Source of the DNA: a virus
Length of the DNA stretch: 64,000 bases
IMG/VR virus record: IMGVR_UViG_3300023174_000096
Location: 32,001 to 96,000 of that record
Strand: one strand, 5' to 3'
The notes under the pieces were generated by a model. The model searched no databases, was not told where the DNA came from, and saw nothing but the letters and a program-made list of their open reading frames with translations. The translations under genes were made by a program, and so were the position numbers. Shown here piece by piece: positions 1 through 64,000 of this stretch. Positions within the stretch are counted from its first letter, which is position 1; each line of letters begins with the position of its first letter.

Positions 1-3000
1 GGTGAGTTCTTCGCCCTGTCCGGGGTGGCCTCACCGAACACGGTGCGACTGAGCACCACGGTCAAGCCGTGGAAGGACGCCGTCTACCAGTTCGATCAGT
101 CCCGCTTCGCTTGGCTGTCCAACTTCAGCTTCGCGGGGCAGGTGCAGTCGCCCGTGTCGGCCATTGACCTTGGCAACGCGGGGGTAGTGCCCAGTACGTT
201 CTACCCCGCGATGGACGGGTACCTCAAGGTGTCGGCCAAGGGCGGGGCGGCGCAGTCCCTCACCCTCGGGACAGATTTCTTGGTGCCAGAGGGGTCGGGC
301 ACGGCGCTGCTCATCGACCGCGTCGGGCCAGAGGTTCTCAACGGCTACCGTGGGAGCGTCACGGGCTCCACCCTCACGGACACCTCGGTGGACTTCACCA
401 CCATCGCCCAAGTGGGCGACCGACTGAAGGTGACCTCGGGAGGCTCCACAGGCTCGTACACCGTGGCATCGTCCACGCCCACCACCCTCACCGTGGTGAA
501 CCCGTTCCCCGTGGCCTCGACCGGGAACGTGTCGTGGGAGCTCTACCGTGGGGTGAACTACACGGACCCCACCAAGATCGACCCCTCGATCCTCGCGGAC
601 GCCGTGTTCACGGAGTTCAACCACCTCGGAGGCGAGACCTTCAAGGTGCGCCTGTACACGTCCCTCGGCACGGCGGGCGGCACGCTCGACACGGTGGACC
701 TCCCCACGGCCACGTCGGGGAGGGTGCTGACCGTCCGCTTCGGGACGACCGGGACGACCACCTCGCAACTGACGGTGCTCACCAGCACCGAACTTGGGGC
801 GCTTGCCAACGGATCGCTGTTCGTCCCGACCACCAACCCCCGGTTCGCCACGGACAAGTTCTCCGTAGTGGTAGGCACCAAGGTGTTCGTGAACGGGGTG
901 GACCTCCTGCCCGTCGCGAGCTTTTCGCCCACGATCCCGGCGAACCAGATCGAGTACCTCACCACCACGGGCGAGCTTGGGTTTGGGGCCACCGTGGAGG
1001 CGGACTACCAATCCGCCACGGTGGTCTACCGACAGGAAGTCCTCAACCCCGCCAACATCTCCCAAGGCACGGGTGAGATCTCGCCCTTCACGGGTGCCGT
1101 GGGTCTCAGCGCCACGGACATCGCGGCCAACACAGGCAGCACCGTCTACCTCGTGGATCTCCAGACCTACGAGGAGGTGTTCCTCAACCCGATCCTCGGG
1201 TCGTTCACCCTCCAGCGCCCGGTGAAGGCGGGCCAACTCGTCGAGGTGACCTACACCCGCGCCAAGCCCGACTCGGGCCTTCCCTACCCCAACGCGACCA
1301 CCCCGGAGGTTGTAACCGAGTTCCTCCCGGTGTTCATCCGTCGCGAGACGGCCACGCGGGTCAACCAACAGGTCTACTCGTTCAACGCGGGTGGGCGCAC
1401 CGTGGACACCGACGTGGAGCCCTCGGTGCTCGTCAACGCCAACCTCGTGTCCTACGGGGTGCCCAAGGGCGTCAACTTCAACTTCTCTGACAACACCTTC
1501 ACGCTCGTGAAGTCCGTGCTCGACCCGGCCACGCGGGTGCTCATCACCTATGCCGTGTACGAGGCCACGGGCGGGGAGACCAGCTACACGGTCTCCAAGG
1601 GTCCGGTGTGGAGGCCCCCGTTCCAGTTGAGGGCGAACACCACGTCCTTCGACCTCAAGGGCAACCGAACCTCGGAGCTCACGTCGGGTCGGATTCTCCG
1701 TCTGGGCAACTACCTCACCTACATCCAGAGCGCCGCTTACAACGGCACGACGAAGACGAAGGTTGAGATCTACCCCGCCCCCACCCGGGACGTGGGCTCG
1801 CTCGCTCCTTCAGATCCGCCCGTCAATCTCGTTACAGATCGGGCGATCACTCCGTTGGTGAATGGAGTGGTGACCGTGGCTGCGAACGGTCTGCTCCCCA
1901 AGCTCACGGATGCCTATGGGCTCGCCAGCGTGCCCAAGTTCCAGCCCGTCACCAAGGGCCAGAACGTCGTGCGCTTTGAGGGTGACCTGACGAAGTACGC
2001 CGTCACGGGTCACGTCATCGAGCTCTTCGGGATTCCCTTCCTCGTCGCCAAGAGTGACTTCGTGGAGGGTGCCTTCACCGACATCACCCTCGGGTCACCC
2101 TCGCCCGTGCAGATGGTGTGGACCAGCACCCTGCCGACCAGCACCGTCCGCATCTCCGTGCGCCCGATCTACCCCGTGGGCGCGACCACCTTCATCGGCG
2201 CAGGGAGCCTCGTCGGCACCGAGCCCTACGAGGTCGTCCTGTGCGAGGGGACCGCGCCGGGTGTGACCCTCACGGAAGGTCGAGACTACCAAATCGACCA
2301 GACGGCGGGCACGCTCACACTTCTGGAGCCCCGACAGACGGGAATGCCCACGGGCGCGTCCCTGCGGTTCTACCGCACCGTGCAGGACACCCTCGCCCCG
2401 TTCGTCTTCCAAGGCGTGGTGCAGTACCCCCGGGTGGCGGCGAGCGCGGGCTTCATCGACCCGCCCAGCGAGGCCAACGGAAGGCTGGGGGCCACCCTCA
2501 CTGCCACCTACACCTTCGACTCGCCCGACAGCTTCTATGCCCGGTCGCTACCGCTTCCCTCGTACATCACGGAGACGGCGCGGAGCATCGTGCAAGGGGT
2601 CACCCGCAAAGCAGCGGGCACGAACCCCTCGGTGGGTGGGTTCCCCAAGAACTCCCCGTCCACGCAGGGCACGGCGGGCTTGGTGTCGGAGCGCCAAGAC
2701 TTGGTGTCCCGCGACCGGGTCACCCGTACTTTCCTTCGCTACTACAACGGGATCATCACCTCGTTTGAGCAGGTGCTTGAGACCATCAACGGCAACCCCG
2801 TGGGCGACCGCGATGGCAAGCTCCGTCTCTGGATGGGGATGGGGGACAAGTGGACGCCGCCGGGGTACGAGGACGGGATCACCGGGGCGGTCAATCCCCG
2901 CAACGTCTGGAACGAAGTCTGGAACGGCTTCCGCACCTCGCCCATCGCACTTCTCCCAAGCGACCCCATCGTCAGCCCCTACGGCGCGAGCCTCACGGGC

Positions 3001-6000
3001 GGGGCGCTCACCGGGACCGCCCTGTCCGCGAGCGCCCTCGGCCAGCTACAGGGCCTTCAGTACCGAGCCATCAAGAACGACGTGGACGACGTGGTGCTCA
3101 ACGGGCTCACGGGCACCACCGTGGCCCTCTCGGGCATCATCCGGTTCAAGGTCACCTCCTACGGGGTGTACCGGGGGCTGTCCCAGCCTTCGGCCTTCTC
3201 GCGGCTGTTCCCTGAGAGGGCCGACGCTTTCACCACCACCGACCCCGGCATTGGTTACAACCCGACCACGGGCTCCGTAGGGGTGTACAGCTACGGGAAG
3301 CTGGACCTCGACCTCTTCGGGAGTCCCCCGTCCATCTCGTTTCAGTCCACCACGGGGAACTCCATCGCGCGGTTGGCCAACCCCGTGCGCGGGAACATCA
3401 CGTCGGTGCTGGGCGCGACGGTCCAAGACCGCCTCGCGCGGGCGCGCATCCTCGCCTACTACCCCAACGGAGTCTCGGGTGTTCCGGGTGCCTCCGGGCG
3501 TCCTGTGTTTGTCGCCACGGTGCTCCCGCTCGACAAGTTCCCGCTGCTCCCCAACGGCCAGCCCGACACGGCGAAGCTCGTGGCAGGAGCGGGCATCTCG
3601 GGCCTGTACGACCTGACCAGCGGCGACCCCGACCTCCACACCCCGCCGTTCAACCCCGGCGACCAGCTAGCCCTCGGCACCCCCGATGGCACGGGGTACT
3701 CCGTGGGGTGGACGGGCGCGACGGTGACCGTCAACGGCAACCCGGTGTTCCCCGGCGTGTTCGTGGACTCGGTCATTCAAGGGTGTTACCTCACGGTCAA
3801 GAGCTACAGCGCCGCGAACAACTTCGTCCCGGTCCTCAACCCCGCGACCTTGGTGCGGCTCACCTCGGGCAACACGGGCACGACCCTCACGGCGGAACGC
3901 GGCGACACCCTCTTCGTGGTGCCCACCACCGGGGCCTTCACCGCCATCGCCTCGCCCCCCGCGTCGGCGCTCACCCCGACGCAACTCCAGACCTTCACGG
4001 CCAGCCTCCCGGGCTACCGGGTGGGGACCGACGTGGACCTCGACGGGCGCGCGGGCGCACTGGTGGACGCAACCCTGCCGTCGTTCAGCGACCCGACGAT
4101 CTTCGGGCTGAAAGAAATCACCGGGCAGCGACCGCCCTCGCCCCTCCGCAACCTCCAAGCGCGGGTGACCTTCCAGAACGGGGATGTCTCTCCGTCGAAC
4201 ATCCCCGCCCTGCGGGGGCTGTCCCGTCTCGACTCGGGCGACTACTCCCTGCCCTACTACCAGATCGGCCCCACGGAGCTTTCCGTGCTGGGGGACACCT
4301 TCCCGCTGGGCATCGCGGTCGTCGGCGCGGAATCCCCCAACCCGCCCGTGGGCAACCCTGCGCCCACCGGATTTGCCGACTACTCGGTCGAGGCCGTCTA
4401 CCCCGACGAGATCCTCGGCAACGGTGGCTTTGTCTCGGCCACCGACCCGACCAATCCTGCGACCCTCAAGGGGACGGTGGCGCTCAACCCCGGGTACGTC
4501 TCCCACACGGGCACGGGTGACGTGAAGCCCTACGACATCGTGTACGTCCAAGAAGGGACGGGCGGGGGATCGTTCCCTGCCGGGGCGACGGGCATCCGCA
4601 CCGTGGGCGCGGTGAACTACGCGGCGAACGTCATTGAACCGCCCCGGTTCGTGACCCGCACGTCTCCCGGTGCAGGGTCTTCGGTCCTCGTGGAGAACAT
4701 CCAAGCGTGGATTGACCCCTCGTACCTCACGGGCATGACGGTGAAGGAAGACACCAACGTCATCGCCCCCAACGTCCGCACGACCTTCACGCTCACGGGT
4801 GTCCCCACCTCGGAGATGGTGTTCGACAACGGCACGGGCGGTGGGGTGCTGCCGACACCCGTGGGCGGGTTCAACGACTACTTCACGGTGGGCAACAAGC
4901 CCAACAAGATCCGGCTGAAGCTCACCAAGAACTCGACTGGGAATCTCGTGACGGCTTCCAGCGTGGTGCTGGAACTCACCTCTCAGAACCCCAACATCAC
5001 CCTGTGCGGGTTCAGCGTATCGGGAGACAACGGCACAACCCCCCAAGGCGGCACCGCGTACTTCCTCACCCAGCAGATCGTGGTGGATACCGGGGCTCCC
5101 TTCTTCAACTTCCCTGCCTTCGGCACCCCCACCACACCCGCACCGGGGGTGACCGAGATCGGGCCGATGAACGTCGGCATCGATGCTGACTCGGGGAACT
5201 CAGTATCGGGTGGGACGGAGACCCTGTACGTCGGTGACGACCGCCTCACCCTGTACGGCCCCATCGACACCCGCACGGCACGGGCGCGAGGGGCGACCAC
5301 CCCGGGGGGCACCTCCATCGAGTGCCGCCTCACCACCCGTGGCTTTGAGGCGGGCATCTTCGACTCGACCTTGGGAATCACATCGGCCTTCTCGACGCTG
5401 AACGAGATCACAGAAGTGAACGGCGGCACGGCCCTCACCTTCGCCCCCCGTGCGGGTATCACCCCCTACGGGGTGGGCACGTTCACAGCCCCCGGCGTCG
5501 GCACCCTCAAGGTGATGGCCTACGAGGGGCACGGGAACACCCCGATCAACGGGACGGACGTGACCTACAGCGCCGCCCCCTCGTCTCGCCAAGACGAGAG
5601 CGGCCCGATCCTGCTGACGGACGCCCTCTCCGACCGTGTGGACAACCCCCCGTATACGTCACTGGTCAACTTCGCGCCGCGCATCGTGGACAGGTTCGTG
5701 GTGGACACCGCAGCGGTGACGCGCGGGCTGATGTCCCGGGTCCTCCCGGGGGATATCGTCACCGCCAAGAACTCCAGCCTTTCCTACCCGCTGCCAAGGG
5801 CCAATACCAAGGCGGGCACGCACCTCGTCCGCGCCGTGCTGGTCCCTACACTGGGGTTCACCTACGAGACCCGCGAGACCTTCACCACCCCGGACACCAA
5901 CGGTGCCTACGGTGACGGCTGGATGCCCTTCACCTTTCCCACGGTGACGGGGTTCAACCTCGGGACGCTCACCCTCGCCGTGTCGGACATCGCCCAGCTA

Positions 6001-8397
6001 CCTGCGATCAGCGGGTGGCTCGATGCCCCGGTGACCCAGACACACGTCTTCCCGGCCACGGGGAGGGTGTATGTGATCGCGAACGAATCGGGGCTGAACA
6101 GCACCGTTACGGCGGTGTTTCAAGACTCCGTGGTGAGCGCCGACTACACCAGCTTCGACCCTTCGACCAAGAAGTTCTCGGGGCTGGCGAACTTCCAAGA
6201 CGCGCTGGGGGCGATCCTCACCGCCGCGCAGTTCAACAACATTGTCGCGGCGGGCATGAAGGTCTCTGGCTTCACCCTCCTCCCGATGGCCCCCCACAGC
6301 GACGCCATCCCCGCGAACCTTCCGGGGTATACCAGCGTCGCCGCCCCCATCTCAGTGTTTGGCATCCGTCAACTGCGCGTGTCCCGCGACGTGAGCGGTG
6401 TTACCTACACATGGAACGCCGACGTTTCGGGTGACCTGACGGGACCGGGCTCGACCGTATCCGTGTACCAGCGGTTGAAGGTGAGTAGCGCGTCGTTCGT
6501 GACCTCCCTCGACCTCGCCGTGTACGACGAAGTGCCCGGTGGGATCGAGATCGACCTCACCACCCCGCAGTGGGAGAGCCTCCACAAGCCCGTGGGCGCA
6601 CCCTTCGTGCCCACGGGCACGCAGTGCATCCTCCCGGGTGACCGCTGGGCGATTGACTACTCGGGCGCAGCGGGCATCTACGTCGAGCCGTCCTTCCCAC
6701 GGGACACCAACGACATGGCCTCGGGCGATGTCAACGTGGTGGACGCCGGGAACTCTCTCGCCGCGGGTCAGGTGGGCACGCGACGGCTGGCCGACTACTT
6801 CCCGGCCCCCGCCCCCGGTGACTACCAGATCGAAGCCACGGAGATCGAAGTGCGCCGCCCCCGGCGCTTCCACGCCCTCGGCAACGACTTCGGCGCAGCC
6901 CTTCAGTCCCTTCGCTACTGCTACGAGATCCGTCGCGGCATCGTCGCCACGGTCATCTCTTCGGGCGGGTACAGCATCCTCACCGCTCTCCCTGTCAACG
7001 GAGACGTGCCCCCGACCGTAACAGGCGGAACGTCAGCAACCCAACTGGGCGACTTCACCAGCAAGCTCGTGAACGTGAACCCCGGCGACGAGGTGCGGTT
7101 CATCAACGCTTCGGGGGTGATCACCGCACGGGCAGAGGTGGTGAAGGTCACGGGCGCGCTCACCCTCACTCTGTCCCGCAAGGTGACGGTGAACCCCGGG
7201 GACCGCTTTGAGGTGTACCTGAAGGTTCCGCCCGTCCCCCACGAGCAGTCCAACGAAGAACTTCTCGGGTACGCGACGGACCGGGTGGTCGTCAACCGCC
7301 CGGTGAACTACACGCCACCAACGCAGACGGGCGGGAGGGTCACCACCACCAACATCCTCACCGACGCAGGGGTGAACTTCACCGACTTTGGCGTCAAGAA
7401 AGATGACATCCTGCTGGTCGATCCCGCTGGCCGTCTGGAAGGCACGACCGGACCCGCCTCGCCCGTCCAATTCGGTCGCCGCCCCTACGGAGACAACAGC
7501 GTCCCGGCGCGTGGGGCACCCGCGTACACAGCGGGCAGTCCCGTGGTGGCCGACGACAACCGGGGCTACTTCAAAGTCACGGATGTCACCACGACGACGC
7601 TCACCGTCCAAGCCATCGGCAACCTCGCGGGCAACGTCGGAGGCGACGTGGTGTTCGGCCCAGCGGGCAGCGAGTACGCCATCTATCCCACCATCCACGG
7701 CTCCCTCGGTTCCGGCGGGGCCAACGAGGGGCAGATGGACCTCCGCGTCACCGCCCCGGCGAACGGGTCCAACAAGTTCACCGGGTACGCCAGCATCGAG
7801 CCTTTCGCGTACCGGGTGATCCGCCCTACCACCCTGCTCTCCCCGGAGACCGTCGAGCTCATCCTCGCCATGCGAGAGAGAATGCTGTCTTGGGCGGAAG
7901 AGATCCGCACGGTGCGGTTCAAGTACGGGACGTACTTCATTTTCCAGCGGGATCGTCACATCACCGACCTTGGGACGACCACCGACCCTGAGAGCGGGCT
8001 GGGGCTGCTCACCAACCCGTACCTCTTCGGGATCGTCGGCAACTGGGCGGTGTCCCCGTTCGCCAACGTGCGGGACTGTCTCTCCATCCTCGACCGTCGC
8101 TTCTGGTGTCTGGACTTCCGTCTGGACACGCTCACCCCGCCCTATGGCATTTCTGCCACGGACTACGCCAACTTCGCCAACGGCGTCGGGCGTCCCGTGC
8201 TGGTGGACCGGGTGAATGAAGCCCTCGACGGGCGCGACAAGCTGCGGCGCACCCGGTACTCGTGGCTGGACCTCCGGGTGAACCGGGTGACCGGGACGCT
8301 GGAGAGCATCCGACGTTTCGACGCCGAGCTCCCCAAGCGCAGGGCGGAAGCCGAGCAAGCTCTCGCGGCTGTAGAGTCCGTGGAGAAGCTGCCGTGA
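1..8397 (+). CDS. Giant virion structural protein (>2790 aa; tail/baseplate-associated), 5' end truncated by window edge
   Basis: The frame is open from base 1 (GEFFALSGVASP...). Sequence is T/G/V/P-rich and beta-rich, with a recurrent 'LTDxxxxFxxxxVxxGDxL' module, strong GC3 bias and a helical C-terminus. Confidence 0.8.
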   Translation, partial: GEFFALSGVASPNTVRLSTTVKPWKDAVYQFDQSRFAWLSNFSFAGQVQSPVSAIDLGNAGVVPSTFYPAMDGYLKVSAKGGAAQSLTLGTDFLVPEGSGTALLIDRVGPEVLNGYRGSVTGSTLTDTSVDFTTIAQVGDRLKVTSGGSTGSYTVASSTPTTLTVVNPFPVASTGNVSWELYRGVNYTDPTKIDPSILADAVFTEFNHLGGETFKVRLYTSLGTAGGTLDTVDLPTATSGRVLTVRFGTTGTTTSQLTVLTSTELGALANGSLFVPTTNPRFATDKFSVVVGTKVFVNGVDLLPVASFSPTIPANQIEYLTTTGELGFGATVEADYQSATVVYRQEVLNPANISQGTGEISPFTGAVGLSATDIAANTGSTVYLVDLQTYEEVFLNPILGSFTLQRPVKAGQLVEVTYTRAKPDSGLPYPNATTPEVVTEFLPVFIRRETATRVNQQVYSFNAGGRTVDTDVEPSVLVNANLVSYGVPKGVNFNFSDNTFTLVKSVLDPATRVLITYAVYEATGGETSYTVSKGPVWRPPFQLRANTTSFDLKGNRTSELTSGRILRLGNYLTYIQSAAYNGTTKTKVEIYPAPTRDVGSLAPSDPPVNLVTDRAITPLVNGVVTVAANGLLPKLTDAYGLASVPKFQPVTKGQNVVRFEGDLTKYAVTGHVIELFGIPFLVAKSDFVEGAFTDITLGSPSPVQMVWTSTLPTSTVRISVRPIYPVGATTFIGAGSLVGTEPYEVVLCEGTAPGVTLTEGRDYQIDQTAGTLTLLEPRQTGMPTGASLRFYRTVQDTLAPFVFQGVVQYPRVAASAGFIDPPSEANGRLGATLTATYTFDSPDSFYARSLPLPSYITETARSIVQGVTRKAAGTNPSVGGFPKNSPSTQGTAGLVSERQDLVSRDRVTRTFLRYYNGIITSFEQVLETINGNPVGDRDGKLRLWMGMGDKWTPPGYEDGITGAVNPRNVWNEVWNGFRTSPIALLPSDPIVSPYGASLTGGALTGTALSASALGQLQGLQYRAIKNDVDDVVLNGLTGTTVALSGIIRFKVTSYGVYRGLSQPSAFSRLFPERADAFTTTDPGIGYNPTTGSVGVYSYGKLDLDLFGSPPSISFQSTTGNSIARLANPVRGNITSVLGATVQDRLARARILAYYPNGVSGVPGASGRPVFVATVLPLDKFPLLPNGQPDTAKLVAGAGISGLYDLTSGDPDLHTPPFNPGDQLALGTPDGTGYSVGWTGATVTVNGNPVFPGVFVDSVIQGCYLTVKSYSAANNFVPVLNPATLVRLTSGNTGTTLTAERGDTLFVVPTTGAFTAIASPPASALTPTQLQTFTASLPGYRVGTDVDLDGRAGALVDATLPSFSDPTIFGLKEITGQRPPSPLRNLQARVTFQNGDVSPSNIPALRGLSRLDSGDYSLPYYQIGPTELSVLGDTFPLGIAVVGAESPNPPVGNPAPTGFADYSVEAVYPDEILGNGGFVSATDPTNPATLKGTVALNPGYVSHTGTGDVKPYDIVYVQEGTGGGSFPAGATGIRTVGAVNYAANVIEPPRFVTRTSPGAGSSVLVENIQAWIDPSYLTGMTVKEDTNVIAPNVRTTFTLTGVPTSEMVFDNGTGGGVLPTPVGGFNDYFTVGNKPNKIRLKLTKNSTGNLVTASSVVLELTSQNPNITLCGFSVSGDNGTTPQGGTAYFLTQQIVVDTGAPFFNFPAFGTPTTPAPGVTEIGPMNVGIDADSGNSVSGGTETLYVGDDRLTLYGPIDTRTARARGATTPGGTSIECRLTTRGFEAGIFDSTLGITSAFSTLNEITEVNGGTALTFAPRAGITPYGVGTFTAPGVGTLKVMAYEGHGNTPINGTDVTYSAAPSSRQDESGPILLTDALSDRVDNPPYTSLVNFAPRIVDRFVVDTAAVTRGLMSRVLPGDIVTAKNSSLSYPLPRANTKAGTHLVRAVLVPTLGFTYETRETFTTPDTNGAYGDGWMPFTFPTVTGFNLGTLTLAVSDIAQLPAISGWLDAPVTQTHVFPATGRVYVIANESGLNSTVTAVFQDSVVSADYTSFDPSTKKFSGLANFQDALGAILTAAQFNNIVAAGMKVSGFTLLPMAPHSDAIPANLPGYTSVAAPISVFGIRQLRVSRDVSGVTYTWNADVSGDLTGPGSTVSVYQRLKVSSASFVTSLDLAVYDEVPGGIEIDLTTPQWESLHKPVGAPFVPTGTQCILPGDRWAIDYSGAAGIYVEPSFPRDTNDMASGDVNVVDAGNSLAAGQVGTRRLADYFPAPAPGDYQIEATEIEVRRPRRFHALGNDFGAALQSLRYCYEIRRGIVATVISSGGYSILTALPVNGDVPPTVTGGTSATQLGDFTSKLVNVNPGDEVRFINASGVITARAEVVKVTGALTLTLSRKVTVNPGDRFEVYLKVPPVPHEQSNEELLGYATDRVVVNRPVNYTPPTQTGGRVTTTNILTDAGVNFTDFGVKKDDILLVDPAGRLEGTTGPASPVQFGRRPYGDNSVPARGAPAYTAGSPVVADDNRGYFKVTDVTTTTLTVQAIGNLAGNVGGDVVFGPAGSEYAIYPTIHGSLGSGGANEGQMDLRVTAPANGSNKFTGYASIEPFAYRVIRPTTLLSPETVELILAMRERMLSWAEEIRTVRFKYGTYFIFQRDRHITDLGTTTDPESGLGLLTNPYLFGIVGNWAVSPFANVRDCLSILDRRFWCLDFRLDTLTPPYGISATDYANFANGVGRPVLVDRVNEALDGRDKLRRTRYSWLDLRVNRVTGTLESIRRFDAELPKRRAEAEQALAAVESVEKLP

Positions 8398-8636
8398 TCG
8401 ACCCCAAAGTGCTGGAACAATTGAGAGCCATCGGGATTGATGTCCCCCCCGAGGGCGGGGCCGTATGGCTCAACCTCAAGCCCGTGGACCCCAACACGCT
8501 CCCCCATGTGCGCGAGCAACGTGCTGCGCTGGAGAAGATTCGTGACCACCTCCGTGCCGAGCTCGATGACACCCTCGCGAAGATCGACGCCGCCCATGAA
8601 CAGCTAGAGCGCGCCAAGAACGGTGGTGGGGTGTGA
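8394..8636 (+). CDS. Hypothetical coiled-coil protein (80 aa)
   Basis: GTG start overlaps the upstream TGA (GTGA); heptad-like C-terminal half. Confidence 0.7.
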   Translation: MIDPKVLEQLRAIGIDVPPEGGAVWLNLKPVDPNTLPHVREQRAALEKIRDHLRAELDDTLAKIDAAHEQLERAKNGGGV

Positions 8637-8833
8637 GCTTCCCGGACAGGTACTTTTCGTTCCTGCTATCGGGGCGCGTCGAGGACTTCCAACTCGCCAC
8701 CGAGGCGTTCCAAGCAGCCATCACGTCAGGTGTGAGTCTCGACACCCTCCAAGGGCACATGGACGAGTCCCACACGTCGGCTGAGATGCTCTGTCTGCTC
8801 CTTGATAACGGCTCTGTAGGCGAGCCAGAGTAG
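8633..8833 (+). CDS. Hypothetical protein (66 aa)
   Basis: GTGA-coupled to the previous gene; fills the gap to the next gene. Confidence 0.45.
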   Translation: MSFPDRYFSFLLSGRVEDFQLATEAFQAAITSGVSLDTLQGHMDESHTSAEMLCLLLDNGSVGEPE

Positions 8834-8837
8834 CCCA

Positions 8838-11399
8838 ATGGCCGAAGAGAACACCGTCGCTACATGGGGTGGGCTGGAGTTTCAGCTTGTCTCTGAGGAA
8901 GTCGTCGCGGTCGTTGACGCTCTCAAGGGCGTGCTGGAGCTCATCAACGCGACCCTCGACATTGGGTTGCAGATCGCGCAGATCGCCAAGACCTTCGTCA
9001 CCAGCAATCTCAATCTGGCCCGCGCAGCGGTCAACGAGCTCTTGGCCCTGTTGCGGGGCATCGCCCAAGACCTCCTCAACGTGGGCCTGTACGCGAACCT
9101 CGACGATCTCCGACTTCTTCGGGCGAACAAGGCCAACATCAAGGGCGGGTACGACGGCTGGGAGCGCCGGATGCTCACGCGGCTCAATGACCGCAACGAC
9201 CCCAACCGCCCCAACTTTTCCGAGAGCACCACCGTCATCGCGATGTTCGTCTACGTCGGGGTGCCCGACTACGAGCTCTTCTTCAAAAACCAGATCTTTG
9301 ACCGCAAGGTCTTCGACAAGCTCGCCCAAGCCATTGAGGCCATTGCCTCGCTCTTCGGGTACACCCCGAGCGGGGCGAGCCCGTCCCTGCCCATCGCGGC
9401 GAACCTCCGTGCGGAGTACACGTCACCGCAGTCGAGCGACCCCGCCCTCGTGCTCGCAGCCCTCAAGGGGGATTCCAAGATCAAGGTGGTCTGGAACAGC
9501 GCCCCCGCGCCCGGGGGCTCCGACCAAGACCCGAGCCCACAGCCCCCGTCGTCGGGCTACATTGTCGAAGTGTCCTGCTACGCCAAGGGGTTCCAAACGG
9601 GCTGGATCGCCCCCGCCACGGCGGGCACCGGGAGCACCGTCCCCGGCGCGGCTGACAACGCCCAAGCCTACACCACGGGGCAGTACCTCAAAGGCTCGAC
9701 GGGCCAGAGCCTCACGATCTTCGGCGGCGAGGACACCATCGAGATCCTCCCCGAGGTGGCTTGGCCAGATGGCTACACCCCCGGGAGTGGCACCCTCCCG
9801 GCGGGTAACACCCCGCTCTATTTCTACCTCGACCCCTCCGCGCCCGAGCCCATCATCAAAGCCTTCGGCAAGAGCGCGGATGGCAGGACGTACTACAACC
9901 AACGGGCGTTCTTCGTCCCCGAGCGGTCTGTGTTCACGCAGATGGTGGCCGGGGCGAACTACTCGTTTGAGCTCAAGAAAGAGGAGCTCCCCAAGTTCTG
10001 CCCCATCGTCAACGGGCGCATGGACACGGCGCTCGCCCAAGACCCGCAGACCGTGTACGTCCGGGTCACCCCTGTCACAGGGCGCATCACCGAGACCAAC
10101 TACACCCAAGCCCGGTGGACCCCGCGTGCCCGTCACGACGACAACGCCGTGCTGGTGAACATCGTCTGCACGTCGGGCAACGCTGAACCTCCCATCGGGA
10201 ACCCGGACTTCGGCATCCCGAGCGAGGTGCTGGAGGTGGCGATCCCCACCGTGAATCAGAACCTCTACTCCAAGGCCGTCCAGACGGCCATCGCCGTGCT
10301 GGTGCTGTCGCGGAGCGATCTCATGGCTCCCGACCCCATCACTGAGAACGCACCCCCAGACCCGGCGACCCAAGACCGCACCTACCGCCCGACAGGGCTG
10401 GAAAGCGCCGCCACCGAGGTGTTCCGCTGGATGAACATCCAGAACCCATCGGACTATTTCTCGCGGCGCAACATCTCCCCCACGTCGTTCACCGACGACA
10501 TCTACACCCGCATCGTGGAACAGGCCGACAGGTACATCCGCACGCAGGGGGCTCTCCCCCCGTCCGTGCTGAACGCGATGTCCACGACCCTCCACGACCT
10601 CGTGAATTGGAAGTGGTCCGACGCCCCCGACGCGCGAAACAACCAAGCTCTCCGGTACACGATTCTGGAGTCCCTCACGGTGCCCACGGAGTCCGGGCTC
10701 ACGCCCGTGACCCCGCTGGCGATGAACCGCTACGACACCAAGCAGTACTACTCGGCCACGACCCCCGCCGACGTGTTGAACCAACTCAACGAGAAATGGA
10801 GTGAGTCAGGCTTCGGCATCCGATATCACAGGGCGTCCGTAGACGCTGCCCCGGTGGTCGGCCCGTCACTGGAGGCCAGCCCGCAGTACTGGTACGCGCG
10901 GCAACTGATCCCCGAGAGCATCTACCAGAAGGCGCGGATGGTGCTGGGCATCACGTCCAATCAGTCCGCGAGGCGCGTGGGCTCGTGGGTGGCCACCAAG
11001 CCCTTTACCGTGCGAGCGCCCACGGGACGGCTCCTCAGCATCCTCAACAAAGTGGAGGGGGCCAGTAACCTGATCCTGTCGGGCGCGCAGACCGGGGCGG
11101 ATGCCGTCCTGCGATTCATCTCGTTCCTTGAGCAGCGGGTGCGGGAGATCCAAGAGACGATCAAGCGCCTCGATGCCCTGCTCGACCTGCCGTTTCAGGT
11201 GCCCGTGCCCGAGGCGAAAGCACTGTTGCTGATCACCAATGGGTCATCAGGCATCGTGACCGGGCTCCTCCAAGCCGAGGGCAAGCCCCAAGATGGACCC
11301 GGTGCCTACGCTGGCGGGATCGTGCTGGTGGCGGGCGGGAGCGTCCCAAGAGTTCTCATCGAGCTCCTCTCAGCGGGCATCCGTTCCGCAGGGGATTGA
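8838..11399 (+). CDS. Putative virion structural protein (853 aa)
   Basis: Long ORF with genome-typical codon use; helical N- and C-termini flank a beta-rich core; follows the giant structural gene. Confidence 0.7.
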   Translation: MAEENTVATWGGLEFQLVSEEVVAVVDALKGVLELINATLDIGLQIAQIAKTFVTSNLNLARAAVNELLALLRGIAQDLLNVGLYANLDDLRLLRANKANIKGGYDGWERRMLTRLNDRNDPNRPNFSESTTVIAMFVYVGVPDYELFFKNQIFDRKVFDKLAQAIEAIASLFGYTPSGASPSLPIAANLRAEYTSPQSSDPALVLAALKGDSKIKVVWNSAPAPGGSDQDPSPQPPSSGYIVEVSCYAKGFQTGWIAPATAGTGSTVPGAADNAQAYTTGQYLKGSTGQSLTIFGGEDTIEILPEVAWPDGYTPGSGTLPAGNTPLYFYLDPSAPEPIIKAFGKSADGRTYYNQRAFFVPERSVFTQMVAGANYSFELKKEELPKFCPIVNGRMDTALAQDPQTVYVRVTPVTGRITETNYTQARWTPRARHDDNAVLVNIVCTSGNAEPPIGNPDFGIPSEVLEVAIPTVNQNLYSKAVQTAIAVLVLSRSDLMAPDPITENAPPDPATQDRTYRPTGLESAATEVFRWMNIQNPSDYFSRRNISPTSFTDDIYTRIVEQADRYIRTQGALPPSVLNAMSTTLHDLVNWKWSDAPDARNNQALRYTILESLTVPTESGLTPVTPLAMNRYDTKQYYSATTPADVLNQLNEKWSESGFGIRYHRASVDAAPVVGPSLEASPQYWYARQLIPESIYQKARMVLGITSNQSARRVGSWVATKPFTVRAPTGRLLSILNKVEGASNLILSGAQTGADAVLRFISFLEQRVREIQETIKRLDALLDLPFQVPVPEAKALLLITNGSSGIVTGLLQAEGKPQDGPGAYAGGIVLVAGGSVPRVLIELLSAGIRSAGD

Positions 11400-12085
11400 T
11401 ACTTGGCCGCGATGCGGTCGAAGAGCTCTGGCAGGGCAAAGAACCGCCTCTTCGTGCTTGGGTCAGACGGTGGGAGCAGCCCCTCCAGAGTGACCCACGC
11501 TCGCAGGGTGTTCTCGCGCACGCCGATTCTCTTCGCGGCTTCCTTGGTGGTCTCTTTTCCCACCCTCTCGTCCGCGATGTGCCTCTCCCAAGCCACGGCA
11601 GCTTCGCGGGCGTCGTCAATGTCCACATACCGGACCCCGTCCCGCTTCCCGGCGTAGCTGAACCGCCGCACCTGCACGCTGGCGAACTTCAAGATCCGCA
11701 GGGTCTTGTAGTAGTCGTAGCCCCACGACGGGTCGTCCGAGAGGGACTTCACTGACACCATCCCTTGAGGGGGTCCCGCGCGCAGCCCCAACGTGTGCGC
11801 CCGCTCGTAGATGGCAGGGCGAGTCCTGTTGGGGAGGGCTTGGCGCATCAACCGCATGGATTGGTCGTTCCACCCGTCGAGGAGGACTTGATCTTCTTCG
11901 GGCGTCCACAGGGCCGGATCAGTCCACCCGTTGAGGTTCAACTTCTTGTAGACCGCCGCCTTGGTCCGGTGTGGGAACCGCTTGAAGATGGCCTTCCAGT
12001 TGAAGCTGCGGTTCCGCACCCTCTTGGCCGTCAAGCGTTGGAGGTCAGCTAGGTCTTCGGGGGTCCAAGGTGTCGGTCGCGGCAT
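11306..12085 (-). CDS. Putative DNA-binding protein with two Myb/SANT-like repeats and a C-terminal HTH
   Basis: Repeats WTPEDL..W...FPHRTKAAV and WTPEEDQVL...LPNRTRPAI; C-terminal TTKEAAKRIGVRENTLRAWV HTH; ATG at 12085 chosen. Confidence 0.7.
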   Translation of the reverse strand: MPRPTPWTPEDLADLQRLTAKRVRNRSFNWKAIFKRFPHRTKAAVYKKLNLNGWTDPALWTPEEDQVLLDGWNDQSMRLMRQALPNRTRPAIYERAHTLGLRAGPPQGMVSVKSLSDDPSWGYDYYKTLRILKFASVQVRRFSYAGKRDGVRYVDIDDAREAAVAWERHIADERVGKETTKEAAKRIGVRENTLRAWVTLEGLLPPSDPSTKRRFFALPELFDRIAAKYQSPAERMPAERSSMRTLGTLPPATSTIPPA

Positions 12086-12122
12086 GGTGCAGGAGATTAC
12101 GCACGGAGAGCGTAAGTGAGGC

Positions 12123-12308
12123 ATGACCGACGCCAACGACGAGAACGTCATCCGAGCGATGACGGCCTATCTGGAAGATAGCCTGTCCCAAGAGAAGCTC
12201 CTGCGAGAGCTCCTCGCGAAAGCTGGTTACAACGACCCGGACGCCTCCGTGGAGGAGTGTGTGGCGAGGCTGGTGCAGGATCACCTCCGACTGAGGGTGC
12301 CGTGCTGA
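12123..12308 (+). CDS. Hypothetical protein (61 aa)
   Basis: GAGG upstream of the ATG; follows a GAGCGTAA motif. Confidence 0.6.
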   Translation: MTDANDENVIRAMTAYLEDSLSQEKLLRELLAKAGYNDPDASVEECVARLVQDHLRLRVPC

Positions 12309-12670
12309 TCCTCGACCACACCGACCTCGCCAAGCACCTTGACTGCGAGGCCACGGAGAGAGGCATCGTAGCCGTGCTGTACCAGAACACCGAGTGCGGG
12401 ATCATCTTCGACCTCGTCCCCGGTGGTGTGAAGGTCACCGGGTACTGCGAGGGTGTGGATGAGGCGTGTGAGCCCCGCACCCTCCAGTACCCCTTCGACA
12501 GCGCCACGTTCGACAGCATCGTGGACGATGCTGACCGGGACGGGGTCGAGCTCTGGAACCAGACCCACGGATGCCCGGACTGCTACCCGGATCGAGACAT
12601 CTACGACGACGGCCCCATGTTGGTAGACCCCGAGTGCGCCACCTGTGGTGGCGAGGGGACGGTTCTGTAG
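12302..12670 (+). CDS. Hypothetical acidic protein with C-terminal CxxC...CxxC Zn finger
   Basis: GTG at 12302 overlaps the upstream gene end; CPDC and CATCGGEG motifs. Confidence 0.65.
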   Translation: MLILDHTDLAKHLDCEATERGIVAVLYQNTECGIIFDLVPGGVKVTGYCEGVDEACEPRTLQYPFDSATFDSIVDDADRDGVELWNQTHGCPDCYPDRDIYDDGPMLVDPECATCGGEGTVL

Positions 12671-12680
12671 GTACAGTAGT

Positions 12681-12757
12681 GTCGGTGCGTCGAAGCGACG
12701 CGGCGAACGGCGAACCCCCCCTCGCCAAAGTTCGCCGTGTCACTTCGGCGCATCGGC
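12681..12757 (+). ncRNA. Long intergenic RNA hairpin (candidate sRNA or RNase III-type processing site)
   Basis: About 32 pairs including several G-U wobbles, an AAA bulge and a C-rich loop. Confidence 0.45.
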
Positions 12758-12782
12758 GTTTCAACCCCACGAAGCGCGAGCC

Positions 12783-13163
12783 ATGACTGACGCACCTCAA
12801 TGTCGCCTCTGCCGTGATGGCACCTACGCCACGATGTCCCTCAAGATGTTCTCCGACGAGGACTGCGAGTGGACGCACTACTGTGACCCGTGCGGCGAGG
12901 CGATGGCCTCCGTGATCCGCGACGGGCAGAAACGCGAGCCCGAGCGACAGGTCTTGGCCCCACCCCCCGAGGGGAAGGCACCGGAGGCGACCGTGAAGGC
13001 CCGGGCCAAGAAGAAGGCACCGGAGGCCGCTGCGAAAGCTCCTGCCAAGGCTGCACAACCTACGGCCAAGGCCCCAGAGGCACCCACACCGCCCGCCCGG
13101 AAAACGGCCCCCGCCAAGAACACGGGCGGCTACGACCTCCTCGCCCTGCTGGGGATGAAGTGA
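12783..13163 (+). CDS. Zn-finger protein with Ala/Lys/Pro-rich (histone H1-like) tail
   Basis: CRLC...CDPC motif, then KAPEA/KAPAK repeats. Confidence 0.65.
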   Translation: MTDAPQCRLCRDGTYATMSLKMFSDEDCEWTHYCDPCGEAMASVIRDGQKREPERQVLAPPPEGKAPEATVKARAKKKAPEAAAKAPAKAAQPTAKAPEAPTPPARKTAPAKNTGGYDLLALLGMK

Positions 13164-13390
13164 TGGGGCGACCGAAAGGTGCCAGCCAACAGACCCTCCG
13201 GGCTATCCGCCTCCTGCGTCGGCTCGACCGGGGGGAGCGCATCTGCCTCTACCGCACGGCAGAGGAATTGGGCGTGTCGGACCGGACTCTGAGCCGAGAC
13301 ATCCGGGTGCTTCGTGAGGCCGGGGAGAAGGTCGTCCGTCGTGGGGACAAGTTCTGGATCGAAGCCAAGGCAAAGGACGTGACACCGTGA
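13163..13390 (+). CDS. Small winged-HTH regulator (HTH_11-like)
   Basis: AEELGVSDRTLSRDIRVLREAG; TGATG coupling. Confidence 0.75.
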   Translation: MGRPKGASQQTLRAIRLLRRLDRGERICLYRTAEELGVSDRTLSRDIRVLREAGEKVVRRGDKFWIEAKAKDVTP

Positions 13391-13632
13391 GCACACTGAT
13401 CGAAGAGGCCCAAGGCGTTCTCGACGCACACCTCACCCCCCACGGGGCTACGATCCGCGCCGAGGAGCGAGACACCGACTCCCTGTACGTCACGGTCGCC
13501 GTGGGCGGTAAGACCTTCGACGAAACGATCCTCGTGGCCGGGATGCCCGCCGAGGTGAAAGGTGAGTACGTCCACTGCCGCGCCCATGCGCTCGCGGCAC
13601 GGGTGCTCGCCTATATGCACCCGGTGGCATGA
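13387..13632 (+). CDS. Hypothetical protein (81 aa)
   Basis: GTGA-coupled; genome-typical codon use. Confidence 0.6.
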   Translation: MSTLIEEAQGVLDAHLTPHGATIRAEERDTDSLYVTVAVGGKTFDETILVAGMPAEVKGEYVHCRAHALAARVLAYMHPVA

Positions 13633-13766
13633 ATGAAGGCTGGACGCGAGACGAACCGACCGAGGAACCCCCCGACGAGGTCAACTTCTGGAATCTCGTG
13701 CCCCTTGTCGTAGGCGCTTGGGCGGTAGGCTATTTTGGCGTGACGTGGTTTGTGCTGTGGAGGTGA
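13629..13766 (+). CDS. Small single-pass membrane protein (45 aa; not in ORF track)
   Basis: ATGA-coupled; translates [45 protein letters not shown]. Confidence 0.6.
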
Positions 13767-13768
13767 CG

Positions 13769-14662
13769 ATGAGGGACATCCGCTACTGGGCCGAAAAGAT
13801 CAACCCGCTTACGGACTACGCCTTCACGCAGTTCTTGATGGGCAACCGCACGTTTGAGGAGTGCGCGCAGGAAGCCCTCGACAACGTGCTGAAGGCCGAA
13901 GATGCCAACGGGGCGAGCGCCCTTGAGGGGATCGAGTGGGCGCTTCACGAGCTTGAGGCGGACGAGGCTGCGCGCGATGAAGTGGTGGCGAAGCTGGAGG
14001 ACGTGCGGGAGATGCTGAAAGAACGCTTTCGTCCCGTGGACGGCGATGCGAAGGTCGAGTTCCCCAAGGGCGCTCCCGGCATCCTCCCAGACCACGAGAT
14101 CACCGCGCTCGCCCAAGCCGGGATGATCACCCCCTATGAGAGCTCGCAAGTCTCGAAGCGCGACGATCAACGGGTGATCTCCTACGGGGTGAGCTCTTAC
14201 GGGTACGACGCGAGGGTATCCGACGACTTCAAGGTGTTCACGAACACCTACGGCACGGTGGTGGACCCCAAGAACTTCGACGACCGCAGCTTCGTGGACG
14301 TGAAGGCCCAACTAGGCCGAGACGGGTACACCATCACCATTCCCCCCCACAGCTTCGTTCTGGGCCGCACCGTCGAACGGTTCCGCATCCCCCGGGACGT
14401 GCTGGTGGTGTGCGTCGGGAAGTCCACCTATGCCCGCTGCGGGATCATCGTGAACGTGACCCCGCTGGAGCCCGAATGGGAAGGTCACGTCACGCTTGAG
14501 TTCAGCAACACCACCCCGCTGCCCGCGAAGCTGTACGCCAACGAGGGGGCGTGCCAGTTCATCTTCTTGCGGTCTGCATCCCCCTGCCAGACCTCCTACG
14601 CCGACCGCAAGGGCAAGTACCAAGGGCAGACCGGGGTGACACCCCCGAGGATGGTGAAGTGA
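13769..14662 (+). CDS. dcd: dCTP deaminase with ~100-aa N-terminal extra domain
   Basis: [35 protein letters not shown] and [12 protein letters not shown] motifs; GGAGG RBS before ATG 13769. Confidence 0.92.
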
Positions 14663-15375
14663 GCCTGTACACCGACTTCAGCGGCGTGCCGGATGGCACC
14701 TACGATGTCATCTATGCCGACCCGCCCTGGTACTACTACGGCGACGGCGACAAGTACGGTGCCGCCGGGAAGCACTACGGGCTGATGTCCGACGCTGACC
14801 TCGCAACGATGCCCGTGCGGGCGAAGTGTCGCGAACAGGCCGTGATGTTTATGTGGGCGACGTGCCCGAGGCTCGACGCCGCTTTGGACCTCATGGTCCG
14901 TTGGGGATTTCACTACCGAGGCGTGGCCTTCGTGTGGGTGAAGACCTCCGTCACCGGGCGGGTGATCCACGGGCAGGGCGTCCGCCCCACGGTGGTGAAG
15001 CCCACGACGGAGCTGGTGCTGGTGGGCAGCACGCGACCGATCAAGCGCCCGTTACCGTTGGTAGACGAAAGCGTCGGGCAGGTGATCATGGCCCCCCGCG
15101 CGCGGCATTCCGAGAAGCCCTTGGAGGCACGCCGTCGTATCGAACAACTGTTTCAGCCCGACGTGCGCCGCCTAGAGATGTTCGCCCGAGGCGGTAATGT
15201 CGCCGGGTGGGATCGCTTCGGCAACGACCTACACGACGGGGGCGTCAGCCTCGAAGGACTACTGCGAATCCATGACGGCCAAGAAGAAAGTTACCTCTCG
15301 GAAGGCATCACCGAAGAAGCCTTCGATCAAGAAGACCTCTCAAAAACGGGTCGCGAAGCGGACACCCCCGAGTAA
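14659..15375 (+). CDS. MT-A70-family N6-adenine methyltransferase
   Basis: [25 protein letters not shown] and LEMFAR...GWDRFGN motifs; GTGA-coupled to dcd. Confidence 0.9.
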
Positions 15376-15628
15376 GTCGGCTAAACAACCCATGCCGCCC
15401 GACTTTGAGGCGAGTCTCGATGAAGATACCGTGGCCAGCCTTCGATCTGCAACCGGGCCAAGAGACTACGTCCTCCGCACGCGCGCTGGGAAGTTCTTGC
15501 ACGAGGTATCCGACCTCGTGGTCGCCAATCAGTTGGCCCGGGCGCTGGGCGTGCGGGTCAAGGTGTTCAAGCGCACCAAGGACGGAGAAGTCCTCATGTC
15601 CTACAGCGGGCCGGGGAAGTGGGACTGA
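15272..15628 (+). CDS. Hypothetical protein with Lys-rich N-terminus
   Basis: [16 protein letters not shown]...; overlaps the MT-A70 tail; TGATG-coupled to the next gene. Confidence 0.55.
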   Translation: MTAKKKVTSRKASPKKPSIKKTSQKRVAKRTPPSKSAKQPMPPDFEASLDEDTVASLRSATGPRDYVLRTRAGKFLHEVSDLVVANQLARALGVRVKVFKRTKDGEVLMSYSGPGKWD

Positions 15629-15990
15629 TGTCCGAGGGGCACACCTGTTCGTGGGCGACTCCCGACGGTTGCCGCGAAAGCTGGGTAGTTCCCCGCCTGT
15701 GGGAGGCATCGAAGGGCCTCCCCGTGACCGAGGTTCGCCTCGACACCCTTGAAGAAGTCACCCTCTCCTACGGGTGGCTACGTCACTGTCGGGATGACTC
15801 GCACCCGATGGTCATAACCGAGATGGGGCGGGTGAACGACGCCGACCTCACCTACCCGATCATCCTGCACCCCGAAGGGTGGTTGATGGACGGATACCAC
15901 CGTGTGGCGCGGGCGTTGCGGGAAGGGCGGGGCACTATCCCCGCCGTGCGATTCACCTACGGGACGTTGCCCCCGCCGTCGAACGGCTAG
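15628..15990 (+). CDS. ParB/Srx-like domain protein
   Basis: ADLTYPIIL...LMDGYHRVARAL motif. Confidence 0.7.
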   Translation: MSEGHTCSWATPDGCRESWVVPRLWEASKGLPVTEVRLDTLEEVTLSYGWLRHCRDDSHPMVITEMGRVNDADLTYPIILHPEGWLMDGYHRVARALREGRGTIPAVRFTYGTLPPPSNG

Positions 15991-16382
15991 ACGGGCTTGG
16001 GACCGTTACCGTCCCACGGCAGGGCGAACTTCCCGTCGATCATCCGCTGGTTGACGCTGACCGTCTCCCCTTGGACGCAGATGTCCGCGAGCCAGCGCCC
16101 GTACTTGTCGGCCTTGTGGGAGGTCACCCGTAAGGGCTTCCCGACGAGCATCCCCTCCAGCGCCGCCTTCGCGGCGAGGCCCACAGCCCTCGACGGACCC
16201 GTCACTTCCGGGGTGTTGATCCCCTTCAGCCGGAAGGTGACTTCAGCAGTCTTGGTGAGCGCCATCGTGTCCTTGACGTGGAAGCCGAAGTCCACGTCAA
16301 GGGTGAAGGTCTTGGCGAGACGGAGCACCACCGTGTCGCCGTCGATCACCCGCACGCACGTCCCGTCGTAACTGTAGTCCAC
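15987..16382 (-). CDS. Staphylococcal nuclease (thermonuclease)-family protein
   Basis: RVIDGDTV, RLKGINTPE and DKYGRWLA motifs. Confidence 0.9.
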   Translation of the reverse strand: MDYSYDGTCVRVIDGDTVVLRLAKTFTLDVDFGFHVKDTMALTKTAEVTFRLKGINTPEVTGPSRAVGLAAKAALEGMLVGKPLRVTSHKADKYGRWLADICVQGETVSVNQRMIDGKFALPWDGNGPKPV

Positions 16383-16393
16383 TGTTCACCTGT

Positions 16394-17758
16394 TCAGTAG
16401 TCGATGTTCTCCCCCGTACCCGTACGGGAGCGAATCTGGATTCCGTTCGGCACGTTGCCCTTGTCGGTGGACATGGGGAACACGGCGTCGGGCGTGACGG
16501 ACCACGGTGCGCCCGTCTGTTTGTCGTACGTCTCGCGGTACGGGCGGTAGGGGTACCGGGTCTGCGGCCACGGGAGGTTGGGCGACGCCAGCACGATTTC
16601 CACGGGTACGTCGTACCGGATGTCGTTCGGGTCGATGTACGCGATGTTGAAGTGCTGCTGCATCACGTTGCCACGGTTCGTGGGACGGCGCACCGGGCCA
16701 ACGCTGTACCGCTCGTTGTTCTGCTTGAGGACGAAGTCGCGCATCGAGATGATGGGCGAGAAGCTCGTCCACACCTCGTAGCTGTGCTCTTTTCTCCGTC
16801 CGTTGGGCGTCTGCGAGATACGCTTCTCGGCGTCGTCCGGGGCCATCAGGATGTCGTAGGGACCCTCAAAGCCGCCAACAAATCCCGTCCCGTAGCAGAC
16901 CCGGCACCTGTTGCTGGGCTGCTTGTTGTAGGCGCGGGACTGCGGGTCGGTCTCGCTGCGGCAAGGGCAGGGCATCCCGCTGACCTTCTGGACGAAGAGC
17001 TTCACCCGCTCGCCGCCCTGTTCCAAGATCCAGCGGTTGCGGCGCATGGCCTCGCGCCAGATGTAGTCAAGCTGCTCGATCTGCATATCCGACGCGGGCA
17101 TCGTCTGATCCAACGGCGTCTCGATGTACCCCGTGGTTGATCCTTCCGCGACCGCCACCGTGGTCACCCGGTAGAAGAGCTTGCGGTCGATCATCGTGTT
17201 CGGGTAGAGCACGTTCCGGGCGGTGTAGTAGCTGACCACCACGGCGCTGTTGGGGCCGGGGAGGGGTGATTCCACGTTGCGGTCATCGCGCGGGTCGATC
17301 TCCACCTGCGTCTGGAGAGTGATTTCTCCCGTCTGGCCAAACACGGTGCCGACCCAAGCGGGCACGCCGTCGATGGTGACCAGCACGTCCTCCGGGGAGT
17401 TCGCGGGCACCCCCTGTGCGCGAGGCTTCGCGATGGGGTAGCGGGTCTTGAGGGTCCAGCGCGCCGCGTTTGGCGCGTCCCCCTTGGACTGCCACCCGCC
17501 CTCCCAAGGGATCACCTCACTGGAGACCAGCGCCACGTCGGTGAAGTCCCGGTAGAACGTCGCGCTCACCGGGTAGCTGTTCAACCGCTTGAACGGCCCC
17601 CGGTCGCTCGCCTCGCTACGGTAGACGTTCACGCCCACCACGTTGTACTCGGTGTTCGCGCCGATCAGGGATGGGTCATCCCAACGGATGTCCAGCACGC
17701 CCTTGCCGAAGGGCGACACGACCATCGTGTTCAGCGGCGGCTGCGGGTACAGGGACAT
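16394..17758 (-). CDS. Putative neck/head-closure virion protein (Fn3-like N-terminus, Cys-rich C-terminal domain)
   Basis: IRWD...GVNVYRS...FYRVTTVA Fn3-like pattern; CPC...CRVCYGTGF; preceded by the late-type motif. Confidence 0.55.
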   Translation of the reverse strand: MSLYPQPPLNTMVVSPFGKGVLDIRWDDPSLIGANTEYNVVGVNVYRSEASDRGPFKRLNSYPVSATFYRDFTDVALVSSEVIPWEGGWQSKGDAPNAARWTLKTRYPIAKPRAQGVPANSPEDVLVTIDGVPAWVGTVFGQTGEITLQTQVEIDPRDDRNVESPLPGPNSAVVVSYYTARNVLYPNTMIDRKLFYRVTTVAVAEGSTTGYIETPLDQTMPASDMQIEQLDYIWREAMRRNRWILEQGGERVKLFVQKVSGMPCPCRSETDPQSRAYNKQPSNRCRVCYGTGFVGGFEGPYDILMAPDDAEKRISQTPNGRRKEHSYEVWTSFSPIISMRDFVLKQNNERYSVGPVRRPTNRGNVMQQHFNIAYIDPNDIRYDVPVEIVLASPNLPWPQTRYPYRPYRETYDKQTGAPWSVTPDAVFPMSTDKGNVPNGIQIRSRTGTGENIDY

Positions 17759-17760
17759 AC

Positions 17761-17790
17761 CCTAGCGGGGGGATAAGGCGGGAAACGGCG
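17761..17790 (-). promoter_or_regulatory. Late-type promoter motif (TTTCCCGCCTTATC-N-TAG)
   Basis: One member of a motif recurring before structural and cargo genes (see findings). Confidence 0.55.
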
Positions 17791-17792
17791 GG

Positions 17793-18512
17793 TCAGTGCC
17801 AGACGGAGAACTCGTACTTGTAGTTGATCTTGTTGGCCTTGAGCCAGTCGTCGAAGTCGTCCCAAGAGATGCCCTTCAGCGCGTCCGGGCTGGCCGTGAG
17901 CATCTGGTAGAACTTCCGAGCCGCCGTGGCGGACGACGACTTGATGATGGTGTAGTGCGGGTCCGACTGCTCAAAATCGCTGTTGGGCGAGTAGGACTTG
18001 AACTCCAGCCACTCGGCCTTCACCGAGAAGTTCTTGCCGTACACCGTGATGGGCTCGACGTTCTCGGGCACCACCGAGAGGTAGTTCACGAGGTCGTCGT
18101 ACCACTTCACGCCAGAGAGGTCTCGCATCGGGTCGTACCCCGGCGTGGCGTGGGCTCGCACGTCGGCAAGCACCTTCTCGCTGGTCATCGCGCCGAAGAT
18201 CTTGTCCTTGATCGTGTCGAACGAGTCCATCGCGGAAATCTTGCCGTAGTGGCGGATGAGGTTGATGGGCATCCACGCATCGAACTTCGTGGAGAAGTAG
18301 GGGTTCCGCAACTCGGACACGCGGAGCTTGCGCTTCCCCTTGGCCGGGAGCTCCTCCAGCTTGAACTCGTAGCGGTCCCACGTCAGACGCCACCCGTCAC
18401 CGACGAGGACACCTTCCATGGCTCCCGCCGTCTTGAGGATGGGCAGGAGGTGAGGGCGAAGGGTGGGTTGTTGATGGGCCAGACGGATCAGCTTGGAACG
18501 GAGTGTTGACAT
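17793..18512 (-). CDS. Leader-bearing hypothetical protein (putative internal head protein)
   Basis: Begins [29 protein letters not shown]|G. Confidence 0.75.
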
Positions 18513-18555
18513 GGGCATTCCTCTCACATCTCGCAGCTATAAAGAGACCAACGAC

Positions 18556-18804
18556 GTGTGGCATGTCTACGTCCTCACCAGCACCGTCCGGGCTGTCACC
18601 TACGTCGGCTGCACCAACGACGTGGGGCGCAGGGTGCGCCAGCACAACGGAGAACTCTCTGGGGGCGCGCGGTTCACCCAACGATGGCGACCGTGGGTGC
18701 TTGGGGTGGTGTACGGGCCGTTCGACGGGCGGGGTGATGCCCAGCGGGCCGAGAGGCTGGTGAAGCGCCTACGAGGCCCCGCGCGCCTACGATGGCGGGC
18801 GTAA
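18556..18804 (+). CDS. GIY-YIG nuclease (SLX1-like)
   Basis: VYVL...[23 protein letters not shown]...RPW; start codon uncertain. Confidence 0.85.
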
Positions 18805-18826
18805 CTACCCGTGGAAAGGAGCACCC

Positions 18827-19324
18827 ATGATGGGCGCTTTCAACGAGGTAGACGACATGTTCCGTGGAGTTCAGTACAACAAGTTCACGAGTGGGCAGAT
18901 CCGCGAGGCGATGAACCGCAAGGTCGAGGCGGTGCGAGCGAAGATCGAGGAGCGCCGGGGCCGCATCGACAAGATCACCCGCGAGAACGAGATCACCCCC
19001 GAGGCCCTGTCCGACCTCATCGTGCAGTACTCGCAGGACCAGCGCCGGGGCGGAGGGGCCAAGATGTCCTACTCGATCCCGAACAGCAACACTTCTTCTG
19101 GCAACCGGACCAAGGAGACGGTGGTGCCCGCTGGGGTGATCGCCAACCTCGTGACCGAGAAGGAGCTCGTCACCTCCGAGACGGCAGAGGTGAAGCGCCT
19201 CGACCTCATCCTCCGCAACCTCAAGGACGACCAGCCCTTCGTGGACGAGAAGACGGGGGAGCTCCGTTCGCGCGCCGTGATCCACACGCTGGACGACGCC
19301 GAGATCGAGTATCTCGGCTTCTAG
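18827..19324 (+). CDS. Hypothetical coiled-coil protein (165 aa)
   Basis: AGGAG RBS; genome-typical codon use. Confidence 0.75.
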   Translation: MMGAFNEVDDMFRGVQYNKFTSGQIREAMNRKVEAVRAKIEERRGRIDKITRENEITPEALSDLIVQYSQDQRRGGGAKMSYSIPNSNTSSGNRTKETVVPAGVIANLVTEKELVTSETAEVKRLDLILRNLKDDQPFVDEKTGELRSRAVIHTLDDAEIEYLGF

Positions 19325-19365
19325 CCTGTCAGTATCCTCGGCCTTCCAACGTCCAGAGGGGCGTA

Positions 19366-20556
19366 ATGAAGACCATGACCGCCGCCCTCCCCAATCCCGT
19401 GGTTCACTACGAGATGATCCGCAAAGACCCGCGCAACCCGCTGCGGGTGTTCCCCGAAGACATCAAGTCGAAGATCCTGCACGACCCCTTCAACAAGCAG
19501 GGGGACAACCCCCTGCCCGCGCAGACGGTCAGCGCCTACAGCACCACCTACAACATGATGCGGTCTACCGTCGCTTACGAGCGCGGAGGGCAGCAAGTGG
19601 TGGTGCTGGGGCCACGGATGCAGGAGGCGTTCGCCAACACCTCGCTCTCCGAGGTGAGTGCGGAGCACATCCGTTTCCCCTTCCCCTGCTTCTACCTCGC
19701 CACCCCGCAGTCCAAGCTCAAGGCGTGGGGCGGAAGTGACACCCTGTGGCACCGGGTCGAAGGTGCCTACGTCATGGAAGACCCCGCCGAGCCGGGGGTG
19801 ATGAGCGTCCTCATCTGGGGCGCGGCGAACGAGCGGTCGCAGTTTCCCACGGACGACGCGACGTTCTGGTTCTCCATGCGTCTGGGCCACGGCGGGACGG
19901 TGGACCTCGACGGCGACCTTGAGAAGCGCCTCGACTTGGCCGAGCTTCGCGAAGGCACCCTGCGGAACATCGAACTGGAGTCCGCCGTCACCCGCATGGA
20001 CCTCGACGCGCGGGTGAACGGGGTGCTGGACAACCGGGGCGCGAACATCAGTGACCGTCTCGCGAACATCCCTCAATCCGAGGAGCTCGCGCGGGAGGTC
20101 AAGGCCATAGTCAAGGCGTTCCTGCGGGTGGTGATCAACACCCTGCTGTACATCAACAGCGCGTCGTGTGAGACCAAGAGCGCCGACAACGATGGGAAGC
20201 GCCGCGAGCTAGAGACTGCGCTGGGGCGCAAGAAGCACAAGAACGGCAAGGACGCCAAGAAGCTCGCCCGCGACCTCGACGCCCTCCCCAAGTACCGGGT
20301 GACGTGGATCGGCCCGACCATCGAAACGAGCGCGGGCGGCGACACAGACCTCACGGGCACCCGCACCGTGAAGGGGCACATTCGCCGGGGCCACTGGCAT
20401 ACCTACCGGGTGGGGCCGCGAAAGACCGAGGCTGGCGAGAGGATCGACCCTGCGATGCGAAAGGCGTCGCTGAAGTGGGTCGCCCCGGTGTGGGTCGGCG
20501 GCGGGGTGCCCGAGGACAAGCCCCGCGTCTACGGGGTGCGCGAGCCCGTCACTTGA
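19366..20556 (+). CDS. Hypothetical phage protein with C-terminal HxRRGHW motif
   Basis: GHIRRGHWHTY...KWVAPVWVG; true start at ATG 19366, directly within GGGCGTAATG. Confidence 0.75.
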   Translation: MKTMTAALPNPVVHYEMIRKDPRNPLRVFPEDIKSKILHDPFNKQGDNPLPAQTVSAYSTTYNMMRSTVAYERGGQQVVVLGPRMQEAFANTSLSEVSAEHIRFPFPCFYLATPQSKLKAWGGSDTLWHRVEGAYVMEDPAEPGVMSVLIWGAANERSQFPTDDATFWFSMRLGHGGTVDLDGDLEKRLDLAELREGTLRNIELESAVTRMDLDARVNGVLDNRGANISDRLANIPQSEELAREVKAIVKAFLRVVINTLLYINSASCETKSADNDGKRRELETALGRKKHKNGKDAKKLARDLDALPKYRVTWIGPTIETSAGGDTDLTGTRTVKGHIRRGHWHTYRVGPRKTEAGERIDPAMRKASLKWVAPVWVGGGVPEDKPRVYGVREPVT

Positions 20557-21205
20557 TCGCGACGTAGGGGTTCTCCATGAGGTAGTAGTTCATCGGCAAC
20601 TGATAGAGGTTGCCGCCGAAGTCCAGAACAAAGTTCTGGCCCTTCACTTCCCGCACGGTCACCACGTCACCGGGGTTCAGCGTGAAACCGCTACGGTATG
20701 AGACGGGCTTCAGCATCGTCAGCAGCATCCCGGGCTTCAGCGGCTTGGCGTGTTGGACGCCCGCTTCCAGCATGACGAAGTACCGGGGGAAGTAGCTGCG
20801 GATGCTCTTCTCCAGTTGGTCGTGGCTGTCCGAAAGCCCCAGAGCGCGAGCCCACTCCGGGCGTTCGTAGAGGGGGATGCTGATCGCCACGTCCTCCTCG
20901 TACCAGTAGTAGCCGTTGGAGAACTCGGCCATCTTGGTAGCCGCAGCCGTGAGCATCTTCTGGGCTACGCCCTTCGCCACGGCCAGACCACCGTGGCCAG
21001 CCGTCCCGTACAGGCGAACTCCACGAGCCGCTTCCTTCCCGTACTGGGCAGGCCCCCAAGGGGTCCAAGGGGCAGAGCGGTCACCGTCGGGCCAACTCAA
21101 GGGGCCAGCGGCGACCTTCCCGTTGTCCAGCAGCGGGAGGAGGTGTGGGCGAAGGGCGGGCGTCTCATGTGCGAGACGAATCAGCTTGGTGCGAAGGGTG
21201 GTCAC
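20549..21205 (-). CDS. Leader-bearing protein with DUF7007-like domain and SH3-like tail
   Basis: Leader MTTLRTKLIRLAHETPALRPHLLPLL..KVA|A; TPWG..Q...TAGHGG...WYEED; AGGAG RBS. Confidence 0.75.
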   Translation of the reverse strand: MTTLRTKLIRLAHETPALRPHLLPLLDNGKVAAGPLSWPDGDRSAPWTPWGPAQYGKEAARGVRLYGTAGHGGLAVAKGVAQKMLTAAATKMAEFSNGYYWYEEDVAISIPLYERPEWARALGLSDSHDQLEKSIRSYFPRYFVMLEAGVQHAKPLKPGMLLTMLKPVSYRSGFTLNPGDVVTVREVKGQNFVLDFGGNLYQLPMNYYLMENPYVAIK

Positions 21206-21248
21206 GGTGAGGTCTCCTGCTTCTTGCTTTTGATAGACCCGTTAGCGA

Positions 21249-24200
21249 TCACGGGTTGATCTCGATTCCAACGAGGCCCCGAAGGGTGTCCGTCGCCGCC
21301 GTTTCGCCGCCTCCCACGAAGTTCAGTGCCTTGCCTACCCCGCCCGCATCGTTCTTGATGATGACCTTCACCAGCACCGGGCACTTGCCCTCGCCGTTGA
21401 TGAACAGCGCGGCAGGCGAGAGATTCACCGTCACGTCCGTGTAGCGAATCTGGGACACGGTGTCCGTCGCCACGGTGGAGGTCACAAGGCACCCCGCGCC
21501 GTCGAGGGCGATGTCCTGCTTCGACGGACCCGTGCCGTCTGCCCGCCCCGCGTCCATCCACGTCGTCAGCCCCGGCACCTTCACCATCACGGCCATGCCC
21601 GTAGCACCCGGCGCGGTGAGCGCGGTGTACTGGAAGTCCGTGAGCTCCACGCCCCACAGGCGGAAGGTCACCGTGGATAGGCCCGCGTTGGCCGCGTCCG
21701 CGTCGAACGCGCGGATGTATACCCGGTCGCCCGTGAGCCCCGAGTAGTCTGGCCCTACTGGGACATAGACCGAGGTGTAGTTCGTCTGCGGGTAGATGAG
21801 CACCCCCCGCGACGGGAACGGAGAAGTCAGACCTTCCGTGTAGTCAGGGTTGCGTGCGGGGAGCCCCGCCACCTGTAGGGCGTTTCCGAGATTTCCTGCC
21901 GCGTTGACCAACACCGACTTGTGGAGGTTCTGGAAGAACCACCCGGGGTAGTTGGGGTCGCCGTTCACCGGGCGCACGGGCACAGCGATGGGTGCGGGTC
22001 CGAAGGGAAGCCCCGGCCCTTGGAGTTGGGTTGCGTCGGCGGGAAAAGTGAAGTTGAGCGGGGTCCAGTTCTCTGGGTAGCGGTAGACCTCGTCCAAGAA
22101 CCGCTCCGATACGTCCTTGGGGGCATTGAGCGTGGCCCGAGTTACGTCGTCGGGATTGCCATACGGCACCAGCGCCGCCGTGTTGTCCTCCCGCATTGAG
22201 TGGAACAACACCGCATCGCCCGTGGTATTGGCGAGGGTGAAGCCCCGTGCAGGGCCACCCGTTCCGCCCGCGTAGGGGAGGGGGTAGCCCGTGACGCCGT
22301 CCACGTTCAGCAGCCGACGCACGAACAGCCGCGCCTTGGCGTCCGTGGTGAATGCCGGGGTGACCGCATCTCCCGAGAACCGGATGGAGTTCAGCACGTT
22401 CCCCGACGCCGTGAAGTTGTAGATCAGATGGTCTGTGGGCACAGGTGCGAAGGCGTCCGCCGAGGCAAGCGCCACGTCCGCGTAGCCAAACTCGATCCGC
22501 TGGCGACGGTACTCCCCGAGCCCGTTGAAGAACACCGTGAGCGCCGAAGAGATCCCTCCCACGGCAGGGTTCTCTGTGCCCTCGTAGCTGAACGAGGAGA
22601 GGGACAGGAAGGCCAAATTCTGATTGAGCGCGTACTTCCGAGAGTCGCCCGAGAGCGTGCCTCCCGTGGGAATCACGTCGTGCGAGCGGTAGCTGTCCGC
22701 GAAGACGTTGATCACCTCAAGGTCGAGCACGTTGATCCCGAAGGCCGGGTCGTTCGCCGTCGTGCGGTCGATGGGGACGTAGTATTCGACCCCCGAGTAG
22801 AAGGTCGTGTCGCCGTTGGTGACGTAGGTCACGTCCAAGGTGACGCTGGTGGGGGTGACCGTGCCGCTGTTGTCCTCGACGATTTCCGCGCGGTTCACGG
22901 GGTTCGCCACCGACGCTTCCGGTGACGTGGAGGCCGTGATCAAGTTCTCAAGGATGTCGTAGGGGAAGGCAGAGCCCGTCCATTGCACGAGGTTCACCGA
23001 GTACAACTGGTCGCTCGTCGGCACCACGCCATCCCGCACATACGCCTCGAAGTACGCTTCCTTCTTGAAGTGAACGAGGGCGTAGCTGTCGTCGGTGCGA
23101 GTGATTGCCGCCCCCGTCGCCAGCACGAAGCGGTGACGGTAGCGGGCGATCTGGAAGGCCCAGAAGTCCGCCGTGAAGTCGTCGTAGTCCCCAGCGGGGT
23201 CGAGCGTGACCACGCTGGCCGGGGCGATGGGCGTCGTGAACCGCCCCTTCTCAGCCGTGGGCGTGTAGATCAAGCCCGTCGTTGCCGAGTAGTCCTTGAG
23301 GTAGGGGAGGCGGTACGCGAAGAAGTTGCTCGCTGTGCCACCGCCAACATTGAACGAGAAACCCGGCAGCGGGACCACTGACCCAATCGCGTTCGCCGTC
23401 GCGCCGAAGATGGGCAGACCACCCGGTGCCGTCCCGGGAGAGAAACCCACCGCTGCGGGGTCCGTGAGCAGTCGCACCTGCCCCGCTGCGGGGTTGAAGA
23501 AGGGGTCTTCACCACCAATGCTGACCGTGGCCCCGAGGTGGATCTCGTCGAGGTTGTACTGCCCCGCCGCGCGACCCGGGAAGTTGTACGGGCTGATGAT
23601 CGCGTCCACCCCGCCCGCGCCGTTGACCAGCGTGTACGCACCGGGCGGGGCGGTGTCCGACAGGGAGATCGAGTTGCCCACGGTCCCCGTCGCAACGGGA
23701 ATGATCTTCACGGTGCCGCCACCTGTGGGGATGGCCACGAGGAGGGTCGGGAAGTACAGGTTGTTGAGGGCGACCGCGAGGCTCTCCGACGTGAAGACGT
23801 TCGATCCGAGAACTTGGAACTCGTAGGGGGTCGTCGGCGCGGCGACGGTCGCCGTGAAGGTCACGAGCCCGGGCGGTCCACCGGGAAGCCCCGTCAGATC
23901 GAGGGTGATGGTATACGGCGGAGCGGGGTTGGTGTTGTTCGTGATCAACGCCGAAGCGCGGGTGCCCCCCGAGGCTTCGACGAAGACCCCACCGGGCTCG
24001 CCGTCGCACCCGTTGTCGAGCACCCCCTTGCCGAGCAGAAGCGCCGCCACACAGCGGGCCTGAATGTCCGCGACGGACGCAGCGGGTCCGAAGTCAGGTT
24101 CGGTACCCGTGGGCCACTTCACCAGCGCGAGCACCCCACGGTCGGCGGGGGATACGATGCCCGACACCACCGCGTGAGGGTCCGCGATGGAGGTGAAAAT

Positions 24201-24776
24201 CCGCCACGTCGGATAACCAGTGCCCACCCCTCCCATCGACAGGGTGGCGAAGCCAGCGTGGACCTTGCCCTCACCGCCGCCCGAGTACAGACCGTTCACC
24301 ACGTTGAACGTCGGGTCCGTCGCGGGCTCGACGCCCGTGCCCGTCACTCCCGAGCCAGAAGCCGTGATGGGTGCCCTGTAGTAGTAGGGATACACGGCGC
24401 GGGCGTCTGCTGCCACGTTGCCCGTGAAAGGCAGGATGCCGTCCCAGAGCTTGAGGATGCCCCAATCGGGCACACCCGTGTTGGAGCTCCCAAGCCATGC
24501 CACGCCTTCACTGCCCACACCGCCCATTGGAGGAGGAATGAGCGCCGCGAGGTCATCGAGGGACACCTGTACGTTCACCCCCGAGTACCGCTCGTACAGG
24601 TTGAGCGTCGAGATCGCCGTCGCGGGGTGTGCGCCCGTGGGGTTCTCGACGTGCGCGTCGAGAGAGCTCGACGGAGCGCCAACGTCACCGGGAGTGAGAG
24701 ACGAGGGGCTGACCGAGCCGGGGGGCGCGAGCCCACCGCCCGTGAGAATTCCCAAGGGGTCGTCAATGCGCGGCAT
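21249..24776 (-). CDS. Virion structural protein (1175 aa)
   Basis: G/T/P-rich; AH...AHPATAI N-terminal motif; lies in the tail operon. Confidence 0.75.
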   Translation of the reverse strand: MPRIDDPLGILTGGGLAPPGSVSPSSLTPGDVGAPSSSLDAHVENPTGAHPATAISTLNLYERYSGVNVQVSLDDLAALIPPPMGGVGSEGVAWLGSSNTGVPDWGILKLWDGILPFTGNVAADARAVYPYYYRAPITASGSGVTGTGVEPATDPTFNVVNGLYSGGGEGKVHAGFATLSMGGVGTGYPTWRIFTSIADPHAVVSGIVSPADRGVLALVKWPTGTEPDFGPAASVADIQARCVAALLLGKGVLDNGCDGEPGGVFVEASGGTRASALITNNTNPAPPYTITLDLTGLPGGPPGLVTFTATVAAPTTPYEFQVLGSNVFTSESLAVALNNLYFPTLLVAIPTGGGTVKIIPVATGTVGNSISLSDTAPPGAYTLVNGAGGVDAIISPYNFPGRAAGQYNLDEIHLGATVSIGGEDPFFNPAAGQVRLLTDPAAVGFSPGTAPGGLPIFGATANAIGSVVPLPGFSFNVGGGTASNFFAYRLPYLKDYSATTGLIYTPTAEKGRFTTPIAPASVVTLDPAGDYDDFTADFWAFQIARYRHRFVLATGAAITRTDDSYALVHFKKEAYFEAYVRDGVVPTSDQLYSVNLVQWTGSAFPYDILENLITASTSPEASVANPVNRAEIVEDNSGTVTPTSVTLDVTYVTNGDTTFYSGVEYYVPIDRTTANDPAFGINVLDLEVINVFADSYRSHDVIPTGGTLSGDSRKYALNQNLAFLSLSSFSYEGTENPAVGGISSALTVFFNGLGEYRRQRIEFGYADVALASADAFAPVPTDHLIYNFTASGNVLNSIRFSGDAVTPAFTTDAKARLFVRRLLNVDGVTGYPLPYAGGTGGPARGFTLANTTGDAVLFHSMREDNTAALVPYGNPDDVTRATLNAPKDVSERFLDEVYRYPENWTPLNFTFPADATQLQGPGLPFGPAPIAVPVRPVNGDPNYPGWFFQNLHKSVLVNAAGNLGNALQVAGLPARNPDYTEGLTSPFPSRGVLIYPQTNYTSVYVPVGPDYSGLTGDRVYIRAFDADAANAGLSTVTFRLWGVELTDFQYTALTAPGATGMAVMVKVPGLTTWMDAGRADGTGPSKQDIALDGAGCLVTSTVATDTVSQIRYTDVTVNLSPAALFINGEGKCPVLVKVIIKNDAGGVGKALNFVGGGETAATDTLRGLVGIEINP

Positions 24777-24778
24777 GG

Positions 24779-27700
24779 TCAGTTCCCTGCGGAGAGGAGG
24801 AGGTTCTTGGTGCGATAGACAGCCACCACCGAGGTCGGGACACCCATAGGGTCGGCCACGATGATCTTGTTGTCCGCGTCGAGGATCGCGAAACGCGAGA
24901 ACACCACGAGGACGAGCTCGCTGGGGCGAAACAGCAAGCTGGGGACTGCGGGGTTGACCCGCGCCAGCATGGTGGTGAAGGTCTTGTGCCGCACGGCCCC
25001 GGAGAGCGGTTGGGTCATCGCCGTGGGCTTGTACCCGAGGTGGTTGACGTAGTCGTAGAAGGCACGGAACTCCGCGTCGATGGCCGTCCCCCTGCCTGCC
25101 ACGGCGTTCCCGAGGGTCATGAGGTTCGACCCGTCCATCGGGACCATCGAGTGCAGGGTGAGCGTGCCCGTCGCAGCGTTGAAGTCACTCACGGACACCG
25201 TGGCCGTCGCCGCGAAGTACCACTCCTGCGGGAACCCAATGCCCACGTTGGGGGTGGGGATGGGGTCGAGCGGCGCGGCGTAGGGGAAGGCGAGTTCTGC
25301 ACTGCCCGCACTGGTCTGACCCGTCCAGATTTGGTTGGACACGGACAGGGGTTCCAGCACCAAGCCCTCCGGGAGGAGCGTCGTGGGCACCCCGCCCGCT
25401 TGGACGCCACACGTCTGGGGCGCGGTCGTCTGGTAGTACACGTCGAGGCGGTACCCCGTGCCCGCGTCGGGGATCGGGTCTTGCGGTGTGTAGACCACCA
25501 CCACGGGGACTTGTTGACCCGCTGCGGGGTTGATGGTGACCTTCCGCTCCGAGCTCCCGAGAGATGCGGCCAGCGTCGGGAGACCGCCCACCGTGAGGCC
25601 CGTGGTGGTCTGGATGCGCCGAGGCGGATACACTAGGGTTTGACTGCGGGTGACGACGGTGTCGGTCACCAACTGGGACTTCTGCTCCAGCAGCACCTCA
25701 CGGAACGGCACCCGGAGCTTGGGCTGTGGCACCCACGTCGCGTCCATCTCCGTCGGCCTTTGTGCCGCGTCGTACTGCACAATCGCCCCGCCGTCATACG
25801 GGGCGTAACCCGTGCCCGTGTCGGGGGTGAGCGCAGCACGGGGCGTGCGAGTGAGCCCCGCGCCCGTGGGGTAGGTGATCTCAAGCTCGATGAACAGTCG
25901 CCTCCGCGAACCGTTGCCGCCGAGGACCGTGTCCACGAGCTTTGTCCCCGACCCTACCACGTTGATCACCTGTGGGTTGGCGTCGAGGGTCATGGTGACG
26001 ATGTCCGTCCCGATCCCCACGATGTTCTTGAACTGGATCGTCTGGTCTACCGGGACGGTGCTGTGACCGTCGTCGTGGTAGCTCACCAGCACGTCGGTCA
26101 CGCGCGTCCCCAAGGGCCACGTCCCGGCCACCGTGTTTACCGCCGGGGCGGCGGTCCAGTTCTGGAGGGACGAGGTACGGAGCGCGCCAAAGTCGAGAGT
26201 GACAGTGTCCCCCTCTGTCCAGCGGTTGACCGCTGCGTTCGTCACCGCGAAGCCCGGGGGGTACGGCCCCGCGTTGGGGAGAACTTCAAAGATCACGCGC
26301 TCGACCACGGGCTGCGAGCCAAACCGTCTCGCGATGTGGTCGAACGTGCGGATGCGGTCGCCAAACACGTTGGCCGAGGGGTCGGTTGAGCGGGCGATCT
26401 CGTCGCACACCATCGGGGTGGTGGACTGCCCGCCCGACCCGCTCCCAATGATCCCCATGTCCGAGGCGTCCACCTGCCAAGTGAGGTTGGTGGAGTCGAG
26501 GAGGGATTGGGTCTGGACCTTGAGCTCCGAGGCGTAGTCGTACCCCGGCGGGGTGACGTGCCGACGAAGGTCGAGGATGTCCACCGCACTGATGAGGTCG
26601 TGGAACAGACCGTCCGGGCGATCTGACTTGGTCGCCACGATGGCCACGGGACCCGCGCTGTCGAGGTGCGTGTTGTTGAAACCAAGGTGCGTCTGGGAGA
26701 TGCCCCCGTTGGCGTTCCCTGCGGGGTTGAATCCACCCGTGCCCGAAGCGTCGTTGCGGCGGAACGCGAAGCACACGGGGATCGCGTACACGAACCCGTC
26801 CGCCGTGCCCAGCGCCGTGGCCGACGCAGAACTGCCATCACCCGCGAGGTACAGACCCCCGTCCACGAACCCGTAGGCCGTCGCGTCCGAGTTGAGGTTG
26901 ATGGTGGTGTTGTCAGCAGGGACGAAGGGGTAGCCCGCGACGGGAGCGCCTGTAGCGCCCTGTGCGAGGACGCTGATGTTGCTGAACCCATCGGGCTGCG
27001 TCTTGGGGTTCACCCCGAGCGGCACGTCACCGTAGACACGGATGCGGTACTGCACCTGCACCCGTTGGGTGCTCTCCACGTTCAACGCCGGGTCTACCAA
27101 GTTGTCCGGGAGGTCCACGCCCGAGGGAGAGCTCACGTTGCCGTGTCGGTAGATCGTGTCCTGCGTGGGCTTGTTCGGGCGATTGGCACCCCCCGTGAGG
27201 TTCGGCCCCGAGAGGACGATGGAGCCCGCCACTGCTTCCACCCTCGCGAGGGTGACACCGTTGCCCGCTGCGCCACCAGCACCCGCTGTCACTTGGACGA
27301 TGCTGGAACTGTGGGCGTTCGCCACGGCGAAGTTCGGGTACAGCGCAGTGGCATTGATTGCCGCCGCGAGGTTGATCCCCGTCACGTCCGCGTTCGCGCC
27401 GATCTGGAACTGGTTCGGCCCCGGCACACCCACGACCGCTGTGAAGGTCACGGTGGGGCCAACAATCGCGCCCGTGTTGAGGGTGACGGTGTCCCCCGCA
27501 GAAATCGAGAACGGGGCGTTGGCGATCTGGACATACCCGTAGGCGCGGGGCGACGGTGCCACCTGTGCGCGCCACACCTCCAAGAACACGAAGTCCGTGC
27601 GCTTGATGTCCGGGGGCAGACCCGAGGAAGGGTCTGCCGGGGGGAGCGTGATGAGGTTCTGTCCCGCCGTCGTGGTGTTGGTGTACTCGACCACCACGGG

Positions 27701-28009
27701 CATCCCCGCCACGTTGGCCAACAACCGAGAGAGGGCGAAGGTGTCAGCAGGAAACGCAGGGCTGAATCCGTAGTCCCCAAGCGCCGAGGTGATCCCCTGC
27801 CTACGGATGAACCCCGAGGGGAGCACCGAGCCCGAGAGAAGCACCCGGTTGTACTCGCTGGCGTCCTGCGCGAGGTTGAGTTCCGCGTCGAGGATCGGAC
27901 GCCCCGCTTGGTACACCACCGTGTCCCACGAGTAGTCGGCGGGCGTGAGGTCGCGCGATACCGACGAAGGGACGGCGGGGAGATTGAGATATCGGTTGAA
28001 TAGGGGCAT
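24779..28009 (-). CDS. Baseplate/tail structural protein (1076 aa)
   Basis: VVYQAGRPILDAELNLAQD N-terminus and RTDFVFLEVW are typical of baseplate-associated proteins; late motif upstream. Confidence 0.75.
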   Translation of the reverse strand: MPLFNRYLNLPAVPSSVSRDLTPADYSWDTVVYQAGRPILDAELNLAQDASEYNRVLLSGSVLPSGFIRRQGITSALGDYGFSPAFPADTFALSRLLANVAGMPVVVEYTNTTTAGQNLITLPPADPSSGLPPDIKRTDFVFLEVWRAQVAPSPRAYGYVQIANAPFSISAGDTVTLNTGAIVGPTVTFTAVVGVPGPNQFQIGANADVTGINLAAAINATALYPNFAVANAHSSSIVQVTAGAGGAAGNGVTLARVEAVAGSIVLSGPNLTGGANRPNKPTQDTIYRHGNVSSPSGVDLPDNLVDPALNVESTQRVQVQYRIRVYGDVPLGVNPKTQPDGFSNISVLAQGATGAPVAGYPFVPADNTTINLNSDATAYGFVDGGLYLAGDGSSASATALGTADGFVYAIPVCFAFRRNDASGTGGFNPAGNANGGISQTHLGFNNTHLDSAGPVAIVATKSDRPDGLFHDLISAVDILDLRRHVTPPGYDYASELKVQTQSLLDSTNLTWQVDASDMGIIGSGSGGQSTTPMVCDEIARSTDPSANVFGDRIRTFDHIARRFGSQPVVERVIFEVLPNAGPYPPGFAVTNAAVNRWTEGDTVTLDFGALRTSSLQNWTAAPAVNTVAGTWPLGTRVTDVLVSYHDDGHSTVPVDQTIQFKNIVGIGTDIVTMTLDANPQVINVVGSGTKLVDTVLGGNGSRRRLFIELEITYPTGAGLTRTPRAALTPDTGTGYAPYDGGAIVQYDAAQRPTEMDATWVPQPKLRVPFREVLLEQKSQLVTDTVVTRSQTLVYPPRRIQTTTGLTVGGLPTLAASLGSSERKVTINPAAGQQVPVVVVYTPQDPIPDAGTGYRLDVYYQTTAPQTCGVQAGGVPTTLLPEGLVLEPLSVSNQIWTGQTSAGSAELAFPYAAPLDPIPTPNVGIGFPQEWYFAATATVSVSDFNAATGTLTLHSMVPMDGSNLMTLGNAVAGRGTAIDAEFRAFYDYVNHLGYKPTAMTQPLSGAVRHKTFTTMLARVNPAVPSLLFRPSELVLVVFSRFAILDADNKIIVADPMGVPTSVVAVYRTKNLLLSAGN

Positions 28010-28063
28010 TTCTCGTCGCCTTCGCCTAGCGGTTGGGGATAGGCTTTCTAGCCGCCCACGACC

Positions 28064-29398
28064 CTACAGCGACTTCGCCGCGAGGTCTGCCAAGGGGCTG
28101 CGGACGCCCTCACCAAGGTAGACGGACCCTGCGAGGGGGCTGTCCCGAGTCATCTTCGCGGCGTGTACCAACCCGTTGCTGAAGGCATCCAGAAACGGGT
28201 CGTCGATCTGCGAGGGGTCGCCACACAGGACCACCTTGGTCCCGTTCGCAGCGCGAGACACCACGGTCTTCACCTCGTGGGGGGTGGCGTTCTGGATCTC
28301 GTCGAAGAGCAGGAACGCCCGAGGGATCGACCGCCCACGGATCGAGTGCATGGGCTGGATCTCCACCTGTCCCGATTGGACCAGTTGCTCCCAGTTCTTC
28401 TCCTTGACGCCCCGGTGCTTGTTCTCCTTCGCGTCGGTGGTGAGCAACTGGTCGAGGTTGTCGAAGAAGCTCATCATCCACGGGTGGAGCTTGTCGCTCT
28501 CCGAGCCCGGGAGGTACCCGAGGTCACGGCCCATCGGGACCACGGGCTTCGACAGGATGATCCGGTCGTAGACGCGATCTAGCTGCTGGAGGCCCGCTTG
28601 GAGGGCCATGAGGGTCTTGCCTGTCCCCGCTGCGCCGAGCAGCACCACCAAGTGGACCTTGGGGTCGAACAAGAGGTCGAGCGCCATGCGCTGCCCGTCG
28701 TTCCGGGCGTCGAACTTCAGTCCTTTCTGGCGAGACACTGGACGTAGTGCAGTGCCCGTCCAGCGGAACAGGCGGTGCGTGCCGTCCCCCTCCAAGAACT
28801 TGATGAACTCGTTGGGCTTCACCCCGGCGAGGTTCACATTTTCGATTACATCCGGCGGGTCGGCTCCGTAGAGAGGCTGAAGGGCATCCGGGTTGGGCAA
28901 CGACCGCTCATAGACGCCAGAGGGCACCTCGTTGGGGTCCACCCGGTCTTTCCGGTAGTCCTCTGCCTTCACCCCCTTGGCAGCAGCGAGGATGCGGAGG
29001 TTCACGTCCTTGGTGACCAGCACCACGGTTTTGTTCGTGAACCGCTCTTGGAGCTTCAGCGCACTCCCGAGGATGAGCAGGTCCATCTTGCGGGAGAGAG
29101 TTGTGTTTTGCAGACTCTCAAAGTGCTCGTCCTGCCCGACGACGTAGAACACGCTCCCGGTCTTGGGGTCAGCGATCCCATCGGGGCTGTTGACATCTCC
29201 CTGTGAGACGATCCGGGCGATGCGCCGCGAGGCCACCCGCGCAGAGCTCGCCACCTCTCGGCGCTGCGACACCTTGAGGTCGTCGAGCTCCATCACCACG
29301 AAGATGGGGATGGCCACCGACGTGTCTCGGAAGGATCGCAGGGCTTCGGGGTCGTGGACGAGGACGGACGTGTCGAGGACGTACAGCTTGTTGTTCAC
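28064..29398 (-). CDS. phoH: PIN-PhoH (PhoH2/YlaK-like) ATPase
   Basis: PIN motifs YVLDTSVL...ELDDLK...LVTKDVNLRI; PhoH motifs GAAGTGKT, LGYLPG, RGRS, DEIQN, GDPSQID. Confidence 0.92.
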   Translation of the reverse strand: MNNKLYVLDTSVLVHDPEALRSFRDTSVAIPIFVVMELDDLKVSQRREVASSARVASRRIARIVSQGDVNSPDGIADPKTGSVFYVVGQDEHFESLQNTTLSRKMDLLILGSALKLQERFTNKTVVLVTKDVNLRILAAAKGVKAEDYRKDRVDPNEVPSGVYERSLPNPDALQPLYGADPPDVIENVNLAGVKPNEFIKFLEGDGTHRLFRWTGTALRPVSRQKGLKFDARNDGQRMALDLLFDPKVHLVVLLGAAGTGKTLMALQAGLQQLDRVYDRIILSKPVVPMGRDLGYLPGSESDKLHPWMMSFFDNLDQLLTTDAKENKHRGVKEKNWEQLVQSGQVEIQPMHSIRGRSIPRAFLLFDEIQNATPHEVKTVVSRAANGTKVVLCGDPSQIDDPFLDAFSNGLVHAAKMTRDSPLAGSVYLGEGVRSPLADLAAKSL

Positions 29399-30501
29399 AC
29401 GCCCTCCAAGAGGGGTGCGAGGCTAGGTAGGCCGAAAATGTGGGGGTGGGTCTTCAAGTTCCTACCGGGGGTTTCCCATCGGTCGATCACCGACGAATAG
29501 CGGGAAGAGAGTGCTTCCCACAAAGGGTCACGCATAGACAAGACCGTGACGGGCTGGCCCGTCTCCCGCACGAAGGCGTCGATCTTGGCTTGGGTTGCGA
29601 CCGTACCGTCCTCGTGCCTCCACCCCTTGAGCTCTACCCATCCGGCGGGAATCCCGTCCGGGTGATGGGCCAGTAGGTAGAAGTCGGGGGTGTAGTAGCT
29701 GCCGTCCGAGAGATGGAACAGCTTGGGCTCGTAGTTGTAAGGCACCGCAAGATGAAGGAGCACCCGGGCAAAATTCGCCTCGAACGTGGACCGACAGTAG
29801 TGCGGGATGCCCGCACGGAATCCGCAGATGCCACGCCCACCACCTTGTGGTGCGAGGGTGCCGTTACGGATGCGGGACTCAAGGCTCTTGCGACGGGTCT
29901 CTGGGTCCCTCATCCCAATCATCGCACCGTCAGAGAATCGAAGGCGAAGGGCGTCAGATAGCTTTTCTGAATGGTCGGGTCTGGAACGAATTTCTGCAAG
30001 GATGACCCGTCCTCTGCGGCCAAGAGCCGCGCGATATTCTGGAGTGAGGTTATGGGACTTCCCCTTCCCACCCCTTGAGACGGCTTCTCGATGAGCTTCC
30101 GTTAGCGGCTTCCCGCGCCATGCCCCAGCGGCCTCGACCAGACGGGCGGACTGCATCTTCCGCTCGTCCTCACTGGACCACCTTGCCTTCGCCTTCTCGG
30201 CCATCTTCTGCTTGCAAGCGTCCGAGCGAGTGCGAGCTCCCGGGGCGTCCGTGAGGGCATCGGGATAGGCGGCGAGGTAGTCATCACGGGTCATCCCGTG
30301 AGCCGAGGCCAAGTGCGGTGTCAGCATTCGTCGAGACACCCCGCACAAGAGGCAGGAGACACGGTCGGTGGCTGGACTCCCCCGCTTCTGGAGGGACGGA
30401 GCCTTCCGGCACCCGTCGCACTTCACGTTGCGTGTCGCGGGTTTGTACCCCTCAACCTCGACACCACACGCCTTGCACCGGGGCATTTTGGCAGCATCCA
30501 T
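29395..30501 (-). mobile_element. Free-standing homing endonuclease (Zn fingers + NUMOD3-like repeats + PD-(D/E)xK nuclease)
   Basis: CKAC/CDGC/CLLC..HL...H; PLTEAHREAVS and SDACKQKMAE repeats; RSTFEANFA..YEP..YTPDF...VELKG; atypical codon use. Confidence 0.75.
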
Positions 30502-30545
30502 GATATGCTGGCATATTACCCGATGGTGTGGGGCTTGTCACGAGA

Positions 30546-31211
30546 TCACGTCGTAAGACGCCAAGAGATCGTGAGAAGAGAGTTTGCGGGCTTTACCAGA
30601 ACCCCCATGACTGTGTAGTTCGCCAAGATGTCCAGCGGGGCAGCGGGGGCCGGGTTGAGGTTGATCGTCGGATCGTAGGTCGGGAATACCGCCGGGACCG
30701 GGTTGGTCACCAATGGGTTCGTGGACCCAGCCCGGATGAGCCCCATCTCGTTGAGCGGACCCACGGCCTCGCTGGCCCCGAAGGTCGCCGTGAAGTCCAC
30801 CACGTTCGTCGGGTAGCTCACCGCCGCGCCCGTAGAGCTACGGAACTGCACCGACGAGAACGGCTTACGGGCGAGCTCGCTGTTGAGCCGCCGTTGCCGG
30901 GGGTCGGGCGCGTCCGGGTTGAGCAACGGTCCCGTCGCCCCGGTGCCCACGGCGAGCATCGTCAACCCGCCTTGGTACAGGGCGGTGGGAGACGCGCCCG
31001 ACGCGAGGAGAATCGCGACGAGGATGCCACCGTCGAGCGTGACGATGTTGGACTTCTCGCGGTGGTCCAGCACCTCGCCCGTGTCGGCGTCCGTGAGCTC
31101 GATGATGTACGTCCCGCGAAGGGAAATCACTCCGTCCGTGTGGCCGAAGCTGAAGCCCGACTTGAGGGCCTCCCGGGGCGTGTTGAACTTGTCCTCGTGA
31201 CGCATACCCAC
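30546..31211 (-). CDS. Tail/baseplate protein (tail-fibre-attachment-like)
   Basis: NIVT..G...LAVGTG...ELARK...EAVGPLNEMGL pattern. Confidence 0.65.
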   Translation of the reverse strand: MGMRHEDKFNTPREALKSGFSFGHTDGVISLRGTYIIELTDADTGEVLDHREKSNIVTLDGGILVAILLASGASPTALYQGGLTMLAVGTGATGPLLNPDAPDPRQRRLNSELARKPFSSVQFRSSTGAAVSYPTNVVDFTATFGASEAVGPLNEMGLIRAGSTNPLVTNPVPAVFPTYDPTINLNPAPAAPLDILANYTVMGVLVKPANSLLTISWRLTT

Positions 31212-31255
31212 CTCTGGTTATAGGCGGGAAACCCTACCGCGAGGGGCGGGGGATG

Positions 31256-31561
31256 TCAGACGGGAGGTTTGCCGCGAAAGGCACGGATGCTGGGGGCGTT
31301 GGTTTCCACGACCTCCTTCGACCCGTCTTCCCACTGGATGAGAGACTTGAAGGGCTTCGCGGAGGTCATCTTGAGGATCGTCCCGTAGACCGATCCGGTT
31401 CCCTTGGCGTCCGACTTGACCACAGAATACCCGACCTTCCAAGGTGAGGTGGCACCCTTCCCCGGAATAGCCGCTTCTTTGAGGAGGGGCAGGAGGTGCG
31501 GACGAAGTTCGGGCTGTTGGTGCGCCAGCCGGATGACCTTGGAACGGAGAGTGTTGCTCAT
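31256..31561 (-). CDS. Leader-bearing small protein with SH3/KOW-like barrel
   Basis: [30 protein letters not shown]|A...WKVGYSV...IQWEDG. Confidence 0.75.
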   Translation of the reverse strand: MSNTLRSKVIRLAHQQPELRPHLLPLLKEAAIPGKGATSPWKVGYSVVKSDAKGTGSVYGTILKMTSAKPFKSLIQWEDGSKEVVETNAPSIRAFRGKPPV

Positions 31562-31606
31562 GATGCCTCAATGGCGTGATGGAATAGACTCTCAAACGTC
31601 TGGGAC

Positions 31607-34600
31607 TCAGCCCCACACCTGTTGCTGGCTCCCGTCCACCCAGACGGTGACCACTCCCGGTGCCGCGCCCGTTCGCAGGACGAAGAGGGTCTGGCGGAAG
31701 GTCGTGCCCTCGTCGGTGCCCCGCACCACGCCATCGGAGGGACCCACGGCGTAGAGCATCCGGGGCTCTGCGTTGGTGGTGGTGGGTGACCCTTGGCCCG
31801 AGAACGGGATCACCGTCCCGGTCCCCGTGATGAACGAGTACGTCCCGAGGGGGCCACCATCGAAGCCGTTGCCCGACGCGAGCAGGGCGTAGCGGTAGGT
31901 GCCGGGGCCGCGCCCACGTCTGACCGCGCCCATGCCCGCGTAGTTGTCGTTGAGGTAGCTGCCCGCGAAGGCGAACTCGGTCGCGCCCCAAGAACCGTTC
32001 GGGCCGGGACCGCCCTCGCAGTACGAAGACAACCGCCCTCTCTGCCCGCCGTCCTCGATCTGAAAGAACTCCAGCCGCTCGTACAGGTACTCCGGGTCGT
32101 CATCGAAGCGCCGCACGAGGTACTGGTCGCGGAAGGCGTAGTCGGGGTCGAGCGGGACGGCAGTCCCCACGGGCACTGGGAGAGCGGGCGTCGGCCCACC
32201 GTCGCCCGAGGCCGTCGAGGCGATATCCGTGGGGAGGGTCACCGTGGGCGGCGCGCTCCCAGCTTGGGACTGCTGGAACGTGGGCGTCCCCTCGTTCAAG
32301 ATCGTCTGCGACTCAGGGAAGGGCTGAGATTGCAGGTAGGTATTGGTGACGGGCTTTGCCGGGGCAAAGACCACGTTCACCGGGTGGTTCCGGGTGGGCA
32401 AAGCCACCGAGAGCGTGAGCTCTTGGCTGTCCTTGTTGAACCGCCAGAGGTTGAACGGGAGGGTCGCCCCGTCCACTCGCACGGCAAACACCCTATCCGC
32501 GAAGATGTGACAGGGACGGAGGGACACCCGCTGCGGCGTGACGCTGGCGACCACCACTTCTTGGGGCGTCGTGTCCTTGAGGTAGTCGCCGCTGTTGACC
32601 ACGTTCCAGCGGTTCAGCACCATCCCCTGCGGCGCGCTGTAGTCCACGGACGTGTTGGTGAACACACGGTAGCGGACATCATCCCAGACGGAGAGCACCG
32701 AGCCCGAGGGGTTGAGCGGTCCGAAGAGGGCCGTCCCAAACTTCTCCGTGGGGGTCACCCTTGGGAGTCGCCCGTACTCGACGCGCACCCAACCCGCCGT
32801 GGGGTCCAACGACTGCGTGGCGAAGTCGTTCGCGTAACCGGGCGGGGCAGGGATGTCCGGGCGAATGAGGGTCGCGCCGAAGGTCGGGTCCATGAACAGC
32901 CGCACCCAGCACCGCACCGACCAATCCATCGAGGTGATGGTGGAGGAGGGATCACTGTTCGGGACGTTCAGCCCGTCCGTGCGGGGGAGCGCCCAGTTGT
33001 TGATGTCCGCCTCGTCGCCGCCCAGAAAGAGGCCCATCGTGCGGAAGAGGTTGGGAATCCCTTCCTCCGTCCCGCCGTAGCACACGCTCCGAAGGGACGC
33101 GCTGAACGACCCACCCGCCGGGGCGTCATGGAGAACTTGCACCTGCCCCGCGCCAGCCCCGAAGGCCCCGATGGGCACCGTGGCTTGGAGGGTGCCCTCG
33201 ATGAAGAGGTCCACCGTGGCCGCGCCCACGTTGTAGACGAGTCGGTAGGTCCGTGCTGCACCATCGTCCCACGGGATGGTTACAATCACCACCGCCCCTC
33301 CGTTGGGTGCAGGAGAGAGGACGATGCACCCCGCACGGAAGTCGAGGTACACGTCGTTGCCGCCGAAGGTGCCCGCGAAGGTGAGCCCGCATCGACCCGC
33401 GCCGTCCAAGGTGAAGTCCGTGAGGGCCACACGGAACTCCAAGAAGCGCCCGACGCACGGTGAGTAGTAGGGCACCAGCGTGCGGTAGAACGACCAAGCG
33501 TTGTTCCCGTCCCCCGTCAGGAGCATCTCCGGGCCGTTCGGGAAAGCACCCCCGGCGTTCCCTTCCCACCCTTGTTGGTGGTAGGGCACCGAGCCCACGA
33601 GGGACACCGTGTCGAGACGGTGGATGCGCTTGCCGAGCGCGCCTTGGTTCTCGTACCGGAGGGTCGCCGCCCGAGCCTCACGGTGGGTGTCCCGCATCAC
33701 CAACGTGCTCCCGCCCACACCCGCCGTGTCTCGCGCGACGGTGAACCTCCCGTCGAGGGCCGAGACGCGCCGCCCGGTAAGGAAGGGGTCCGTGTAGCCG
33801 TAGCCGTAGTAGGTGCCGAGGCCCGCGTCGGCGGGCGTGCTGGTGATCGCCACCGAGGCACCCGAGGTGCGAGTGTCCCCGAAGGGCGTGGCGAGATACC
33901 AATCCCCGTGCTCCGGGTCCGTGGCCGTGCCCGTGAAGCCCGTGGGCACCATGCGCCCCGCGCTCACCGACGTGACCGTGATGCTGGCCCCGGGAGAGCC
34001 ACTGGAGTTCGTGGTGATGGTGACGAGCGCCCCGGCGCTGGTGGCCGACAGGTAGTTGGGCGCGAGCACACTGGCGTTGATCGCCGCTGCCAAGTTCTCT
34101 GCGGTCGCGGTCAGGGACGACCCAATCGCGAAGTTGGTCCCCGCCGTGAGCGTCACCACAGGGCCGAGCACTGGTGCCGCCGAGGCATTGAGGGTGACCG
34201 TGTCCCCCGCGAGCGGGAGCGCCGTGAGCCGCACCGTGGCCGTGGCCCACTGCGAGTCCACCACCGTCCCCCGCGCGTAGGTGTACGCGCCGTCAGGGGT
34301 GCTGGCCACCCGCACGAAGTCCCACGTCGTGTCGTTGGTCGCCGCCCGGTCGATGGAGCCCCAGACCATGCGGCCAAAGCCCTCTGGGAGGATGTCGGGA
34401 CCGAGGTAAGCGGGCGAGGCCAAGATCCCGGTGCCGACCGAGGTGGTCGAGCCCGAGGCACCGCCAAACACCACGGTGACCGTCTGGCTCCGGGTGTTCG
34501 CGTACATCCGCCATGTGGAAAGACCCTCGTCCCAAGGGGTGTCGAAGTACAGGGTCACGTCCCGGTTGCCGAAGAGTTCGGGATTCGCCGGGAACACGGG

Positions 34601-37279
34601 CGACACCACCAAGAAGGTCTGCCCGGTGCGGGACGACTGATAGAAGTCCTCGACCGTGTAGACCCCCGTCTGCGTCCCCGTGAGAACTTGGAACTTGTCG
34701 CCCACGGACAGGAGCGTCGGGAGGCTGGTCGTCGGGACGGTCACCACCCCCTGCGTCGCGCCAAACTCCGGTCGCTGGACCCGTCCCTCTGCGGACGGCC
34801 CCACCTTCCAAGAGCCCACGCTGGAGATATCCCCCGGTCGGAGGAGAATCCCGACGTGACGGAGCACCTCACCCGTCAGCGGGTTCGGCACCTCCAGTGC
34901 GCCCACGAAGAACAACCGCTGGTTGTTGTGGAACCCGAAGCCAACCCCCGTGAACACCCCGTCTGGATTGGCCTTGTTGACTTGGATGCGCGCCGCGAGG
35001 GACACGTTCGTGCTGGTCGGCAGCGGGAAGTCTCTCTTCCAGTACGCCACCGTCGTCGGGCTGTTGTCCACGAGGGTGTAGTAGCCGTCGTCCGAGACGA
35101 ACCCCTGCGGAGTGCCGACATCCACCCAAGGGAACGTCGGGAAGACCTCGCCCTCAAAGCGGAAGCTCTGGGGCGACACGTCGGCCACGGCATACGGGAC
35201 AGACACCCTCCCCGGCGCTTGGTTGAGCAGCATCGTGGTCGGGGAGTTGAGGCTCGCCGTGTAGCCCTTCTCAAACCCGATGAACCGATGTGCAATCTGG
35301 AGCGAAGGCAGTCGTCGGGGATACCGCCCGAGAGCCACTCCCATCTGGAAGCGCGTCGAGGGGAGGCCCCCGTACAGGCCCGACGAGGGCTCCAGCACTG
35401 TGGTGGTCGCGTTGCGCCCCCGTCGCAGGGACCACTTGTTGAGGGTCAGCCCCTTGGTGTTGAGACCCTTCAGCCCCTCGACAGGGCTGGGGAACCAAGT
35501 GTAGGACACCGTCACCGTGTGCGCCCCGGGCGCAAAGCTCGTGATCGGCGCGGCGAGAGTGATGACCCCCGTGTAGGGGTTGAGGGCACTGACCGTGACG
35601 GGCACGCCGTCGTAGAGGACGGTGACATCCGACACCTCTGCGGGAGTGCCATCGCCCCAAGGCTTCACCAAGGGGCCGAGGGACGTGGACAGGGAGTCGA
35701 AGGTCAGCACCCCGTCCCCAAAGAACTGAATCGCCACGTCCTCGTTGGCCACCGGGATGGGCACCCGCACGCCGAGGTGGTCCACGTTGACCGTGTAGGA
35801 GATCCCCGTGCCGGGGGTCATGATGCGCGGCAGCACCCGAAGGTAGGACGGCGCGGGACGGACAGACGTGCTTGGGCCGAGGGGTAGAAGCCCACCCGTG
35901 AAGCCCACGGGGCCACCGTTGAGGCCGAGGAGCGTCTCCAAGAGGTAGGTGCCAGCGTTCGGTCCCGTGGTGATCGTGAGGGTCTCGCCCTCGACGCACG
36001 GGGCAAAATTCTGGGTGGTGTCCGTGAACGCCCCTTGGCTCACCGTCACGAAGCCCGTGAGGCCCGTGGGAGACGTGGTGTACGCGCGCGGCACCGGGTC
36101 GTCGCCGTAGGGGAAGGGCACCACCGCTGTCACCCGGTAGCGGTTCTCGCGGGGAGTTCCGGGAGAGGGGGCGACGACGGGCACCACCAGTTCCGCGCCC
36201 AACCTCACCGAGCGGAACGACAGGGTGGGGTCGTGGAACAGGTAGCGGTCGGCACCCACCACACCGTTGGTGCCCGTGAGGGCGCGGATGCCCGAGCAGT
36301 CGTGACGGAAGTCCTCGTAGTAGTACGAGGTCAGGTCCATCGCGGTTACTTGGTCGGTGATGAGCCCCCGAAGATTCTCGCGGAAGAGATTTCTGTACTC
36401 GTACAGGGTCGCAGCGGGGCTGAGAGCCTGTAGGACGAGAGCGACGTTGCGCTGGAGCACCACCGGGAGGTCGGGGAAGGTGGAGAGCAGGTCGTGCGTG
36501 TGCTGCGACTGTCCCGTGCCCGCCGCGTCGATCACCACGAAGTCCACGATGCTGTGGGCGTGGGCGGGACCGCTCCCCGAGGCGTACACGGGGTCCACGG
36601 TCTGACCCGCGCCGAGCGCGTTGACGGTGACGGTGTGGTAGTGCTCCGTGACCGAGAGAGCCGTGGTCGAGAGGGTGCGGTTGTACTTCTCGACGCTCAC
36701 CTCAAAGGCGAACTGGTCGGCCATCGTCCAGAGGACACCGGGCTCGTCCAAGAACAGCACCTTCTGGAGAAGCGTGATGTTCGCGTCGGTGAGCGCCTCG
36801 ACCCCCTGTACCAGCGTCACGCCCTTTGACCCCTGCAACAGCAGGGCGACCATGCGCTTGAGGAACTCCCGGTAGCTGATGTCGCCATTGATTTCCGGGA
36901 GGCCCGCGTTGGGGGCGTCGGGGAACACCAGCGTGGCGAGGAATTGGTACAGAACCTCCGTGCGGGTGAAGTCGTAGTCGCTGTCCTCGTAGGCGTCGGC
37001 CAAGAGAACTTGGATCTTGGCGAGCTCCTCCGCGACGGCTTGGAACTGCTGGACGTAGTAGGGACCCTTGGTCTGCGAGACGTAGTTGCTGGGCAGGGAG
37101 TTCAGGAACACCCGCACGATCTGGTCGGCCAGCGCCCGCACGCGGTCGAGGTCGATCTGCCCGTGAAGGTTGAAGGGCGCGGGGTTCTGCGGTTCCGGTC
37201 CGTAGACGAACGGCGGGAAGAACCTGTACAGGCCGAAGATGTTGGGCTGCGCCGGGAGCTTCACGGTCACTGGTATCAC
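31607..37279 (-). CDS. Baseplate wedge/tail protein (1890 aa; tail-I/gp7-like N-terminus)
   Basis: SYREFLKRMVALLLQGSK...VEALT; GTGA-coupled downstream of the baseplate J-like gene. Confidence 0.75.
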   Translation of the reverse strand: MIPVTVKLPAQPNIFGLYRFFPPFVYGPEPQNPAPFNLHGQIDLDRVRALADQIVRVFLNSLPSNYVSQTKGPYYVQQFQAVAEELAKIQVLLADAYEDSDYDFTRTEVLYQFLATLVFPDAPNAGLPEINGDISYREFLKRMVALLLQGSKGVTLVQGVEALTDANITLLQKVLFLDEPGVLWTMADQFAFEVSVEKYNRTLSTTALSVTEHYHTVTVNALGAGQTVDPVYASGSGPAHAHSIVDFVVIDAAGTGQSQHTHDLLSTFPDLPVVLQRNVALVLQALSPAATLYEYRNLFRENLRGLITDQVTAMDLTSYYYEDFRHDCSGIRALTGTNGVVGADRYLFHDPTLSFRSVRLGAELVVPVVAPSPGTPRENRYRVTAVVPFPYGDDPVPRAYTTSPTGLTGFVTVSQGAFTDTTQNFAPCVEGETLTITTGPNAGTYLLETLLGLNGGPVGFTGGLLPLGPSTSVRPAPSYLRVLPRIMTPGTGISYTVNVDHLGVRVPIPVANEDVAIQFFGDGVLTFDSLSTSLGPLVKPWGDGTPAEVSDVTVLYDGVPVTVSALNPYTGVITLAAPITSFAPGAHTVTVSYTWFPSPVEGLKGLNTKGLTLNKWSLRRGRNATTTVLEPSSGLYGGLPSTRFQMGVALGRYPRRLPSLQIAHRFIGFEKGYTASLNSPTTMLLNQAPGRVSVPYAVADVSPQSFRFEGEVFPTFPWVDVGTPQGFVSDDGYYTLVDNSPTTVAYWKRDFPLPTSTNVSLAARIQVNKANPDGVFTGVGFGFHNNQRLFFVGALEVPNPLTGEVLRHVGILLRPGDISSVGSWKVGPSAEGRVQRPEFGATQGVVTVPTTSLPTLLSVGDKFQVLTGTQTGVYTVEDFYQSSRTGQTFLVVSPVFPANPELFGNRDVTLYFDTPWDEGLSTWRMYANTRSQTVTVVFGGASGSTTSVGTGILASPAYLGPDILPEGFGRMVWGSIDRAATNDTTWDFVRVASTPDGAYTYARGTVVDSQWATATVRLTALPLAGDTVTLNASAAPVLGPVVTLTAGTNFAIGSSLTATAENLAAAINASVLAPNYLSATSAGALVTITTNSSGSPGASITVTSVSAGRMVPTGFTGTATDPEHGDWYLATPFGDTRTSGASVAITSTPADAGLGTYYGYGYTDPFLTGRRVSALDGRFTVARDTAGVGGSTLVMRDTHREARAATLRYENQGALGKRIHRLDTVSLVGSVPYHQQGWEGNAGGAFPNGPEMLLTGDGNNAWSFYRTLVPYYSPCVGRFLEFRVALTDFTLDGAGRCGLTFAGTFGGNDVYLDFRAGCIVLSPAPNGGAVVIVTIPWDDGAARTYRLVYNVGAATVDLFIEGTLQATVPIGAFGAGAGQVQVLHDAPAGGSFSASLRSVCYGGTEEGIPNLFRTMGLFLGGDEADINNWALPRTDGLNVPNSDPSSTITSMDWSVRCWVRLFMDPTFGATLIRPDIPAPPGYANDFATQSLDPTAGWVRVEYGRLPRVTPTEKFGTALFGPLNPSGSVLSVWDDVRYRVFTNTSVDYSAPQGMVLNRWNVVNSGDYLKDTTPQEVVVASVTPQRVSLRPCHIFADRVFAVRVDGATLPFNLWRFNKDSQELTLSVALPTRNHPVNVVFAPAKPVTNTYLQSQPFPESQTILNEGTPTFQQSQAGSAPPTVTLPTDIASTASGDGGPTPALPVPVGTAVPLDPDYAFRDQYLVRRFDDDPEYLYERLEFFQIEDGGQRGRLSSYCEGGPGPNGSWGATEFAFAGSYLNDNYAGMGAVRRGRGPGTYRYALLASGNGFDGGPLGTYSFITGTGTVIPFSGQGSPTTTNAEPRMLYAVGPSDGVVRGTDEGTTFRQTLFVLRTGAAPGVVTVWVDGSQQQVWG

Positions 37280-40200
37280 CTATCGTTGTCGTAAGTGAAC
37301 GTCACATCACCGAGGACGAGATACTCCATCGAGTTGGGGTCGATGTCTTTGTCCCCCAAATCCGTCGCGGTGATGTAGGTACACCAGTAGGTGTGGTTCG
37401 ACGGCGCGTCCCCCACGGGGAGGGACACCAGCACTCGATTCCTTACGGAGCCAGTGCCCGTCCCGTAACCGGGAATCACCTGCCCGTCCGCCCCGATGAT
37501 GTAGGCTTGGTTGGGCCGCATCCCGAGGTTCTGGGGCGCGGTCACTTGCAGTGTGAGCTCCGCGTCGTCTTGGAAGACCCCACGGAACTCATTGGGAGGC
37601 CCGCCACCCGTGAGCGTCGGCGCGTCGAGTTCTTGGAGAATCAGCCACACGGCGTACTGACCGTTGGACCATGCGTTCACTCGGAACGAGTCCCCGAAGG
37701 TCGCCGTGGACAGGTCATTGCGGACGATCTGGTAGCCCGCCTGACGGACCATCTTGGTGAGCGGGACGACGACGTAAGAGACGCCCGCCGTCCCGTCGAT
37801 CTCCGCGATCACGTCACTCCGTCTCATCGGGTCGCCCAGCTTGAGCGTCCCGATGAGGTACTGGAGGTTGTTGCGGATCGCGATGTCCACGTTGGTGCGG
37901 TCGAAGCCCCGCTTGAGGATCACCGTGGCGGTGATGTCCACGGGGATCTGGACGGCTTGCTTCGCGAGCACATCCGACGTGGCGTGGGCCATGTCATCGA
38001 GATCCTGCTGGAGCACCGAGGTCACGAGGTTGGTCTGGTACGCCACCACAAAGTTCTCGTAGTAGCTGTACGAGATGGTCACCGTGTCACCATCCGCGAT
38101 GGCGCTCCCCTCCGTGCGTCGGATGCCCGCTGCGACGGTGCTGGACCCCTCGATGATGGTGTAGTCGGGCGATCCGCTGGGGTCGTAGGGGCCTTTGTAG
38201 GTGACCGTCCCTGATTGGTTCTTGACCACGATGGAAAGGGTCTCCGCGCCGAGGTTGTACAAGAACTCGGTGTAGAAACCCGTGACGACGTGGGGCTCGT
38301 CCACCACGGGGATGAGGTTGCCCGAGGGGGACACCACCGTGGGGTCAGCGGACTGATTGATCTGGAGGTAATCCCCCGCTCTGGTCGAGTACCCGAGGCC
38401 CAAGGGGCTGTTCGGGCGCACGAGCGTGTAGAGGGAGATGTCCACCGGGCCGATCACCTCGCCCGTCACGTTCAGAATCCCCGACACGGGCTGGCGCGTG
38501 AAGACGTGGCGATTCCCGAGACGGAACCGGAAGTCCCCCAGCACGATGTCGGTGAGGGTGACCGGAGGCTGCGGGATGGTGATGTCAAGCTGGATGGTGT
38601 TGAAGTTGAGGTAGGTGACATTCGTGAGGTCGAACGTCTCTCCCGTGGTTACATTCTTCAGCCCGAGTCCGTAGGTGGGGTAGTCGAGCATCTGGGCGAG
38701 CGGGTTGTCGGGCGTGACCTCTTCGCTCACCACCCGGAAGACGTAGTTGAGCGGGCTCCCGATCACCACGAACTGCACGTCGTTGCGGCGCTCGTAGGTG
38801 AAGGCAAAAATGTCGTTGACGGTCACGGTGCGGACACCCCGCGCCCACACGTCCACCTTGCCTCCCAAGTGACGCTTGAGGGTGGTGTCGTAGTCCCGCT
38901 GCATCAGCGGGTCGCCCGCCCGGACCACGACGTTCTGAATCGTCCCCGGCACCCCTGCCGCGACTTGGGCCATACCCTGCGTCGTCCCGGTGTCCACGGA
39001 CGCGAGGGCCGTGCGTGCCCTCGCCGCCAACTGGGCGTTGGTTTCCTCGTTGGCTCCCCCGAAGGTGGCAGCGTCGTTGGTGACGGCCATCCCGTACACG
39101 TTGGAGCCCGTCAGTTGGCGCGGTCCGACGTTGGTCACCGTCCCCACGGTCAACGCCCTCACGGGCACCGTGACCGAGTACTCCCGCGTCGAGGGGTTGT
39201 AGTAGCTGGCGAGCAGGGCCACGTCCATGACCGCCGAGCGAGACGTGCGGAACTGCACACCCCCGCCGAGGATCACGGTCCCAAGCGGGATGGTGATCGT
39301 GCGCGTCGGGGGAGACAACGTGAAGAACCGCACTTCTCCCACGGCGGGAGTGCCCGCGCGTCGGATGACCCCGAAGTTCGCCGCGATCTTGTCGAAGCTC
39401 CCGTCGATGACGCTCTGCACGTCGTCCACGTTGGAGTAGAAGAAGGCCGCTGCGAGGGCCGTCTTGTACGCCGACGAGGCGGGAGGGTTGGATACCCCCG
39501 AGCCCGTGGGGTCGTCCACCAAGAGCAGGGTGTCGAACGAGCTCGCGCGGTACACATAGTCGAGCAGCAACCGAAGGCGCTCTGCCTCCGTGGTGAACGG
39601 GTCCAAGAAGATGTCCCGCACCACCGAGCCGGGTTGGACCGCGATATCCGGGTTCTGTCGGTAGATGGTCGCGATGGCGCTCTCAAGCATCTGCTGGCGC
39701 GTGACCGCCGTGAGCCCGTTGATCTGCTGGCGCACCTGCGCTGGAGCGCCCGCCACCTCCGAGGAGAAGTAGGACTCGTACTCGACCTTGATGACCGGGT
39801 CGTAGTAGATCGCCGTCGCGACGTAGTAGAGGAGATCCGTCGAGGGGGTGCTCGCGAACACGCCGCTGAACACCGTGGCGGGGTTGGACAGGGCGTTCGC
39901 GGTGCGGACGTGCGTGAAGCTGAAGTAGTTGATCGTCGTGACCGACGACACGGACACGTTGGTGCGGATGGTGGTGATGTCACTGGGGAGCTCCACCCGC
40001 GAGTCCACGTCCGTGGACAGCACCACCTCGCTGCTGTTCTCTTGGTCGATCTTGGCGCGGTAGTAGAGGGGCGTCGCCGTCTGCGCCACTGCGTCCGCCG
40101 TGAGGGCGTACAACTCTGTCGAGTTCTGCACGGGGGTGCCCGTGGTCACCCGGTTCACGTTGATGATCCGGTAGCCGTCCGCGCCGCCCCCCTGCGTCGT

Positions 40201-40647
40201 GGCCGCGTAGAAGTTGTACCCGACGATGCGGCTATCAGTGAGCCCCTCGACCGTCACCTTCACCGAGCCGTCGAGGCGCTCGATGGTCACGCCCGTGGGA
40301 GGGAGGAACACGTCGGCCTCCTCCGGGGGGAGGAGACGGACCACCACCGTCGCCGGGACGCTGCGCCCGCCCGCGAGGTTGACCGCCCGGACTTGGATCG
40401 TGTTGTCGCCCGAGAAGAGTTCCAGCCCGGTGGGGTACGCGCTGGGGTTCGGGACGGTGAACCCCGTGCCCACGAAGGCCACGAGCGTCGGGTCAGCCGT
40501 GAAGGGTTGCCCGAAGAGAGACACCTCCACGTCCACGGTGTCGTCGGGGAGGGTGCCCGTGAAGAACCGGGTGGTCTGCGTGGTCGAGAACGTGGAGGTC
40601 TCCCGCAACACGTTGTCGGGACCAAGGAACTGCACAGAGGTCGCCAT
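37276..40647 (-). CDS. Baseplate J/gp6-like wedge protein (1123 aa)
   Basis: PGSVVRD, DKIAANFGVIR...AVGEVRF, IPLGT, GGANEETNAQLAAR, GKVDVW. Confidence 0.85.
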   Translation of the reverse strand: MATSVQFLGPDNVLRETSTFSTTQTTRFFTGTLPDDTVDVEVSLFGQPFTADPTLVAFVGTGFTVPNPSAYPTGLELFSGDNTIQVRAVNLAGGRSVPATVVVRLLPPEEADVFLPPTGVTIERLDGSVKVTVEGLTDSRIVGYNFYAATTQGGGADGYRIINVNRVTTGTPVQNSTELYALTADAVAQTATPLYYRAKIDQENSSEVVLSTDVDSRVELPSDITTIRTNVSVSSVTTINYFSFTHVRTANALSNPATVFSGVFASTPSTDLLYYVATAIYYDPVIKVEYESYFSSEVAGAPAQVRQQINGLTAVTRQQMLESAIATIYRQNPDIAVQPGSVVRDIFLDPFTTEAERLRLLLDYVYRASSFDTLLLVDDPTGSGVSNPPASSAYKTALAAAFFYSNVDDVQSVIDGSFDKIAANFGVIRRAGTPAVGEVRFFTLSPPTRTITIPLGTVILGGGVQFRTSRSAVMDVALLASYYNPSTREYSVTVPVRALTVGTVTNVGPRQLTGSNVYGMAVTNDAATFGGANEETNAQLAARARTALASVDTGTTQGMAQVAAGVPGTIQNVVVRAGDPLMQRDYDTTLKRHLGGKVDVWARGVRTVTVNDIFAFTYERRNDVQFVVIGSPLNYVFRVVSEEVTPDNPLAQMLDYPTYGLGLKNVTTGETFDLTNVTYLNFNTIQLDITIPQPPVTLTDIVLGDFRFRLGNRHVFTRQPVSGILNVTGEVIGPVDISLYTLVRPNSPLGLGYSTRAGDYLQINQSADPTVVSPSGNLIPVVDEPHVVTGFYTEFLYNLGAETLSIVVKNQSGTVTYKGPYDPSGSPDYTIIEGSSTVAAGIRRTEGSAIADGDTVTISYSYYENFVVAYQTNLVTSVLQQDLDDMAHATSDVLAKQAVQIPVDITATVILKRGFDRTNVDIAIRNNLQYLIGTLKLGDPMRRSDVIAEIDGTAGVSYVVVPLTKMVRQAGYQIVRNDLSTATFGDSFRVNAWSNGQYAVWLILQELDAPTLTGGGPPNEFRGVFQDDAELTLQVTAPQNLGMRPNQAYIIGADGQVIPGYGTGTGSVRNRVLVSLPVGDAPSNHTYWCTYITATDLGDKDIDPNSMEYLVLGDVTFTYDNDR

Positions 40648-41747
40648 CAGTAGTTCCCCAAGGACAGGCGGTTGGTTCCCGGCAGCGCGAACGTACCGGG
40701 GGCCGAGTACACGATGGAAATGGTCACGGGTTCAGACGAGTAGTTCCGCACGTCTACCTCGATGAGGAAGGTCGTGGGGTCGTTGGGGGACGGGGCCACG
40801 GCGATGTTGTCCACGGAGAAGAGCCTCTCCTTGGCCGTGACCCGCTGGTACTTGGACTGCGCGTTCTGGAGGTTCTGGAGGTTCGTGAGGGCTTGGCTCA
40901 CCGACTGACGGATGCCAATCGCCGTGCCCCCCAGCACCTTGCTCCCGATACGCGAGACGAGGTCAGACCCATACCAAGTGTGGTAGATGTTCGACCCGAG
41001 CTCCGTCAGGATCATCTTGAGGCACATCTGGTAGAGCAGGTTCTCGTCCTGCACCACCAGCGCCTCGCCCTGTGGGTCGAAGCGGTAGTCGTTCTCGACC
41101 TCCGTCGCCCTGCAACGGAGGCACAGGTACGGGGCCACAGGATACGTCACCGTGAAGAACGCTTCCTGCTTGACGACGGAGTCGAACCCGATGTAGTAAC
41201 CGAGAGAATCCACGGCGTCTTCGGGGTTGACCGCCGTGCGAGAGTAGAGCCTCCACGGGGGGATCACCGTTTTGCCACGGTCGCCGCTCTGCTGGTCGAA
41301 GCCCAAAGGCTCCAGCGCCGAGCCCGTGAGTTGAATCCTCGACGTGGGGCCGGGAGTCGCTGTGTCCGTCAGGGTGATGTACCCGTTGGGGGAGGACACC
41401 ACCACGAGCCCCCTCACTGCTGCGGTGAGGGTGGCAGACACCTGCGCCGCCGACAGGTAGCCCGACGAGAAGTTCACCGTCGCCGCGCCCGCCCCCGTGG
41501 TGAGCACCAGCGTGCGGGTAGCCGTCGTGATCTTGTAGGGCTCGCGGCGGTAGGACCGCATCGTCGCCGGGGTCACCAGCCCCGTGAAGGGGGAGACAAT
41601 GGCGTCGTCGTTGACGCGGACTTGCACCAGCGTCGGTCCAGAGATGGGCTTGGCCGTGTACAGCGTGCGTCGGTCGGTGCCGAGAGAGACCCTCTCCTCA
41701 CCGATGACGTGGCTACAAGTGAAGGCAAGCTGTACGTCGCGCGACAT
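40647..41747 (-). CDS. Baseplate wedge subunit with gp25-like C-terminal domain
   Basis: LYQMCLKMILTELGSNIYHTWYGSDL; directly upstream of the baseplate J-like gene. Confidence 0.75.
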   Translation of the reverse strand: MSRDVQLAFTCSHVIGEERVSLGTDRRTLYTAKPISGPTLVQVRVNDDAIVSPFTGLVTPATMRSYRREPYKITTATRTLVLTTGAGAATVNFSSGYLSAAQVSATLTAAVRGLVVVSSPNGYITLTDTATPGPTSRIQLTGSALEPLGFDQQSGDRGKTVIPPWRLYSRTAVNPEDAVDSLGYYIGFDSVVKQEAFFTVTYPVAPYLCLRCRATEVENDYRFDPQGEALVVQDENLLYQMCLKMILTELGSNIYHTWYGSDLVSRIGSKVLGGTAIGIRQSVSQALTNLQNLQNAQSKYQRVTAKERLFSVDNIAVAPSPNDPTTFLIEVDVRNYSSEPVTISIVYSAPGTFALPGTNRLSLGNY

Positions 41748-41783
41748 GGTTCACCGTGTGGTCGCGATAGCGGGGAAACCGCT

Positions 41784-42680
41784 TCAACCAATGGCCGTCC
41801 ACGCCTCCTCGCCGTTGGGGGCGTCGTCGAGGAGCATGGGCTGCGCCGGGTTCGGACCCGTCTGGCGCGGGCGACTGAAGTCCCGCGACCCGTCGTTCAA
41901 GGTGTCCGGGTAGAACGCCGTGTCGATCTGGTCCACGATGGCCGAGACGTTGTGCGTGATCGCGTACTCGCCGTTGTCCGTCCACTGCAACCCCGGCACA
42001 GCCCCTCCCACGGCTTGGGGGAGGAGCTCGTCGCGCTCGATGGTGAGTTGCTCGCGGAGGTCGCAGAGCTTGATGATCCGGGCCTCCAAGTCGTTCCGCA
42101 GCGTTCGGATTTCTTGGGTGACCCACCCGCGCATGGCGTGGACCGTCCGGGTCATGTCCGCCGACTGCTGGGTGTAGCTCACGGCGTTGCCAAATCTCCG
42201 TGGGGGGTACCGCCACAGGGGGAGCCACCCGCCGATGTAGATGCCGCCCGTCATGGGGTCCGTGCTCCCGGCGCTCGCGATGCCACCGTAAGGCTGCGTC
42301 TCTTGGACGTTGCTGGCCGGGGTCGCCTGTGGGTTGTCGAGGTCCGTCTGCGACTGCTCCGTCGCGTCCTCGACCACCTGCACCGCGTTGGGCGTCAGGA
42401 ACATGGAGATGTCGAAGGGGTTACCCCCCATCGCGATGTACGCGCGGAGGAGCTTCTCGATGCTGGTGTTGGGGGTGACATCCAGCCCGATGCGGCGCTC
42501 CGTCATCGCGTTGGGATTGCTGGCGTTTCGCTCGTAGAGGATGCGGATTTCTCCAATGCGGGCGAGCTCCGCGTTGATCGTCGTGACCCGCGCCATCACG
42601 TCCTGACGCTGGTTGAGGATGAAGCGTCGGAACTCACGATAGGCCCCGGCTCGGAAAAATCCTGTCCATCCGAAACTCAT
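41784..42680 (-). CDS. Hypothetical (probably virion) protein (298 aa)
   Basis: GGAGG RBS; first gene of the baseplate block. Confidence 0.7.
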   Translation of the reverse strand: MSFGWTGFFRAGAYREFRRFILNQRQDVMARVTTINAELARIGEIRILYERNASNPNAMTERRIGLDVTPNTSIEKLLRAYIAMGGNPFDISMFLTPNAVQVVEDATEQSQTDLDNPQATPASNVQETQPYGGIASAGSTDPMTGGIYIGGWLPLWRYPPRRFGNAVSYTQQSADMTRTVHAMRGWVTQEIRTLRNDLEARIIKLCDLREQLTIERDELLPQAVGGAVPGLQWTDNGEYAITHNVSAIVDQIDTAFYPDTLNDGSRDFSRPRQTGPNPAQPMLLDDAPNGEEAWTAIG

Positions 42681-42811
42681 GGCCTAACCTCCGAAGTTGT
42701 TGATGTTTTCTCACGACGAAGACGATGAGCCTCGATTGCAGACGGGCGCATCTTCTCCTTGGTTTCAGGAGTGTTCGTTCGACGGGGACGTGCCTGTGCT
42801 GCTTTTCGCAT
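42677..42811 (-). pseudogene. NUMOD3-like homing-endonuclease remnant or 44-aa uORF
   Basis: MRKAAQARPRRTNTPETKEKMRPSA...; ATGA-coupled to the next gene. Confidence 0.4.
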
Positions 42812-42818
42812 TCGTTCC

Positions 42819-43112
42819 CTACTCTAGCGGGGGGATAGACGAACTGAAGGCTCGCTCCCGGTCGAGCATCTGCACGATGGCCCGAGCTCGCGCCCGCCGG
42901 AAGTTCACCACCTCACCGAAGAGGTAGAGGGCGAAGGCCGCTCCCAAGGTGTACACCCCGTAGACGGCCTTGTCGGGCTCGTGAGCGACGGGGGCAACGA
43001 GCGCCACGGTTGCTCCGATCATGGCCAAGAAAAAGGCAGGGACGCCCAAGTAGCTGCGTCCGAGGTTGGCACGGGTGCGGAGGTTTAGCTCCTCTTTGTC
43101 CGTCAGGTCCAT
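42819..43112 (-). CDS. Small two-TM membrane protein (97 aa)
   Basis: Two hydrophobic segments. Confidence 0.6.
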   Translation of the reverse strand: MDLTDKEELNLRTRANLGRSYLGVPAFFLAMIGATVALVAPVAHEPDKAVYGVYTLGAAFALYLFGEVVNFRRARARAIVQMLDRERAFSSSIPPLE

Positions 43113-43175
43113 CTCATCACCCTACGCGAGCGTAATCGGTTACAGGAGCACCCTTGGCTCCGTTGAGGTTTTACG

Positions 43176-43619
43176 ATGGCCACCATCATCCCGACAGAGG
43201 GGGAGCTCCTTGAGGTCCCCGCCCCCGGCAACTCCACGGAGGCCCAGACCGTTCTGGGCGCGCTTGGGGTCGTTGCACACGGAGCCCCGGATGGCTCATC
43301 GTGGTGGGTTCTCGACCCCCCTCTCGTGGGCGACACGGCCCCCAACCACCGGGCCACCCGGTTCTACGCCAACCGTGTGGGGGGTACAGCGCCACGGACA
43401 CTGTACGGCAAGGTGCTGTACATGAGCGCCGACGAGACCAAGGCCCTCAACGGCGCGAAGCCCGCTGAGGAGATGGTGCCGATCCGTGGGCGCACCTACG
43501 AGGTGCGGGGCCTCCTCAAGGCGATTGGTGCCCGGTGGTTCGCCGCCGAGAAGGTCTGGAAGATCGCCAAGGCCAACCTCGCGGAGGCCGAAGAGATCGT
43601 GAGGCGCGGGTGCGGGTGA
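43176..43619 (+). CDS. Hypothetical protein (C-terminal DUF5710-like)
   Basis: TYEVRGLLKAIGARW....KVW. Confidence 0.65.
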   Translation: MATIIPTEGELLEVPAPGNSTEAQTVLGALGVVAHGAPDGSSWWVLDPPLVGDTAPNHRATRFYANRVGGTAPRTLYGKVLYMSADETKALNGAKPAEEMVPIRGRTYEVRGLLKAIGARWFAAEKVWKIAKANLAEAEEIVRRGCG

Positions 43620-43758
43620 AGAGGAAGCCCAAGGGGCCTCCCCGGTGTGCCCTCAAGGGCTGCGTGGGGTGGGGCGGCACTTGCGTGTGCCCACGCATCT
43701 CGTGGGCTCCCACAGAGAAATCCACGGGGGTCGGCGTCAGGGCTTGGCTGGGCTTCCG

Positions 43759-43917
43759 TCAGTCGCGTCGGAAGTAGTCGTAGAGCACCCTGCCCATGTC
43801 CCGGTCACAGAGGTAGCAACGGATGCCCTTGGGAGTGATCCGCAGCCACTTGTGCTCGCAGGGGTCTTCGACGAGGGATTCCCAGCGATCCTCTTGGTCA
43901 GGCTCCTCGTCCTGCAT
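43759..43917 (-). CDS. Small Zn-binding protein (52 aa; not in ORF track)
   Basis: MQDEEPDQEDRWESLVEDPCEHKW...RCYLCDRD; CTATC-N-TAG motif upstream. Confidence 0.5.
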   Translation of the reverse strand: MQDEEPDQEDRWESLVEDPCEHKWLRITPKGIRCYLCDRDMGRVLYDYFRRD

Positions 43918-43984
43918 ACCCTACGGGGACGATAGACGCTCTGTAACCGTCTTCACGAGGGGGTAGCATCGCAGAGGAGAACCG

Positions 43985-44536
43985 ATGACTTTGACCGTGA
44001 TTTGCGGACCCATGTTCGCAGAGAAGTCCACCACCCTCTACCGCTACGTCTCACGCGCCCTGCGCTCCAAAAAGCGCGTGGATGTGGTCGTGCCCACGGT
44101 GGACACCCGCAGCAAGGGACAAGTCGTCACCCACTCCGGGCTCACCCTTGAATCGCTGGGAGTGACGCCGAGAACGGTGGCCACGTCGTCGGACCTGTAC
44201 CGGGCGATGCCCACGCCCGCGCCCGACCTGATGGTGATCGAAGAAGCCCAGTTCTTCGACATCGACCTCCCGCTGTGGGTCGGGAAGCTCGTCGAGCGGG
44301 GTGTTCACGTCGTCGCGGCGGGGCTCGACCTCACCAGCGAGGGCGGACCCTTCGGCCCGATGGGGCACCTGATGTGCCTCGCGGACCGGGTCGAGAAGCT
44401 CACGGCGATCTGCGCGTGCGGTGCGGAGGCGACCCGGACGATGTGCAGGGTGCGGAAGGACGGCGCGGTGCTGGTGGGCGGTGGCGGTGAGTACGTCCCG
44501 GCGTGCCTACCGTGCTGGATGAAGCGCCCGCGCTAG
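43985..44536 (+). CDS. tdk: Thymidine kinase (TK1-type)
   Basis: GPMFAEKST, EEAQFF, AGLD...PFG, KLTAIC.CG, and Y.PAC..C lasso motif; GAGGAG RBS. Confidence 0.92.
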   Translation: MTLTVICGPMFAEKSTTLYRYVSRALRSKKRVDVVVPTVDTRSKGQVVTHSGLTLESLGVTPRTVATSSDLYRAMPTPAPDLMVIEEAQFFDIDLPLWVGKLVERGVHVVAAGLDLTSEGGPFGPMGHLMCLADRVEKLTAICACGAEATRTMCRVRKDGAVLVGGGGEYVPACLPCWMKRPR

Positions 44537-44539
44537 TCG

Positions 44540-44914
44540 TTAGCGGGCGAGTTTCGTCAGAGCCTCAAAGGCTTCTTGCATCGGACGGCTCTGCGAGCGA
44601 CGGCAGTCCATCAGGCTGTGTTGGACCTTGTCAAGGATCTTGACCAAGAAGTCATGACCCTGCCCGGGGTTCTGTTCGGCCCCGTCGAGGACGTGGGCGA
44701 ACGCAAGGCGCGCGTTTTCTTCAGCCATCCGCAGGTAGGCGATGGCGTCGTTCATGGCTTCCTTCGCCGCCCCGTAATCCGACTTGCTCGAATCGACCGA
44801 CTCGAAGACCATCGGTCCCGCCGTCTTGGTGAGGAGGGGCATGAGGTGCGAACGGAGCTCCGGGTTGGTGTGAGCCAGCCGGATGATCTTGGAACGGAGT
44901 GCTTGATCGCTCAT
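44540..44914 (-). CDS. Leader-bearing helical protein
   Basis: MSDQALRSKIIRLAHTNPELRSHLMPLLTKTA|G. Confidence 0.75.
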   Translation of the reverse strand: MSDQALRSKIIRLAHTNPELRSHLMPLLTKTAGPMVFESVDSSKSDYGAAKEAMNDAIAYLRMAEENARLAFAHVLDGAEQNPGQGHDFLVKILDKVQHSLMDCRRSQSRPMQEAFEALTKLAR

Positions 44915-44955
44915 TGGGATGGAACCTTTTCTTACGGGGTGTGGTGAACAGTCGG

Positions 44956-47900
44956 TCAAACGAGGCCCGACCAGCCCTTGAGGGAGGCGAGGATCTTCTT
45001 GGCGGCGGACGCCCCCTCCGTGACCTTCACGGGCTTGGTGGGGGACTCTTCGTTCGTGCGGTCGATCACCGTGAGGTAGACACTGGTGTCACCGAGGGTG
45101 CATTGGGACAGCAAGAACTGCTGGTACTCGGGAGCCCCCTGCGCGTTGTCCTTGGGCTGGGGGTAGACGGTGAGGTACACGCTGAAGGCCATCCCGTCCA
45201 CGGTGCGGTCGCCCACCTTGCAGGGGACGAAGTGCGGGTGGACGGTGATCGACAGGGAGTTGGGGAAGCGCATCCCCGCCCGCACCTCGTCCACCGCCGC
45301 GCTGGAGATCAGTCGGAGATCCTTGGGCATGATCTTCTGCGAGAGGGCCGAGAGAACCTCCCGCGCCTGTGCCCGGAACGCCTCAAACCGCTCGTAGAGC
45401 ATCTGGGCATCCCGAAGCGCCGCGCTGATGGTGGCGTCACTTGGGTGCTCGGTGAGGTAGGTGCGGCAGTGGGCGATCACCCGCTCGGCGTGTCGCATCC
45501 CATGCTCAGACTTGGCGAACACCTCCGTCTGCGAGTGCAGGGTGAGCGCCGCGATGCGCCCCACCACGGGCATGGGCACCGTCTCCGCGTAGGTGTCCAG
45601 CACCGCTTGGATGTCCGACGCCAGTGCCTCCAGCGTCTCCAGTTCGCCCGTGATCGTGGCCACGGGGTCGATGGCATCGAGGTGCTGGGACACGACACGG
45701 CGAACAGATGCACTTCTCACGGGTACCTCACAGACAGTCGGAGGGGGGTCTTGGCGACCCTTCCAGAACACGGTGACGATCTCGATGCGCCCTGCGTCGG
45801 TGGCGAACACCACTTTCAGCCGGGTCTTGGGGTCCACCCACTCAATCTTCTCTTGGGAGAGCAGGGCTTCGTACTGGTCGGGGTTCACCTTCTGGAGCCC
45901 CTGCGCGTAGACGATGAACGAGTTCAGCGCAGCCTCCACGTCCTTGACCGTCACGGATCGGTAGTCCATGCGGAACTGGGCGTGGGGGAGGATGGTGAAG
46001 CTCTTGAAGCCCGACCCGCTCTCAGTGGTCAGCGGGTAGACCTTCCGGGCGTCCGGGTTGGACAGATCACCCGTCTCGGCGTCGTCGGTGAGCTTCTCCC
46101 GCAGAGCGGGGTTGCGGATCGCGCGGTTGATCCGGTCCACCACCTTGCACGGGCCACCGTTGAGCCCCAGCGGTGGTGACAGGTCGGCGGTCTTCTTGGC
46201 CTTCTCGTCGGCGGCTTCCATCTGACCCTTCACCTTCTCGGCCCACGCTCGTCCGGGGTCACCACCCCAGATCAGCCACGACACGTTGCCCTTGTCGTTC
46301 CACGGCTCACCCTTGTTCTCCGGGGCGACGCCCTTGTTCTTCTCGTGGCGCGAGAAGAACGCGGTCATCTGCTTGATGGTGTCGGGCGAGATGTTGTCCC
46401 GGTTCTTGAGGTTCACCGCCCGCTGCACGCCGCTCCCGATGCCCTGCTCGGCAGCTTCCGCCGGGGTGAGCCCGCCCTTGTTCGACGGGCTGGCTTTCTC
46501 ACGGTACTCCAAGCCCTTTTCCGCTGCGTCGGCCACCGACTGCGGGGGCTTGAAGTCGATGTGCTCGTACTTCTTGGGCACGTCGGCGGTTCGGGTGCGG
46601 CGGTGGTTCATGGTCACGTCTTGATGATGAAGTTCACGGCGAGCCACGGCTGCATATTGGCGTGCGCGCTGCCACCGCCCGTCGAACCCGTGGTGAACGT
46701 GTGCGTGTAGACGAGCGAACCGTTGGGCGACACGGACGGGGGATGCGCGGAGCCTCTCTCGCACGCGGTCGTTGAGTTTCACGTCTTGGTCGGCCAAGTT
46801 CGGGTCCGACAGGAGGAACTCGCGAGCAATGGGGACAAGGCTCGCGCGAGCCCTGCCCGTCAACGAGAACTCTTGAATGAGCGCCATGTTGTCCACTGCG
46901 GGTTTCCGCAGGGCTTCAAGGTACTTCCTTGCCTCGTCACTGGACCATCCGCTGGTGTTCTGCTTGAACTGCTCGCGCTCGTTCGGCGTCAAAAAGTCCA
47001 GCACCCTCCCCGCGATCCCGATGTCGGCAAGCTCCAACAAGAGCTCGACCGTATGGTTGCCGTTCGCCAGTTGCTTGGTGAGGTATGCCGCGAACGGGGG
47101 GTTCTCTTGCACCATCTCGACGATCACGTCGAGTAGGCCAAGGGAACGCATCACTTTGAGGCCCATCGTCGCCTTGGGTGACTTGAGGATGTCCCCGACG
47201 AGGATGTTCCCGACAGCTTCCCACGGCATATTCTTGAGCTTCGCGGCGTTGCGCCTCACAGAGGCCATAGCATCGGGCGAGATGGTCAAGTCATACCGCA
47301 GCAAGAACTTCAAGACCCGGAGCATCCGAGTCGGGTCGTCGCTGAAGGTCTTGTCGGGGTCCACGGGCGTCGAGATGAGCTTCTGCTCAAGGTGCTGACG
47401 ACCCAGCCCCGTGAGGTCAATCACTTCGGCCTTGTCAGGGCCGTTGGCGAGGTCATGCATCCGCCACAGCAGGGTGTTGAACGTGAACTCTCGGCGGAAC
47501 ACATCCTCTTCAATGGTCGCGGGGGACACGTCCGTGGGCTTGTATCCCTTGCCTTTGCCCCCCGCACCCTCGTAGGACTCCTTGCGGGCGTTGGCGATCT
47601 CGATCACCTCGCCCTTCAGGTTGATCCCGTCGAGCAGCCACTCCCCCTTCACGGTGAGGATCACCACCCCGTACTGGTTGGTCGCGAGGTTCGTCGGGAC
47701 AGGGATGGCGTCCACCACCTTTCGGGCGAACCACTCTGAATCCCGGCCCGCCGACACGGAGTCCACCACCACGTCGATGTCCTTGATGGGCACACCGAGG
47801 ATGAAGTTCCGCACGGCACCGCCGACGACGTAGACGTGTCGGGCGACGCCAGCGTCACGGGCCACCTCAGACAGAAAACTCATCAACGCGATGGACTTGG

Positions 47901-48825
47901 CGTGTGCCGAGGATGCCATCAGGTACCGGGAAGCGAGCTTCACCGGGTCCACGGACTTCCTGACCTGTCCGGTCTTGGGTGACAGTTCCACGAGCTCTTT
48001 GCCTCCGTTGCGGTAGCTAAACGCCCTCACCGTGATCTTGGGCGAGTAGTCCTTGGGCAGACGGTCCTCCAGCCCCTCGTAGTCCATCTTGCCGGGGATG
48101 ACGTAGAAATCCAACTCCCGGTCGGTGAGGTTCATCACCATCTGGGAGGTGGTCGCCATCGAGTCCGTGTCTCGCACCGGGTCGTTGTGGGTGCGCGGCC
48201 CTTCGGAGCGGTTCCGCATGAGGTCCGGGCCAAGGTCCGTGGGCGTCTTGCTCTGACGGAGGATCTGGGTGGACTTCTCCTTGCGGGCGGCGGACGAGAG
48301 ATACCCCTCGCCGTCCGTGTAGCCCGTCCCGCCCGTGTCGCGCCCGTGGTTGGTGCGGACATGGATCTCACTGCCCTCCAAGGGCTTGGTGACGCAGTCC
48401 CCGTTGATGAGCTCGACCGAGAACGCCCGGTTCGGGTCACTCACGAACGAGTGCCCTTCCAGCCCCCCAAGGTGGGAGCACAGGGAGTCAATGGCGTCCT
48501 GCACGGTGCGGCACGAGAGGGCCTTGAGGATGCGGGCACCGTCGAGCGCCTTGCCCTTCTTGCCCTTCTTGTCCTCGACAGCCGTGGCGGTGCCTTCGGC
48601 CTCATCGAGGCCCACGGCGAGCGCCGCGTTGGCGATCCCGATCCCGTGCTCGTTCAACCCCTCGCACCACCCCGTGACGTTGTCGCGCATATACGCGACC
48701 TCGACGCCGTCGAGGAGCTCGCGGACGAGGGTGACTCGTGGGGTGTACTTGCGGTCACGGTTCTTGAGGAGAGCCCTCTTCCCGTCCCACACACCAGCAG
48801 CAATGACGCAAGCGAGTCTGTCCAT
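44956..48825 (-). CDS. Polyprotein: Ntn hydrolase (C45-like) + CCA-adding/poly(A) polymerase-family nucleotidyltransferase + WGG domain + BECR/DUF4258-like RNase + helical domain
   Basis: C6..KNRDR..EGLNEHG..RTNH; VGGAVRN..DID, RREFTFN, DDPTRMLR; FFSRH..WLIWGGD; HAQFRM..R.V...IVTVF. Confidence 0.85.
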   Translation of the reverse strand: MDRLACVIAAGVWDGKRALLKNRDRKYTPRVTLVRELLDGVEVAYMRDNVTGWCEGLNEHGIGIANAALAVGLDEAEGTATAVEDKKGKKGKALDGARILKALSCRTVQDAIDSLCSHLGGLEGHSFVSDPNRAFSVELINGDCVTKPLEGSEIHVRTNHGRDTGGTGYTDGEGYLSSAARKEKSTQILRQSKTPTDLGPDLMRNRSEGPRTHNDPVRDTDSMATTSQMVMNLTDRELDFYVIPGKMDYEGLEDRLPKDYSPKITVRAFSYRNGGKELVELSPKTGQVRKSVDPVKLASRYLMASSAHAKSIALMSFLSEVARDAGVARHVYVVGGAVRNFILGVPIKDIDVVVDSVSAGRDSEWFARKVVDAIPVPTNLATNQYGVVILTVKGEWLLDGINLKGEVIEIANARKESYEGAGGKGKGYKPTDVSPATIEEDVFRREFTFNTLLWRMHDLANGPDKAEVIDLTGLGRQHLEQKLISTPVDPDKTFSDDPTRMLRVLKFLLRYDLTISPDAMASVRRNAAKLKNMPWEAVGNILVGDILKSPKATMGLKVMRSLGLLDVIVEMVQENPPFAAYLTKQLANGNHTVELLLELADIGIAGRVLDFLTPNEREQFKQNTSGWSSDEARKYLEALRKPAVDNMALIQEFSLTGRARASLVPIAREFLLSDPNLADQDVKLNDRVRERLRASPVRVAQRFARLHAHVHHGFDGRWQRARQYAAVARRELHHQDVTMNHRRTRTADVPKKYEHIDFKPPQSVADAAEKGLEYREKASPSNKGGLTPAEAAEQGIGSGVQRAVNLKNRDNISPDTIKQMTAFFSRHEKNKGVAPENKGEPWNDKGNVSWLIWGGDPGRAWAEKVKGQMEAADEKAKKTADLSPPLGLNGGPCKVVDRINRAIRNPALREKLTDDAETGDLSNPDARKVYPLTTESGSGFKSFTILPHAQFRMDYRSVTVKDVEAALNSFIVYAQGLQKVNPDQYEALLSQEKIEWVDPKTRLKVVFATDAGRIEIVTVFWKGRQDPPPTVCEVPVRSASVRRVVSQHLDAIDPVATITGELETLEALASDIQAVLDTYAETVPMPVVGRIAALTLHSQTEVFAKSEHGMRHAERVIAHCRTYLTEHPSDATISAALRDAQMLYERFEAFRAQAREVLSALSQKIMPKDLRLISSAAVDEVRAGMRFPNSLSITVHPHFVPCKVGDRTVDGMAFSVYLTVYPQPKDNAQGAPEYQQFLLSQCTLGDTSVYLTVIDRTNEESPTKPVKVTEGASAAKKILASLKGWSGLV

Positions 48826-48880
48826 AGGGGGGTTGGTCCTACGGGCGCAGGGTGATAGAACGGTTAAGGGCGGGGGGTCG

Positions 48881-49360
48881 TTAGAAGAGCTCGACGAGGC
48901 CCGAAGCCTGAATCCAAGCCACGTTCACGGGCGCACCGAAGTGATTCGCGACGATGGTCATCTCAATCATGGCGCGGGGCATGAGGGCGTTCATCGCCGT
49001 GCGGTGCGGAAGGCTGTCCTGCATCAGACGGTCGAGCTCGTTTCTAGCTTCGTCGGTGCTGGCCTCTTGTCGAAGGGTGGCCATCGCCGCAAACACTTCG
49101 CCCTCGTCGAAGGTGCCTTCCGCGAGGGACTGTTCTTCAACGGAGGTGACATCCGGCTCACGGAAATTGATCGTCCACAGGGGTGCCCAGCGGGCGACGA
49201 ACTCGCGCAGGGCTTCGGGCGTCTCGCACGCCTTCAACCCGGCGGTGTAGTCGGTCATCACCGAATCGCCGTTGACGGCGAACGGATACGGGGGGAGTTT
49301 GCGGATCGCAGCCCTGATGGGTTCAAGGGCGGGGTCGTCGGCGGGGTGCGGTCGTTCCAT
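48881..49360 (-). CDS. Hypothetical protein (~159 aa)
   Basis: ATG 8 nt after GGGCGTAA. Confidence 0.65.
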   Translation of the reverse strand: MERPHPADDPALEPIRAAIRKLPPYPFAVNGDSVMTDYTAGLKACETPEALREFVARWAPLWTINFREPDVTSVEEQSLAEGTFDEGEVFAAMATLRQEASTDEARNELDRLMQDSLPHRTAMNALMPRAMIEMTIVANHFGAPVNVAWIQASGLVELF

Positions 49361-49395
49361 GCGGGGAGTTACGCCCGCATGGAACGGGCGGGGGA

Positions 49396-49629
49396 TCAGC
49401 CTTCGTAGCCAGCGGGCTTGGCCTTCGCGGCGGCGAGGCTCGCGTCGCGCGCGGCTTGATCCTTCGTGACGGTCTTGCCCTTGACCGCCGGGGTCTCCTG
49501 TCCCCACTCCGACACGAACACCAGAACGGTGCCCACGGGCTGGGTCTTGGGGTCCACGGGGGTCTTGGCGGCGTCGCCCATCACATAGACGAACGGGGTG
49601 GCCTTCTCACGGGGGGTGCGGGTAGTCAT
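49396..49629 (-). CDS. Hypothetical protein (~77 aa)
   Basis: AGGAG RBS before ATG 49629. Confidence 0.65.
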   Translation of the reverse strand: MTTRTPREKATPFVYVMGDAAKTPVDPKTQPVGTVLVFVSEWGQETPAVKGKTVTKDQAARDASLAAAKAKPAGYEG

Positions 49630-49648
49630 GGTCGGGGGTCTCCTTGGA

Positions 49649-50749
49649 TCAGGGGGTGTGCCCGCCCGCGACACACGCGGCGGCGAGGCGGTCGAGGGCT
49701 TCGTGGACGCTCATCTGGGTGCTGCCGCCCCAATCCGACGAGTTGTCCGGGTAGTAGGTGGTGAAGCTCTGGTACTGGTCCCACTCCCCCACATCTTGGT
49801 TCTCACGGACGTAGGTGCCGGGGGCCGGGAACGTGGCGAGGTAGCCGGGGCCGAAGAACGTGTCGTTGCCGATCCAGCAGGGCGACCCGTCCGTCTGCAC
49901 GACGGCGCTGCCAAACACGAGGAAGGCGTACCAGCGGATCGACGTGCCGTTCTTCAGACGCAGGTACAGGGTGGCGTTCGCGTAAACCGCGAAGCTACCA
50001 AACTCGTAGTTGCCGAAGCGGAAGTCACAGTTGTCGAGCGTGAAGGTCGTGTCCGTGCCCTCGTAGGTGCGGCACTGGAACACCGACGTGTCGAGGGTCA
50101 CGTCCTGCTCGTCGCTAATCGGGTCACCGGGCGCGGCGTTCCCGTCCCAGCCCAGATTGCGAATCGTGAGGGTCGAAGTCTCGGCGGACACCGAGTCGAT
50201 CTCGAACGCGCCCGCGTTGTCGATGATGACGAGCACGCCCGCGACGAAGCCGTTGACGAAGTTGTCCACGGTCACGGTGGCGGTATCGCCCACGTTGGGC
50301 ATCGTGAAGGCGGACGTTGTGTACGTCGCCGTCCCGCTTCCTTGCCCGCGGAAGAAAATGTTCTTGAGGCCCGCGCACCCGTAGATGTGGCACGGCCACT
50401 CGTAGCCGCCGTCCGCTTCAAGGTACTGAAGGTACTGGTAGGGGCGGAAGCTGTAGTCGTAGTCGTCCCAGCCGTAGGACACGCCCACGATGGTGGTGTT
50501 GTTGAGGTGCCACTCACCCGGTGGGAGGTAGATGTCTTCCTGCTCCGGGTTGAAGATGTAGATGCTGGTCTCGGGTGCGGAGCTTGATTGCACCGCCGCC
50601 ACGGCCTCGCCCCACGTCGCCACCGCCCCGGTGGGGAGGGGATCGCTGAAGGGAGCCCACACGATGGTGGGGACAGAGCGGTTCGGGGCCGCGCCGACTT
50701 GGTTGAGCGCCGTCTGTTCGGTCGCTCCGACTGCTGCGAAGATGGGCAT
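49649..50749 (-). CDS. Putative virion/fibre protein (366 aa)
   Basis: AGGAG RBS and late motif; beta-rich; C-terminal VHEALDRLAA. Confidence 0.65.
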   Translation of the reverse strand: MPIFAAVGATEQTALNQVGAAPNRSVPTIVWAPFSDPLPTGAVATWGEAVAAVQSSSAPETSIYIFNPEQEDIYLPPGEWHLNNTTIVGVSYGWDDYDYSFRPYQYLQYLEADGGYEWPCHIYGCAGLKNIFFRGQGSGTATYTTSAFTMPNVGDTATVTVDNFVNGFVAGVLVIIDNAGAFEIDSVSAETSTLTIRNLGWDGNAAPGDPISDEQDVTLDTSVFQCRTYEGTDTTFTLDNCDFRFGNYEFGSFAVYANATLYLRLKNGTSIRWYAFLVFGSAVVQTDGSPCWIGNDTFFGPGYLATFPAPGTYVRENQDVGEWDQYQSFTTYYPDNSSDWGGSTQMSVHEALDRLAAACVAGGHTP

Positions 50750-50781
50750 GAAGTTCTCCTACGGTTGTTGAGGGATAGGCG

Positions 50782-50850
50782 ACCTAACGCCCGGTCGAAA
50801 GCTCACGCTTGGCCGGGGCACAACCCCGGACAGGGCCGACCTACCTAGCT
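50782..50850 (-). ncRNA. Candidate small structured RNA (three-way junction)
   Basis: Has its own CTATC-N-TAG motif; GGTCG/CGACC closing stem, CCGGGG/CCCCGG hairpin, AGC-GTGA-GCT GNRA hairpin; no ORF. Confidence 0.3.
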
Positions 50851-50878
50851 AGAGACGCCGCGATAGGCGGGAAACCTC

Positions 50879-52558
50879 CTACTCCTCGTCCTTGAACGTG
50901 GGGGTGAACACGGGCTTCTTGCCCTTCGGTGCCTTCTCCTGCACCCTCATCTTCTCTCGGGCCTTCTCGGCGCGCTCGCCCTTAGCCATGTCGTGGGCCT
51001 TGGGTCGGGCCATGCACTTGAAGGGGGTCTTCCCGCCCCGGGTGAGGTCTTTCCAGTTCGGGTCGTCCGTGAGGTCGCCGCACGGCCCGATGATGTCACC
51101 GGGCTCGTAGGTCTTCTTGGTCCCGTCCTCGCGGGTGATCGTGCGCTTCACGGGCGAGATCGCCACCCAATCTCCCCACTGGGCCTCACCGGGTGATTTG
51201 CCCTTGCCCTGACCGTGGCCGCTGAACCACTCGTCTAGGCCCCCGTGACCTACGTCTTTTTTGGCCTTTCCCTTGGCGGACAGGTAGCGGGACGCAACAC
51301 GGGCGGCGCTTGCGAAGCGCCCACGGTCCTTCTTGGCGAGGAACGCCTTGAACCGCTCGATCTGATCGCGGGTCATGTCCCGGCCCAGAACGAAGTGCGC
51401 GAACACCTCCGCGAAATCCTCCTCCGTGGCGGTCCCCCCGTACTCCGACACGGCGGCGACTTCTTTGTAGAAGCTGTCGAACCGAGCGCGGTCGCCCGCG
51501 TCCATGAACTTGAAGTAGTAGCGGTGCCCTAGCTCATGGATGAGGAGCTCGACCAAGAAGGGCTTGGGCAACAAGAACACCACGACGTGGTCGGGGCCGA
51601 TGACGTAGTGCGCCCCCACTCCGAAGTGCTTGCCCAGCGGGTTCTCACCACCGCACTTCGGGCACCCGACGAAGATCGGGCCATACCAGAGGTCGCCAAA
51701 GCCCTTCTGGTCGAGCAGCGCCTTGGCCTTCTGGAAGTAGGGGATGTAGTCAGACAGACCCCGGGGGTCACCGGGGTCGGGGCGGGTGATGAGGTTACGG
51801 TCGGGCTCGCCGTCGTACACCAGCTTGACCTTCCCGATGTCGAACTCCAGCAGGATCTCGTCGGGATCGTAGGACGAGCCCCCCGAGTATTTGCTGAGAA
51901 ATGTGGTGATCGCCCGCAGGAGTTTGCCCGAAAGGATGTCCTCGACCTTGGCGAGTGCCTCCCGGGCGTAGTCCTCGTACCCCTTCAGCGCAGCGGCGAA
52001 CGGGTCGTCAGGGTTCACCCGCTGGTAGAAGCCCAGTATATTCTGCCCGTCCATCGTGTAGGTGTGCGTGCCGGGGGTCATTGCATCCCGGACGTGCTGG
52101 AACTTCCCGAGGTCTTCGTCGAGAAGGTACCTCGCTTCCTTGAGCTCATCACGGACTTTGAGTCGAATCGCCTCAAAGACGCTGGACGGGTCCATTCCAC
52201 GGGGCAGCAAGCCCTTCGTGTAGGCCATGTGCTCCCACAGGCGCTCTAGCTCCCGGTCCCGCAGGGACTTGAAGTGCGCGATGAGGTCGTCGAGTGAGGC
52301 GTACCGTGGCTTGGGCGCAAAGGTCTTCTTGACCCACGCACGGATACCCTTGACCCATGCCGGGTCGATCTTGGTCTCCTCCCCGGCGGACTTCTTCGCC
52401 CGCCAACCGCCGCCCTCGTCCTTGTAGAGCTTGAGGGCGTGCCCGACCGCGTAGGCACTGGGCCACTTGGTGTAGCGTTCCTTCGCCTTCGCCTTGCACT
52501 TCTCCCAGAGCTCGGGATTCGTGGGATCGTTGTCGTCGGCGGCAGTGAAGCGGTCCAT
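50879..52558 (-). CDS. Polyprotein: split DUF5872-like halves flanking a helical domain and a zincin metallopeptidase
   Basis: WPSAYA...YKDEGGGW; LIHELGH...VSEYG...EEDFAEVF; GGLDEWF...WV...CG...KC. Confidence 0.8.
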   Translation of the reverse strand: MDRFTAADDNDPTNPELWEKCKAKAKERYTKWPSAYAVGHALKLYKDEGGGWRAKKSAGEETKIDPAWVKGIRAWVKKTFAPKPRYASLDDLIAHFKSLRDRELERLWEHMAYTKGLLPRGMDPSSVFEAIRLKVRDELKEARYLLDEDLGKFQHVRDAMTPGTHTYTMDGQNILGFYQRVNPDDPFAAALKGYEDYAREALAKVEDILSGKLLRAITTFLSKYSGGSSYDPDEILLEFDIGKVKLVYDGEPDRNLITRPDPGDPRGLSDYIPYFQKAKALLDQKGFGDLWYGPIFVGCPKCGGENPLGKHFGVGAHYVIGPDHVVVFLLPKPFLVELLIHELGHRYYFKFMDAGDRARFDSFYKEVAAVSEYGGTATEEDFAEVFAHFVLGRDMTRDQIERFKAFLAKKDRGRFASAARVASRYLSAKGKAKKDVGHGGLDEWFSGHGQGKGKSPGEAQWGDWVAISPVKRTITREDGTKKTYEPGDIIGPCGDLTDDPNWKDLTRGGKTPFKCMARPKAHDMAKGERAEKAREKMRVQEKAPKGKKPVFTPTFKDEE

Positions 52559-52585
52559 CACCGCGCGCGGGCGATAGAACGGTTA

Positions 52586-53146
52586 CTACGAGCCGACCTT
52601 GGCGTCCCGCTCGGCGCGGAGGTTCTCCTCGCCCTTGGCGACGAGCTCGATGAGCTTCTTCTGGGCGGCGTCGAGGGACATATTCCCCGTGAGGGTGAGG
52701 TCCCCCGTGTCGCGGTCGAAGCGCCGGGAGGTGAGCCCCACCACCCCCGGCATGAGCATCTTGACCAGCTTGGGGTCCATCGCACGGATGCCGATGTGCC
52801 AGACCATCTGGATCACCGTCCCGCTGCCCACGGACAACGGTTGACCGCCGTACTCGCAGGGCTGCTTCTCCCGGTACAGAGAGATACCTGACCCCGTGAG
52901 AAGTTCCAGATCGAAGTGGTGGACCGGGATGGGGATCTCCGGGCGGTCGAACTTGAGGGTGAGCGGGATGATGACTTGGAGATCACCCACCGTGACCGTG
53001 GGGTTCGGGACCACCCCCCAGCCGTGGACCTTCACGATCAGGTCGCCCGACTCCACCAATCGAGAGACGAGCTCCTGCTCGGTCTCTGACATGGGGACAT
53101 ACAGGCTGTGGGGGTTCTTGCCACCGAAAGTGTTTTGGTCACTCAT
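52586..53146 (-). CDS. Hypothetical protein (186 aa)
   Basis: ATGA-coupled; genome-typical codon use. Confidence 0.7.
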   Translation of the reverse strand: MSDQNTFGGKNPHSLYVPMSETEQELVSRLVESGDLIVKVHGWGVVPNPTVTVGDLQVIIPLTLKFDRPEIPIPVHHFDLELLTGSGISLYREKQPCEYGGQPLSVGSGTVIQMVWHIGIRAMDPKLVKMLMPGVVGLTSRRFDRDTGDLTLTGNMSLDAAQKKLIELVAKGEENLRAERDAKVGS

Positions 53147-53547
53147 TGGAACACCGTGACGTAACAGGCGCGAGGTTTCTTCCCAGCCACGGTGGTGTCC
53201 GTGGCGTAGAAGTGTACCGCTGAACCCACGGCGGGAATCCCTCCCCCGATCACCTCGGACTTGTGGAGGTAGTAGCCCCCACGGTCGGTGGTGATGAACC
53301 CGTAGCCTCGCACGGGGTCGTAGGACGCCACCGCTCCCTCAAGGTGCAGGGGGGCGTTGCAACGCATGACGACGCTGGCGCGAGTGCCCTCGCCCAGTTC
53401 GTACTCGACTTCTTCGCCCGTGAGAGGGGGGACAGTGGTCGGGCCGGAAAACACCGACAGGTGAAAGAACACCTCCACGTCGCCCGCCTCGGAGAGGATG
53501 AACCCGTACCGCTTCTCGGGGAGATAACGCCGCACGGTGCCCTTCAC
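53143..53547 (-). CDS. Tandem cold-shock-domain protein
   Basis: GTV..Y...KRYGFI...VFFHLS and GAV..Y...RGYGFI...YYLHKS. Confidence 0.85.
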   Translation of the reverse strand: MKGTVRRYLPEKRYGFILSEAGDVEVFFHLSVFSGPTTVPPLTGEEVEYELGEGTRASVVMRCNAPLHLEGAVASYDPVRGYGFITTDRGGYYLHKSEVIGGGIPAVGSAVHFYATDTTVAGKKPRACYVTVFQ

Positions 53548-53918
53548 AGCTTGCCTCCCAACGCGACCCTCAGAAGTTCCCCTGCCGCCACCGTTGCGAG
53601 AGCGAGCACCCGCCGCAGTAGGTCCCTCGCGCGGTCTAGACGGTCCGCCTCGGCGTTCTGGAGAATCGCCAAGAAGTCGCTCGCGTCCCGCAGGGGCAAC
53701 GTGCGACCTACCGCCTCAACCAACTGTGCCGTGTCCATGTGCCCGGTGTGTCCGGTGCGGGTTGAATCGACGAGAGTCTGAAGAATCCTCACCCCCTCCA
53801 CCCCTCGGTCGCGCAAGGCGCGCATGGAGATTTCCACGAGGGAACGCTCCCACCCGCTGGGAAACTGGTCACGAAGGGACAGCAACGGAACGAGGGCACG
53901 ATCACTCGGGTCGGTCAT
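53544..53918 (-). CDS. Hypothetical protein (124 aa)
   Basis: Overlap-coupled within the operon. Confidence 0.6.
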   Translation of the reverse strand: MTDPSDRALVPLLSLRDQFPSGWERSLVEISMRALRDRGVEGVRILQTLVDSTRTGHTGHMDTAQLVEAVGRTLPLRDASDFLAILQNAEADRLDRARDLLRRVLALATVAAGELLRVALGGKL

Positions 53919-54258
53919 CGGGTAGCTCGCAGCTTCTCGGGGGAAGCACAGGGGTTGAGGGCGGGCGGGTTTCCAGCAATCGCCCGTTGTACAGCATCAT
54001 GTCTCGATGCCACGCCCACCGCACGGCGTACACGGTCCACCAATCCGCGTAGCCTTGGCATAGGAGGTCCGTCGCCCACGGGCTGTTGGACCGCCAAACT
54101 CCGTTCGCGCAGGTGCAGCGATGTACAACAATGTCCCGCGTAGCGGGTGCCCCCTCCCGCACCATGCGGTCAGCGAAGGTCACCTCGGTGAGATAGGTGT
54201 CCCGGTCGCGGAGCACCACGCCGCACCCCGTGAGACACAGAGCGAGCAACAGCCTCAC
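53902..54258 (-). CDS. Putative lipoprotein (118 aa)
   Basis: MRLLLALCLTG|C lipobox-like N-terminus. Confidence 0.55.
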   Translation of the reverse strand: MRLLLALCLTGCGVVLRDRDTYLTEVTFADRMVREGAPATRDIVVHRCTCANGVWRSNSPWATDLLCQGYADWWTVYAVRWAWHRDMMLYNGRLLETRPPSTPVLPPRSCELPDDRPE

Positions 54259-54569
54259 TTACGGTTTCTCCGGTTCGGGTCGTGGATGCCGGGGCGGTTC
54301 TGAGAAGCCATGAACACGTCCTCTTGGCGCTGGTCGTTGAACGGGAACGGCTGGAGGGTGATGGGGTTCCTCGCCACGATCCCGTTGAGACGGGTCTGCT
54401 CGGCAGGGGTCATCGTCGGCACCACCGCCAAGAAGTCGTGCTTGGCGATGGGGATGTTGATCAGAAGGTCGATGATGACGTAATCGGGCAGCACCGCAGG
54501 GTTGTCGGGATCTCCCGGTATCCCTGCGAGATTGTTCCGACCTTGGTTGTCAAACCACCAGTTGGCCAT
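54255..54569 (-). CDS. Hypothetical protein (104 aa)
   Basis: First gene of the operon; genome-typical codon use. Confidence 0.65.
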   Translation of the reverse strand: MANWWFDNQGRNNLAGIPGDPDNPAVLPDYVIIDLLINIPIAKHDFLAVVPTMTPAEQTRLNGIVARNPITLQPFPFNDQRQEDVFMASQNRPGIHDPNRRNRK

Positions 54570-54599
54570 GCCCTACAGTACCTATTGGCCTTCTAGGGT

Positions 54600-54830
54600 A
54601 TGAACGACGACGAAGATCCCGTGGACATGGGGAATCTTGAGCTCTACGAAGGCGACGTGTCGGTGGTTCTACGCGCCGATGGCGAGGTCGAGTTCTTGGT
54701 GGCGTGCGACGATGAGGAGAGCGAAGAGTACGTCATCTCCATTCGGAAGGTGCGCTATCTCAAGTTCGTGCTGGAGAGTGCTGAGTGCCAACGGTTGTTT
54801 GAACGCGCACTCATCGACGAGGTCAACTGA
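54600..54830 (+). CDS. Hypothetical acidic protein (76 aa)
   Basis: CTATT-N-TAG motif directly upstream. Confidence 0.6.
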   Translation: MNDDEDPVDMGNLELYEGDVSVVLRADGEVEFLVACDDEESEEYVISIRKVRYLKFVLESAECQRLFERALIDEVN

Positions 54831-55137
54831 TCTCGGTGTAGACCTTCGACGCCTTCGCCAGCCACGCCTTGAGCGCGCCTTCATCCGCTCGCGTCGCAGC
54901 CCTCCACCCCGACAAGTACAGGTCAAAGCTCTCTGTCATTACGTCGGGTGACGCAGAGGCCGGGAGGATCGTCACGAGGCGACCGTTGGGCATCCGCGCC
55001 GTGCGCCCCGCATTCTGCTCGTACACGCTCGCCAGCACCTTGAGGGCGAGGGGGTACTCGGTCTCGGGCACGAGGAGCACCGCACGGGCGTCTCGGGCTC
55101 GGGCTTGGGTCAACGGGGTCAGTACGAAATGGCTCAT
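54823..55137 (-). CDS. Hypothetical protein (104 aa)
   Basis: Continues the polA operon. Confidence 0.55.
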   Translation of the reverse strand: MSHFVLTPLTQARARDARAVLLVPETEYPLALKVLASVYEQNAGRTARMPNGRLVTILPASASPDVMTESFDLYLSGWRAATRADEGALKAWLAKASKVYTEIS

Positions 55138-55138
55138 G

Positions 55139-55780
55139 TCACCCTCCCATCTTGATCTTGGCCCCTCGGGGCACGACGTTCACCTTGGGCTTCGGAGCCC
55201 ATGTATCCTCGGACACAGGGGCACTCACCTTGGGTGAACCCCCACCGATCATCACCCCCTCCTCGGGGAAGTCCGTGTTGATGCCCAGCGCCACGGGCAG
55301 GGGCTTGGGGACGGAAGGGCGTGGAGGCAGGGGCGGGACATCCTCCACGGGGGGCTCCTCCACGGACACTTCTTCTTGGATGGCGATGACCGTGGGGAGT
55401 CGCCTACCGCGCGCCTCGGCCAGCTTCGACACGGCGTCTTCCACCACCTGTGACTTCGCCGTCTCCGGGTCGGGCTCCGCGAGATGGACCCCCGGCCCAA
55501 CCCACGGGTCGGCACGGCGCGCGATGGACAGTGCCGCAGCGATCTCCACGAAGTGCATCGCGCGGACATGGTCGAACCGGGGGTCGTCGGGTTGAGCTTG
55601 TAGGGGGTGGGTGAGAAGCCGACCCACCTGCGTGCGGACCCGCTCCTCAAACGAGGAGCTCGACCACCCGGCGTTGACGCAGTTCTGATTCCGGCACCGC
55701 TTGCAGAAGGTCTCCTTGAACTCTCGCGGCGGGATGCGCTGGTCGTTGCACTCGTTCAGCAAGTCAGGTTTCATGAGCAA
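55139..55780 (-). CDS. Hypothetical protein with Cys cluster and Pro-rich tail (213 aa)
   Basis: C...FCKRCRNQNC. Confidence 0.65.
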   Translation of the reverse strand: MLMKPDLLNECNDQRIPPREFKETFCKRCRNQNCVNAGWSSSSFEERVRTQVGRLLTHPLQAQPDDPRFDHVRAMHFVEIAAALSIARRADPWVGPGVHLAEPDPETAKSQVVEDAVSKLAEARGRRLPTVIAIQEEVSVEEPPVEDVPPLPPRPSVPKPLPVALGINTDFPEEGVMIGGGSPKVSAPVSEDTWAPKPKVNVVPRGAKIKMGG

Positions 55781-56090
55781 CCCCCAGCCTCACGGACGTT
55801 TGGTACTGCGCCCGCAGACGCTTCACCTCGGCCTTGAGGGCCTCGACCTTCTGCGCGGCGCTCTCACCACCGCTCTCGGTGAGGTTCTCCTTCGCCGCCA
55901 GCATGGCATGGTGGAGCTCCACCAGCATCGTGGCCACCTCCCACGGGAGCGTGGGGAGTTGGCCCGCACGGGTGAGCTCGTCCATCACGAAGCACACCCG
56001 TAGCGTGTCGTCGGCCACCGCCGCGCACACTTCGACCAAGTTCTCAATCCGTCGCTCGATCTCGTCGAACCGGGCTTCCACGTCGCTCAC
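55764..56090 (-). CDS. Hypothetical coiled-coil protein (108 aa)
   Basis: GTGA-coupled to polA. Confidence 0.6.
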   Translation of the reverse strand: MSDVEARFDEIERRIENLVEVCAAVADDTLRVCFVMDELTRAGQLPTLPWEVATMLVELHHAMLAAKENLTESGGESAAQKVEALKAEVKRLRAQYQTSVRLGVAHET

Positions 56091-58753
56091 AGGGTTCCTC
56101 CTACCATCGGCAGCTTCCCGCCCCAGACCGTTGAGACCACCGCCGTGAGGTCCTCGTCGTTCGGCCCCAGCACCTTGACACGCGCCGTGGGCGCGCTCGC
56201 CCCCGCCGCAATCTTCTGCGCCAGTGCCTCGACCTCACCTAACGAAAAACTCTTTACCTTGTGCATGACCGTGGGGGTTTCCACTGCCTTTTCGGTGGGT
56301 TGGGCCTTGGGCTTGTCCACCTTCGGGCCGATGCCCTTGAAGCACCCGTCGAGCTCGGGCGGGCACTCGCCCTTCTTGCGGATCTTCTTGAGGTCCCACG
56401 GCACGGTCCAATCAGGCCCCATCTCCACGTCGGACGTGAGGGGGACGGCCCAGCCCAACCGCTGGAGGAGGGGGTTCCGGCACATGATGCCGACGAACAG
56501 GTCGATGGCCTCCTCCAGAATGTCCTTGTCGATCTCAAACACCAGTTCGTCGTGCATGGTGATGAGCATATGCACTTTCTCCAGCCAGCCGCGCTGCTTG
56601 CAGTCCTTGTAGATGAGCCCCATCGCGATCTTGGTGATGTCGGCGGACGTACCCTGCACCGGGCCGTTCACGGCGTTACGCTCGGCCTTGGCGCGGAACC
56701 CCCCAAGCTCGTGGTCGATGTCGGGAAGGGGGTACCGCCGCCCGAAAGCCGTGGTCACGAACTTGTGCTTCTTGGCGTACAGGGCTTGGGTCTTCCACCA
56801 GCCCGACAAGGTGCCGTAGGTCTTGTCAAACTGCTCCTTGATCCGCCAGCCCTCGTTCTTGTCGCAGCCCACAGCGGTCACCACGGCGTTCCCGCCGCCG
56901 CCGTAGCACAGGGCGAAGTTACACGCCTTGGCGAAACCACGGAGTTGCTTCCACTCGGGCCGCTTCGGGGCATCCTCGCCGTAGACGGCGAGGGCCGTGA
57001 GGGTGTGGAGGTCACCGATCTTGTCGCTCCCGCAGTCCGGGCAGTAGGGGGGCGGGGCCACGGGGATGGGGTCTTCCGCCGTCCCCATCGGGAACATCCG
57101 GTCGCAACCGGAGCAGTGAAAGAACTCCCGCAGCCACTTGCCCTCGCCCGACAGGTTGGTCACGATGCGGAGCTCGACGCCGCTGAAGTCGATGGCGGTG
57201 AGCACCTTGCCCGGTCGGGCGATGATGCACTCCCGCACGCGCGCGAGACACGCGGGACGGTTCGGGTCGTAGGTGGCGGGCGTCCCGTGGAACGGGAATC
57301 GGGTGCCGCCGTCCACCTTGGGGTCCTTGCTCGATGGGGCGTTGAAGCGTCCCGTCTCGATGCTGTGCGCGTTGAAGTAGGCTCTCAGCGTGCCGTCCGT
57401 GTGGGCGTCCTCGATGATGGGCAGAAGGTACGTCGAGAGGGCCTTGCTCACCTCGCGGAACCGCTTGATCTTGCCCGCGAAGGGGAATTTGTCGCCCACC
57501 TTCTCCAGCACCTCCTCCAGCGTGTCCTTGCTCGTGTCAACCTGCCCCGACTTCTCGGTGGCCGTGAGACCCGGCACCTTGCACTCGCGGAGGAGCTTGC
57601 CGAGTTGCTGGGCGGACAGAACGTCGTACACCACCGGGAACTCCACGTCCTCGGACACCCCCTTGGTGGTGATCGAAGCCACCCGCTTGGTGACCGTGGC
57701 GATCTTGCCCTTCTCCTTCATGGGGTCGAGCTTCGCCTTGGTGGCAGCAGTCCGCGCCGTGTCGATCCGGTCGGTGTAGCTCGGGGTCACCACCTCGGGG
57801 TCGAAACGCAGAGACTCCAGCCCCTCCACGGAGCCCCGGAGCACCCGGTAATACCCCGGGCGGATGTCCCGGCCCACGAGGGAGGATGAGCTCTCGTACA
57901 CCTCCTCCAGTGCCGCGATCCACTCACGCTGACCGATGCGGATGAGCTCCTTGGCCTTGTTCTGGTCGGTGAGGATGCGGGCGCGCTCCATCCAGCGGGT
58001 GCTCGCCACGCACAACTTCTCAATGGCGTACACCACGTTCTGACCCACCACGCCCATGCTGGGCTCCAGAACCTCGGGGGCGAGCTTCTGGTACAGGTTC
58101 CAAGTGCAGATGGCGTCCGACGCGCCGTACCACGTCACGGGCTCCCAAGACGGGTCGAGATCGGAGAAATCAAGCCCTCCCTTGCGCTTGTCCTCGGGGA
58201 AAAGCTCATCGAGCTCGATCATCTCCATGCCGAGTTCGGTCTTGGAGAGGTGCTTCAGACCCTTGGTTTTCGACCGGGTGTCCCGCAGGTACGCGAGGAT
58301 GAGGGTGTCGTCCCACTTCTTGGGCTCGTCCCACTCACCGATGGGCTCGCCGCCGCAGTTCTGGAGGAACTCTTGGTCGAACTTGCCGTTGTGGAACACG
58401 GCGATGGAGGGGCTCGCCACCAACCGCAGCATCTCCCGCTTCCACAACGACCACGACACGTTGTGCTCGATGCCCGTGCGGTGACGCAGCGGGATGTAGT
58501 ACCCGCGTTTGCCGTCCGGGGACAGGCAGCACCCGACGATCTTCGACACCGTCTCCCCGTCGTAGACGCAGGAGTTCAGCCCGGTGGTCTCAAGGTCGAG
58601 GGCGTACCGACCGCTGGCGATGCAATCGTCGATGATGCCGGGGAGGGTGTCGTTGGTGGCACGGGCGAGGGTGTAGTCACCCCCCTGCATCCACGACTTG
58701 GGCGCGACCTTGAGGGCGGTAGACTCTTGGAGGAAGTCGAACAGGTCCATCAC
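56087..58753 (-). CDS. polA: DNA polymerase family A with 3'-5' exonuclease
   Basis: Exonuclease DLETTG, HNGKFD, YGASDA; motif A DFSGVELR; motif B RGFAKACNFALCYG; motif C MHDEL. Confidence 0.95.
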   Translation of the reverse strand: MMDLFDFLQESTALKVAPKSWMQGGDYTLARATNDTLPGIIDDCIASGRYALDLETTGLNSCVYDGETVSKIVGCCLSPDGKRGYYIPLRHRTGIEHNVSWSLWKREMLRLVASPSIAVFHNGKFDQEFLQNCGGEPIGEWDEPKKWDDTLILAYLRDTRSKTKGLKHLSKTELGMEMIELDELFPEDKRKGGLDFSDLDPSWEPVTWYGASDAICTWNLYQKLAPEVLEPSMGVVGQNVVYAIEKLCVASTRWMERARILTDQNKAKELIRIGQREWIAALEEVYESSSSLVGRDIRPGYYRVLRGSVEGLESLRFDPEVVTPSYTDRIDTARTAATKAKLDPMKEKGKIATVTKRVASITTKGVSEDVEFPVVYDVLSAQQLGKLLRECKVPGLTATEKSGQVDTSKDTLEEVLEKVGDKFPFAGKIKRFREVSKALSTYLLPIIEDAHTDGTLRAYFNAHSIETGRFNAPSSKDPKVDGGTRFPFHGTPATYDPNRPACLARVRECIIARPGKVLTAIDFSGVELRIVTNLSGEGKWLREFFHCSGCDRMFPMGTAEDPIPVAPPPYCPDCGSDKIGDLHTLTALAVYGEDAPKRPEWKQLRGFAKACNFALCYGGGGNAVVTAVGCDKNEGWRIKEQFDKTYGTLSGWWKTQALYAKKHKFVTTAFGRRYPLPDIDHELGGFRAKAERNAVNGPVQGTSADITKIAMGLIYKDCKQRGWLEKVHMLITMHDELVFEIDKDILEEAIDLFVGIMCRNPLLQRLGWAVPLTSDVEMGPDWTVPWDLKKIRKKGECPPELDGCFKGIGPKVDKPKAQPTEKAVETPTVMHKVKSFSLGEVEALAQKIAAGASAPTARVKVLGPNDEDLTAVVSTVWGGKLPMVGGTL

Positions 58754-58759
58754 GGGACG

Positions 58760-61216
58760 TTACGCCCGCAAGAATCCATAGCCGTACACCCCCGGACGAA
58801 GGCGATCTGACAGAGCCTTGAAAGCTACCTGAAGTGCGGCCCAGCCCGCCGGGTCGTAGTCGCGAAACAGCGTTTTCAACTGATACACACCAGCGTCGTG
58901 ACACCCCAAGTGAAGCTCGGGCCGTGACGTAGCGAAGCTCTCCCGGTGCGGGAGGGTGCTCACCAGCAAGGTGTCGAGCAGGGCAAGACACTCGCGGGCT
59001 TCGGGTGACAGGTCGAGGCCCGCGATGATTGTGGCGAGGTAGCTGTCCTCCGTCTCGCCCCTCACGTCGCTGTACAAACCTTGGGTGTCGGGGCGGTCGT
59101 AGAGAGCGCGGGACTCCTCACGGGTGCGCCAGAACCAGTGGTTTTTGATGCGATGCGCCTTGCCCTTGTACTGCACGTCCCTCATGGCGGTGCAGTTGTT
59201 CTTCCCGTGGAGTAGGGCATAGACGATGGTGTCATCGTTCCACTGACGGTAGGCGTCCACGGTGTCCGTGGGCGCAAGGTACTCGTCCGTGTGGATAGAC
59301 CACGCATCAGTCACGAGTTTTCTCGCCGCGTAGAGGGCCGTGCAGCGGCGGAAGGATTCGCCGGGCATGACTGAGATCCCATGGGCCATGCTTGAGCACG
59401 ACGACGTAAAGAACACATCGGTATCAGATTTTTGCAGGTTGTTACCCACAGTCGTCAAATAGCCCAACGCACCGTGGACCATCGTGCCACGGCAACCCGG
59501 ACCTTCCTTCACCTTGAGACCACTCGAAAACTGCGGGGCATCAACCGCCTTGAGTCCCTTGATGGGCTCCCGCACCCAGTCACTCGCCGCCAGACCGTCG
59601 CTGTTGTAGATGGCCTTGACTCCCGTGGCACTCACGTTGAAATCCGCCACGTCCTTCAACGCGATGGGGAGGGTGACGGTGCTGTCCGTTTTGCCTTCCG
59701 ACCACACGGTAAACGAGATGCCCCACGCCCCAGACACGTCCGCGAAGTGCGAGGCTTGGAAGAGCATCCCCGACCGATAGGCATACCGCCCGTACCAGAA
59801 ATCACGGAACCCCTTGTAGCTCGCGCTGCACATGAACGTGACGCCACTGAACAGGGCCACGGTCGAACGGGCGAACCCGTAGCCCTCGGCCAGCTTGGCA
59901 CAGCGGTACATGAACTGGGCATAGAGTTGCTGCGAGCTTGCCCCGATCTTGGCCTTCTTCATCTGCGTGTTGACCGCAGTGATGGCAATCCCCGCCTTGT
60001 GGTCCCCATCTTCGGTCCCGGCGTTGTTCGCCGTCCCATACGGCGGGTTGATGAAGAAAACCAGCCGCTTGCCAGCCTTCGCGGCACTACGCAGCATGGC
60101 GTCCACGGCGTCGGGGATCACGTTCTTTTCCGCGAAGAACGGCGAGGAATCGTCATTCAAGAAATCGTAGGTGAAGAGGGTGCAGCCGGGGTTGTATCCC
60201 TGACTGCGAATCACCTCCACGTCGGCCTTCTCAACGGTCGAGAGAATCAGGTCACGGAAGGTGTAGTCGCGGGTGAGGTTCCCCGTACCGGCGGCGCAGT
60301 CCCACACCACACACTCGTCCCGCCAGTTGGGGCCAAGTTCAGCCTCAACCATGCGGTGGGCCTCGTCTACCCACAAGGTTGGGGTAAAGAACGCCCCAGA
60401 GCGCCTACGGGCGTCATCCTCCATGAGGCGGTCCTTGGCCGCGTAGAACGCCTCGACCTCGCTAGGCTTGTATCCACGGACGAAGTGCCCCGTGAAGCTC
60501 TCCCACTGGTGCCCGTTGACGGGGATCTTGCGACCCTCGACGACCAACAGGTTCTTGTTGGTGGGGTGTTGGTACACGTCGTCGGGCTTGAACAAGCACC
60601 GAAGAAATACGTCCACCTGTTCCACGGGGGTCAGCCCCGAGGTCTTGAGGAAGATGCGATCTTGCCACTGTGCAAACATGGCTGCGATGTTGGACAGGGT
60701 GGCCCGCACGCGGTGAACCTCACCCTTGGCGAGCATCTCAATCTTGGCGATCACGTCCTTGAAGTCACAGTCCGCCACGTCGAACACGAACGGCGACACG
60801 TCCAGCCCGGTAATCAAGGCTTGCGTGAGGTCGGGCGAACCTGCCGATGGGGGCACCTTCCAGTCAATAGGGAGGGCGAGGAACCGTTGCACCGCAGCGG
60901 TGTCCAAGGCGAAGCACTCGTTCTTGTCTCCGACGAAAAGGACGTTGGGAAGGGGCTGACCCGACGCCTCAAACTTCTTGATGTACAAGACCATCTGGCC
61001 CAACACCCCGCACTGGTCCGTGCGGGCCTTGAGGTTGCGGTCGTACTTGAACTCCAGCAGCGCCCGCACGGTGCCCCACTGAGCATAGCCGTCCGTGCCG
61101 TAGGGGGACGTGATGCCCACCGAGGGAACGCTCTGCGTGAGCTCCCCCCGGTAGGCGTTCTCTACGTCCTTCTCATTGCGGGCGGCTTCGAGGAGTGCCT
61201 TGGTTTGCGTTCTCAT
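58760..61216 (-). CDS. Type IIG-like restriction-modification enzyme (nuclease + N6-adenine MTase + specificity region)
   Basis: TDG...LLEFKY nuclease motif; GAFFTP, VWDCAAGTGNL, INPPYG; ATG 61216 after GGGCGTAA. Confidence 0.8.
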   Translation of the reverse strand: MRTQTKALLEAARNEKDVENAYRGELTQSVPSVGITSPYGTDGYAQWGTVRALLEFKYDRNLKARTDQCGVLGQMVLYIKKFEASGQPLPNVLFVGDKNECFALDTAAVQRFLALPIDWKVPPSAGSPDLTQALITGLDVSPFVFDVADCDFKDVIAKIEMLAKGEVHRVRATLSNIAAMFAQWQDRIFLKTSGLTPVEQVDVFLRCLFKPDDVYQHPTNKNLLVVEGRKIPVNGHQWESFTGHFVRGYKPSEVEAFYAAKDRLMEDDARRRSGAFFTPTLWVDEAHRMVEAELGPNWRDECVVWDCAAGTGNLTRDYTFRDLILSTVEKADVEVIRSQGYNPGCTLFTYDFLNDDSSPFFAEKNVIPDAVDAMLRSAAKAGKRLVFFINPPYGTANNAGTEDGDHKAGIAITAVNTQMKKAKIGASSQQLYAQFMYRCAKLAEGYGFARSTVALFSGVTFMCSASYKGFRDFWYGRYAYRSGMLFQASHFADVSGAWGISFTVWSEGKTDSTVTLPIALKDVADFNVSATGVKAIYNSDGLAASDWVREPIKGLKAVDAPQFSSGLKVKEGPGCRGTMVHGALGYLTTVGNNLQKSDTDVFFTSSCSSMAHGISVMPGESFRRCTALYAARKLVTDAWSIHTDEYLAPTDTVDAYRQWNDDTIVYALLHGKNNCTAMRDVQYKGKAHRIKNHWFWRTREESRALYDRPDTQGLYSDVRGETEDSYLATIIAGLDLSPEARECLALLDTLLVSTLPHRESFATSRPELHLGCHDAGVYQLKTLFRDYDPAGWAALQVAFKALSDRLRPGVYGYGFLRA

Positions 61217-61224
61217 GGTGACTG

Positions 61225-61275
61225 TTACGCCCGGGGGCCTACCCGCACTCTTCTGCGGTGACCGATCAATCGGTC
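61225..61275 (-). promoter_or_regulatory. GGGCGTAA promoter-like motif plus GACCGAT-CA-ATCGGTC inverted repeat
   Basis: Perfect 7-bp inverted repeat ~30 nt upstream of the recurrent motif. Confidence 0.45.
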
Positions 61276-61329
61276 GGGGGGTCTTCGCCGTCTGGTTCGC
61301 TATTCCGGCGCACCCGTCGGTTCCCCCTG

Positions 61330-61806
61330 TCACTTCGTGTCGAAGGCGTACAACCCGTGCCCGCCGTCCGTGAGACACTGGGCAAGGGACTCACGCCCTT
61401 CGATGGTGGAGAACCGGGGGGCGAACTTCGACGCCTTCACGGTGGCGAGCTTCACCCACCACTCCGCGCCCGTGTCCCGGCAACGAAACCCCAAACGCAG
61501 GGTGCGGGGGTCGTCCACGGCCTCGATCACCGTGTCGGGGGCCGCGTAGACGACGTGATCGGTGATGTCCGTGAACATCCCCTCTACGTCGGTCCACGCC
61601 TCGGGTGCCCCGGCACGGGACTCCTTGACGTGACTCACCCACGGGCCGTTGATGCCGCCCCACACCTCGAACGTGCGAAAGGTGTCGCCCTTGCGGCAGG
61701 TGATACGGGCGGGGTCCCCTTCGCGCCCTTCGCCCGCCTCGACCTTCGTGACCGTGAACCCCACCAGCAGCGGGGCCAGAACTTCATGGAACGCCTTCAT
61801 AAACAA
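61330..61806 (-). CDS. Hypothetical protein (158 aa)
   Basis: Genome-typical codon use. Confidence 0.65.
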   Translation of the reverse strand: MFMKAFHEVLAPLLVGFTVTKVEAGEGREGDPARITCRKGDTFRTFEVWGGINGPWVSHVKESRAGAPEAWTDVEGMFTDITDHVVYAAPDTVIEAVDDPRTLRLGFRCRDTGAEWWVKLATVKASKFAPRFSTIEGRESLAQCLTDGGHGLYAFDTK

Positions 61807-61821
61807 CCTCTTGATCCGGGG

Positions 61822-62337
61822 TCATACCTTCTCCGTGCCGCCGTTGAGCGGGTGCGCCGTCACCTCACAGGTGTACTTCCCGCCCCGGTCTACCGTCTCG
61901 GCCTCGGCGGCGTCCTTCGCCTCGTCCAGCGTGTCGTACACCCCGACGACGTAGCTATGCTGCTCCCGGTCGCCCCATCGCAGGGCTTCCACGACGTAGA
62001 GGATTTTCGATTCCCTAGACTCAAGCTCCGCGAGCTTGGCCCCCAAATTGGGAATCTGTTGAATGACGGGTTCTGCGGGAATGTCGATGAGTTGCACATC
62101 AAGCCGCTTCACCGGGTATTTCGCCGCACGTTCCTCGATGGGTGACGGGGGCGGGGTGACTACCGCACCCGTCTCCACGGTGCCCATCTTCGGGCACCAC
62201 TCGGGCGTTCGCCCGGTGGGCGGGACCAAGTTGTCCCCCGGTGCGTCGGAGTGTTCGCAGCGCATCTCGTCCGACAACGGTCGCTCCCAGAGGTAGTAGC
62301 ACCCGCCGCACAGGACGATGTTCAGCCGGGTCGTCAT
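61822..62337 (-). CDS. Hypothetical protein with N-terminal Cys-rich domain (171 aa)
   Basis: CGGC...C...PEWCP; ATGA-coupled. Confidence 0.65.
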   Translation of the reverse strand: MTTRLNIVLCGGCYYLWERPLSDEMRCEHSDAPGDNLVPPTGRTPEWCPKMGTVETGAVVTPPPSPIEERAAKYPVKRLDVQLIDIPAEPVIQQIPNLGAKLAELESRESKILYVVEALRWGDREQHSYVVGVYDTLDEAKDAAEAETVDRGGKYTCEVTAHPLNGGTEKV

Positions 62338-62837
62338 CGCTTCTTCCCCAACAGTATCCTCTCGTCCTCGGCCTCGCAGATCGAAGCTGCGCCGACGTTC
62401 ACGGCCACGGCGTCGAGGGCCGCATGAACCTTCGCGTCCTCGTCGGCTTGGACTTGGGTGAGCTCCCCGATGTAGACGGGCACGGCACCCTCGGGCAACG
62501 GCTCGACTTGGATCATCGACCGCCCAAGGTAGCCCGTCACCGAGTCACGGTAGTCACACTGGGTACACCGCACGCTTCCCGCCCACGGGGACATCAGCAT
62601 CAGACCCGTCGTGCGCTCCATCCCCGCCTTGCACCGGGGGCAGGAGAACTCGGGGCCGCACGGGCTCCACGAGATGGCGAACAGGTTGGCGACCTGTAGC
62701 GGGATGGACTTCTGCGCCGCTTCCCACAGTTCTTTCGCCTCACGGATGACCCGCTCACGCTCCTCATCGGGCATGGTATGGCGGGCCTCGTTGTCCAGCA
62801 GGGCTTGGACGAGCTTGTCGGTGTAGGGGGTCTTCAC
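62334..62837 (-). CDS. Zn-ribbon hypothetical protein (167 aa)
   Basis: CPRC...CTQC; start 9 nt after GGGCGTAA. Confidence 0.65.
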   Translation of the reverse strand: MKTPYTDKLVQALLDNEARHTMPDEERERVIREAKELWEAAQKSIPLQVANLFAISWSPCGPEFSCPRCKAGMERTTGLMLMSPWAGSVRCTQCDYRDSVTGYLGRSMIQVEPLPEGAVPVYIGELTQVQADEDAKVHAALDAVAVNVGAASICEAEDERILLGKKR

Positions 62838-62875
62838 GGGGAGACGTTACGCCCGAAGAGGCGGTAGCGTCGGGC

Positions 62876-63181
62876 ATGGAAGCACTGACCTTGGTTCGCA
62901 ACCGGGTGCCCCGCTACGGGGACACCTACGTCTTGGACCTACCCACCAAGGGAGCTCTCGCGGAGGTGCCCGGTCGCGTCGGCGCGGCACCGCAGGTGTT
63001 CATCGGGTGCTGGAGCAACGAAACGTACCCGCCGGAACAGAACGGGGAGCAGAAGCGCGCCCTCGTTGAGATCCTCACGGGCCTTCGCGGCGCGCAGACC
63101 GACGCTTACCGGGTGGTGTTGATCGACAGGAACATGAAAGACTCGGTGGACCGAGAGGTCGCCGGGTGGTGGCCCTACTAG
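62876..63181 (+). CDS. Hypothetical protein (101 aa)
   Basis: Divergent ORF with genome-typical codon use. Confidence 0.6.
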   Translation: MEALTLVRNRVPRYGDTYVLDLPTKGALAEVPGRVGAAPQVFIGCWSNETYPPEQNGEQKRALVEILTGLRGAQTDAYRVVLIDRNMKDSVDREVAGWWPY

Positions 63182-63206
63182 GGCCTCCCCCTCAACCCAC
63201 CTGAGA

Positions 63207-63644
63207 TCACGTTTTGGCGTCGGGCTCCTCGACCACGACCACCACGCCGTCCCGCCAGTAGCGCACGACAAGGTTGACGAGGGTCGCCTCCTCGCCCGTG
63301 AACGTGGTGGGCTCCCAGCAGTCGGGGAGCTTCGGTCCCGGCACGCAGTTCGGGGTGGCGTTGAGGCACGAGCGTCGCTGGGCGCAGGGTGTCTCCACCA
63401 CGGGGAGTCTCTTGACCAGCGCCTTGGGTGGTGGTCCTAGCACCTTCATCAACGGGGTGGCGTGGCCGCGCAGGGCTTGGTCGAGCACCAGCTTCGGGAT
63501 CACCGAGAACAGCGGCTCCCAATCCGTCCCGACGAGGAAGTGCAAAGCGCCCCACGGGCCACCCGTCTCCGTGGGGATCACCCGTGCGATGGTGGGCTCG
63601 CCCCACCGGGGGTCGGGGAGCTTGACGGTGACGATGCCCTTCAT
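63207..63644 (-). CDS. Hypothetical Cys-containing protein (~145 aa)
   Basis: ATGA-coupled start at 63644. Confidence 0.6.
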   Translation of the reverse strand: MKGIVTVKLPDPRWGEPTIARVIPTETGGPWGALHFLVGTDWEPLFSVIPKLVLDQALRGHATPLMKVLGPPPKALVKRLPVVETPCAQRRSCLNATPNCVPGPKLPDCWEPTTFTGEEATLVNLVVRYWRDGVVVVVEEPDAKT

Positions 63645-63859
63645 CTGTTTTGGTATCTGGCGCGGAGCTCGTTGATGGGCTCGCTCAGAGGGTGCCCCGC
63701 TGCTTGAAGGCACTCCAAGATGCGCCCGTCCTCGTACGGGTCGTCGGACATCCCCAACACGGATTCGATCTTGTCTGCCTCGGACATCTCGCCCCAGCAT
63801 TGAGCACAGGGATCGTAGAAGCCGTCTTCCCGGGTGTGATTGAACGAAGGCATAGGCAC
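63641..63859 (-). CDS. Hypothetical protein (~70 aa)
   Basis: GAGG RBS; GGGCGTAA upstream. Confidence 0.55.
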   Translation of the reverse strand: MPMPSFNHTREDGFYDPCAQCWGEMSEADKIESVLGMSDDPYEDGRILECLQAAGHPLSEPINELRARYQNR

Positions 63860-63870
63860 CTCGGCGTAGA

Positions 63871-64000
63871 TTACGCCCGGGGCCGCAGCAGGGCCGTCAG
63901 CAAAGATCGCATCGGACCCGTGTCACCTTGGTCCTCCAGCACCCGCGCCCGGTCGAACGCCTCCCACAGCTTCAGCACCCGTGGAAGGGGCTCCGTGCGC
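63871..64000 (-). CDS. Partial hypothetical protein (C-terminus ...LLRPRA*)
   Basis: Open frame running in from the right edge. Confidence 0.45.
   Translation of the reverse strand, partial: RTEPLPRVLKLWEAFDRARVLEDQGDTGPMRSLLTALLRPRA

Follow-up and report, generated by a model that had tools for sequence, protein, structure and literature searches.

A portable two-helix peptide tag on exchangeable accessory enzymes of uncultured huge phages, most likely serving their loading into the virus particle

In the 64,000-nucleotide stretch of an IMG/VR virus record analyzed here (the window) and in related phages, a peptide of 23 to 27 residues was found that is, on sequence comparison, a self-contained and position-independent two-helix module, fused to the N terminus or C terminus of proteins or between their domains. 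This peptide, called the tag below, is undescribed and restricted to a single clade of huge phages, all uncultured. The enzymes that bear it are most likely loaded into the virus particle, as suggested by their cargo, flanking motifs, and genomic context.

Translation and a six-frame motif scan of the window placed the peptide LRSKxIRLAHxxPxLRPHLLPLL at the opening of exactly four otherwise unrelated genes, all on the minus strand (starts 18512, 21205, 31561, and 44914; Table 1). A shared leader on these four genes had been claimed in the initial annotation, and the K-x-A flanks claimed with it were confirmed: the core is followed by KTAG (18512), DNGKVAA (21205), KEAA (31561), and TKTAG (44914). 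Scans of the whole contig added a fifth copy outside the window, at the C terminus of a 189-aa 2H-phosphoesterase (genome positions 19475 to 20044). Thirteen of 33 alignment columns of the tag were invariant. The contig accounts for ∼24% of a huge phage, so the complete genome would be roughly 440 kb. An ortholog of tag gene 1 in related locus L005 was 98% identical, and one of tag gene 4 in relative G001 was 80% identical. For tag gene 1, Pfam and PHROG searches gave no match, and the ESM Atlas gave no usable match for its cargo.

Table 1. Positions of tag genes, large polyvalent proteins, and associated motifs in the window
Feature	Position	Strand	Details
Tag gene 1, 239 aa	17793..18512	(-)	Core 18435-18503, KTAG 18423-18434; cargo fold unassigned
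Tag gene 2, 218 aa	20549..21205	(-)	Core 21128-21196; cargo DUF7007, Pfam E 1.2e-15
Tag gene 3, 101 aa	31256..31561	(-)	Core 31481-31549, KEAA 31469-31480; cargo small SH3/Tudor-like beta-barrel
Baseplate J-like and gp25-like sheath-initiator genes	37276..41747	(-)	Baseplate_J E 1.8e-17, phrog_6, phrog_2669; interspersed with tag genes
Tag gene 4, 124 aa	44540..44914	(-)	Core 44831-44899, TKTAG 44816-44830; cargo unannotated
Polyvalent protein, 1289 aa	44956..48825	(-)	Ntn-hydrolase-like (Cys6), tRNA nucleotidyltransferase aa 330-686, phrog_2859 aa 745-878, DUF4258-like aa 880-1040, uncharacterized C-terminal domain
KLASRYL, RVAxR[YF]L type	47920..47940	(-)	End of domain 1 of 1289-aa protein; L066 homologue stops just after
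RVAQRFA, RVAxR[YF]L type	46714..46734	(-)	Domain 2/3 junction of 1289-aa protein; G001 homologue ends 12 aa later
Polyvalent protein, 559 aa	50879..52558	(-)	DUF5872-like N-terminal part, inserted zincin-like middle aa 60-414, C-terminal domain
RVASRYL	51281-51301	(-)	Within 559-aa protein
TCTATC upstream motif of gene 52558	52573..52578	(-)	Motif-class scan
Further copies of TCTATC class	48859, 31588, 21237, 41771, 28043, 24819, 31224, 43936, 50779		14 upstream in total

An exhaustive profile search recovered the tag in 3,334 cluster representatives at an E value of ≤1e-3 (405 at ≤1e-10), and related IMG/VR records of 167 to 485 kb contained 6 to 15 matches each. Among 332 instances, 121 were N-terminal, 159 internal, and 52 C-terminal, with one to six copies per protein, so that the earlier description of an N-terminal leader only had to be abandoned. 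C-terminal copies stop directly after LLPLL. Residues A13, P17, and R20 were conserved in 96 to 100% of instances, with neighboring sequence that could not be aligned; ten hydrophobic positions were conserved, and basic residues were kept at positions 6 (R), 11 (R/K), 20 (R), and 28 (K). Codon identity at identical residues was only 19 to 78%, the tag was conserved across phages of 54 to 65% GC, and its reading frame and exact termini were always kept. The tag is maintained by selection at the protein level. Homology breakpoints at the tag end would fit a dispersed DNA repeat, a recombination hotspot, or chance similarity, with no function of the peptide itself; the probability of this is negligible, as it is effectively refuted by the diverged synonymous sites, the number of clusters and their span of GC contents, and the preserved frame and termini.

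The tag had no Pfam match, a PDB profile search was empty, and a literal sequence search of papers matched nothing. In GenBank it was found in one uncultured record only, and it was absent from the cultured phage Tunturi_5. The single cellular match lay on a 1.3-kb contig of a Terriglobia metagenome-assembled genome (MAG) and is probably a mis-binned phage fragment; the check for leaders on cellular proteins was otherwise clean, with none in 400 other genomes of that MAG's phylum.

AF2 predicted the tag as two helices followed by a low-confidence linker. In the model of tag gene 3, helices spanned residues 5 to 15 and 17 to 30 (pLDDT 75 to 92), the linker residues 31 to 45 (35 to 43 below 50), and strands residues 46 to 87, for which the Tudor/SH3 fold matches were weak. 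For self-association of the tag, a two-copy complex prediction from a 115-row alignment scored 0.11 against a mark of 0.42, which speaks neither for nor against it. The bihelical predicted fold and the conserved basic residues, together with the avidity that several copies per protein would add, might indicate a small nucleic-acid-binding domain of the HeH/SAP type, by which the cargo would ride the phage DNA and be co-packaged and co-ejected. A survey of polyvalent proteins offers a precedent, in that these often use DNA-binding “header” domains, including rare Rho-N/SAP (PMC5512222). This is nevertheless quite unlikely, as matches to SAP, Rho_N, and other HeH Pfam models were absent from ∼260 tag proteins and no PDB sequence matched. 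The HeH linker is longer than the three-residue turn of the tag and contains Gly, whereas the tag turn has an invariant Pro. In addition, the ten conserved hydrophobic positions exceed the need of a two-helix DNA binder and suggest a protein groove.

In a close relative, three syntenic sites were seen to retain the tag next to a replaced cargo. The flanking structural genes there were 78 to 99% identical and the tag 66 to 81% identical, with homology breaking off just past LLPLL(KxA). At the site of tag gene 2, the close relative has a syntenic gene with the tag and nonhomologous cargo; at that of tag gene 3, the cargo is likewise swapped in the relative; and at that of tag gene 4, L066 has the same tag and then a different cargo. 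Cargo families of the tag proteins were 2H-SAK (E 8e-17), ART-PolyVal (twice), DUF2958 (twice), DUF5710 (three times), RNA_ligase, RelA_SpoT, pentapeptide repeats, and DUF7007. The initial annotation had proposed a portable tag on a swappable set of effector-type enzymes, and both parts were borne out, by the three swaps and the 3,334 clusters on the one hand and by the tRNA/RNA repair enzymes, ADP-ribosyltransferases, and similar cargo on the other. It had also expected profile hits on scaffold and capsid proteins and none on replication proteins; none of the latter carried the tag, and the scaffold and capsid proteins of relatives showed the K-x-A motif. In the survey, 2H, RelA/SpoT, ART, and zincin domains are named as components of polyvalent proteins, for which packaging and injection are predicted (PMC5512222), and by family assignment the tag cargo belongs to this “polyvalent protein” effector repertoire.

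Fourteen genes, against 1.9 expected, had the motif [CGT]CTAT[CAT] at 10 to 75 nt upstream; the fifth tag gene was one of them, as were the gp25-like baseplate gene and genes 21205, 31561, 48825, and 52558. In G001, the CTAT class numbered 42 against 8.8 expected. Upstream of gene 18512, the motif takes the variant form TTTATA (at 18543), and gene 44914 begins 42 nt past the stop of the 1289-aa gene, in agreement with the claim that five of six genes lie behind a CTAT/TTAT motif, four of them behind CTAT. GCGTAAC was found 12 to 15 nt upstream of DNA polymerase and other genes (11 against 1.1 expected), with no tag gene among them. From this pattern, we infer that the tag genes are expressed from the baseplate-gene promoter class, i.e., late.

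In the window, the tag genes sit among baseplate J, gp25-like, and tail-fiber-like genes and not among head genes, and this linkage to baseplate and tail genes recurs in eight related loci. The 105-kb contig does not contain this phage's head cluster. The predicted model of a conserved 454-aa neighbor (16394 to 17758) had a pLDDT of 45 and was unusable. The interleaving of the four window genes with tail genes, and a conserved N terminus with a swapped C terminus, which is the classic pattern of receptor-binding proteins, would be expected if the tag loaded cargo onto or into the tail, like the N-terminal signals of extracellular contractile injection systems or swappable tail-fiber anchor peptides. 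We consider this distinctly improbable. The cargo consists of small nucleic-acid enzymes and ADP-ribosyltransferases and is not fiber-like, C-terminal and internal copies do not match N-terminal anchors, the phage tail tube is already filled by the tape-measure protein, and the protease-type motif flanking the tag points to the head.

That motif, [KR]xA, was present 0 to 2 residues after the tag in 67% of 126 instances against 3% by chance, with the next residue mostly Ala or Gly, and K-x-A-S precedes internal and C-terminal copies. Capsid and portal genes were located by PHROGs, and relatives were the only source of an HK97-like capsid protein. In three phages, the scaffold-like protein encoded just upstream of the capsid gene contained 5 to 6 [KR]xAS sites against 0.6 to 0.7 expected (p 4e-5 to 8e-4), with four sites kept in position. 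A 210-aa head-cluster family (38 sequences) showed near-invariant KKA[S/T] at residues 4 to 7 and PKLA[S/A/K] at residues 117 to 120, as well as K[TS]A-x (x mostly S/A) 5 to 8 residues from the C terminus. The capsid N terminus of relatives carried KTA[AS]G and KLAAS, the rest of the protein having no such site. These distributions support K-x-A as a candidate protease site in the head proteins of relatives. K-x-A-S could also reflect helix cap and linker composition; N-terminal copies, in which there is nothing to remove, likewise have Ser/Thr at position 4. Judged by eye, the capsid protein had roughly 95% identity between phages that otherwise share 40 to 60% identity in their proteins, making it the kind of conserved partner that a conserved tag would need.

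The search for a prohead protease was partly successful. A homolog was found in the close relative G001 as an intein-interrupted 918-aa ORF (G001:98071-100827) directly upstream of the scaffold-like gene, 42% identical to the “head maturation protease” gp331 of Tunturi_5; a T4-type S77 protease was not found, as genome scans of five records with the S77, Gp23, S78, HK97 capsid, S21, and ClpP Pfam models gave no match. Tag proteins were also encoded within head clusters: one of 134 aa between the scaffold-like and capsid genes of G002, and one of 103 aa directly after the portal gene of G005. These placements, the enrichment of the tag-flanking motif in scaffold-like and head-cluster proteins, and the sharing of the upstream motif of baseplate genes and not that of DNA polymerase make it unlikely that the tag docks inside the infected cell, at a host hub (RNA polymerase, ribosome, or membrane) or a phage-made compartment or condensate, so that enzymes act where they are made. 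Such docking would suit 2H, RNA ligase, CCA-adding enzyme, and RelA/SpoT cargo, which would be useful throughout infection, and multicopy tags, which would bind a multivalent cellular target with avidity. Against it again, the cargo families have been linked to packaged polyvalent proteins (PMC5512222).

Two large polyvalent proteins are encoded alongside the tag genes. The 1289-aa protein matched PolyA_pol (E 9e-15) and phrog_2244 (E 1e-31), with sub-cutoff AAT-like (E 1e-4) and DUF4258-like matches; a PDB sequence search with its Ntn-like domain matched nothing. In relatives, it is split or recombined near aa 300, 709, 737, and 880. The 559-aa protein has HELGH at aa 341, with Peptidase_Mx (E 0.045) as the only Pfam match, and three [KR]xAS sites against 0.30 expected; its G001 ortholog fuses aa 1 to 59 straight to aa 415 to 559. 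Both products resemble the polyvalent proteins of the survey (PMC5512222) in being mosaic, multidomain, late-gene linked, and reshuffled between relatives, and the 2H, ART-PolyVal, RelA/SpoT, putative zincin, and nucleotidyltransferase repertoire is a further likeness; most tag proteins differ in consisting of a single effector domain plus the tag. Neither the tag nor the RVAxR[YF]L motif gave a match in keyword look-ups of that survey (Iyer, Burroughs, Anand, de Souza, and Aravind, 2017).

The R[VL]AxR[YF] helices pointed out in the initial annotation were confirmed as enriched, with 5 copies in the contig against 0.4 expected and 25 against 0.8 in 4,175 distinct ORFs of related loci, half of them at protein termini. 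By these counts, RVAxR[YF]L is genuine and constitutes a second portable motif. The proposed junction sites RTAD (aa 745), KTAD (aa 878), and KSAG (aa 56) were all present, as were the starts MDRLAC (48825) and MDRFTAA (52558). As a junction mark, however, [KR]xA[DGAS] was rejected, being at chance level in the two proteins (7 against 5.0 expected and 4 against 2.6 expected). Polyprotein junctions are, on this evidence, marked by RVAxR[YF]L and recombination breakpoints, not by [KR]xA. The supposed prohead-protease cut between Ala and Cys of MDRLAC is most simply replaced by a self-processing Ntn-hydrolase propeptide ahead of the nucleophile Cys, and the cut proposed between the two Ala residues of MDRFTAA was unsupported. 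A common “MDR” start was also rejected, only the promoter stretch TAACCGTTCTATC being shared.

In the proposed mechanism, the tag would be a helix-turn-helix docking element on many unrelated, fast-swapping accessory enzymes and would bind one conserved phage partner, which most likely belongs to the head under assembly (capsid protein, scaffold-like core, or portal), and thereby bring the enzymes into the capsid. The K-x-A sites bordering the tag would next be cut by the head-maturation protease, before Ser upstream and before Ala/Gly downstream, and the freed cargo would be ejected with the DNA. As a joint explanation, head addressing, K-x-A cleavage, and cargo ejection have about an even chance of being correct. 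Instead of the capsid wall, the destination could be the tail/baseplate or the packaged DNA. Multicopy and internal tags are not needed by a simple cleavable leader and may be fusions of tandem tag genes. A wider scheme, which we hold only tentatively, would be modular addressing by two labels (the tag and the shorter RVAxR[YF]L), with one Ala-specific maturation protease trimming the labels at K-x-A and rapidly exchanged anti-defense enzymes preloaded and injected before phage expression. The two labels may mimic a part of the scaffold-like protein with which it binds the capsid or the protease.

In T4, a short tag encapsidates diverse anti-defense proteins (IPI to IPIII and Alt) into the scaffolding core (PMC3012670). 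As with this capsid-targeting sequence, the tag is the sole common feature of a diverse, fast-evolving protein set, its genes are probably late and are linked to structural genes, and it is followed by a candidate protease site. The tag differs in its 23 to 27 aa and two predicted helices, compared with ∼10 aa in T4, with no sequence similarity; in its N-terminal, C-terminal, or internal position and up to six copies; and in its K-x-A flank, compared with a Glu site, no S77 protease or gp23 capsid having been found in the five records scanned. The C-terminal helix-turn-helix of P22 scaffolding protein and encapsulin cargo-loading peptides are short basic helices that suffice to bring a fused protein into an HK97-fold shell. 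The tag is also short, basic, and, by prediction, helical, but it has no detectable homology to them and is spread over many cargo proteins per genome. The nearest known proteases are herpesvirus assemblin and those of HK97-type proheads. Assemblin cleaves at an Ala-Ser site, which the candidate K-x-A followed by Ser resembles, and the putative G001 protease lies upstream of scaffold-like and capsid genes; it has no Pfam S21, S77, S78, or ClpP match, and its likely specificity is read from motif enrichment and positional conservation.

By injecting prepackaged proteins, phages can act ahead of the expression of their own genes; how such proteins are selected for loading is, to our knowledge, barely understood outside T4, P1, N4, and phiKZ-like phages. 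Being defined by sequence, the tag serves as a label that unites thousands of huge-phage proteins lacking annotation in one functional class, and it gives a direct listing of candidate injected effectors from metagenomes. The finding further supplies a candidate motif for cleavage, and the cultured phage Tunturi_5 has a homologous protease. The fixed-site cargo swaps show where the host-defense arms race is fought in these genomes. If the proposal holds, phages would have in the tag a natural and transferable signal that directs proteins into their heads, possibly also usable as a portable tag for loading foreign proteins into capsids.

The four minus-strand genes starting at 18512, 21205, 31561 and 44914, for which the initial annotation had claimed a shared N-terminal leader, were all found to begin with the same peptide (the tag), a two-helix element of 23 to 27 residues with the core L-R-[ST]-K-x-I-R-L-A-H-x-x-P-x-L-R-[PS]-H-L-[LM]-P-[LI]-L and 13 invariant columns among the 33 of its alignment. 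A fifth copy formed the very C terminus of a 189-aa protein encoded outside the window, a 2H-SAK phosphoesterase (E 8e-17). Among identical tag residues, 19 to 78% of the codons were identical; this divergence rules out a DNA repeat as the source of the similarity and points to selection on the peptide. For a 101-aa tag protein, modeled with AlphaFold2 from a 79-row alignment, the tag helices were predicted at residues 5 to 15 and 17 to 30 (pLDDT 75 to 92), followed by a low-confidence linker at 31 to 45 (pLDDT <50 at 35 to 43) and a small beta-barrel with weak Tudor/SH3 fold matches. The K-E-A after the tag of this protein was placed at the end of helix 2, where the linker starts.

A profile built from the five copies was searched against 1.84 billion representative proteins and matched 3,334 clusters at E ≤ 1e-3 and 405 at E ≤ 1e-10, the top matches containing two to six copies each. 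The best 150 proteins contained 332 instances, of which 121 were N-terminal, 159 internal and 52 C-terminal, and the description of the tag as solely an N-terminal leader was therefore abandoned. C-terminal copies ended immediately past LLPLL. Tandem arrays of tag genes were frequent in relatives, so that the internal copies can be explained as gene fusions from such arrays. The tag was present on 71 IMG/VR loci, many from contigs of 120 to 485 kb, with 6 to 15 matches per record in five large IMG/VR records, and the sole GenBank phage carrying it was the uncultured 485-kb record LR745208.1. Nothing resembling it was found by sequence search in Pfam, PDB sequences or the literature. Only one of 401 Acidobacteriota genomes gave a match, on a 1.3-kb contig. 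On this survey, the tag is an undescribed module, restricted to viruses in what was searched.

The structural genes were 78 to 99% identical between the window and two close relatives, IMGVR_UViG_3300032331_001209 and a 266-kb record (G001). At the sites of the former that are syntenic with genes 21205, 31561 and 44914, the tag was kept at 66 to 81% identity and the sequence past LLPLL(KxA) was non-homologous, bearing out the proposal of swappable cargo behind a portable tag. The majority of the cargo was without annotation; the families matched were ART-PolyVal, 2H-SAK, DUF2958, DUF5710, RNA ligase, RelA/SpoT, pentapeptide repeats and DUF7007. That the tag acts as a portable label for addressing or docking, carried by swappable effector-type proteins, is well supported.

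The 1289-aa and 559-aa proteins are polyvalent-type mosaics. The former comprises an Ntn-hydrolase-like domain, a tRNA nucleotidyltransferase, phrog_2859, a DUF4258-like domain and a C-terminal domain without assignment. It corresponds to two genes in G001, split at about aa 709, and its counterpart in IMGVR_UViG_3300032331_001209 is without the nucleotidyltransferase domain, the first gene ending at about aa 300. In the 559-aa protein the middle part is HELGH zincin-like; this part is missing from the G001 ortholog, in which aa 1 to 59 are joined straight to aa 415 to 559. The [KR]xA processing sites postulated in these proteins did not stand out, as [KR]xA[DGAS] counts were at chance level in both. 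The proposed site MDRLA|C of the 1289-aa protein is most simply read as Ntn self-processing exposing the Cys as N-terminal nucleophile, a reading that draws on the biology of the Ntn family together with sub-threshold AAT matches (E 1e-4, and below the cutoff in two orthologs); this Cys was kept in an ortholog starting MNSRTAC.

The junction motif suggested for these proteins was confirmed as a second portable element. Among 4,175 distinct ORFs of related loci, [RK][VI]AxR[YF][LAIVM] occurred 25 times versus 0.8 expected, in 12 cases at protein termini, and just 2 of the 25 ORFs also carried the two-helix tag. In the 1289-aa protein, motifs of this RVAxR[YF]L type marked junctions at aa 296 and aa 698, and in the 559-aa protein one marked that at aa 420; stand-alone relatives started or ended with such a motif.

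At the tag borders, [KR]xA followed within 0 to 2 residues after the tag in 67% of 126 distinct instances versus 3% by chance, the adjoining residue usually being A or G, and the consensus ahead of internal and C-terminal tags was K-x-A-S. The window spans bases 32001 to 96000 of one IMG/VR virus record (105,516 bp, 65% GC), which was 24% complete by CheckV, implying a phage of roughly 440 kb. This contig yielded no gene for a capsid protein, portal, terminase or prohead protease. The prohead protease assumed at the outset was instead represented by a homolog in the G001 head cluster, in the order terminase, portal, several genes, 918-aa ORF, Glu/Lys-rich scaffold-like protein, 226-aa protein and HK97-like capsid protein (293 aa). 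With 42% identity to gp331 of Tunturi_5, a cultured jumbo phage of Acidobacteria, the 918-aa ORF is a homolog of head-maturation proteases; it also matched a protein that carries the annotation capsid maturation protease in a Gordonia phage. It is interrupted at aa ~191 to 625 by an intein, inserted directly after the conserved SMGC motif, with a homing-endonuclease-like region matching PI-PkoII and PI-SceI. The gene of a 1156-aa protein, in which a 2'-5' RNA ligase/2H domain is joined to a topoisomerase IB core of eukaryotic type, stands between those of the portal and the protease.

Among ~350 proteins, [KR]xAS was most enriched in the scaffold-like protein (6 versus 0.6 expected, p 4e-5); homologs in two other phages were enriched too, with four sites conserved in position. 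In the capsid protein, KTA[AS]G and KLAAS both fell among the first 30 residues, and the remainder lacked sites of this kind. A 210-aa head-cluster family showed near-invariant KKA[S/T] at residues 4 to 7, PKLA[S/A/K] in the middle of the protein and, just short of the C terminus, K[TS]A-x with x mostly S or A. The annotated DNA ejection protein and scaffold-like gp332 of Tunturi_5 were likewise enriched. Taken together, the tag flanks and the head-protein enrichment make K-x-A plus a small residue credible as the site cut by the maturation protease, and these motif statistics would link the tag borders to head assembly. Trimming of the tag at K-x-A by the head protease is plausible, with the case evenly poised. 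The 210-aa family, which is without annotation and has a conserved N-terminal helical region and an acidic tail (alignment A8), may be an internal core protein. The scaffold-like protein also contains a conserved KQAS-RQLRAA...CIR[IV]AQSML-GRKAS, with two K-x-A-S at its borders; CIRIAQSML bears a loose resemblance to RVAxR[YF]L.

Two upstream motifs were enriched, both also in G001. [CGT]CTAT[CAT] preceded 14 genes versus 1.9 expected, among them tag genes along with the two polyvalent genes and that of the gp25-like protein, as had been noted for cargo and baseplate genes; this class presumably represents "late" genes. GCGTAA[CG] stood 12 to 15 nt ahead of the start codon in 11 genes versus 1.1 expected (window 12110, 18799, 58765, 62852 and others), the DNA polymerase included and no tag gene among them, and makes up a second class of promoter or translation signals, separate from the first. 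GCGTAAG also precedes a 3538-aa ORF without Pfam match, which starts 2219 nt before the window, has a 40% identical counterpart over 3107 aa in another huge-phage contig (L051) and has a 3560-aa ORF at a comparable position in G001. The window also encodes a PhoH-PIN fusion; it and the protein after it, which has a Ros/MucR zinc-finger region, are flanked by the large structural genes on one side and the tail-fibre-like gene on the other. Shortly ahead of the window, several short ORFs with near-identical upstream DNA end in the FGE/C-type-lectin-like motif GFRCA, and the CCCCTC array at the contig start may be either a terminal repeat or the place where the assembly stops.

Locations of features in the window, elsewhere on the record and in related loci
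Feature	Sequence	Positions	Strand
3538-aa ORF	window	1-8397	+
PIN-PhoH fusion, then protein with Ros/MucR zinc-finger region	window	28064-30501	-
Tail-fibre-like protein	window	30546-31211	
Baseplate-J-like protein	window	37276-40647	
gp25-like protein	window	40647-41747	
1289-aa protein	window	44956-48825	-
559-aa protein	window	50879-52558	-
DNA polymerase	window	56087-58753	
23 tandem copies of CCCCTC	L003, outside window	1-138	
Short ORFs ending in GFRCA	L004, genome	~25500-27700	
1156-aa protein	L082	13334-16804	
~210-aa family	L082	16804-17526	
Scaffold-like protein	L083	840-2366	
Scaffold-like protein	L092	9229-10497	
Scaffold-like protein	L093	10841-12139	
Head-maturation protease homolog	L094 (G001)	98071-100827	
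Portal	G001	89174-90862	
Scaffold-like protein	G001	100840-102366	
Capsid protein	G001	103265-104146	

The gene neighborhoods bear on where tagged proteins go. In one related record (G002), the gene for a 134-aa tag protein lies between scaffold-like and capsid genes, and in another (G005) the gene immediately after that of the portal encodes a 103-aa tag protein. The window tag genes, unlike these, stand among baseplate genes, and the tail is therefore a possible destination. A published account of polyvalent proteins (PMC5512222) names 2H, RelA/SpoT, ART and zincin domains among their components and predicts that they are packaged in the capsid and delivered with the DNA. The closest precedent for the tag system is provided by the T4 internal proteins, diverse defence proteins that have only a capsid targeting sequence in common (PMC3012670). 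That the tag loads effector-type proteins into the virion, with the head as the most likely candidate destination, is plausible and slightly favored.

What the first reader, a model, noticed from the sequence alone, without database searches (positions are those of the whole stretch)
18426..44914. Conserved portable N-terminal leader on four unrelated proteins
The four leaders are [29 protein letters not shown] (18426-18512), MTTLRTKLIRLAHETPALRPHLLPLLDNGKVA (21110-21205), [30 protein letters not shown] (31472-31561) and MSDQALRSKIIRLAHTNPELRSHLMPLLTKTA (44819-44914). Codons differ at synonymous sites (IRLAH = atc cgt ctg gcc cat / att cgt ctc gca cat / atc cgg ctg gcg cac / atc cgg ctg gct cac), so conservation acts on the peptide rather than reflecting a DNA repeat. 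Similarity stops abruptly at KxA. The leader has no hydrophobic Sec core and no Tat motif; it looks like a helix-Pro-helix docking hairpin.
Basis: seen in the sequence. Interest (0 to 1): 0.85.

Follow-up and report, generated by a model that had tools for sequence, protein, structure and literature searches.

The report
Portable docking peptide of huge phages
A ~28-residue basic helix-kink-helix peptide is attached to many unrelated proteins of an uncultivated huge-phage clade, and most likely serves as an address tag that loads them into the assembling phage head before a protease trims it off, though no experiment yet shows this.

Summary
Four unrelated proteins begin with LRxKxIRLAHxxPxLRxHLLPLL. 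A fifth copy lies outside the window, at the C-terminus of a 2H-SAK phosphoesterase. Synonymous sites are near saturation (pS 0.4-0.8, pN 0.09-0.23) and the cargo parts share no similarity.

The contig is a ~24% fragment of a huge contractile-tailed phage. The module is not only an N-terminal leader. A profile finds 3,054 protein clusters in metagenomes, and related near-complete genomes carry 0-18 copies. On viral loci about 70% of copies are N-terminal, 9% C-terminal, 11% internal and 11% multi-copy with charged spacers. It is nearly absent from cellular genomes, Pfam, PHROGs and the literature.

[KR]-x-A-[AGS] flanks the module on whichever side polypeptide continues (67% and 44% against 3-4% background). 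The same site precedes the conserved scaffold tail and lies in the capsid protein N-arm. Multi-module proteins are homologous to a head-module gene.

Best reading (~0.45): a T4-CTS-like prohead-docking peptide next to a maturation-protease site, with effector-like cargo. The receptor is unknown. This is a new variant of a known kind. Earlier scan notes cover this same stretch only; the scan has not noted it on other DNA.

The parts
18426..18512 (-). Module copy A ([29 protein letters not shown]), N-terminus of a 239-aa protein with no known family (gene 17793-18512)
17793..18425 (-). Cargo A: ~210 aa with no Pfam, PHROG or Atlas match
21110..21205 (-). Module copy B (GTG start; M/VTTLRTKLIRLAHETPALRPHLLPLLDNGKVA), N-terminus of a 218-aa protein (gene 20549-21205)
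20549..21109 (-). Cargo B: DUF7007 domain (PF22653, E 1.2e-15). Elsewhere this domain is fused to N6-methylase/Eco57I-type proteins and is common in viruses
31472..31561 (-). Module copy C ([30 protein letters not shown]), N-terminus of a 101-aa protein (gene 31256-31561)
31256..31471 (-). Cargo C: ~70 aa of unknown family; one 101-aa homologue cluster in metagenomes (P0064)
44819..44914 (-). Module copy D (MSDQALRSKIIRLAHTNPELRSHLMPLLTKTA), N-terminus of a 124-aa protein (gene 44540-44914)
44540..44818 (-). Cargo D: ~95 aa of unknown family

Best explanation
The ~28-residue module (consensus [ST]-L-R-x-K-h-I-R-L-A-[HYF]-x-N-P-E-L-R-x-x-L-L-P-L-L) is a portable docking peptide of one huge-phage clade. 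It most likely recruits otherwise unrelated proteins into the assembling prohead core. Proposed sequence of events: (1, inferred) late in infection the module, a basic helix-kink-helix that probably folds on binding, docks onto a component of the prohead interior (scaffold core, capsid protein or protease). (2, inferred) The adjacent [KR]-x-A|[AGS] junction is cut by the head-maturation protease, which frees the cargo inside the shell. This is what happens to T4 capsid-targeting sequences and to the herpesvirus scaffold tail. (3, inferred) Cargo such as the 2H-SAK phosphoesterase, DUF7007, RelA/SpoT and pentapeptide proteins is then delivered with the DNA as early effectors. Multi-module proteins, built around a head-core (p211-like) segment with charged spacers, would act as multivalent auxiliary scaffold or core proteins. 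Shown here: the module's portability, purifying selection, phage restriction, position independence, the flanking-motif statistics, and the homology of the multi-module proteins' linkers to a head-module gene. Not shown: the receptor, the cleavage and the packaging.
For: Portable and selected: five copies on unrelated cargo, pS 0.4-0.8 against pN 0.09-0.23.

Clade-wide and phage-restricted: 3,054 clusters at E<=1e-3 and 322 at <=1e-10. It lies on large viral contigs up to 485 kb. Only 4 marginal hits appeared in 185,579 species genomes. Near-complete genomes of the same MCP lineage carry 18, 15, 11, 3, 1 and 0 copies.

Position-independent: about 70% N-terminal, 9% C-terminal, 11% internal, 11% multi-copy.

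Junction motif: [KR]xA occurs in 166/248 downstream and 74/170 upstream flanks against 3.4-4.5% background, and appears upstream only where polypeptide continues on that side. The same [KR][TVE]A[AS] site sits immediately before the conserved C-terminal tail of all 54 distinct scaffold homologues. There are 11 sites in the 422-aa scaffold, 5 in the 211-aa head-module protein p211, and an invariant K25-L-A-A-S29 in the MCP N-arm, against 0.23 per 100 aa genome-wide.

Link to head assembly: the linker regions of at least 15 multi-module proteins are homologous (phmmer E 1e-9 to 2.5e-14) to p211, a gene between portal and protease. They share the G-E-L-P-P-A-L motif with the scaffold. In the 485 kb relative one module gene lies between the scaffold and the MCP.

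Cargo types: 2H phosphoesterase and RelA/SpoT are the same domains reported fused to the head anchors MuF and portal (PMC5512222).

Structure: helix-kink-helix at pLDDT ~70, flexible linkers, no compact fold.

Precedent: T4 CTS (PMC3012670 and PMC5694885).
Against: There is no direct evidence of packaging or cleavage. No cultured relative carries the module, so no virion proteome exists. The receptor is unidentified.

The module is absent from one 100%-complete genome and nearly absent from a 92%-complete one, although both have ~90% identical MCP plus the same scaffold and protease. The system is therefore optional.

Module genes are not enriched next to the head module. The module gene beside the scaffold is seen only in one genome (2 loci of the same phage) out of 80 MCP loci. 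Multi-module gene clusters lie elsewhere among unannotated genes.

The resemblance between module helix 1 and the conserved protease C-tail or scaffold helix ([LM][IV]RLA) covers only 5-6 columns (hhalign P 0.005-0.026, probability <10%).

K-x-A could be helix-capping sequence rather than a cleavage site. The window's two large multidomain ORFs are not enriched for it.
Confidence: 0.45

Rival explanations
1. The module docks onto a different hub that is not the prohead, for example a tail or ejectosome component, nucleic acid, the membrane or a host protein. On this reading it co-localises a varied set of phage effectors in the infected cell, and K-x-A is merely helix-capping or linker sequence.
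For: The module is basic (conserved R5, R10, R19, plus K7 and H13) and amphipathic. The window's module genes lie among tail/baseplate and replication genes rather than head genes. Copy number varies from 0 to 18 among genomes with nearly identical head genes, as expected if the receptor is an accessory or host factor. Module gene clusters lie outside head modules.
Against: Strict invariance of R5, R19, A12, P16 and P24 argues for a specific protein partner rather than membrane or DNA. The junction motif is shared with the scaffold tail, p211 and the MCP N-arm. Multi-module proteins are homologous to a head-module gene. No Pfam DNA-binding or membrane-targeting family matches at E<=1. No AAA+ translocase co-varies with the module.
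Confidence: 0.25
2. The module is a homotypic 'sticker'. Modules bind one another, multi-module proteins with charged spacers form a network or condensate (a scaffold core or a viral factory), and single-module proteins are its clients.
For: There is a sticker-and-spacer architecture with 2-5 modules per protein separated by K/E/D-rich disordered linkers, and tandem modules only ~5 residues apart recur. The two halves of the module resemble each other (LRxxhhxLh), and the conserved hydrophobic face is typical of helix-bundle formers.
Against: AF2 on a natural two-module protein gives no confident compact arrangement (pTM 0.33). This is weak evidence, because contacts are not reported. The complete 485 kb relative has 11 single-module proteins and no multi-module protein, so a multivalent hub is not required. 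Only ~11% of module ORFs are multi-copy.
Confidence: 0.2
3. The module has no targeting role. It is a remnant of a shuffled paralogue family, a recombination 'handle' at gene 5' ends, or a regulatory element in DNA or RNA.
For: Module genes often cluster in arrays, with 4-5 consecutive genes in L153 and L207, as expected for local duplication and shuffling.
Against: Synonymous sites are near saturation while the peptide is conserved. Copies occur at C-termini and internally. Cargo parts are unrelated. Conservation extends across thousands of clusters with near-invariant residues.
Confidence: 0.05

Closest known systems
Bacteriophage T4 capsid targeting sequence (CTS) of internal proteins IPI-III and Alt
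   Same: Both are short conserved peptides shared by otherwise unrelated, diverse anti-host proteins. The T4 CTS directs them into the prohead scaffolding core and is then removed by the prohead protease at a short motif (PMC3012670, PMC5694885). Here too there is a conserved tag, an adjacent short junction motif, and diverse effector-like cargo.
   Different: The T4 CTS is 10-20 residues, strictly N-terminal and cut at L/I-x-E. This module is ~28 residues with no sequence similarity to it. It also occurs C-terminally, internally and in 2-5 copies. The candidate site is [KR]-x-A|[AGS], and the phage has an HK97-family MCP rather than gp23 (negative). Packaging and cleavage are unproven here.
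Herpesvirus scaffold C-terminal tail with the assemblin M-site (and the P22 scaffolding protein C-terminal helix-turn-helix)
   Same: From general knowledge: a short helical peptide at a scaffold terminus binds the major capsid protein, and in herpesviruses it is severed at an x-A|S site by a protease of the same fold family as phage prohead proteases. This clade's scaffold has a conserved [KR]-x-A-[AS] immediately before its conserved C-terminal tail, and the same motif flanks the module. P22's coat-binding element is likewise a basic helix-turn-helix.
   Different: The module is on cargo proteins, not on this clade's own scaffold. The scaffold's tail (DLSKLWESAPDVSKIFG) is acidic and unrelated in sequence to the basic module. 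Binding to the MCP has not been demonstrated.
Encapsulin cargo-loading peptides
   Same: Both are short portable peptides at either terminus of unrelated cargo. The encapsulin peptides dock onto the interior of an HK97-fold shell via flexible linkers (general knowledge). The position independence and flexible linkers seen here are similar.
   Different: There is no encapsulin shell gene. The context is a tailed huge phage. The sequence is unrelated to the short GSL-type motifs. Multi-copy forms and flanking protease-like sites are not features of encapsulin cargo.
MuF/portal-fused 'polyvalent' and effector proteins of phages (Iyer et al. 2017, PMC5512222)
   Same: The same kinds of effector domain (2H phosphoesterase, RelA/SpoT) are attached to an element that takes them into the head for co-injection.
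   Different: MuF is a ~100+ residue folded head protein domain. The module is a 28-residue peptide with no MuF similarity (no Pfam hit).

Membership tests
T4-type capsid targeting sequence (functional class) | Short conserved peptide shared by otherwise unrelated phage proteins | tested here: met
   Five copies in this genome, cargo unrelated, dN/dS << 1; thousands of copies in relatives
T4-type capsid targeting sequence (functional class) | Strictly N-terminal propeptide of 10-20 residues | tested here: not met
   ~28 residues; ~9% C-terminal, ~11% internal, ~11% multi-copy
T4-type capsid targeting sequence (functional class) | Followed by a prohead-protease cleavage motif that also occurs in scaffold and MCP propeptides | tested here: inconclusive
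   [KR]xA[AGS] is enriched 10-20 fold at module flanks and is present before the scaffold tail, in p211 and in the MCP N-arm. Actual cleavage has not been observed.
T4-type capsid targeting sequence (functional class) | Sufficient to encapsidate foreign proteins; cargo found in virions | not testable with these tools
   No cultured relative and no proteome
T4-type capsid targeting sequence (sequence family) | Sequence similarity to the T4 CTS, in a T4-like gp23/gp21 head system | tested here: not met
   No Gp23 family match in this contig or in the 485 kb relative. The MCP is HK97-family, phrog_2522/PF25209.
Encapsulin cargo-loading peptide | Cargo gene next to an encapsulin shell gene, in a non-viral context | tested here: not met
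   The context is a tailed phage with portal, protease, scaffold, baseplate and sheath initiator. The module is almost absent from cellular genomes.
Scaffold-type capsid-binding helix-turn-helix (P22 / herpesvirus tail) | Short basic helix-turn-helix or helical peptide at a protein terminus | tested here: met
   AF2 gives helix 3-16, kink, helix 18-31 at pLDDT ~70; conserved R5, R10, R19
Scaffold-type capsid-binding helix-turn-helix (P22 / herpesvirus tail) | Direct binding to the major capsid protein | not testable with these tools
   Needs a binding assay or cryo-EM of procapsids
Sec / Tat signal peptide | Hydrophobic h-region of 10 or more residues (Sec) or an S/T-R-R-x-F-L-K motif (Tat), N-terminal only | tested here: not met
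   Charged residues every 2-4 positions, no RR motif; also found at C-termini and internally
RiPP precursor leader | Leader followed by a short core peptide, with modifying enzymes nearby | tested here: not met
   Cargo is 64-1,238 aa with a median of 217 aa and includes folded enzymes
Any curated protein family (Pfam-A, PHROGs) | Profile match covering the module | tested here: not met
   No family covers residues 1-30 at E<=1 in four proteins. None is recurrent over the module in 141 proteins.

The most novel reading that the evidence does not exclude
This huge-phage clade has a sequence-defined cargo-loading system. A 28-residue docking module plus a [KR]-x-A|[AGS] protease junction works at either terminus or internally, and marks the whole set of proteins co-packaged in the head and injected with the DNA. 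That set includes hundreds to thousands of unknown effector families. Multi-module proteins serve as multivalent auxiliary scaffolds. If so, the 'injected proteome' of uncultivated huge phages can be read directly from sequence, and the module could be reused as a cargo-loading tag.
Probability: 0.4. Interest if true: 0.8.

Novelty: new variant of a known kind. Interest (0 to 1): 0.66.

Why it matters
Huge phages (>200 kb) are known almost only from metagenomes, and most of their genes are dark. If this module is an address tag for the head, it gives a simple sequence rule for listing the proteins these phages carry into the cell. More than 3,000 protein clusters are already marked, and about 85% of the 141 scanned have no known domain. 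That would be a focused catalogue of candidate anti-defence and host-takeover effectors. It would also extend the T4 CTS principle to an HK97-type huge-phage lineage, in a form that is position-independent and can be multivalent. Finally, it would give a testable protease specificity ([KR]-x-A|[AGS]) for a prohead protease that has never been studied. If the head-targeting reading is wrong, a peptide this conserved and this widespread still marks an unknown protein-recruitment hub.

Tried and rejected
1. Plus-strand reading of the stated coordinates gives nonsense; the genes are on the minus strand.

2. Complex prediction with the MCP alignment A3 plus the module alignment A1 returned 'no answer' (score 0.11, mark 0.32, controls not run). 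This is no evidence either way.

4. The idea that module genes occupy the scaffold slot upstream of the MCP holds only for the 485 kb relative (2 of 80 loci, both from the same phage). Module density near the MCP is about the genome average.

5. Homology of the module to the conserved protease C-tail ([KR]T[LM][IV]RLA[KS]LL) or to the scaffold helix (KCIRIAQAML) is not supported. hhalign aligns only 5-6 columns at P 0.005-0.026. It is kept only as a short-motif lead.

6. [KR]xA[AGS] density does not mark the window's large multidomain ORFs as polyproteins (5 against 3.0 expected; 4 against 1.3).

7. The ~45-aa N-domain shared by p211 and p221 is not a second portable leader; only 2 copies were found.

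8. No AAA+/BCS1-like translocase co-varies with the module.

9. PHROG annotation of neighbours of multi-module gene clusters gave nothing informative.

10. P0008 has no relative on viral contigs.

11. The ESM Atlas gave no lead for cargo A, and PDB sequence search gave nothing for the 2H-SAK protein.

12. Literature searches for the motif string and for LR745208 found nothing relevant.

13. The 'internal' module in the relative is not the orthologue of this contig's 2H-SAK protein.


Full report
**1. Observation**

Translating the stated coordinates on the plus strand gives nonsense. On the minus strand the four peptides appear exactly as written, at the N-termini of four genes:
- 17793-18512, 239 aa
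- 20549-21205, 218 aa, GTG start
- 31256-31561, 101 aa
- 44540-44914, 124 aa

Each gene has a GAGG/AGGAG-type ribosome-binding site. The quoted codons are correct.

Over the 23-codon core, pairwise synonymous differences are near saturation (pS 0.23-0.83) while non-synonymous differences are low (pN 0.09-0.23; dN/dS about 0.1-0.6). Selection therefore acts on the peptide, not on a DNA repeat. After removal of the module, the proteins share no detectable similarity (best E 0.6).

A profile built from the leaders finds exactly five copies in the whole 105.5 kb contig (E<=4e-17; next hit 0.08). The fifth lies outside the window (G000:C1:19475-20044, minus strand). It sits at the C-terminus of a 2H-SAK phosphoesterase (PF22547, E 8e-17).

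**2. What the element is**

The window belongs to a contractile-tailed phage. It carries Baseplate_J, a sheath initiator, PolA, PhoH/PIN, and a large ORF with a nucleotidyltransferase domain. The contig is an IMG/VR record estimated to be 24% complete, and it contains no capsid gene.

The only deposited relative is an unannotated 485 kb uncultured phage, LR745208.1, with 61% amino-acid identity on the baseplate protein. That genome carries 11 modules. Ten lie directly after a start codon and one is internal.

The relative's head module reads: portal, TopoIB/HAD-SAK, p211, p193, homing endonuclease, p221, protease (474 aa), acidic scaffold (422 aa), [module gene, 134 aa], a 228-aa protein, then an HK97-family MCP of 291 aa.

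The MCP is extraordinarily conserved: 87-100% identical in more than 2,000 proteins and 491 viral contigs of up to 618 kb.

**3. Distribution of the module**

A four-sequence profile searched against 1.84 billion cluster representatives returns 3,054 proteins at E<=1e-3 and 322 at <=1e-10. Many have 2-6 copies.

The module lies on large viral contigs. It is essentially absent from one genome per 185,579 prokaryotic species: four marginal hits, three of them on short MAG contigs. No Pfam or PHROG model covers it, and no paper containing the motif string was found.

Copy number in near-complete genomes of the same MCP lineage is 18, 15, 11, 3, 1 and 0.

In an unbiased set of 132 distinct module ORFs on viral loci:
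- about 70% are single N-terminal (75, plus 17 with a Met immediately before the module)
- 9% are C-terminal
- about 11% are truly internal
- 11% are multi-copy

The median protein length is 217 aa. Module genes often form arrays of 4-5 consecutive genes.

Across 275 modules the near-invariant positions are L4, R5, I9, R10, L11, A12, [HYF]13, P16, L18, R19, L22, L23, P24, L25 and L26.

**4. Cargo**

Of 141 module proteins scanned, 120 have no Pfam domain. The rest are scattered: RelA/SpoT (2), DUF7717 (2), pentapeptide repeats, DUF7007, DUF2958, WGR and LRV.

In this genome the cargo is DUF7007, 2H-SAK and three unknowns. Elsewhere DUF7007 is fused to N6-methylase/Eco57I-type proteins and is common in viruses.

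2H and RelA/SpoT domains are among those reported fused to the head anchors MuF and portal in phage effector and polyvalent proteins predicted to be co-injected (PMC5512222).

**5. Junction motif**

Immediately after the module the consensus is K-[KE]-A-[AG]. Immediately before internal and C-terminal modules it is K-[DE]-A-[STA].

[KR]xA occurs in 166 of 248 downstream 5-mers and 74 of 170 upstream 6-mers, against 3.4-4.5% in the rest of the same proteins. The upstream motif appears only where polypeptide precedes the module; N-terminal copies simply start M-[ST]-x-L-R. That pattern fits a junction better than an integral part of the fold.

The same motif is found in four other places:
- All 54 distinct scaffold homologues have it immediately before the conserved C-terminal tail ([KR][TVE]A[AS]|S..DLSKLWESAPDVSK[IVF]FG).
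- It occurs eleven times in the 422-aa scaffold.
- It occurs five times in p211.
- It is present as an invariant K25-L-A-A-S29 in the MCP N-arm.

The genome-wide rate is 0.23 per 100 aa.

By analogy, this is most simply the specificity of the head-maturation protease. T4 gp21 cuts at L/I-x-E and removes the CTS (PMC5694885). Herpesvirus assemblin cuts at x-A|S ahead of the MCP-binding scaffold tail (general knowledge). This step is inference; no cleavage data exist.

The earlier scan notes' extension of the motif to the window's 1,289-aa and 559-aa multidomain ORFs is not supported by site density.

**6. Link to head assembly**

Multi-module proteins show a recurrent grammar:

[module] - KEA| - [F-x-P-x-x-I-G...P-[YWF]-x-x-G-x-F-T-Q-E...D-K-Q] - KxA|S - [module] - KEAG| - [E-L-P-P-A-L + charged tail]

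The middle segment is homologous to the relative's head-module gene p211 (phmmer E 2.5e-14 to 1e-9 for at least 15 proteins). The ELPPAL motif is shared with the scaffold. In other lineages, therefore, a head-core or scaffold-like protein is capped by modules. This is the strongest tie between the module and head morphogenesis.

Two weaker leads:
- One module gene lies between the scaffold and the MCP in the 485 kb relative, but this is not conserved in 78 other loci.
- The protease C-terminal tail across the whole clade, including the module-free genome, conserves [KR]-T-[LM]-[IV]-R-L-A-[KS]-L-L. The scaffold conserves K-C-I-R-I-A-Q. Both resemble the I9-R10-L11-A12 core of the module. Profile-profile comparison aligns only 5-6 columns (P 0.005-0.026), so this is a motif resemblance, not homology.

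**7. Structure**

AF2 on a natural two-module protein, with a 12-row alignment, predicts each module as helix-kink-helix (residues 3-16/18-31 and 93-111/113-119, pLDDT about 70). The linker is disordered and pTM is 0.33. It also fits a peptide that folds on a partner rather than a stable domain.

**8. Mechanism and rivals**

The best-supported reading (about 0.45) is a prohead-docking cargo tag with an adjacent protease junction.

Arguments against it:
- Packaging data are entirely lacking.
- The receptor is unidentified.
- The system is optional within a lineage whose head genes are otherwise constant.
- Module genes do not cluster with head genes.

Rivals:
- Docking to another hub, phage or host (0.25).
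- A homotypic sticker network (0.20). The sticker-and-spacer proteins favour this. The complete relative having only single-module proteins, and the low pTM, argue against it.
- A non-functional remnant or nucleic-acid element (0.05), largely excluded.
- A tag for an AAA+ head translocase finds no phyletic support.

**9. Comparison and novelty**

Functionally the module works most like the T4 CTS, with features of encapsulin cargo-loading peptides (either terminus) and of scaffold capsid-binding tails (helix-turn-helix next to an x-A|S site). It is not a member of any of these by sequence or by context (see the membership table).

No curated family or paper describes it. I class it as a new variant of a known kind. 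Earlier notes of this scan concern this same stretch only; the scan has not seen it on other DNA.

Noticed in passing
G000:C1:19475-20044 (minus strand; 12 kb before the window start; L149:976-1545): A 2H-SAK phosphoesterase (PF22547, E 8e-17; HVTL and HITV motifs) carries the module at its C-terminus. This is the only non-N-terminal copy in this genome, and a candidate RNA-repair or anti-signalling effector.
   Followed up: partly
window 21237, 24819, 48859, 52578 (minus strand): A promoter-like box TAAC[CG]G[GT]TCTATC lies 17-43 nt upstream of module gene B, the 1175-aa gene, the 1289-aa multidomain ORF and the 559-aa ORF. Only 16 TCTAT[TC] sites exist in the whole contig. This may be a shared phage promoter, but the sample is too small to test.
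   Followed up: partly
window 44956-48825 (-) and 50879-52558 (-): Two large multidomain ORFs: an AAT-like Ntn hydrolase plus PolyA_pol nucleotidyltransferase head domain (1289 aa), and a DUF5872-like N-terminus (559 aa). Both begin with MDR[LF]. They resemble polyvalent effector proteins, but [KR]xA[AGS] sites are not enriched in them.
   Followed up: partly
L065:6001-6873 and 491 IMG/VR contigs; 2,094 proteins: The 291-aa HK97-family major capsid protein of this huge-phage lineage is 87-100% identical across hundreds of contigs of up to 618 kb. The adjacent proteases are only 32-60% identical and the scaffolds 40-70%. This is an unusually frozen capsid protein.
   Followed up: no
L063 (LR745208.1:384000-408000) and L145: The head module is riddled with selfish elements. 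A GIY-YIG homing endonuclease lies between head genes, and a 1229-aa LAGLIDADG/methylase/CGNR ORF lies after the MCP. In a relative the protease ORF is expanded to 1371 aa and the portal ORF is also enlarged; these look like intein insertions. A TopoIB + HAD-SAK gene sits between portal and protease, and in G002 it is fused into a 1523-aa ORF together with p211.
   Followed up: no
L063:19541-20176(-) and 17417-18082(-): Head-module genes p211 and p221 share a ~45-aa N-terminal domain (LDN[LI]A.LFQ..H.SLGI..KVAMDFA.RCDLLSD), followed by K[KT]A[GS]. It is restricted to these paralogues and is not portable.
   Followed up: yes
window 29395-30501 (-) and 28064-29398 (-): A 368-aa protein with a Ros/MucR zinc-finger domain lies next to a PIN+PhoH ATPase. 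Both are encoded between module genes B and C.
   Followed up: no
P0007 residues ~60-75 versus MCP residues 29-40: A multi-module metagenomic protein carries an N-terminal stretch (LTQPLRQRRDYG) that closely resembles the MCP N-arm (MTQPLRTRRDYM). It may be an MCP N-arm mimic on a scaffold-like protein.
   Followed up: no

Follow-up and report, generated by a model that had tools for sequence, protein, structure and literature searches.

The locus raises the question of why one intact open reading frame should join five unrelated domains, and whether its product acts as one protein or as several. The gene lies in a 64,000-nucleotide stretch of viral DNA (the window), which belongs to a 105-kb contig that is 24% complete. 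It sits between baseplate and replication genes, outside the head block, and its third-position GC is 0.86. Our best explanation, taken as a whole and favored by a slight degree, is that the protein, P0001, is a cargo polyprotein of an uncultured freshwater (lake) phage with a genome of about 440 kb from the phage-G/Tunturi-5 capsid lineage. It would be processed by a protease and probably loaded into the capsid, with the head protease cutting it and freeing enzymes delivered with the DNA. The polyprotein and two neighbors divide as follows (an arrow marks a candidate cut).

44956..48825 (-): P0001, fused five-module polyprotein of 1289 aa; intact open reading frame
48811..48825 (-): five-residue leader MDRLA, ending R-x-A and abutting the Cys6 nucleophile (leader comparison across homologs)
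47962..48810 (-): module A, aa 6-288, predicted Ntn hydrolase, AAT/isopenicillin-N acyltransferase-like (Pfam, AF2, Foldseek)
47914..47961 (-): junction 1, aa 289-304, tag-like KLASRYL then L-M-A↓S (breakpoint aa 296; pLDDT < 50)
46747..47913 (-): module B, aa 305-693, predicted class II CCA-adding tRNA nucleotidyltransferase with GGAVRN...DID head motif (profiles, Foldseek)
46708..46746 (-): aa 694-706, RLRA↓S site and RVAQRFA tag, former C-terminal tail of the A+B gene (L001, P0010)
46612..46707 (-): filler, aa 707-738, out-of-frame 3' remnant of a tail-collar gene plus former intergenic region
46585..46611 (-): aa 739-747, MNHRRTRTA, start codon and leader of C+D+E before the fusion, with R-T-A↓D at its end
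46186..46584 (-): module C, aa 748-880, YEHIDFKPP...FFSRH...WGGD (phrog_2859; moves as a unit)
45718..46185 (-): module D, aa 881-~1036, beginning DLSPPLG..GGPCKVV directly past KKTA↓; weakly DUF4258/BECR-like
45673..45717 (-): junction 4, aa 1037-1051, RSA↓S, tag-like VRRVVSQHL and LDA↓I (breakpoint 1037; pLDDT < 50)
44959..45672 (-): module E, aa 1052-1289, three-helix bundle and beta sheet (AF2 model)
50879..52561 (-): P0122, second polyprotein of the same system, two ORFs upstream of P0001
44540..44914 (-): gene directly downstream of P0001, with a second (long) tag ALRSKIIRLAHTNPELRSHLMPLL then TKTA↓G

The original prediction, made from the sequence alone, placed an Ntn hydrolase first and a class II nucleotidyltransferase second; both calls hold, and the domain order is borne out. 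Module A matches Pfam AAT below the cut-off (E 0.0026). Its AlphaFold2 (AF2) model, with pLDDT mostly above 80, matches isopenicillin-N acyltransferase in Foldseek (2x1c, E 8e-7) as well as 3gvz (E 7e-7, target TM 0.63). The modeled alpha-beta-beta-alpha sandwich identifies it by fold as a predicted Ntn hydrolase of the AAT/isopenicillin-N acyltransferase family. At least 90% of aligned homologs conserve Cys6, which lies at the start of strand 7-13. A short leader or junction always precedes this Cys; every copy has a small residue before the nucleophile and most have [K/R]-x-[A/S], both at protein N-termini (MDRLA↓C, MKRSA↓C, MDRTA↓C) and inside chains (GKTA↓C, ARRA↓C, AKRA↓C). Because Ntn hydrolases require a free N-terminal nucleophile, a cut before the Cys would be needed for activity. 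Module B matches PolyA_pol above cut-off (PF01743, E 9e-15) and phrog_2244 (E 1e-31), and the sequence around its head motifs (GG-x-VRD, DxD) reads VVGGAVRNFILGVPIKDIDVVV. Its model, with pLDDT mostly above 85, aligns with 6qy6 over about 400 columns (Foldseek E 7e-14, target TM 0.51-0.58). By predicted fold it is a class II CCA-adding enzyme with full head, neck, body and tail; the NCBIfam pcnB and CCA models match it only far below their cut-offs.

Modules C, D and E are genuine modules. Module C matches phrog_2859 (E 1e-12) and travels among relatives as one unit at 62-89% identity. Its nearest neighbors by protein-language-model features are stand-alone clusters of 103-124 aa, and the leader before it takes the N-terminal forms MFRRRADTPKKY and MAVPKKY in homologs. 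The RNase-like domain of the original prediction, module D, is real as a module, but the RNase call is a weak lead: DUF4258 matches below threshold at E 0.11, and at E 0.01 in none of the 20 sequences of alignment A2, the majority of which carry module D. The module D model, a helix and three-strand sheet of moderate confidence, gave no fold match; N-terminal forms in homologs read MDLALRVAARYLRA↓DLQPPLG. No informative fold match was returned for the module E model.

The five modules and the recurrent motifs joining them are confirmed: the frame is intact, the quoted motifs are present, and they occur above chance at breakpoints. The junctions read MDRLA5↓C6, VKLASRYLMA304↓S305, RLRA694↓S..VRVAQRFA, RTRTA747↓D748, KAKKTA880↓D881 and RSA1039↓S-VRRVVSQHLDA1051↓I1052. 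The longer cut strings first put forward fit less well; the cut position is captured better by [K/R]-x-A↓, with a next residue that is mostly but not always small (LDA↓I precedes module E). RVAx[R][Y/F/W]L is a separate portable amphipathic tag of 7-10 residues, often beside a candidate cut site and itself flanked by cut-type sites. Over all of P0001, [KR]xA is not enriched (8 vs 5.1) and carries little information, and therefore only its position counts. Similarity to 120 homologs breaks at aa 296, 694, 744, 879 and 1037. Of 716 breakpoints in the family as a whole, 304 have a [KR]xA[SADGCN] site no more than 15 residues away (random positions, 103 +/- 10) and 56 have a tag nearby (9.7 expected), counts that are not independent, the homologs being related to one another. 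AlphaFold2 pLDDT is below 50 at aa 289-305, 698-712, 735-746, from 878 on and 1022-1051. That the motifs might fall inside folded domains was an early concern with the prediction; instead these low-confidence linkers lie outside the confident domains.

The strict tag occurs in only 55 of 121 polyprotein relatives and is thus not obligatory. Among stand-alone module B relatives, the tag core is terminal in 63 of 84 (at the N-terminus alone in 42, at the C-terminus alone in 19 and at both in 2), where same-size interior windows give 1.6 +/- 1.2. Since the tag codons vary at synonymous sites, selection acts on the tag peptide.

The original prediction looked to orthologous loci for swapping at the motif boundaries, and it is exactly there that modules are swapped, gained, lost, split and fused. 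More than 200 metagenomic relatives shuffle the P0001 modules, in free order, with about 15 other enzyme families, including phosphatidylserine decarboxylase (PSD), InPase, topoisomerase IB, 2H/LigT, PAP2, SOD, HAD_SAK, C39-like peptidase and GGACT. The swap points are fixed: A to ~290, B 305-693, C ~745-880, D ~878-1040 and E from ~1040. Proteins starting with B, C or D begin right past the Ala (for B, at M plus q305), and those ending with B stop just short of the junction, at q693. Because the joints mark where relatives swap, split and fuse modules, the chain is probably cleaved into separate enzymes, each module being in that case an independent protein unit set off by a short processing site.

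The five-domain arrangement is neither ancient nor designed as one unit. Comparison with relatives indicates that P0001 is a recent in-frame fusion of two neighboring polyprotein genes, A+B and C+D+E. In the closest relative a tail-collar gene separates the two; the collar gene of L001 matches Pfam Collar (E 2e-22), and the A+B gene in L001 and P0010 ends in PVRVAQRFARLSSQ(H/P) before the stop. The fusing deletion, exactly 648 bp and in frame, removed the tail-collar gene, and for that reason aa 707-738 are filler; the join falls at gene nt 2118, position 46708 of the window. The second junction had been quoted as a single motif run. Its strings are present, but it is composite, made up of one gene's C-terminal tag, some 32 filler residues out of frame and the next gene's leader, the filler being flanked by the tag and a candidate cut site. 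It had also been asked whether an assembly error fused separate genes. Separate genes were indeed fused, and an artefact might be suspected since the closest relative keeps the collar gene between them and 99%-identical strains (P0130, P0131) keep A+B as a separate protein of 704-706 aa. However, the join is spanned by contigs of two other studies (X5, 328 nt, 2 mismatches; X6, 226 nt, 0 mismatches), and also by a 2856-nt contig of X2, a data set that may be the source sample. The alternative arrangements coexist as loose ends, and the 648-bp deletion keeps the frame. Because contigs from two independent studies bridge the join, we take the fusion to be a natural variant and give an assembly artefact almost no credence.

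Genes for the head protease, capsid and scaffold are absent from the 105-kb contig (24% complete) and were seen only in relatives. In G001, a 266-kb relative representing 59% of its genome, the strict tag occurs 20 times (5.2 +/- 2.3 expected), including as the C-terminal tail of topoisomerase-IB-like and HAD-like enzymes that stand alone. The G001 proteins most enriched in [KR]xA[SADGC] are scaffold-like proteins of 508 aa (14 vs 3.9) and 240 aa, joined by proteins of 147 aa and 722 aa without assigned role. The head-gene block contains all four, alongside terminase, portal, head protease (phrog_18299, E 2e-8) and the capsid protein (phrog_2522, E 2e-48); it also holds a 2H+topoisomerase-IB polyprotein and a tagged HAD gene. 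The ...EH... and ...SMGC... motifs of the G001 protease appear HK97/S78-like when read by eye, and the S77 protease (PF03420) had no match in G000 or G001. The cultured relative Tunturi_5 has an annotated head maturation protease, and the motif is likewise enriched there, in gp332 (12 vs 3.3) and in gp328 (16 vs 4.2), which is annotated as an ejection protein. In G001, LR745208 and Tunturi_5 the N-terminal capsid sequence is K-[TS]-A↓A-G-R.

In the mechanism we propose, the chain would be translated whole, the tag would carry it to the assembling head, and the phage's HK97/S78-type head-maturation protease would cleave past the Ala. Cleavage would free the Ntn hydrolase, with Cys6 exposed, the CCA-adding enzyme and three other proteins, which would probably be delivered with the DNA, for example to repair tRNA 3' ends under attack from host defences. 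In this scheme cleavage, the identity of the protease, capsid loading and injection are what we infer. Ntn hydrolase and PSD modules are capable of cutting themselves and so need no trans-acting protease. Because the junctions would resolve the chain, gene fusion, fission and module exchange would cost nothing, which would explain P0001 as two such genes joined by deletion. More broadly, with confidence a little short of even, we suggest that huge phages of the phage-G/Tunturi lineage possess a general, portable code of address plus scissors, with an RVAxRYL-type or 25-residue helical tag as the address and [K/R]-x-Ala sites, recognised by the head protease, as the scissors. Through it any enzyme, single or strung with others in whatever order, could be loaded into the capsid, freed and injected. 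If so, fusion, fission and even frame-shifted filler would be selectively neutral, and accessory-enzyme arsenals could therefore evolve by free cassette shuffling; the polyprotein strategy would be one hitherto undescribed for tailed phages.

The same junctions could instead be cut in the cytoplasm by another protease, such as an embedded or neighboring zincin, a C39-like module (seen in relatives) or a host enzyme. The products would then act unpackaged in the infected cell, with the tag as a protease-docking or other localisation signal. P0122 consists of a DUF5872 module, KKSA↓G, a HExxH zincin-like module, the tag RFASAARVASRYLSA and a small C-terminal module, so that its HExxH...E..AE module is flanked by the same junction type as in P0001. 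The HExxH module also directly precedes module B in five proteins (P0021, P0023, P0024, P0103, P0116), polyvalent proteins have been proposed to be processed by embedded metallopeptidases (PMC5512222), and the P0001 locus is not in the head block. However, the Pfam peptidase match in P0122 is weak (Peptidase_Mx, E 0.057), most family polyproteins lack a peptidase module, and G001 has the junction code yet lacks the HExxH module throughout its 266 kb (59% of that genome). Moreover, the motif reaches its highest enrichment in scaffold-like proteins encoded next to the head protease and capsid gene. We consider this alternative, in all its forms, unlikely. A chain that is never cut is distinctly improbable. 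P0001 would then be akin to phage CCA-adding enzymes and to RNA-repair fusions of the Swiss-army-knife type (Burroughs and Aravind; PMC7824862), which are regarded as multidomain enzymes that stay uncut; its motifs would be conserved flexible linkers or interaction helices, and the terminal tags would assemble single enzymes into a complex. The likeness extends to the association of a CCA-adding nucleotidyltransferase with 2H, HAD_SAK and phosphatase domains, of which HAD_SAK and 2H occur in relatives of P0001, and to a likely role in damaged-tRNA repair. Yet the P0001 family adds non-RNA enzymes and cut-type junctions, its partners have unrelated functions (SOD, PSD, topoisomerase IB, PAP2, Ntn hydrolase) and are freely ordered, internal Ntn hydrolase modules would be dead unless cut before the Cys, and a 32-residue frame-shifted filler is tolerable only if excised or irrelevant.

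Very improbable, in our view, is that the tag, rather than targeting the protein, signals its degradation or timing, as a degron read by a Clp/Lon-type protease would, or acts as a DNA-level recombination linker. Degrons, like these tags, function at either terminus, phage G, a member of this capsid lineage, has genes for ClpXP (PMC12484599), and the motifs coincide with recombination breakpoints. But the synonymous variation means that the DNA lacks the conservation of a linker, cut-type sites flank the tags, and there is no evident reason to place a degron between the enzymes of a polyprotein, or on a dozen unrelated enzymes in each genome.

If P0001 is processed and packaged as we favor, several known systems invite comparison. 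The original prediction likened it to polyvalent proteins, which are described from phages and conjugative elements (Iyer, Burroughs, Anand, de Souza, Aravind 2017; PMC5512222), and for unrelated modules linked by recurrent short motifs the resemblance holds. Both are large phage proteins with unrelated enzymatic or effector domains in extremely variable architectures, delivery with DNA and processing into units are proposed for both, and relatives of P0001 carry listed phage-type domains (InPase, 2H, BECR-like, metallopeptidase). Among the hallmark domains (MuF, MPTase, ArdC-N, DarB-type helicase/methylase, PBECR, InPase, 2H), P0001 itself has just the weak DUF4258 (E 0.11); InPase and 2H are present in relatives, and P0122 shows a weak zincin hint. 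PMC5512222, however, names no junction code and proposes autoprocessing by an embedded MPTase, whereas each P0001-family junction has a defined [K/R]-x-A site, frequently with a portable tag that single enzymes also bear, and most chains are without a peptidase.

T4 IPI-III and Alt carry a capsid targeting sequence (CTS) removed by the prohead protease gp21 (PMC9026906), and SPN3US/phiKZ propeptides are its giant-phage analogue (PMC10052503). As proposed for P0001 from sequence, a short helical address peptide ends in a head-protease cut site, and cargo proteins unrelated to one another enter the head, undergo trimming and are ejected. T4/phiKZ-type sites, in contrast, end in Glu ((L/I)-x-E, A-x-E) and follow an N-terminal tag on single proteins. 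Here P1 is Ala and P3 is basic or Leu, the tag is N-terminal, C-terminal or between modules, and the cargo consists of multi-enzyme chains. With junctions ending in Ala, tags at either end and no PF03420 in G000 or G001, we rejected membership of the T4-type CTS system; by analogy, P0001 may work like such a system without belonging to it.

The herpesvirus assemblin cuts between Ala and Ser at maturation and release sites of the form (V/L/I)-x-A↓S, and its substrates are the protease and scaffold only. It is of the same broad fold class of head protease, and YLMA↓S in P0001 resembles its sites, but no enzyme polyproteins are among its substrates. To our knowledge, tailed phages are not known for a protease-processed polyprotein strategy. 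A short motif is conserved at every P0001 module boundary, as expected of a processed polyprotein, and P0001 would share with the polyproteins of RNA viruses and ASFV (pp220, pp62) several mature proteins per ORF, a short conserved boundary motif and, putatively, a virus-encoded protease. Unlike those, the P0001 family supplies accessory enzymes, not proteins of core replication or structure, and its module content is not fixed and shuffles between close strains.

P0001 is encoded by a single open frame of 1289 codons at window 44956-48825 (-), with a strong third-position GC bias. The original prediction described a five-domain polyprotein whose parts are joined by recurrent junction motifs, and this observation was confirmed as a whole, with a correction at junction 2. 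The modules are:

Module A, aa 6-288: Ntn hydrolase fold, confident; matches isopenicillin-N acyltransferase (2x1c, E 8e-7) and also 3gvz
Module B, aa 305-693: complete class II CCA-adding-type nucleotidyltransferase (Pfam E 9e-15; Foldseek E 7e-14)
Module C, aa 748-880: conserved YEHIDFKPP...FFSRH...WGGD; phrog_2859
Module D, aa 881-1036: DUF4258 match only, sub-threshold
Module E, aa 1052-1289: three-helix bundle plus sheet; no informative match

The fold and Pfam matches uphold the identities predicted for A and B, and in the AlphaFold2 model of A, Cys6 opens the first strand. C and E, called as domains from the sequence, are each real as a module. The nearest clusters to C by protein-language-model features in the ESM Atlas are stand-alone phage proteins of 103-124 aa, all unnamed. 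The RNase-like call for D is a lead only, as the DUF4258 match was not reproduced in aligned homologs. PDB chains searched by sequence with modules A and C-E gave no match. Foldseek and VIA-align returned for the C-D-E model only generic three-helix-bundle/CorA-like matches, to the helical part of E; the length of this model and its low confidence mean that the fold search hardly probed C and D.

The neighbourhood of P0001 is that of a very large tailed phage, with baseplate J, sheath-initiator, thymidine kinase, PhoH-PIN and DNA polymerase genes. The 105.5-kb IMG/VR fragment (G000) is judged 24% complete, giving a full genome of about 440 kb. The capsid protein of the closest large relative, the 266-kb G001, shares 93.5% identity with its counterpart in a 485-kb uncultured phage (LR745208.1), 48% with that in Tunturiibacter phage Tunturi_5 and 38% with that in Bacillus phage G. 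LR745208.1 searched with P0001 gave no match, a result that carries no information. The sequence is present in freshwater/lake metagenomes from a dozen studies.

Among 5.8 billion proteins searched, 193 longer and 895 shorter relatives were recovered, and in these the modules of P0001 recur in many orders and combinations. Their partners include phosphatidylserine decarboxylase (PSD), pyrophosphatase, topoisomerase IB, 2H/LigT, PAP2, superoxide dismutase, HAD_SAK, C39-like peptidase, GGACT and acetyltransferase families, as well as inteins. Similarity of homologs to P0001 breaks at aa 296, 694, 744, 879 and 1037. Relatives in which B comes first start with Met plus residue 305, and those in which B comes last end at residue 693; C-first relatives begin (M)xVPKKY, and D-first relatives begin after ...RA↓DLxPPLG (↓, proposed cut). 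Directly before modules there is almost always a [K/R]-x-Ala (RTA, KTA, KKA, RMA or KSA). Of the 716 family breakpoints, 304 have such a site no more than 15 residues away, versus 103 +/- 10 for random positions, a difference that cannot be taken as a probability because the homologs are akin to one another. Swapping of domains at motif boundaries, proposed in the original prediction as a check, is what the relatives display, their breakpoints coinciding with junction motifs. The motifs do not fall inside folded domains either, since AlphaFold2 models place the junctions in low-confidence stretches separating confident domains. Module B carries inteins (PF14528/PF14890) at one shared site in the homologs P0037, P0052, P0073, P0077, P0083, P0091 and P0115; the intein (query aa ~433-452) is visible as two additional breaks in similarity, at aa 433 and 452.

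The five-module ORF is, on comparison with its relatives, a recent fusion. G001, 84% identical, has three genes at the locus: A+B, ending ...PVRVAQRFARLSSQH; a tail-collar-domain gene (Pfam Collar, E 2e-22); and C+D+E, beginning MNHRRTRTA↓DVPKKY. Compared with G001, P0001 has cleanly lost 648 bp, in frame, at gene position 2118, which leaves aa 707-738 as an out-of-frame vestige of the collar gene together with what used to be intergenic sequence. A+B alone is still encoded in strains 99% identical (P0130, P0131). Another strain, 98-99% identical, has A-C-D-E without B (P0002), and a third relative (L002) has A alone plus PSD-C-X-D-E. An assembly error had been named as a possible source of a fusion of separate genes; separate genes were indeed fused, but naturally and not by the assembler, as the fusion point is spanned by contigs from two independent studies. 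The bridging samples also hold loose ends, namely an A-to-C join and another form most likely running into the collar gene. The filler has a short tag at one end and RTA↓D at the other, and a processing system would tolerate filler bracketed in this way.

This short tag, R-V-A-[S/A]-R-[Y/F/W]-L, takes in VKLASRYL, VRVAQRF and VRRVVSQHL and has 96 non-redundant instances in relatives, typically with K-T-A-S before it and another Ala two residues after. It lies between modules, at the N-terminus (M-x3-5-RVAARYLxA↓D...) or in a C-terminal tail (...KTASPVRVAARFLSRR). Its codons vary at synonymous positions, so the conserved element is the peptide and not the DNA. Among stand-alone relatives of module B, the tag core is terminal in 63 of 84 (N only 42, C only 19, both 2), where equal-size interior windows give 1.6; these counts use a core regex with the interior-window control, the strict 5-bit HMM threshold undercounting terminal tags. 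In G001 there are 20 copies of the strict tag versus 5.2 expected, tailing stand-alone topoisomerase-IB-like and HAD-like enzymes and several small proteins. The nucleotidyltransferases of phage G and Tunturi_5 are ordinary, stand-alone enzymes with no recognisable tag. Because single enzymes carry one tag at either end and further copies lie between modules, we infer that the tag acts as an address label, for which the T4 capsid targeting sequence, the phiKZ/SPN3US ejection-protein propeptides and the P1 Dar proteins are known parallels. The tag may instead be a degron or another localisation signal. For the G001 capsid protein paired with the HAD enzyme's tagged tail, complex prediction scored 0.28 (mark, 0.34), a value that weighs neither way on binding.

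The same genomes contain a second tag of 25 residues, two-helix, starting with T/A and with K-x-A after it. Five G000 proteins carry it, including the product of the gene directly downstream of P0001, as do about ten in G001, some of them internally. The G000 copies, the first four on unrelated proteins, are:

Window 17793-18512 (-): N-terminal tag
Window 20549-21205 (-): N-terminal tag
Window 31256-31561 (-): N-terminal tag
Window 44540-44914 (-): N-terminal tag
G000 19475-20044 (-), outside the window: C-terminal tag

The C-terminal region of the G001 head protease, considered as a relative of this tag, was unsupported by the corresponding HMM. Two ORFs upstream of P0001 lies a second polyprotein:

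Window 50879-52561 (-): P0122; DUF5872 module, HExxH zincin-like module, RVASRYL tag and a small Cys-containing module

Its G001 ortholog has 201 aa and no zincin module, and the pair is, by this comparison, another clean cassette gain or loss.

Three observations suggest that the head protease would do the cutting. The four G001 proteins most enriched in [KR]xA[SADGC] all lie within the head-gene block, which also holds the terminase, portal and capsid genes and a head maturation protease with an intein. Two are acidic and scaffold-like (508 aa, 14 sites vs 3.9; 240 aa, 7 vs 2.3), and the other two (147 aa and 722 aa) have no assigned role. Embedded in the same block are a 2H plus topoisomerase-IB polyprotein and the tagged HAD enzyme. 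In the cultured phage Tunturi_5, K-x-A is likewise enriched in the scaffold-position protein gp332 and the annotated ejection protein gp328, and K-[T/S]-A↓A-G-R is the N-terminal capsid sequence of the three high-GC relatives, Tunturi_5 among them. Finally, the module A nucleophile Cys is preceded by a small residue in every copy, in most by [K/R]-x-[A/S], also mid-chain. Ntn hydrolases require this Cys as a free N-terminus; they are able to cut themselves as well. An HExxH module such as that of P0122 is the alternative protease, but most polyproteins lack it, as does G001 over its 266 kb, and it was rejected as a universal processing enzyme. In phage G the capsid N-terminus is instead E-T-E↓E-G-R and the scaffold-position protein gp21 is without K-x-A (comparison over L028 13265-14146, in G001, and L029-L031); a change in what the protease recognises, arising inside a single capsid lineage, may lie behind these differences.

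The G001 head genes were identified with PHROGs; Pfam S77, Gp23 and HK97-capsid models gave no match in G000 or G001. Further features of this stretch (L028) are:

L028 873-2213 (-) (G001 90873-92213): transposase gene (phrog_506, E 5e-118), on the opposite strand between the portal and tagged cargo genes
L028 3334-6804 (G001 93334-96804): 1156-aa polyprotein in the head-gene block; 2H RNA-ligase-like, topoisomerase IB and unassigned parts; tag-like RVAARY between the first two modules, C-terminus ARRFLSYSRRGR
L028 8071-10827 (G001 98071-100827): head maturation protease; LAGLIDADG intein inserted right after ...STLSMG

The ...STLSMG stretch is probably the region of the catalytic Ser; its aligned counterpart in the Tunturi_5 protease is ...YMSMGC.

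Among published concepts, polyvalent proteins come nearest; the work describing them proposes processing by embedded metallopeptidases and gives no junction code (PMC5512222). The T4/phiKZ paradigm is Glu-specific, whereas the putative cut here has Ala at P1 and a basic residue at P3. Sites with Ala at P1 and Ser at P1' resemble those of herpesvirus assemblin. Our literature search found no paper on phage enzyme polyproteins with a K/R-x-A cleavage code and no cleavage data for phage G or Tunturi phages. The system extends beyond the P0001 locus, with tags on other proteins of this genome and K-x-A enrichment in scaffold-like proteins of relatives. What the locus contributes is a clear example of genes fused in nature across filler, the argument from the Ntn nucleophile Cys and the either-end tag statistics on stand-alone enzymes. 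The original interpretation, polyvalent-like proteins with explicit cut sites, is supported in part: the processing mechanism is well argued from comparative data and experimentally unproven.

Were the junctions cut as proposed, a polyprotein strategy regarded as typical of RNA viruses, along with a few giant eukaryotic viruses, would extend to tailed phages. The code would then offer a sequence rule predicting virion-delivered cargo among the many uncharacterised genes of huge phages, explain the extreme domain shuffling of polyvalent proteins and provide a natural tag-plus-site system to load foreign proteins into large capsids. A CCA-adding enzyme as pre-made cargo would indicate that tRNA 3' ends are repaired within minutes of the start of infection, and thus that host defences attack tRNA ends. 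Tunturi_5, cultured and with the same code, opens these readings to direct testing.

Other long ORFs occur in the window (1890, 1175, 1123 and 1076 aa). The 1123-aa product is the baseplate-J protein, and the other long ORFs that were searched had no family match. Two further loci were observed:

Window 1-8397 (+): giant ORF of ~3538 aa, starting ~2.2 kb upstream of the window
Window 28064-29398 (-): PIN-PhoH fusion protein, adjoining a 368-aa ROS/MucR zinc-finger protein at 29395-30501 (-)
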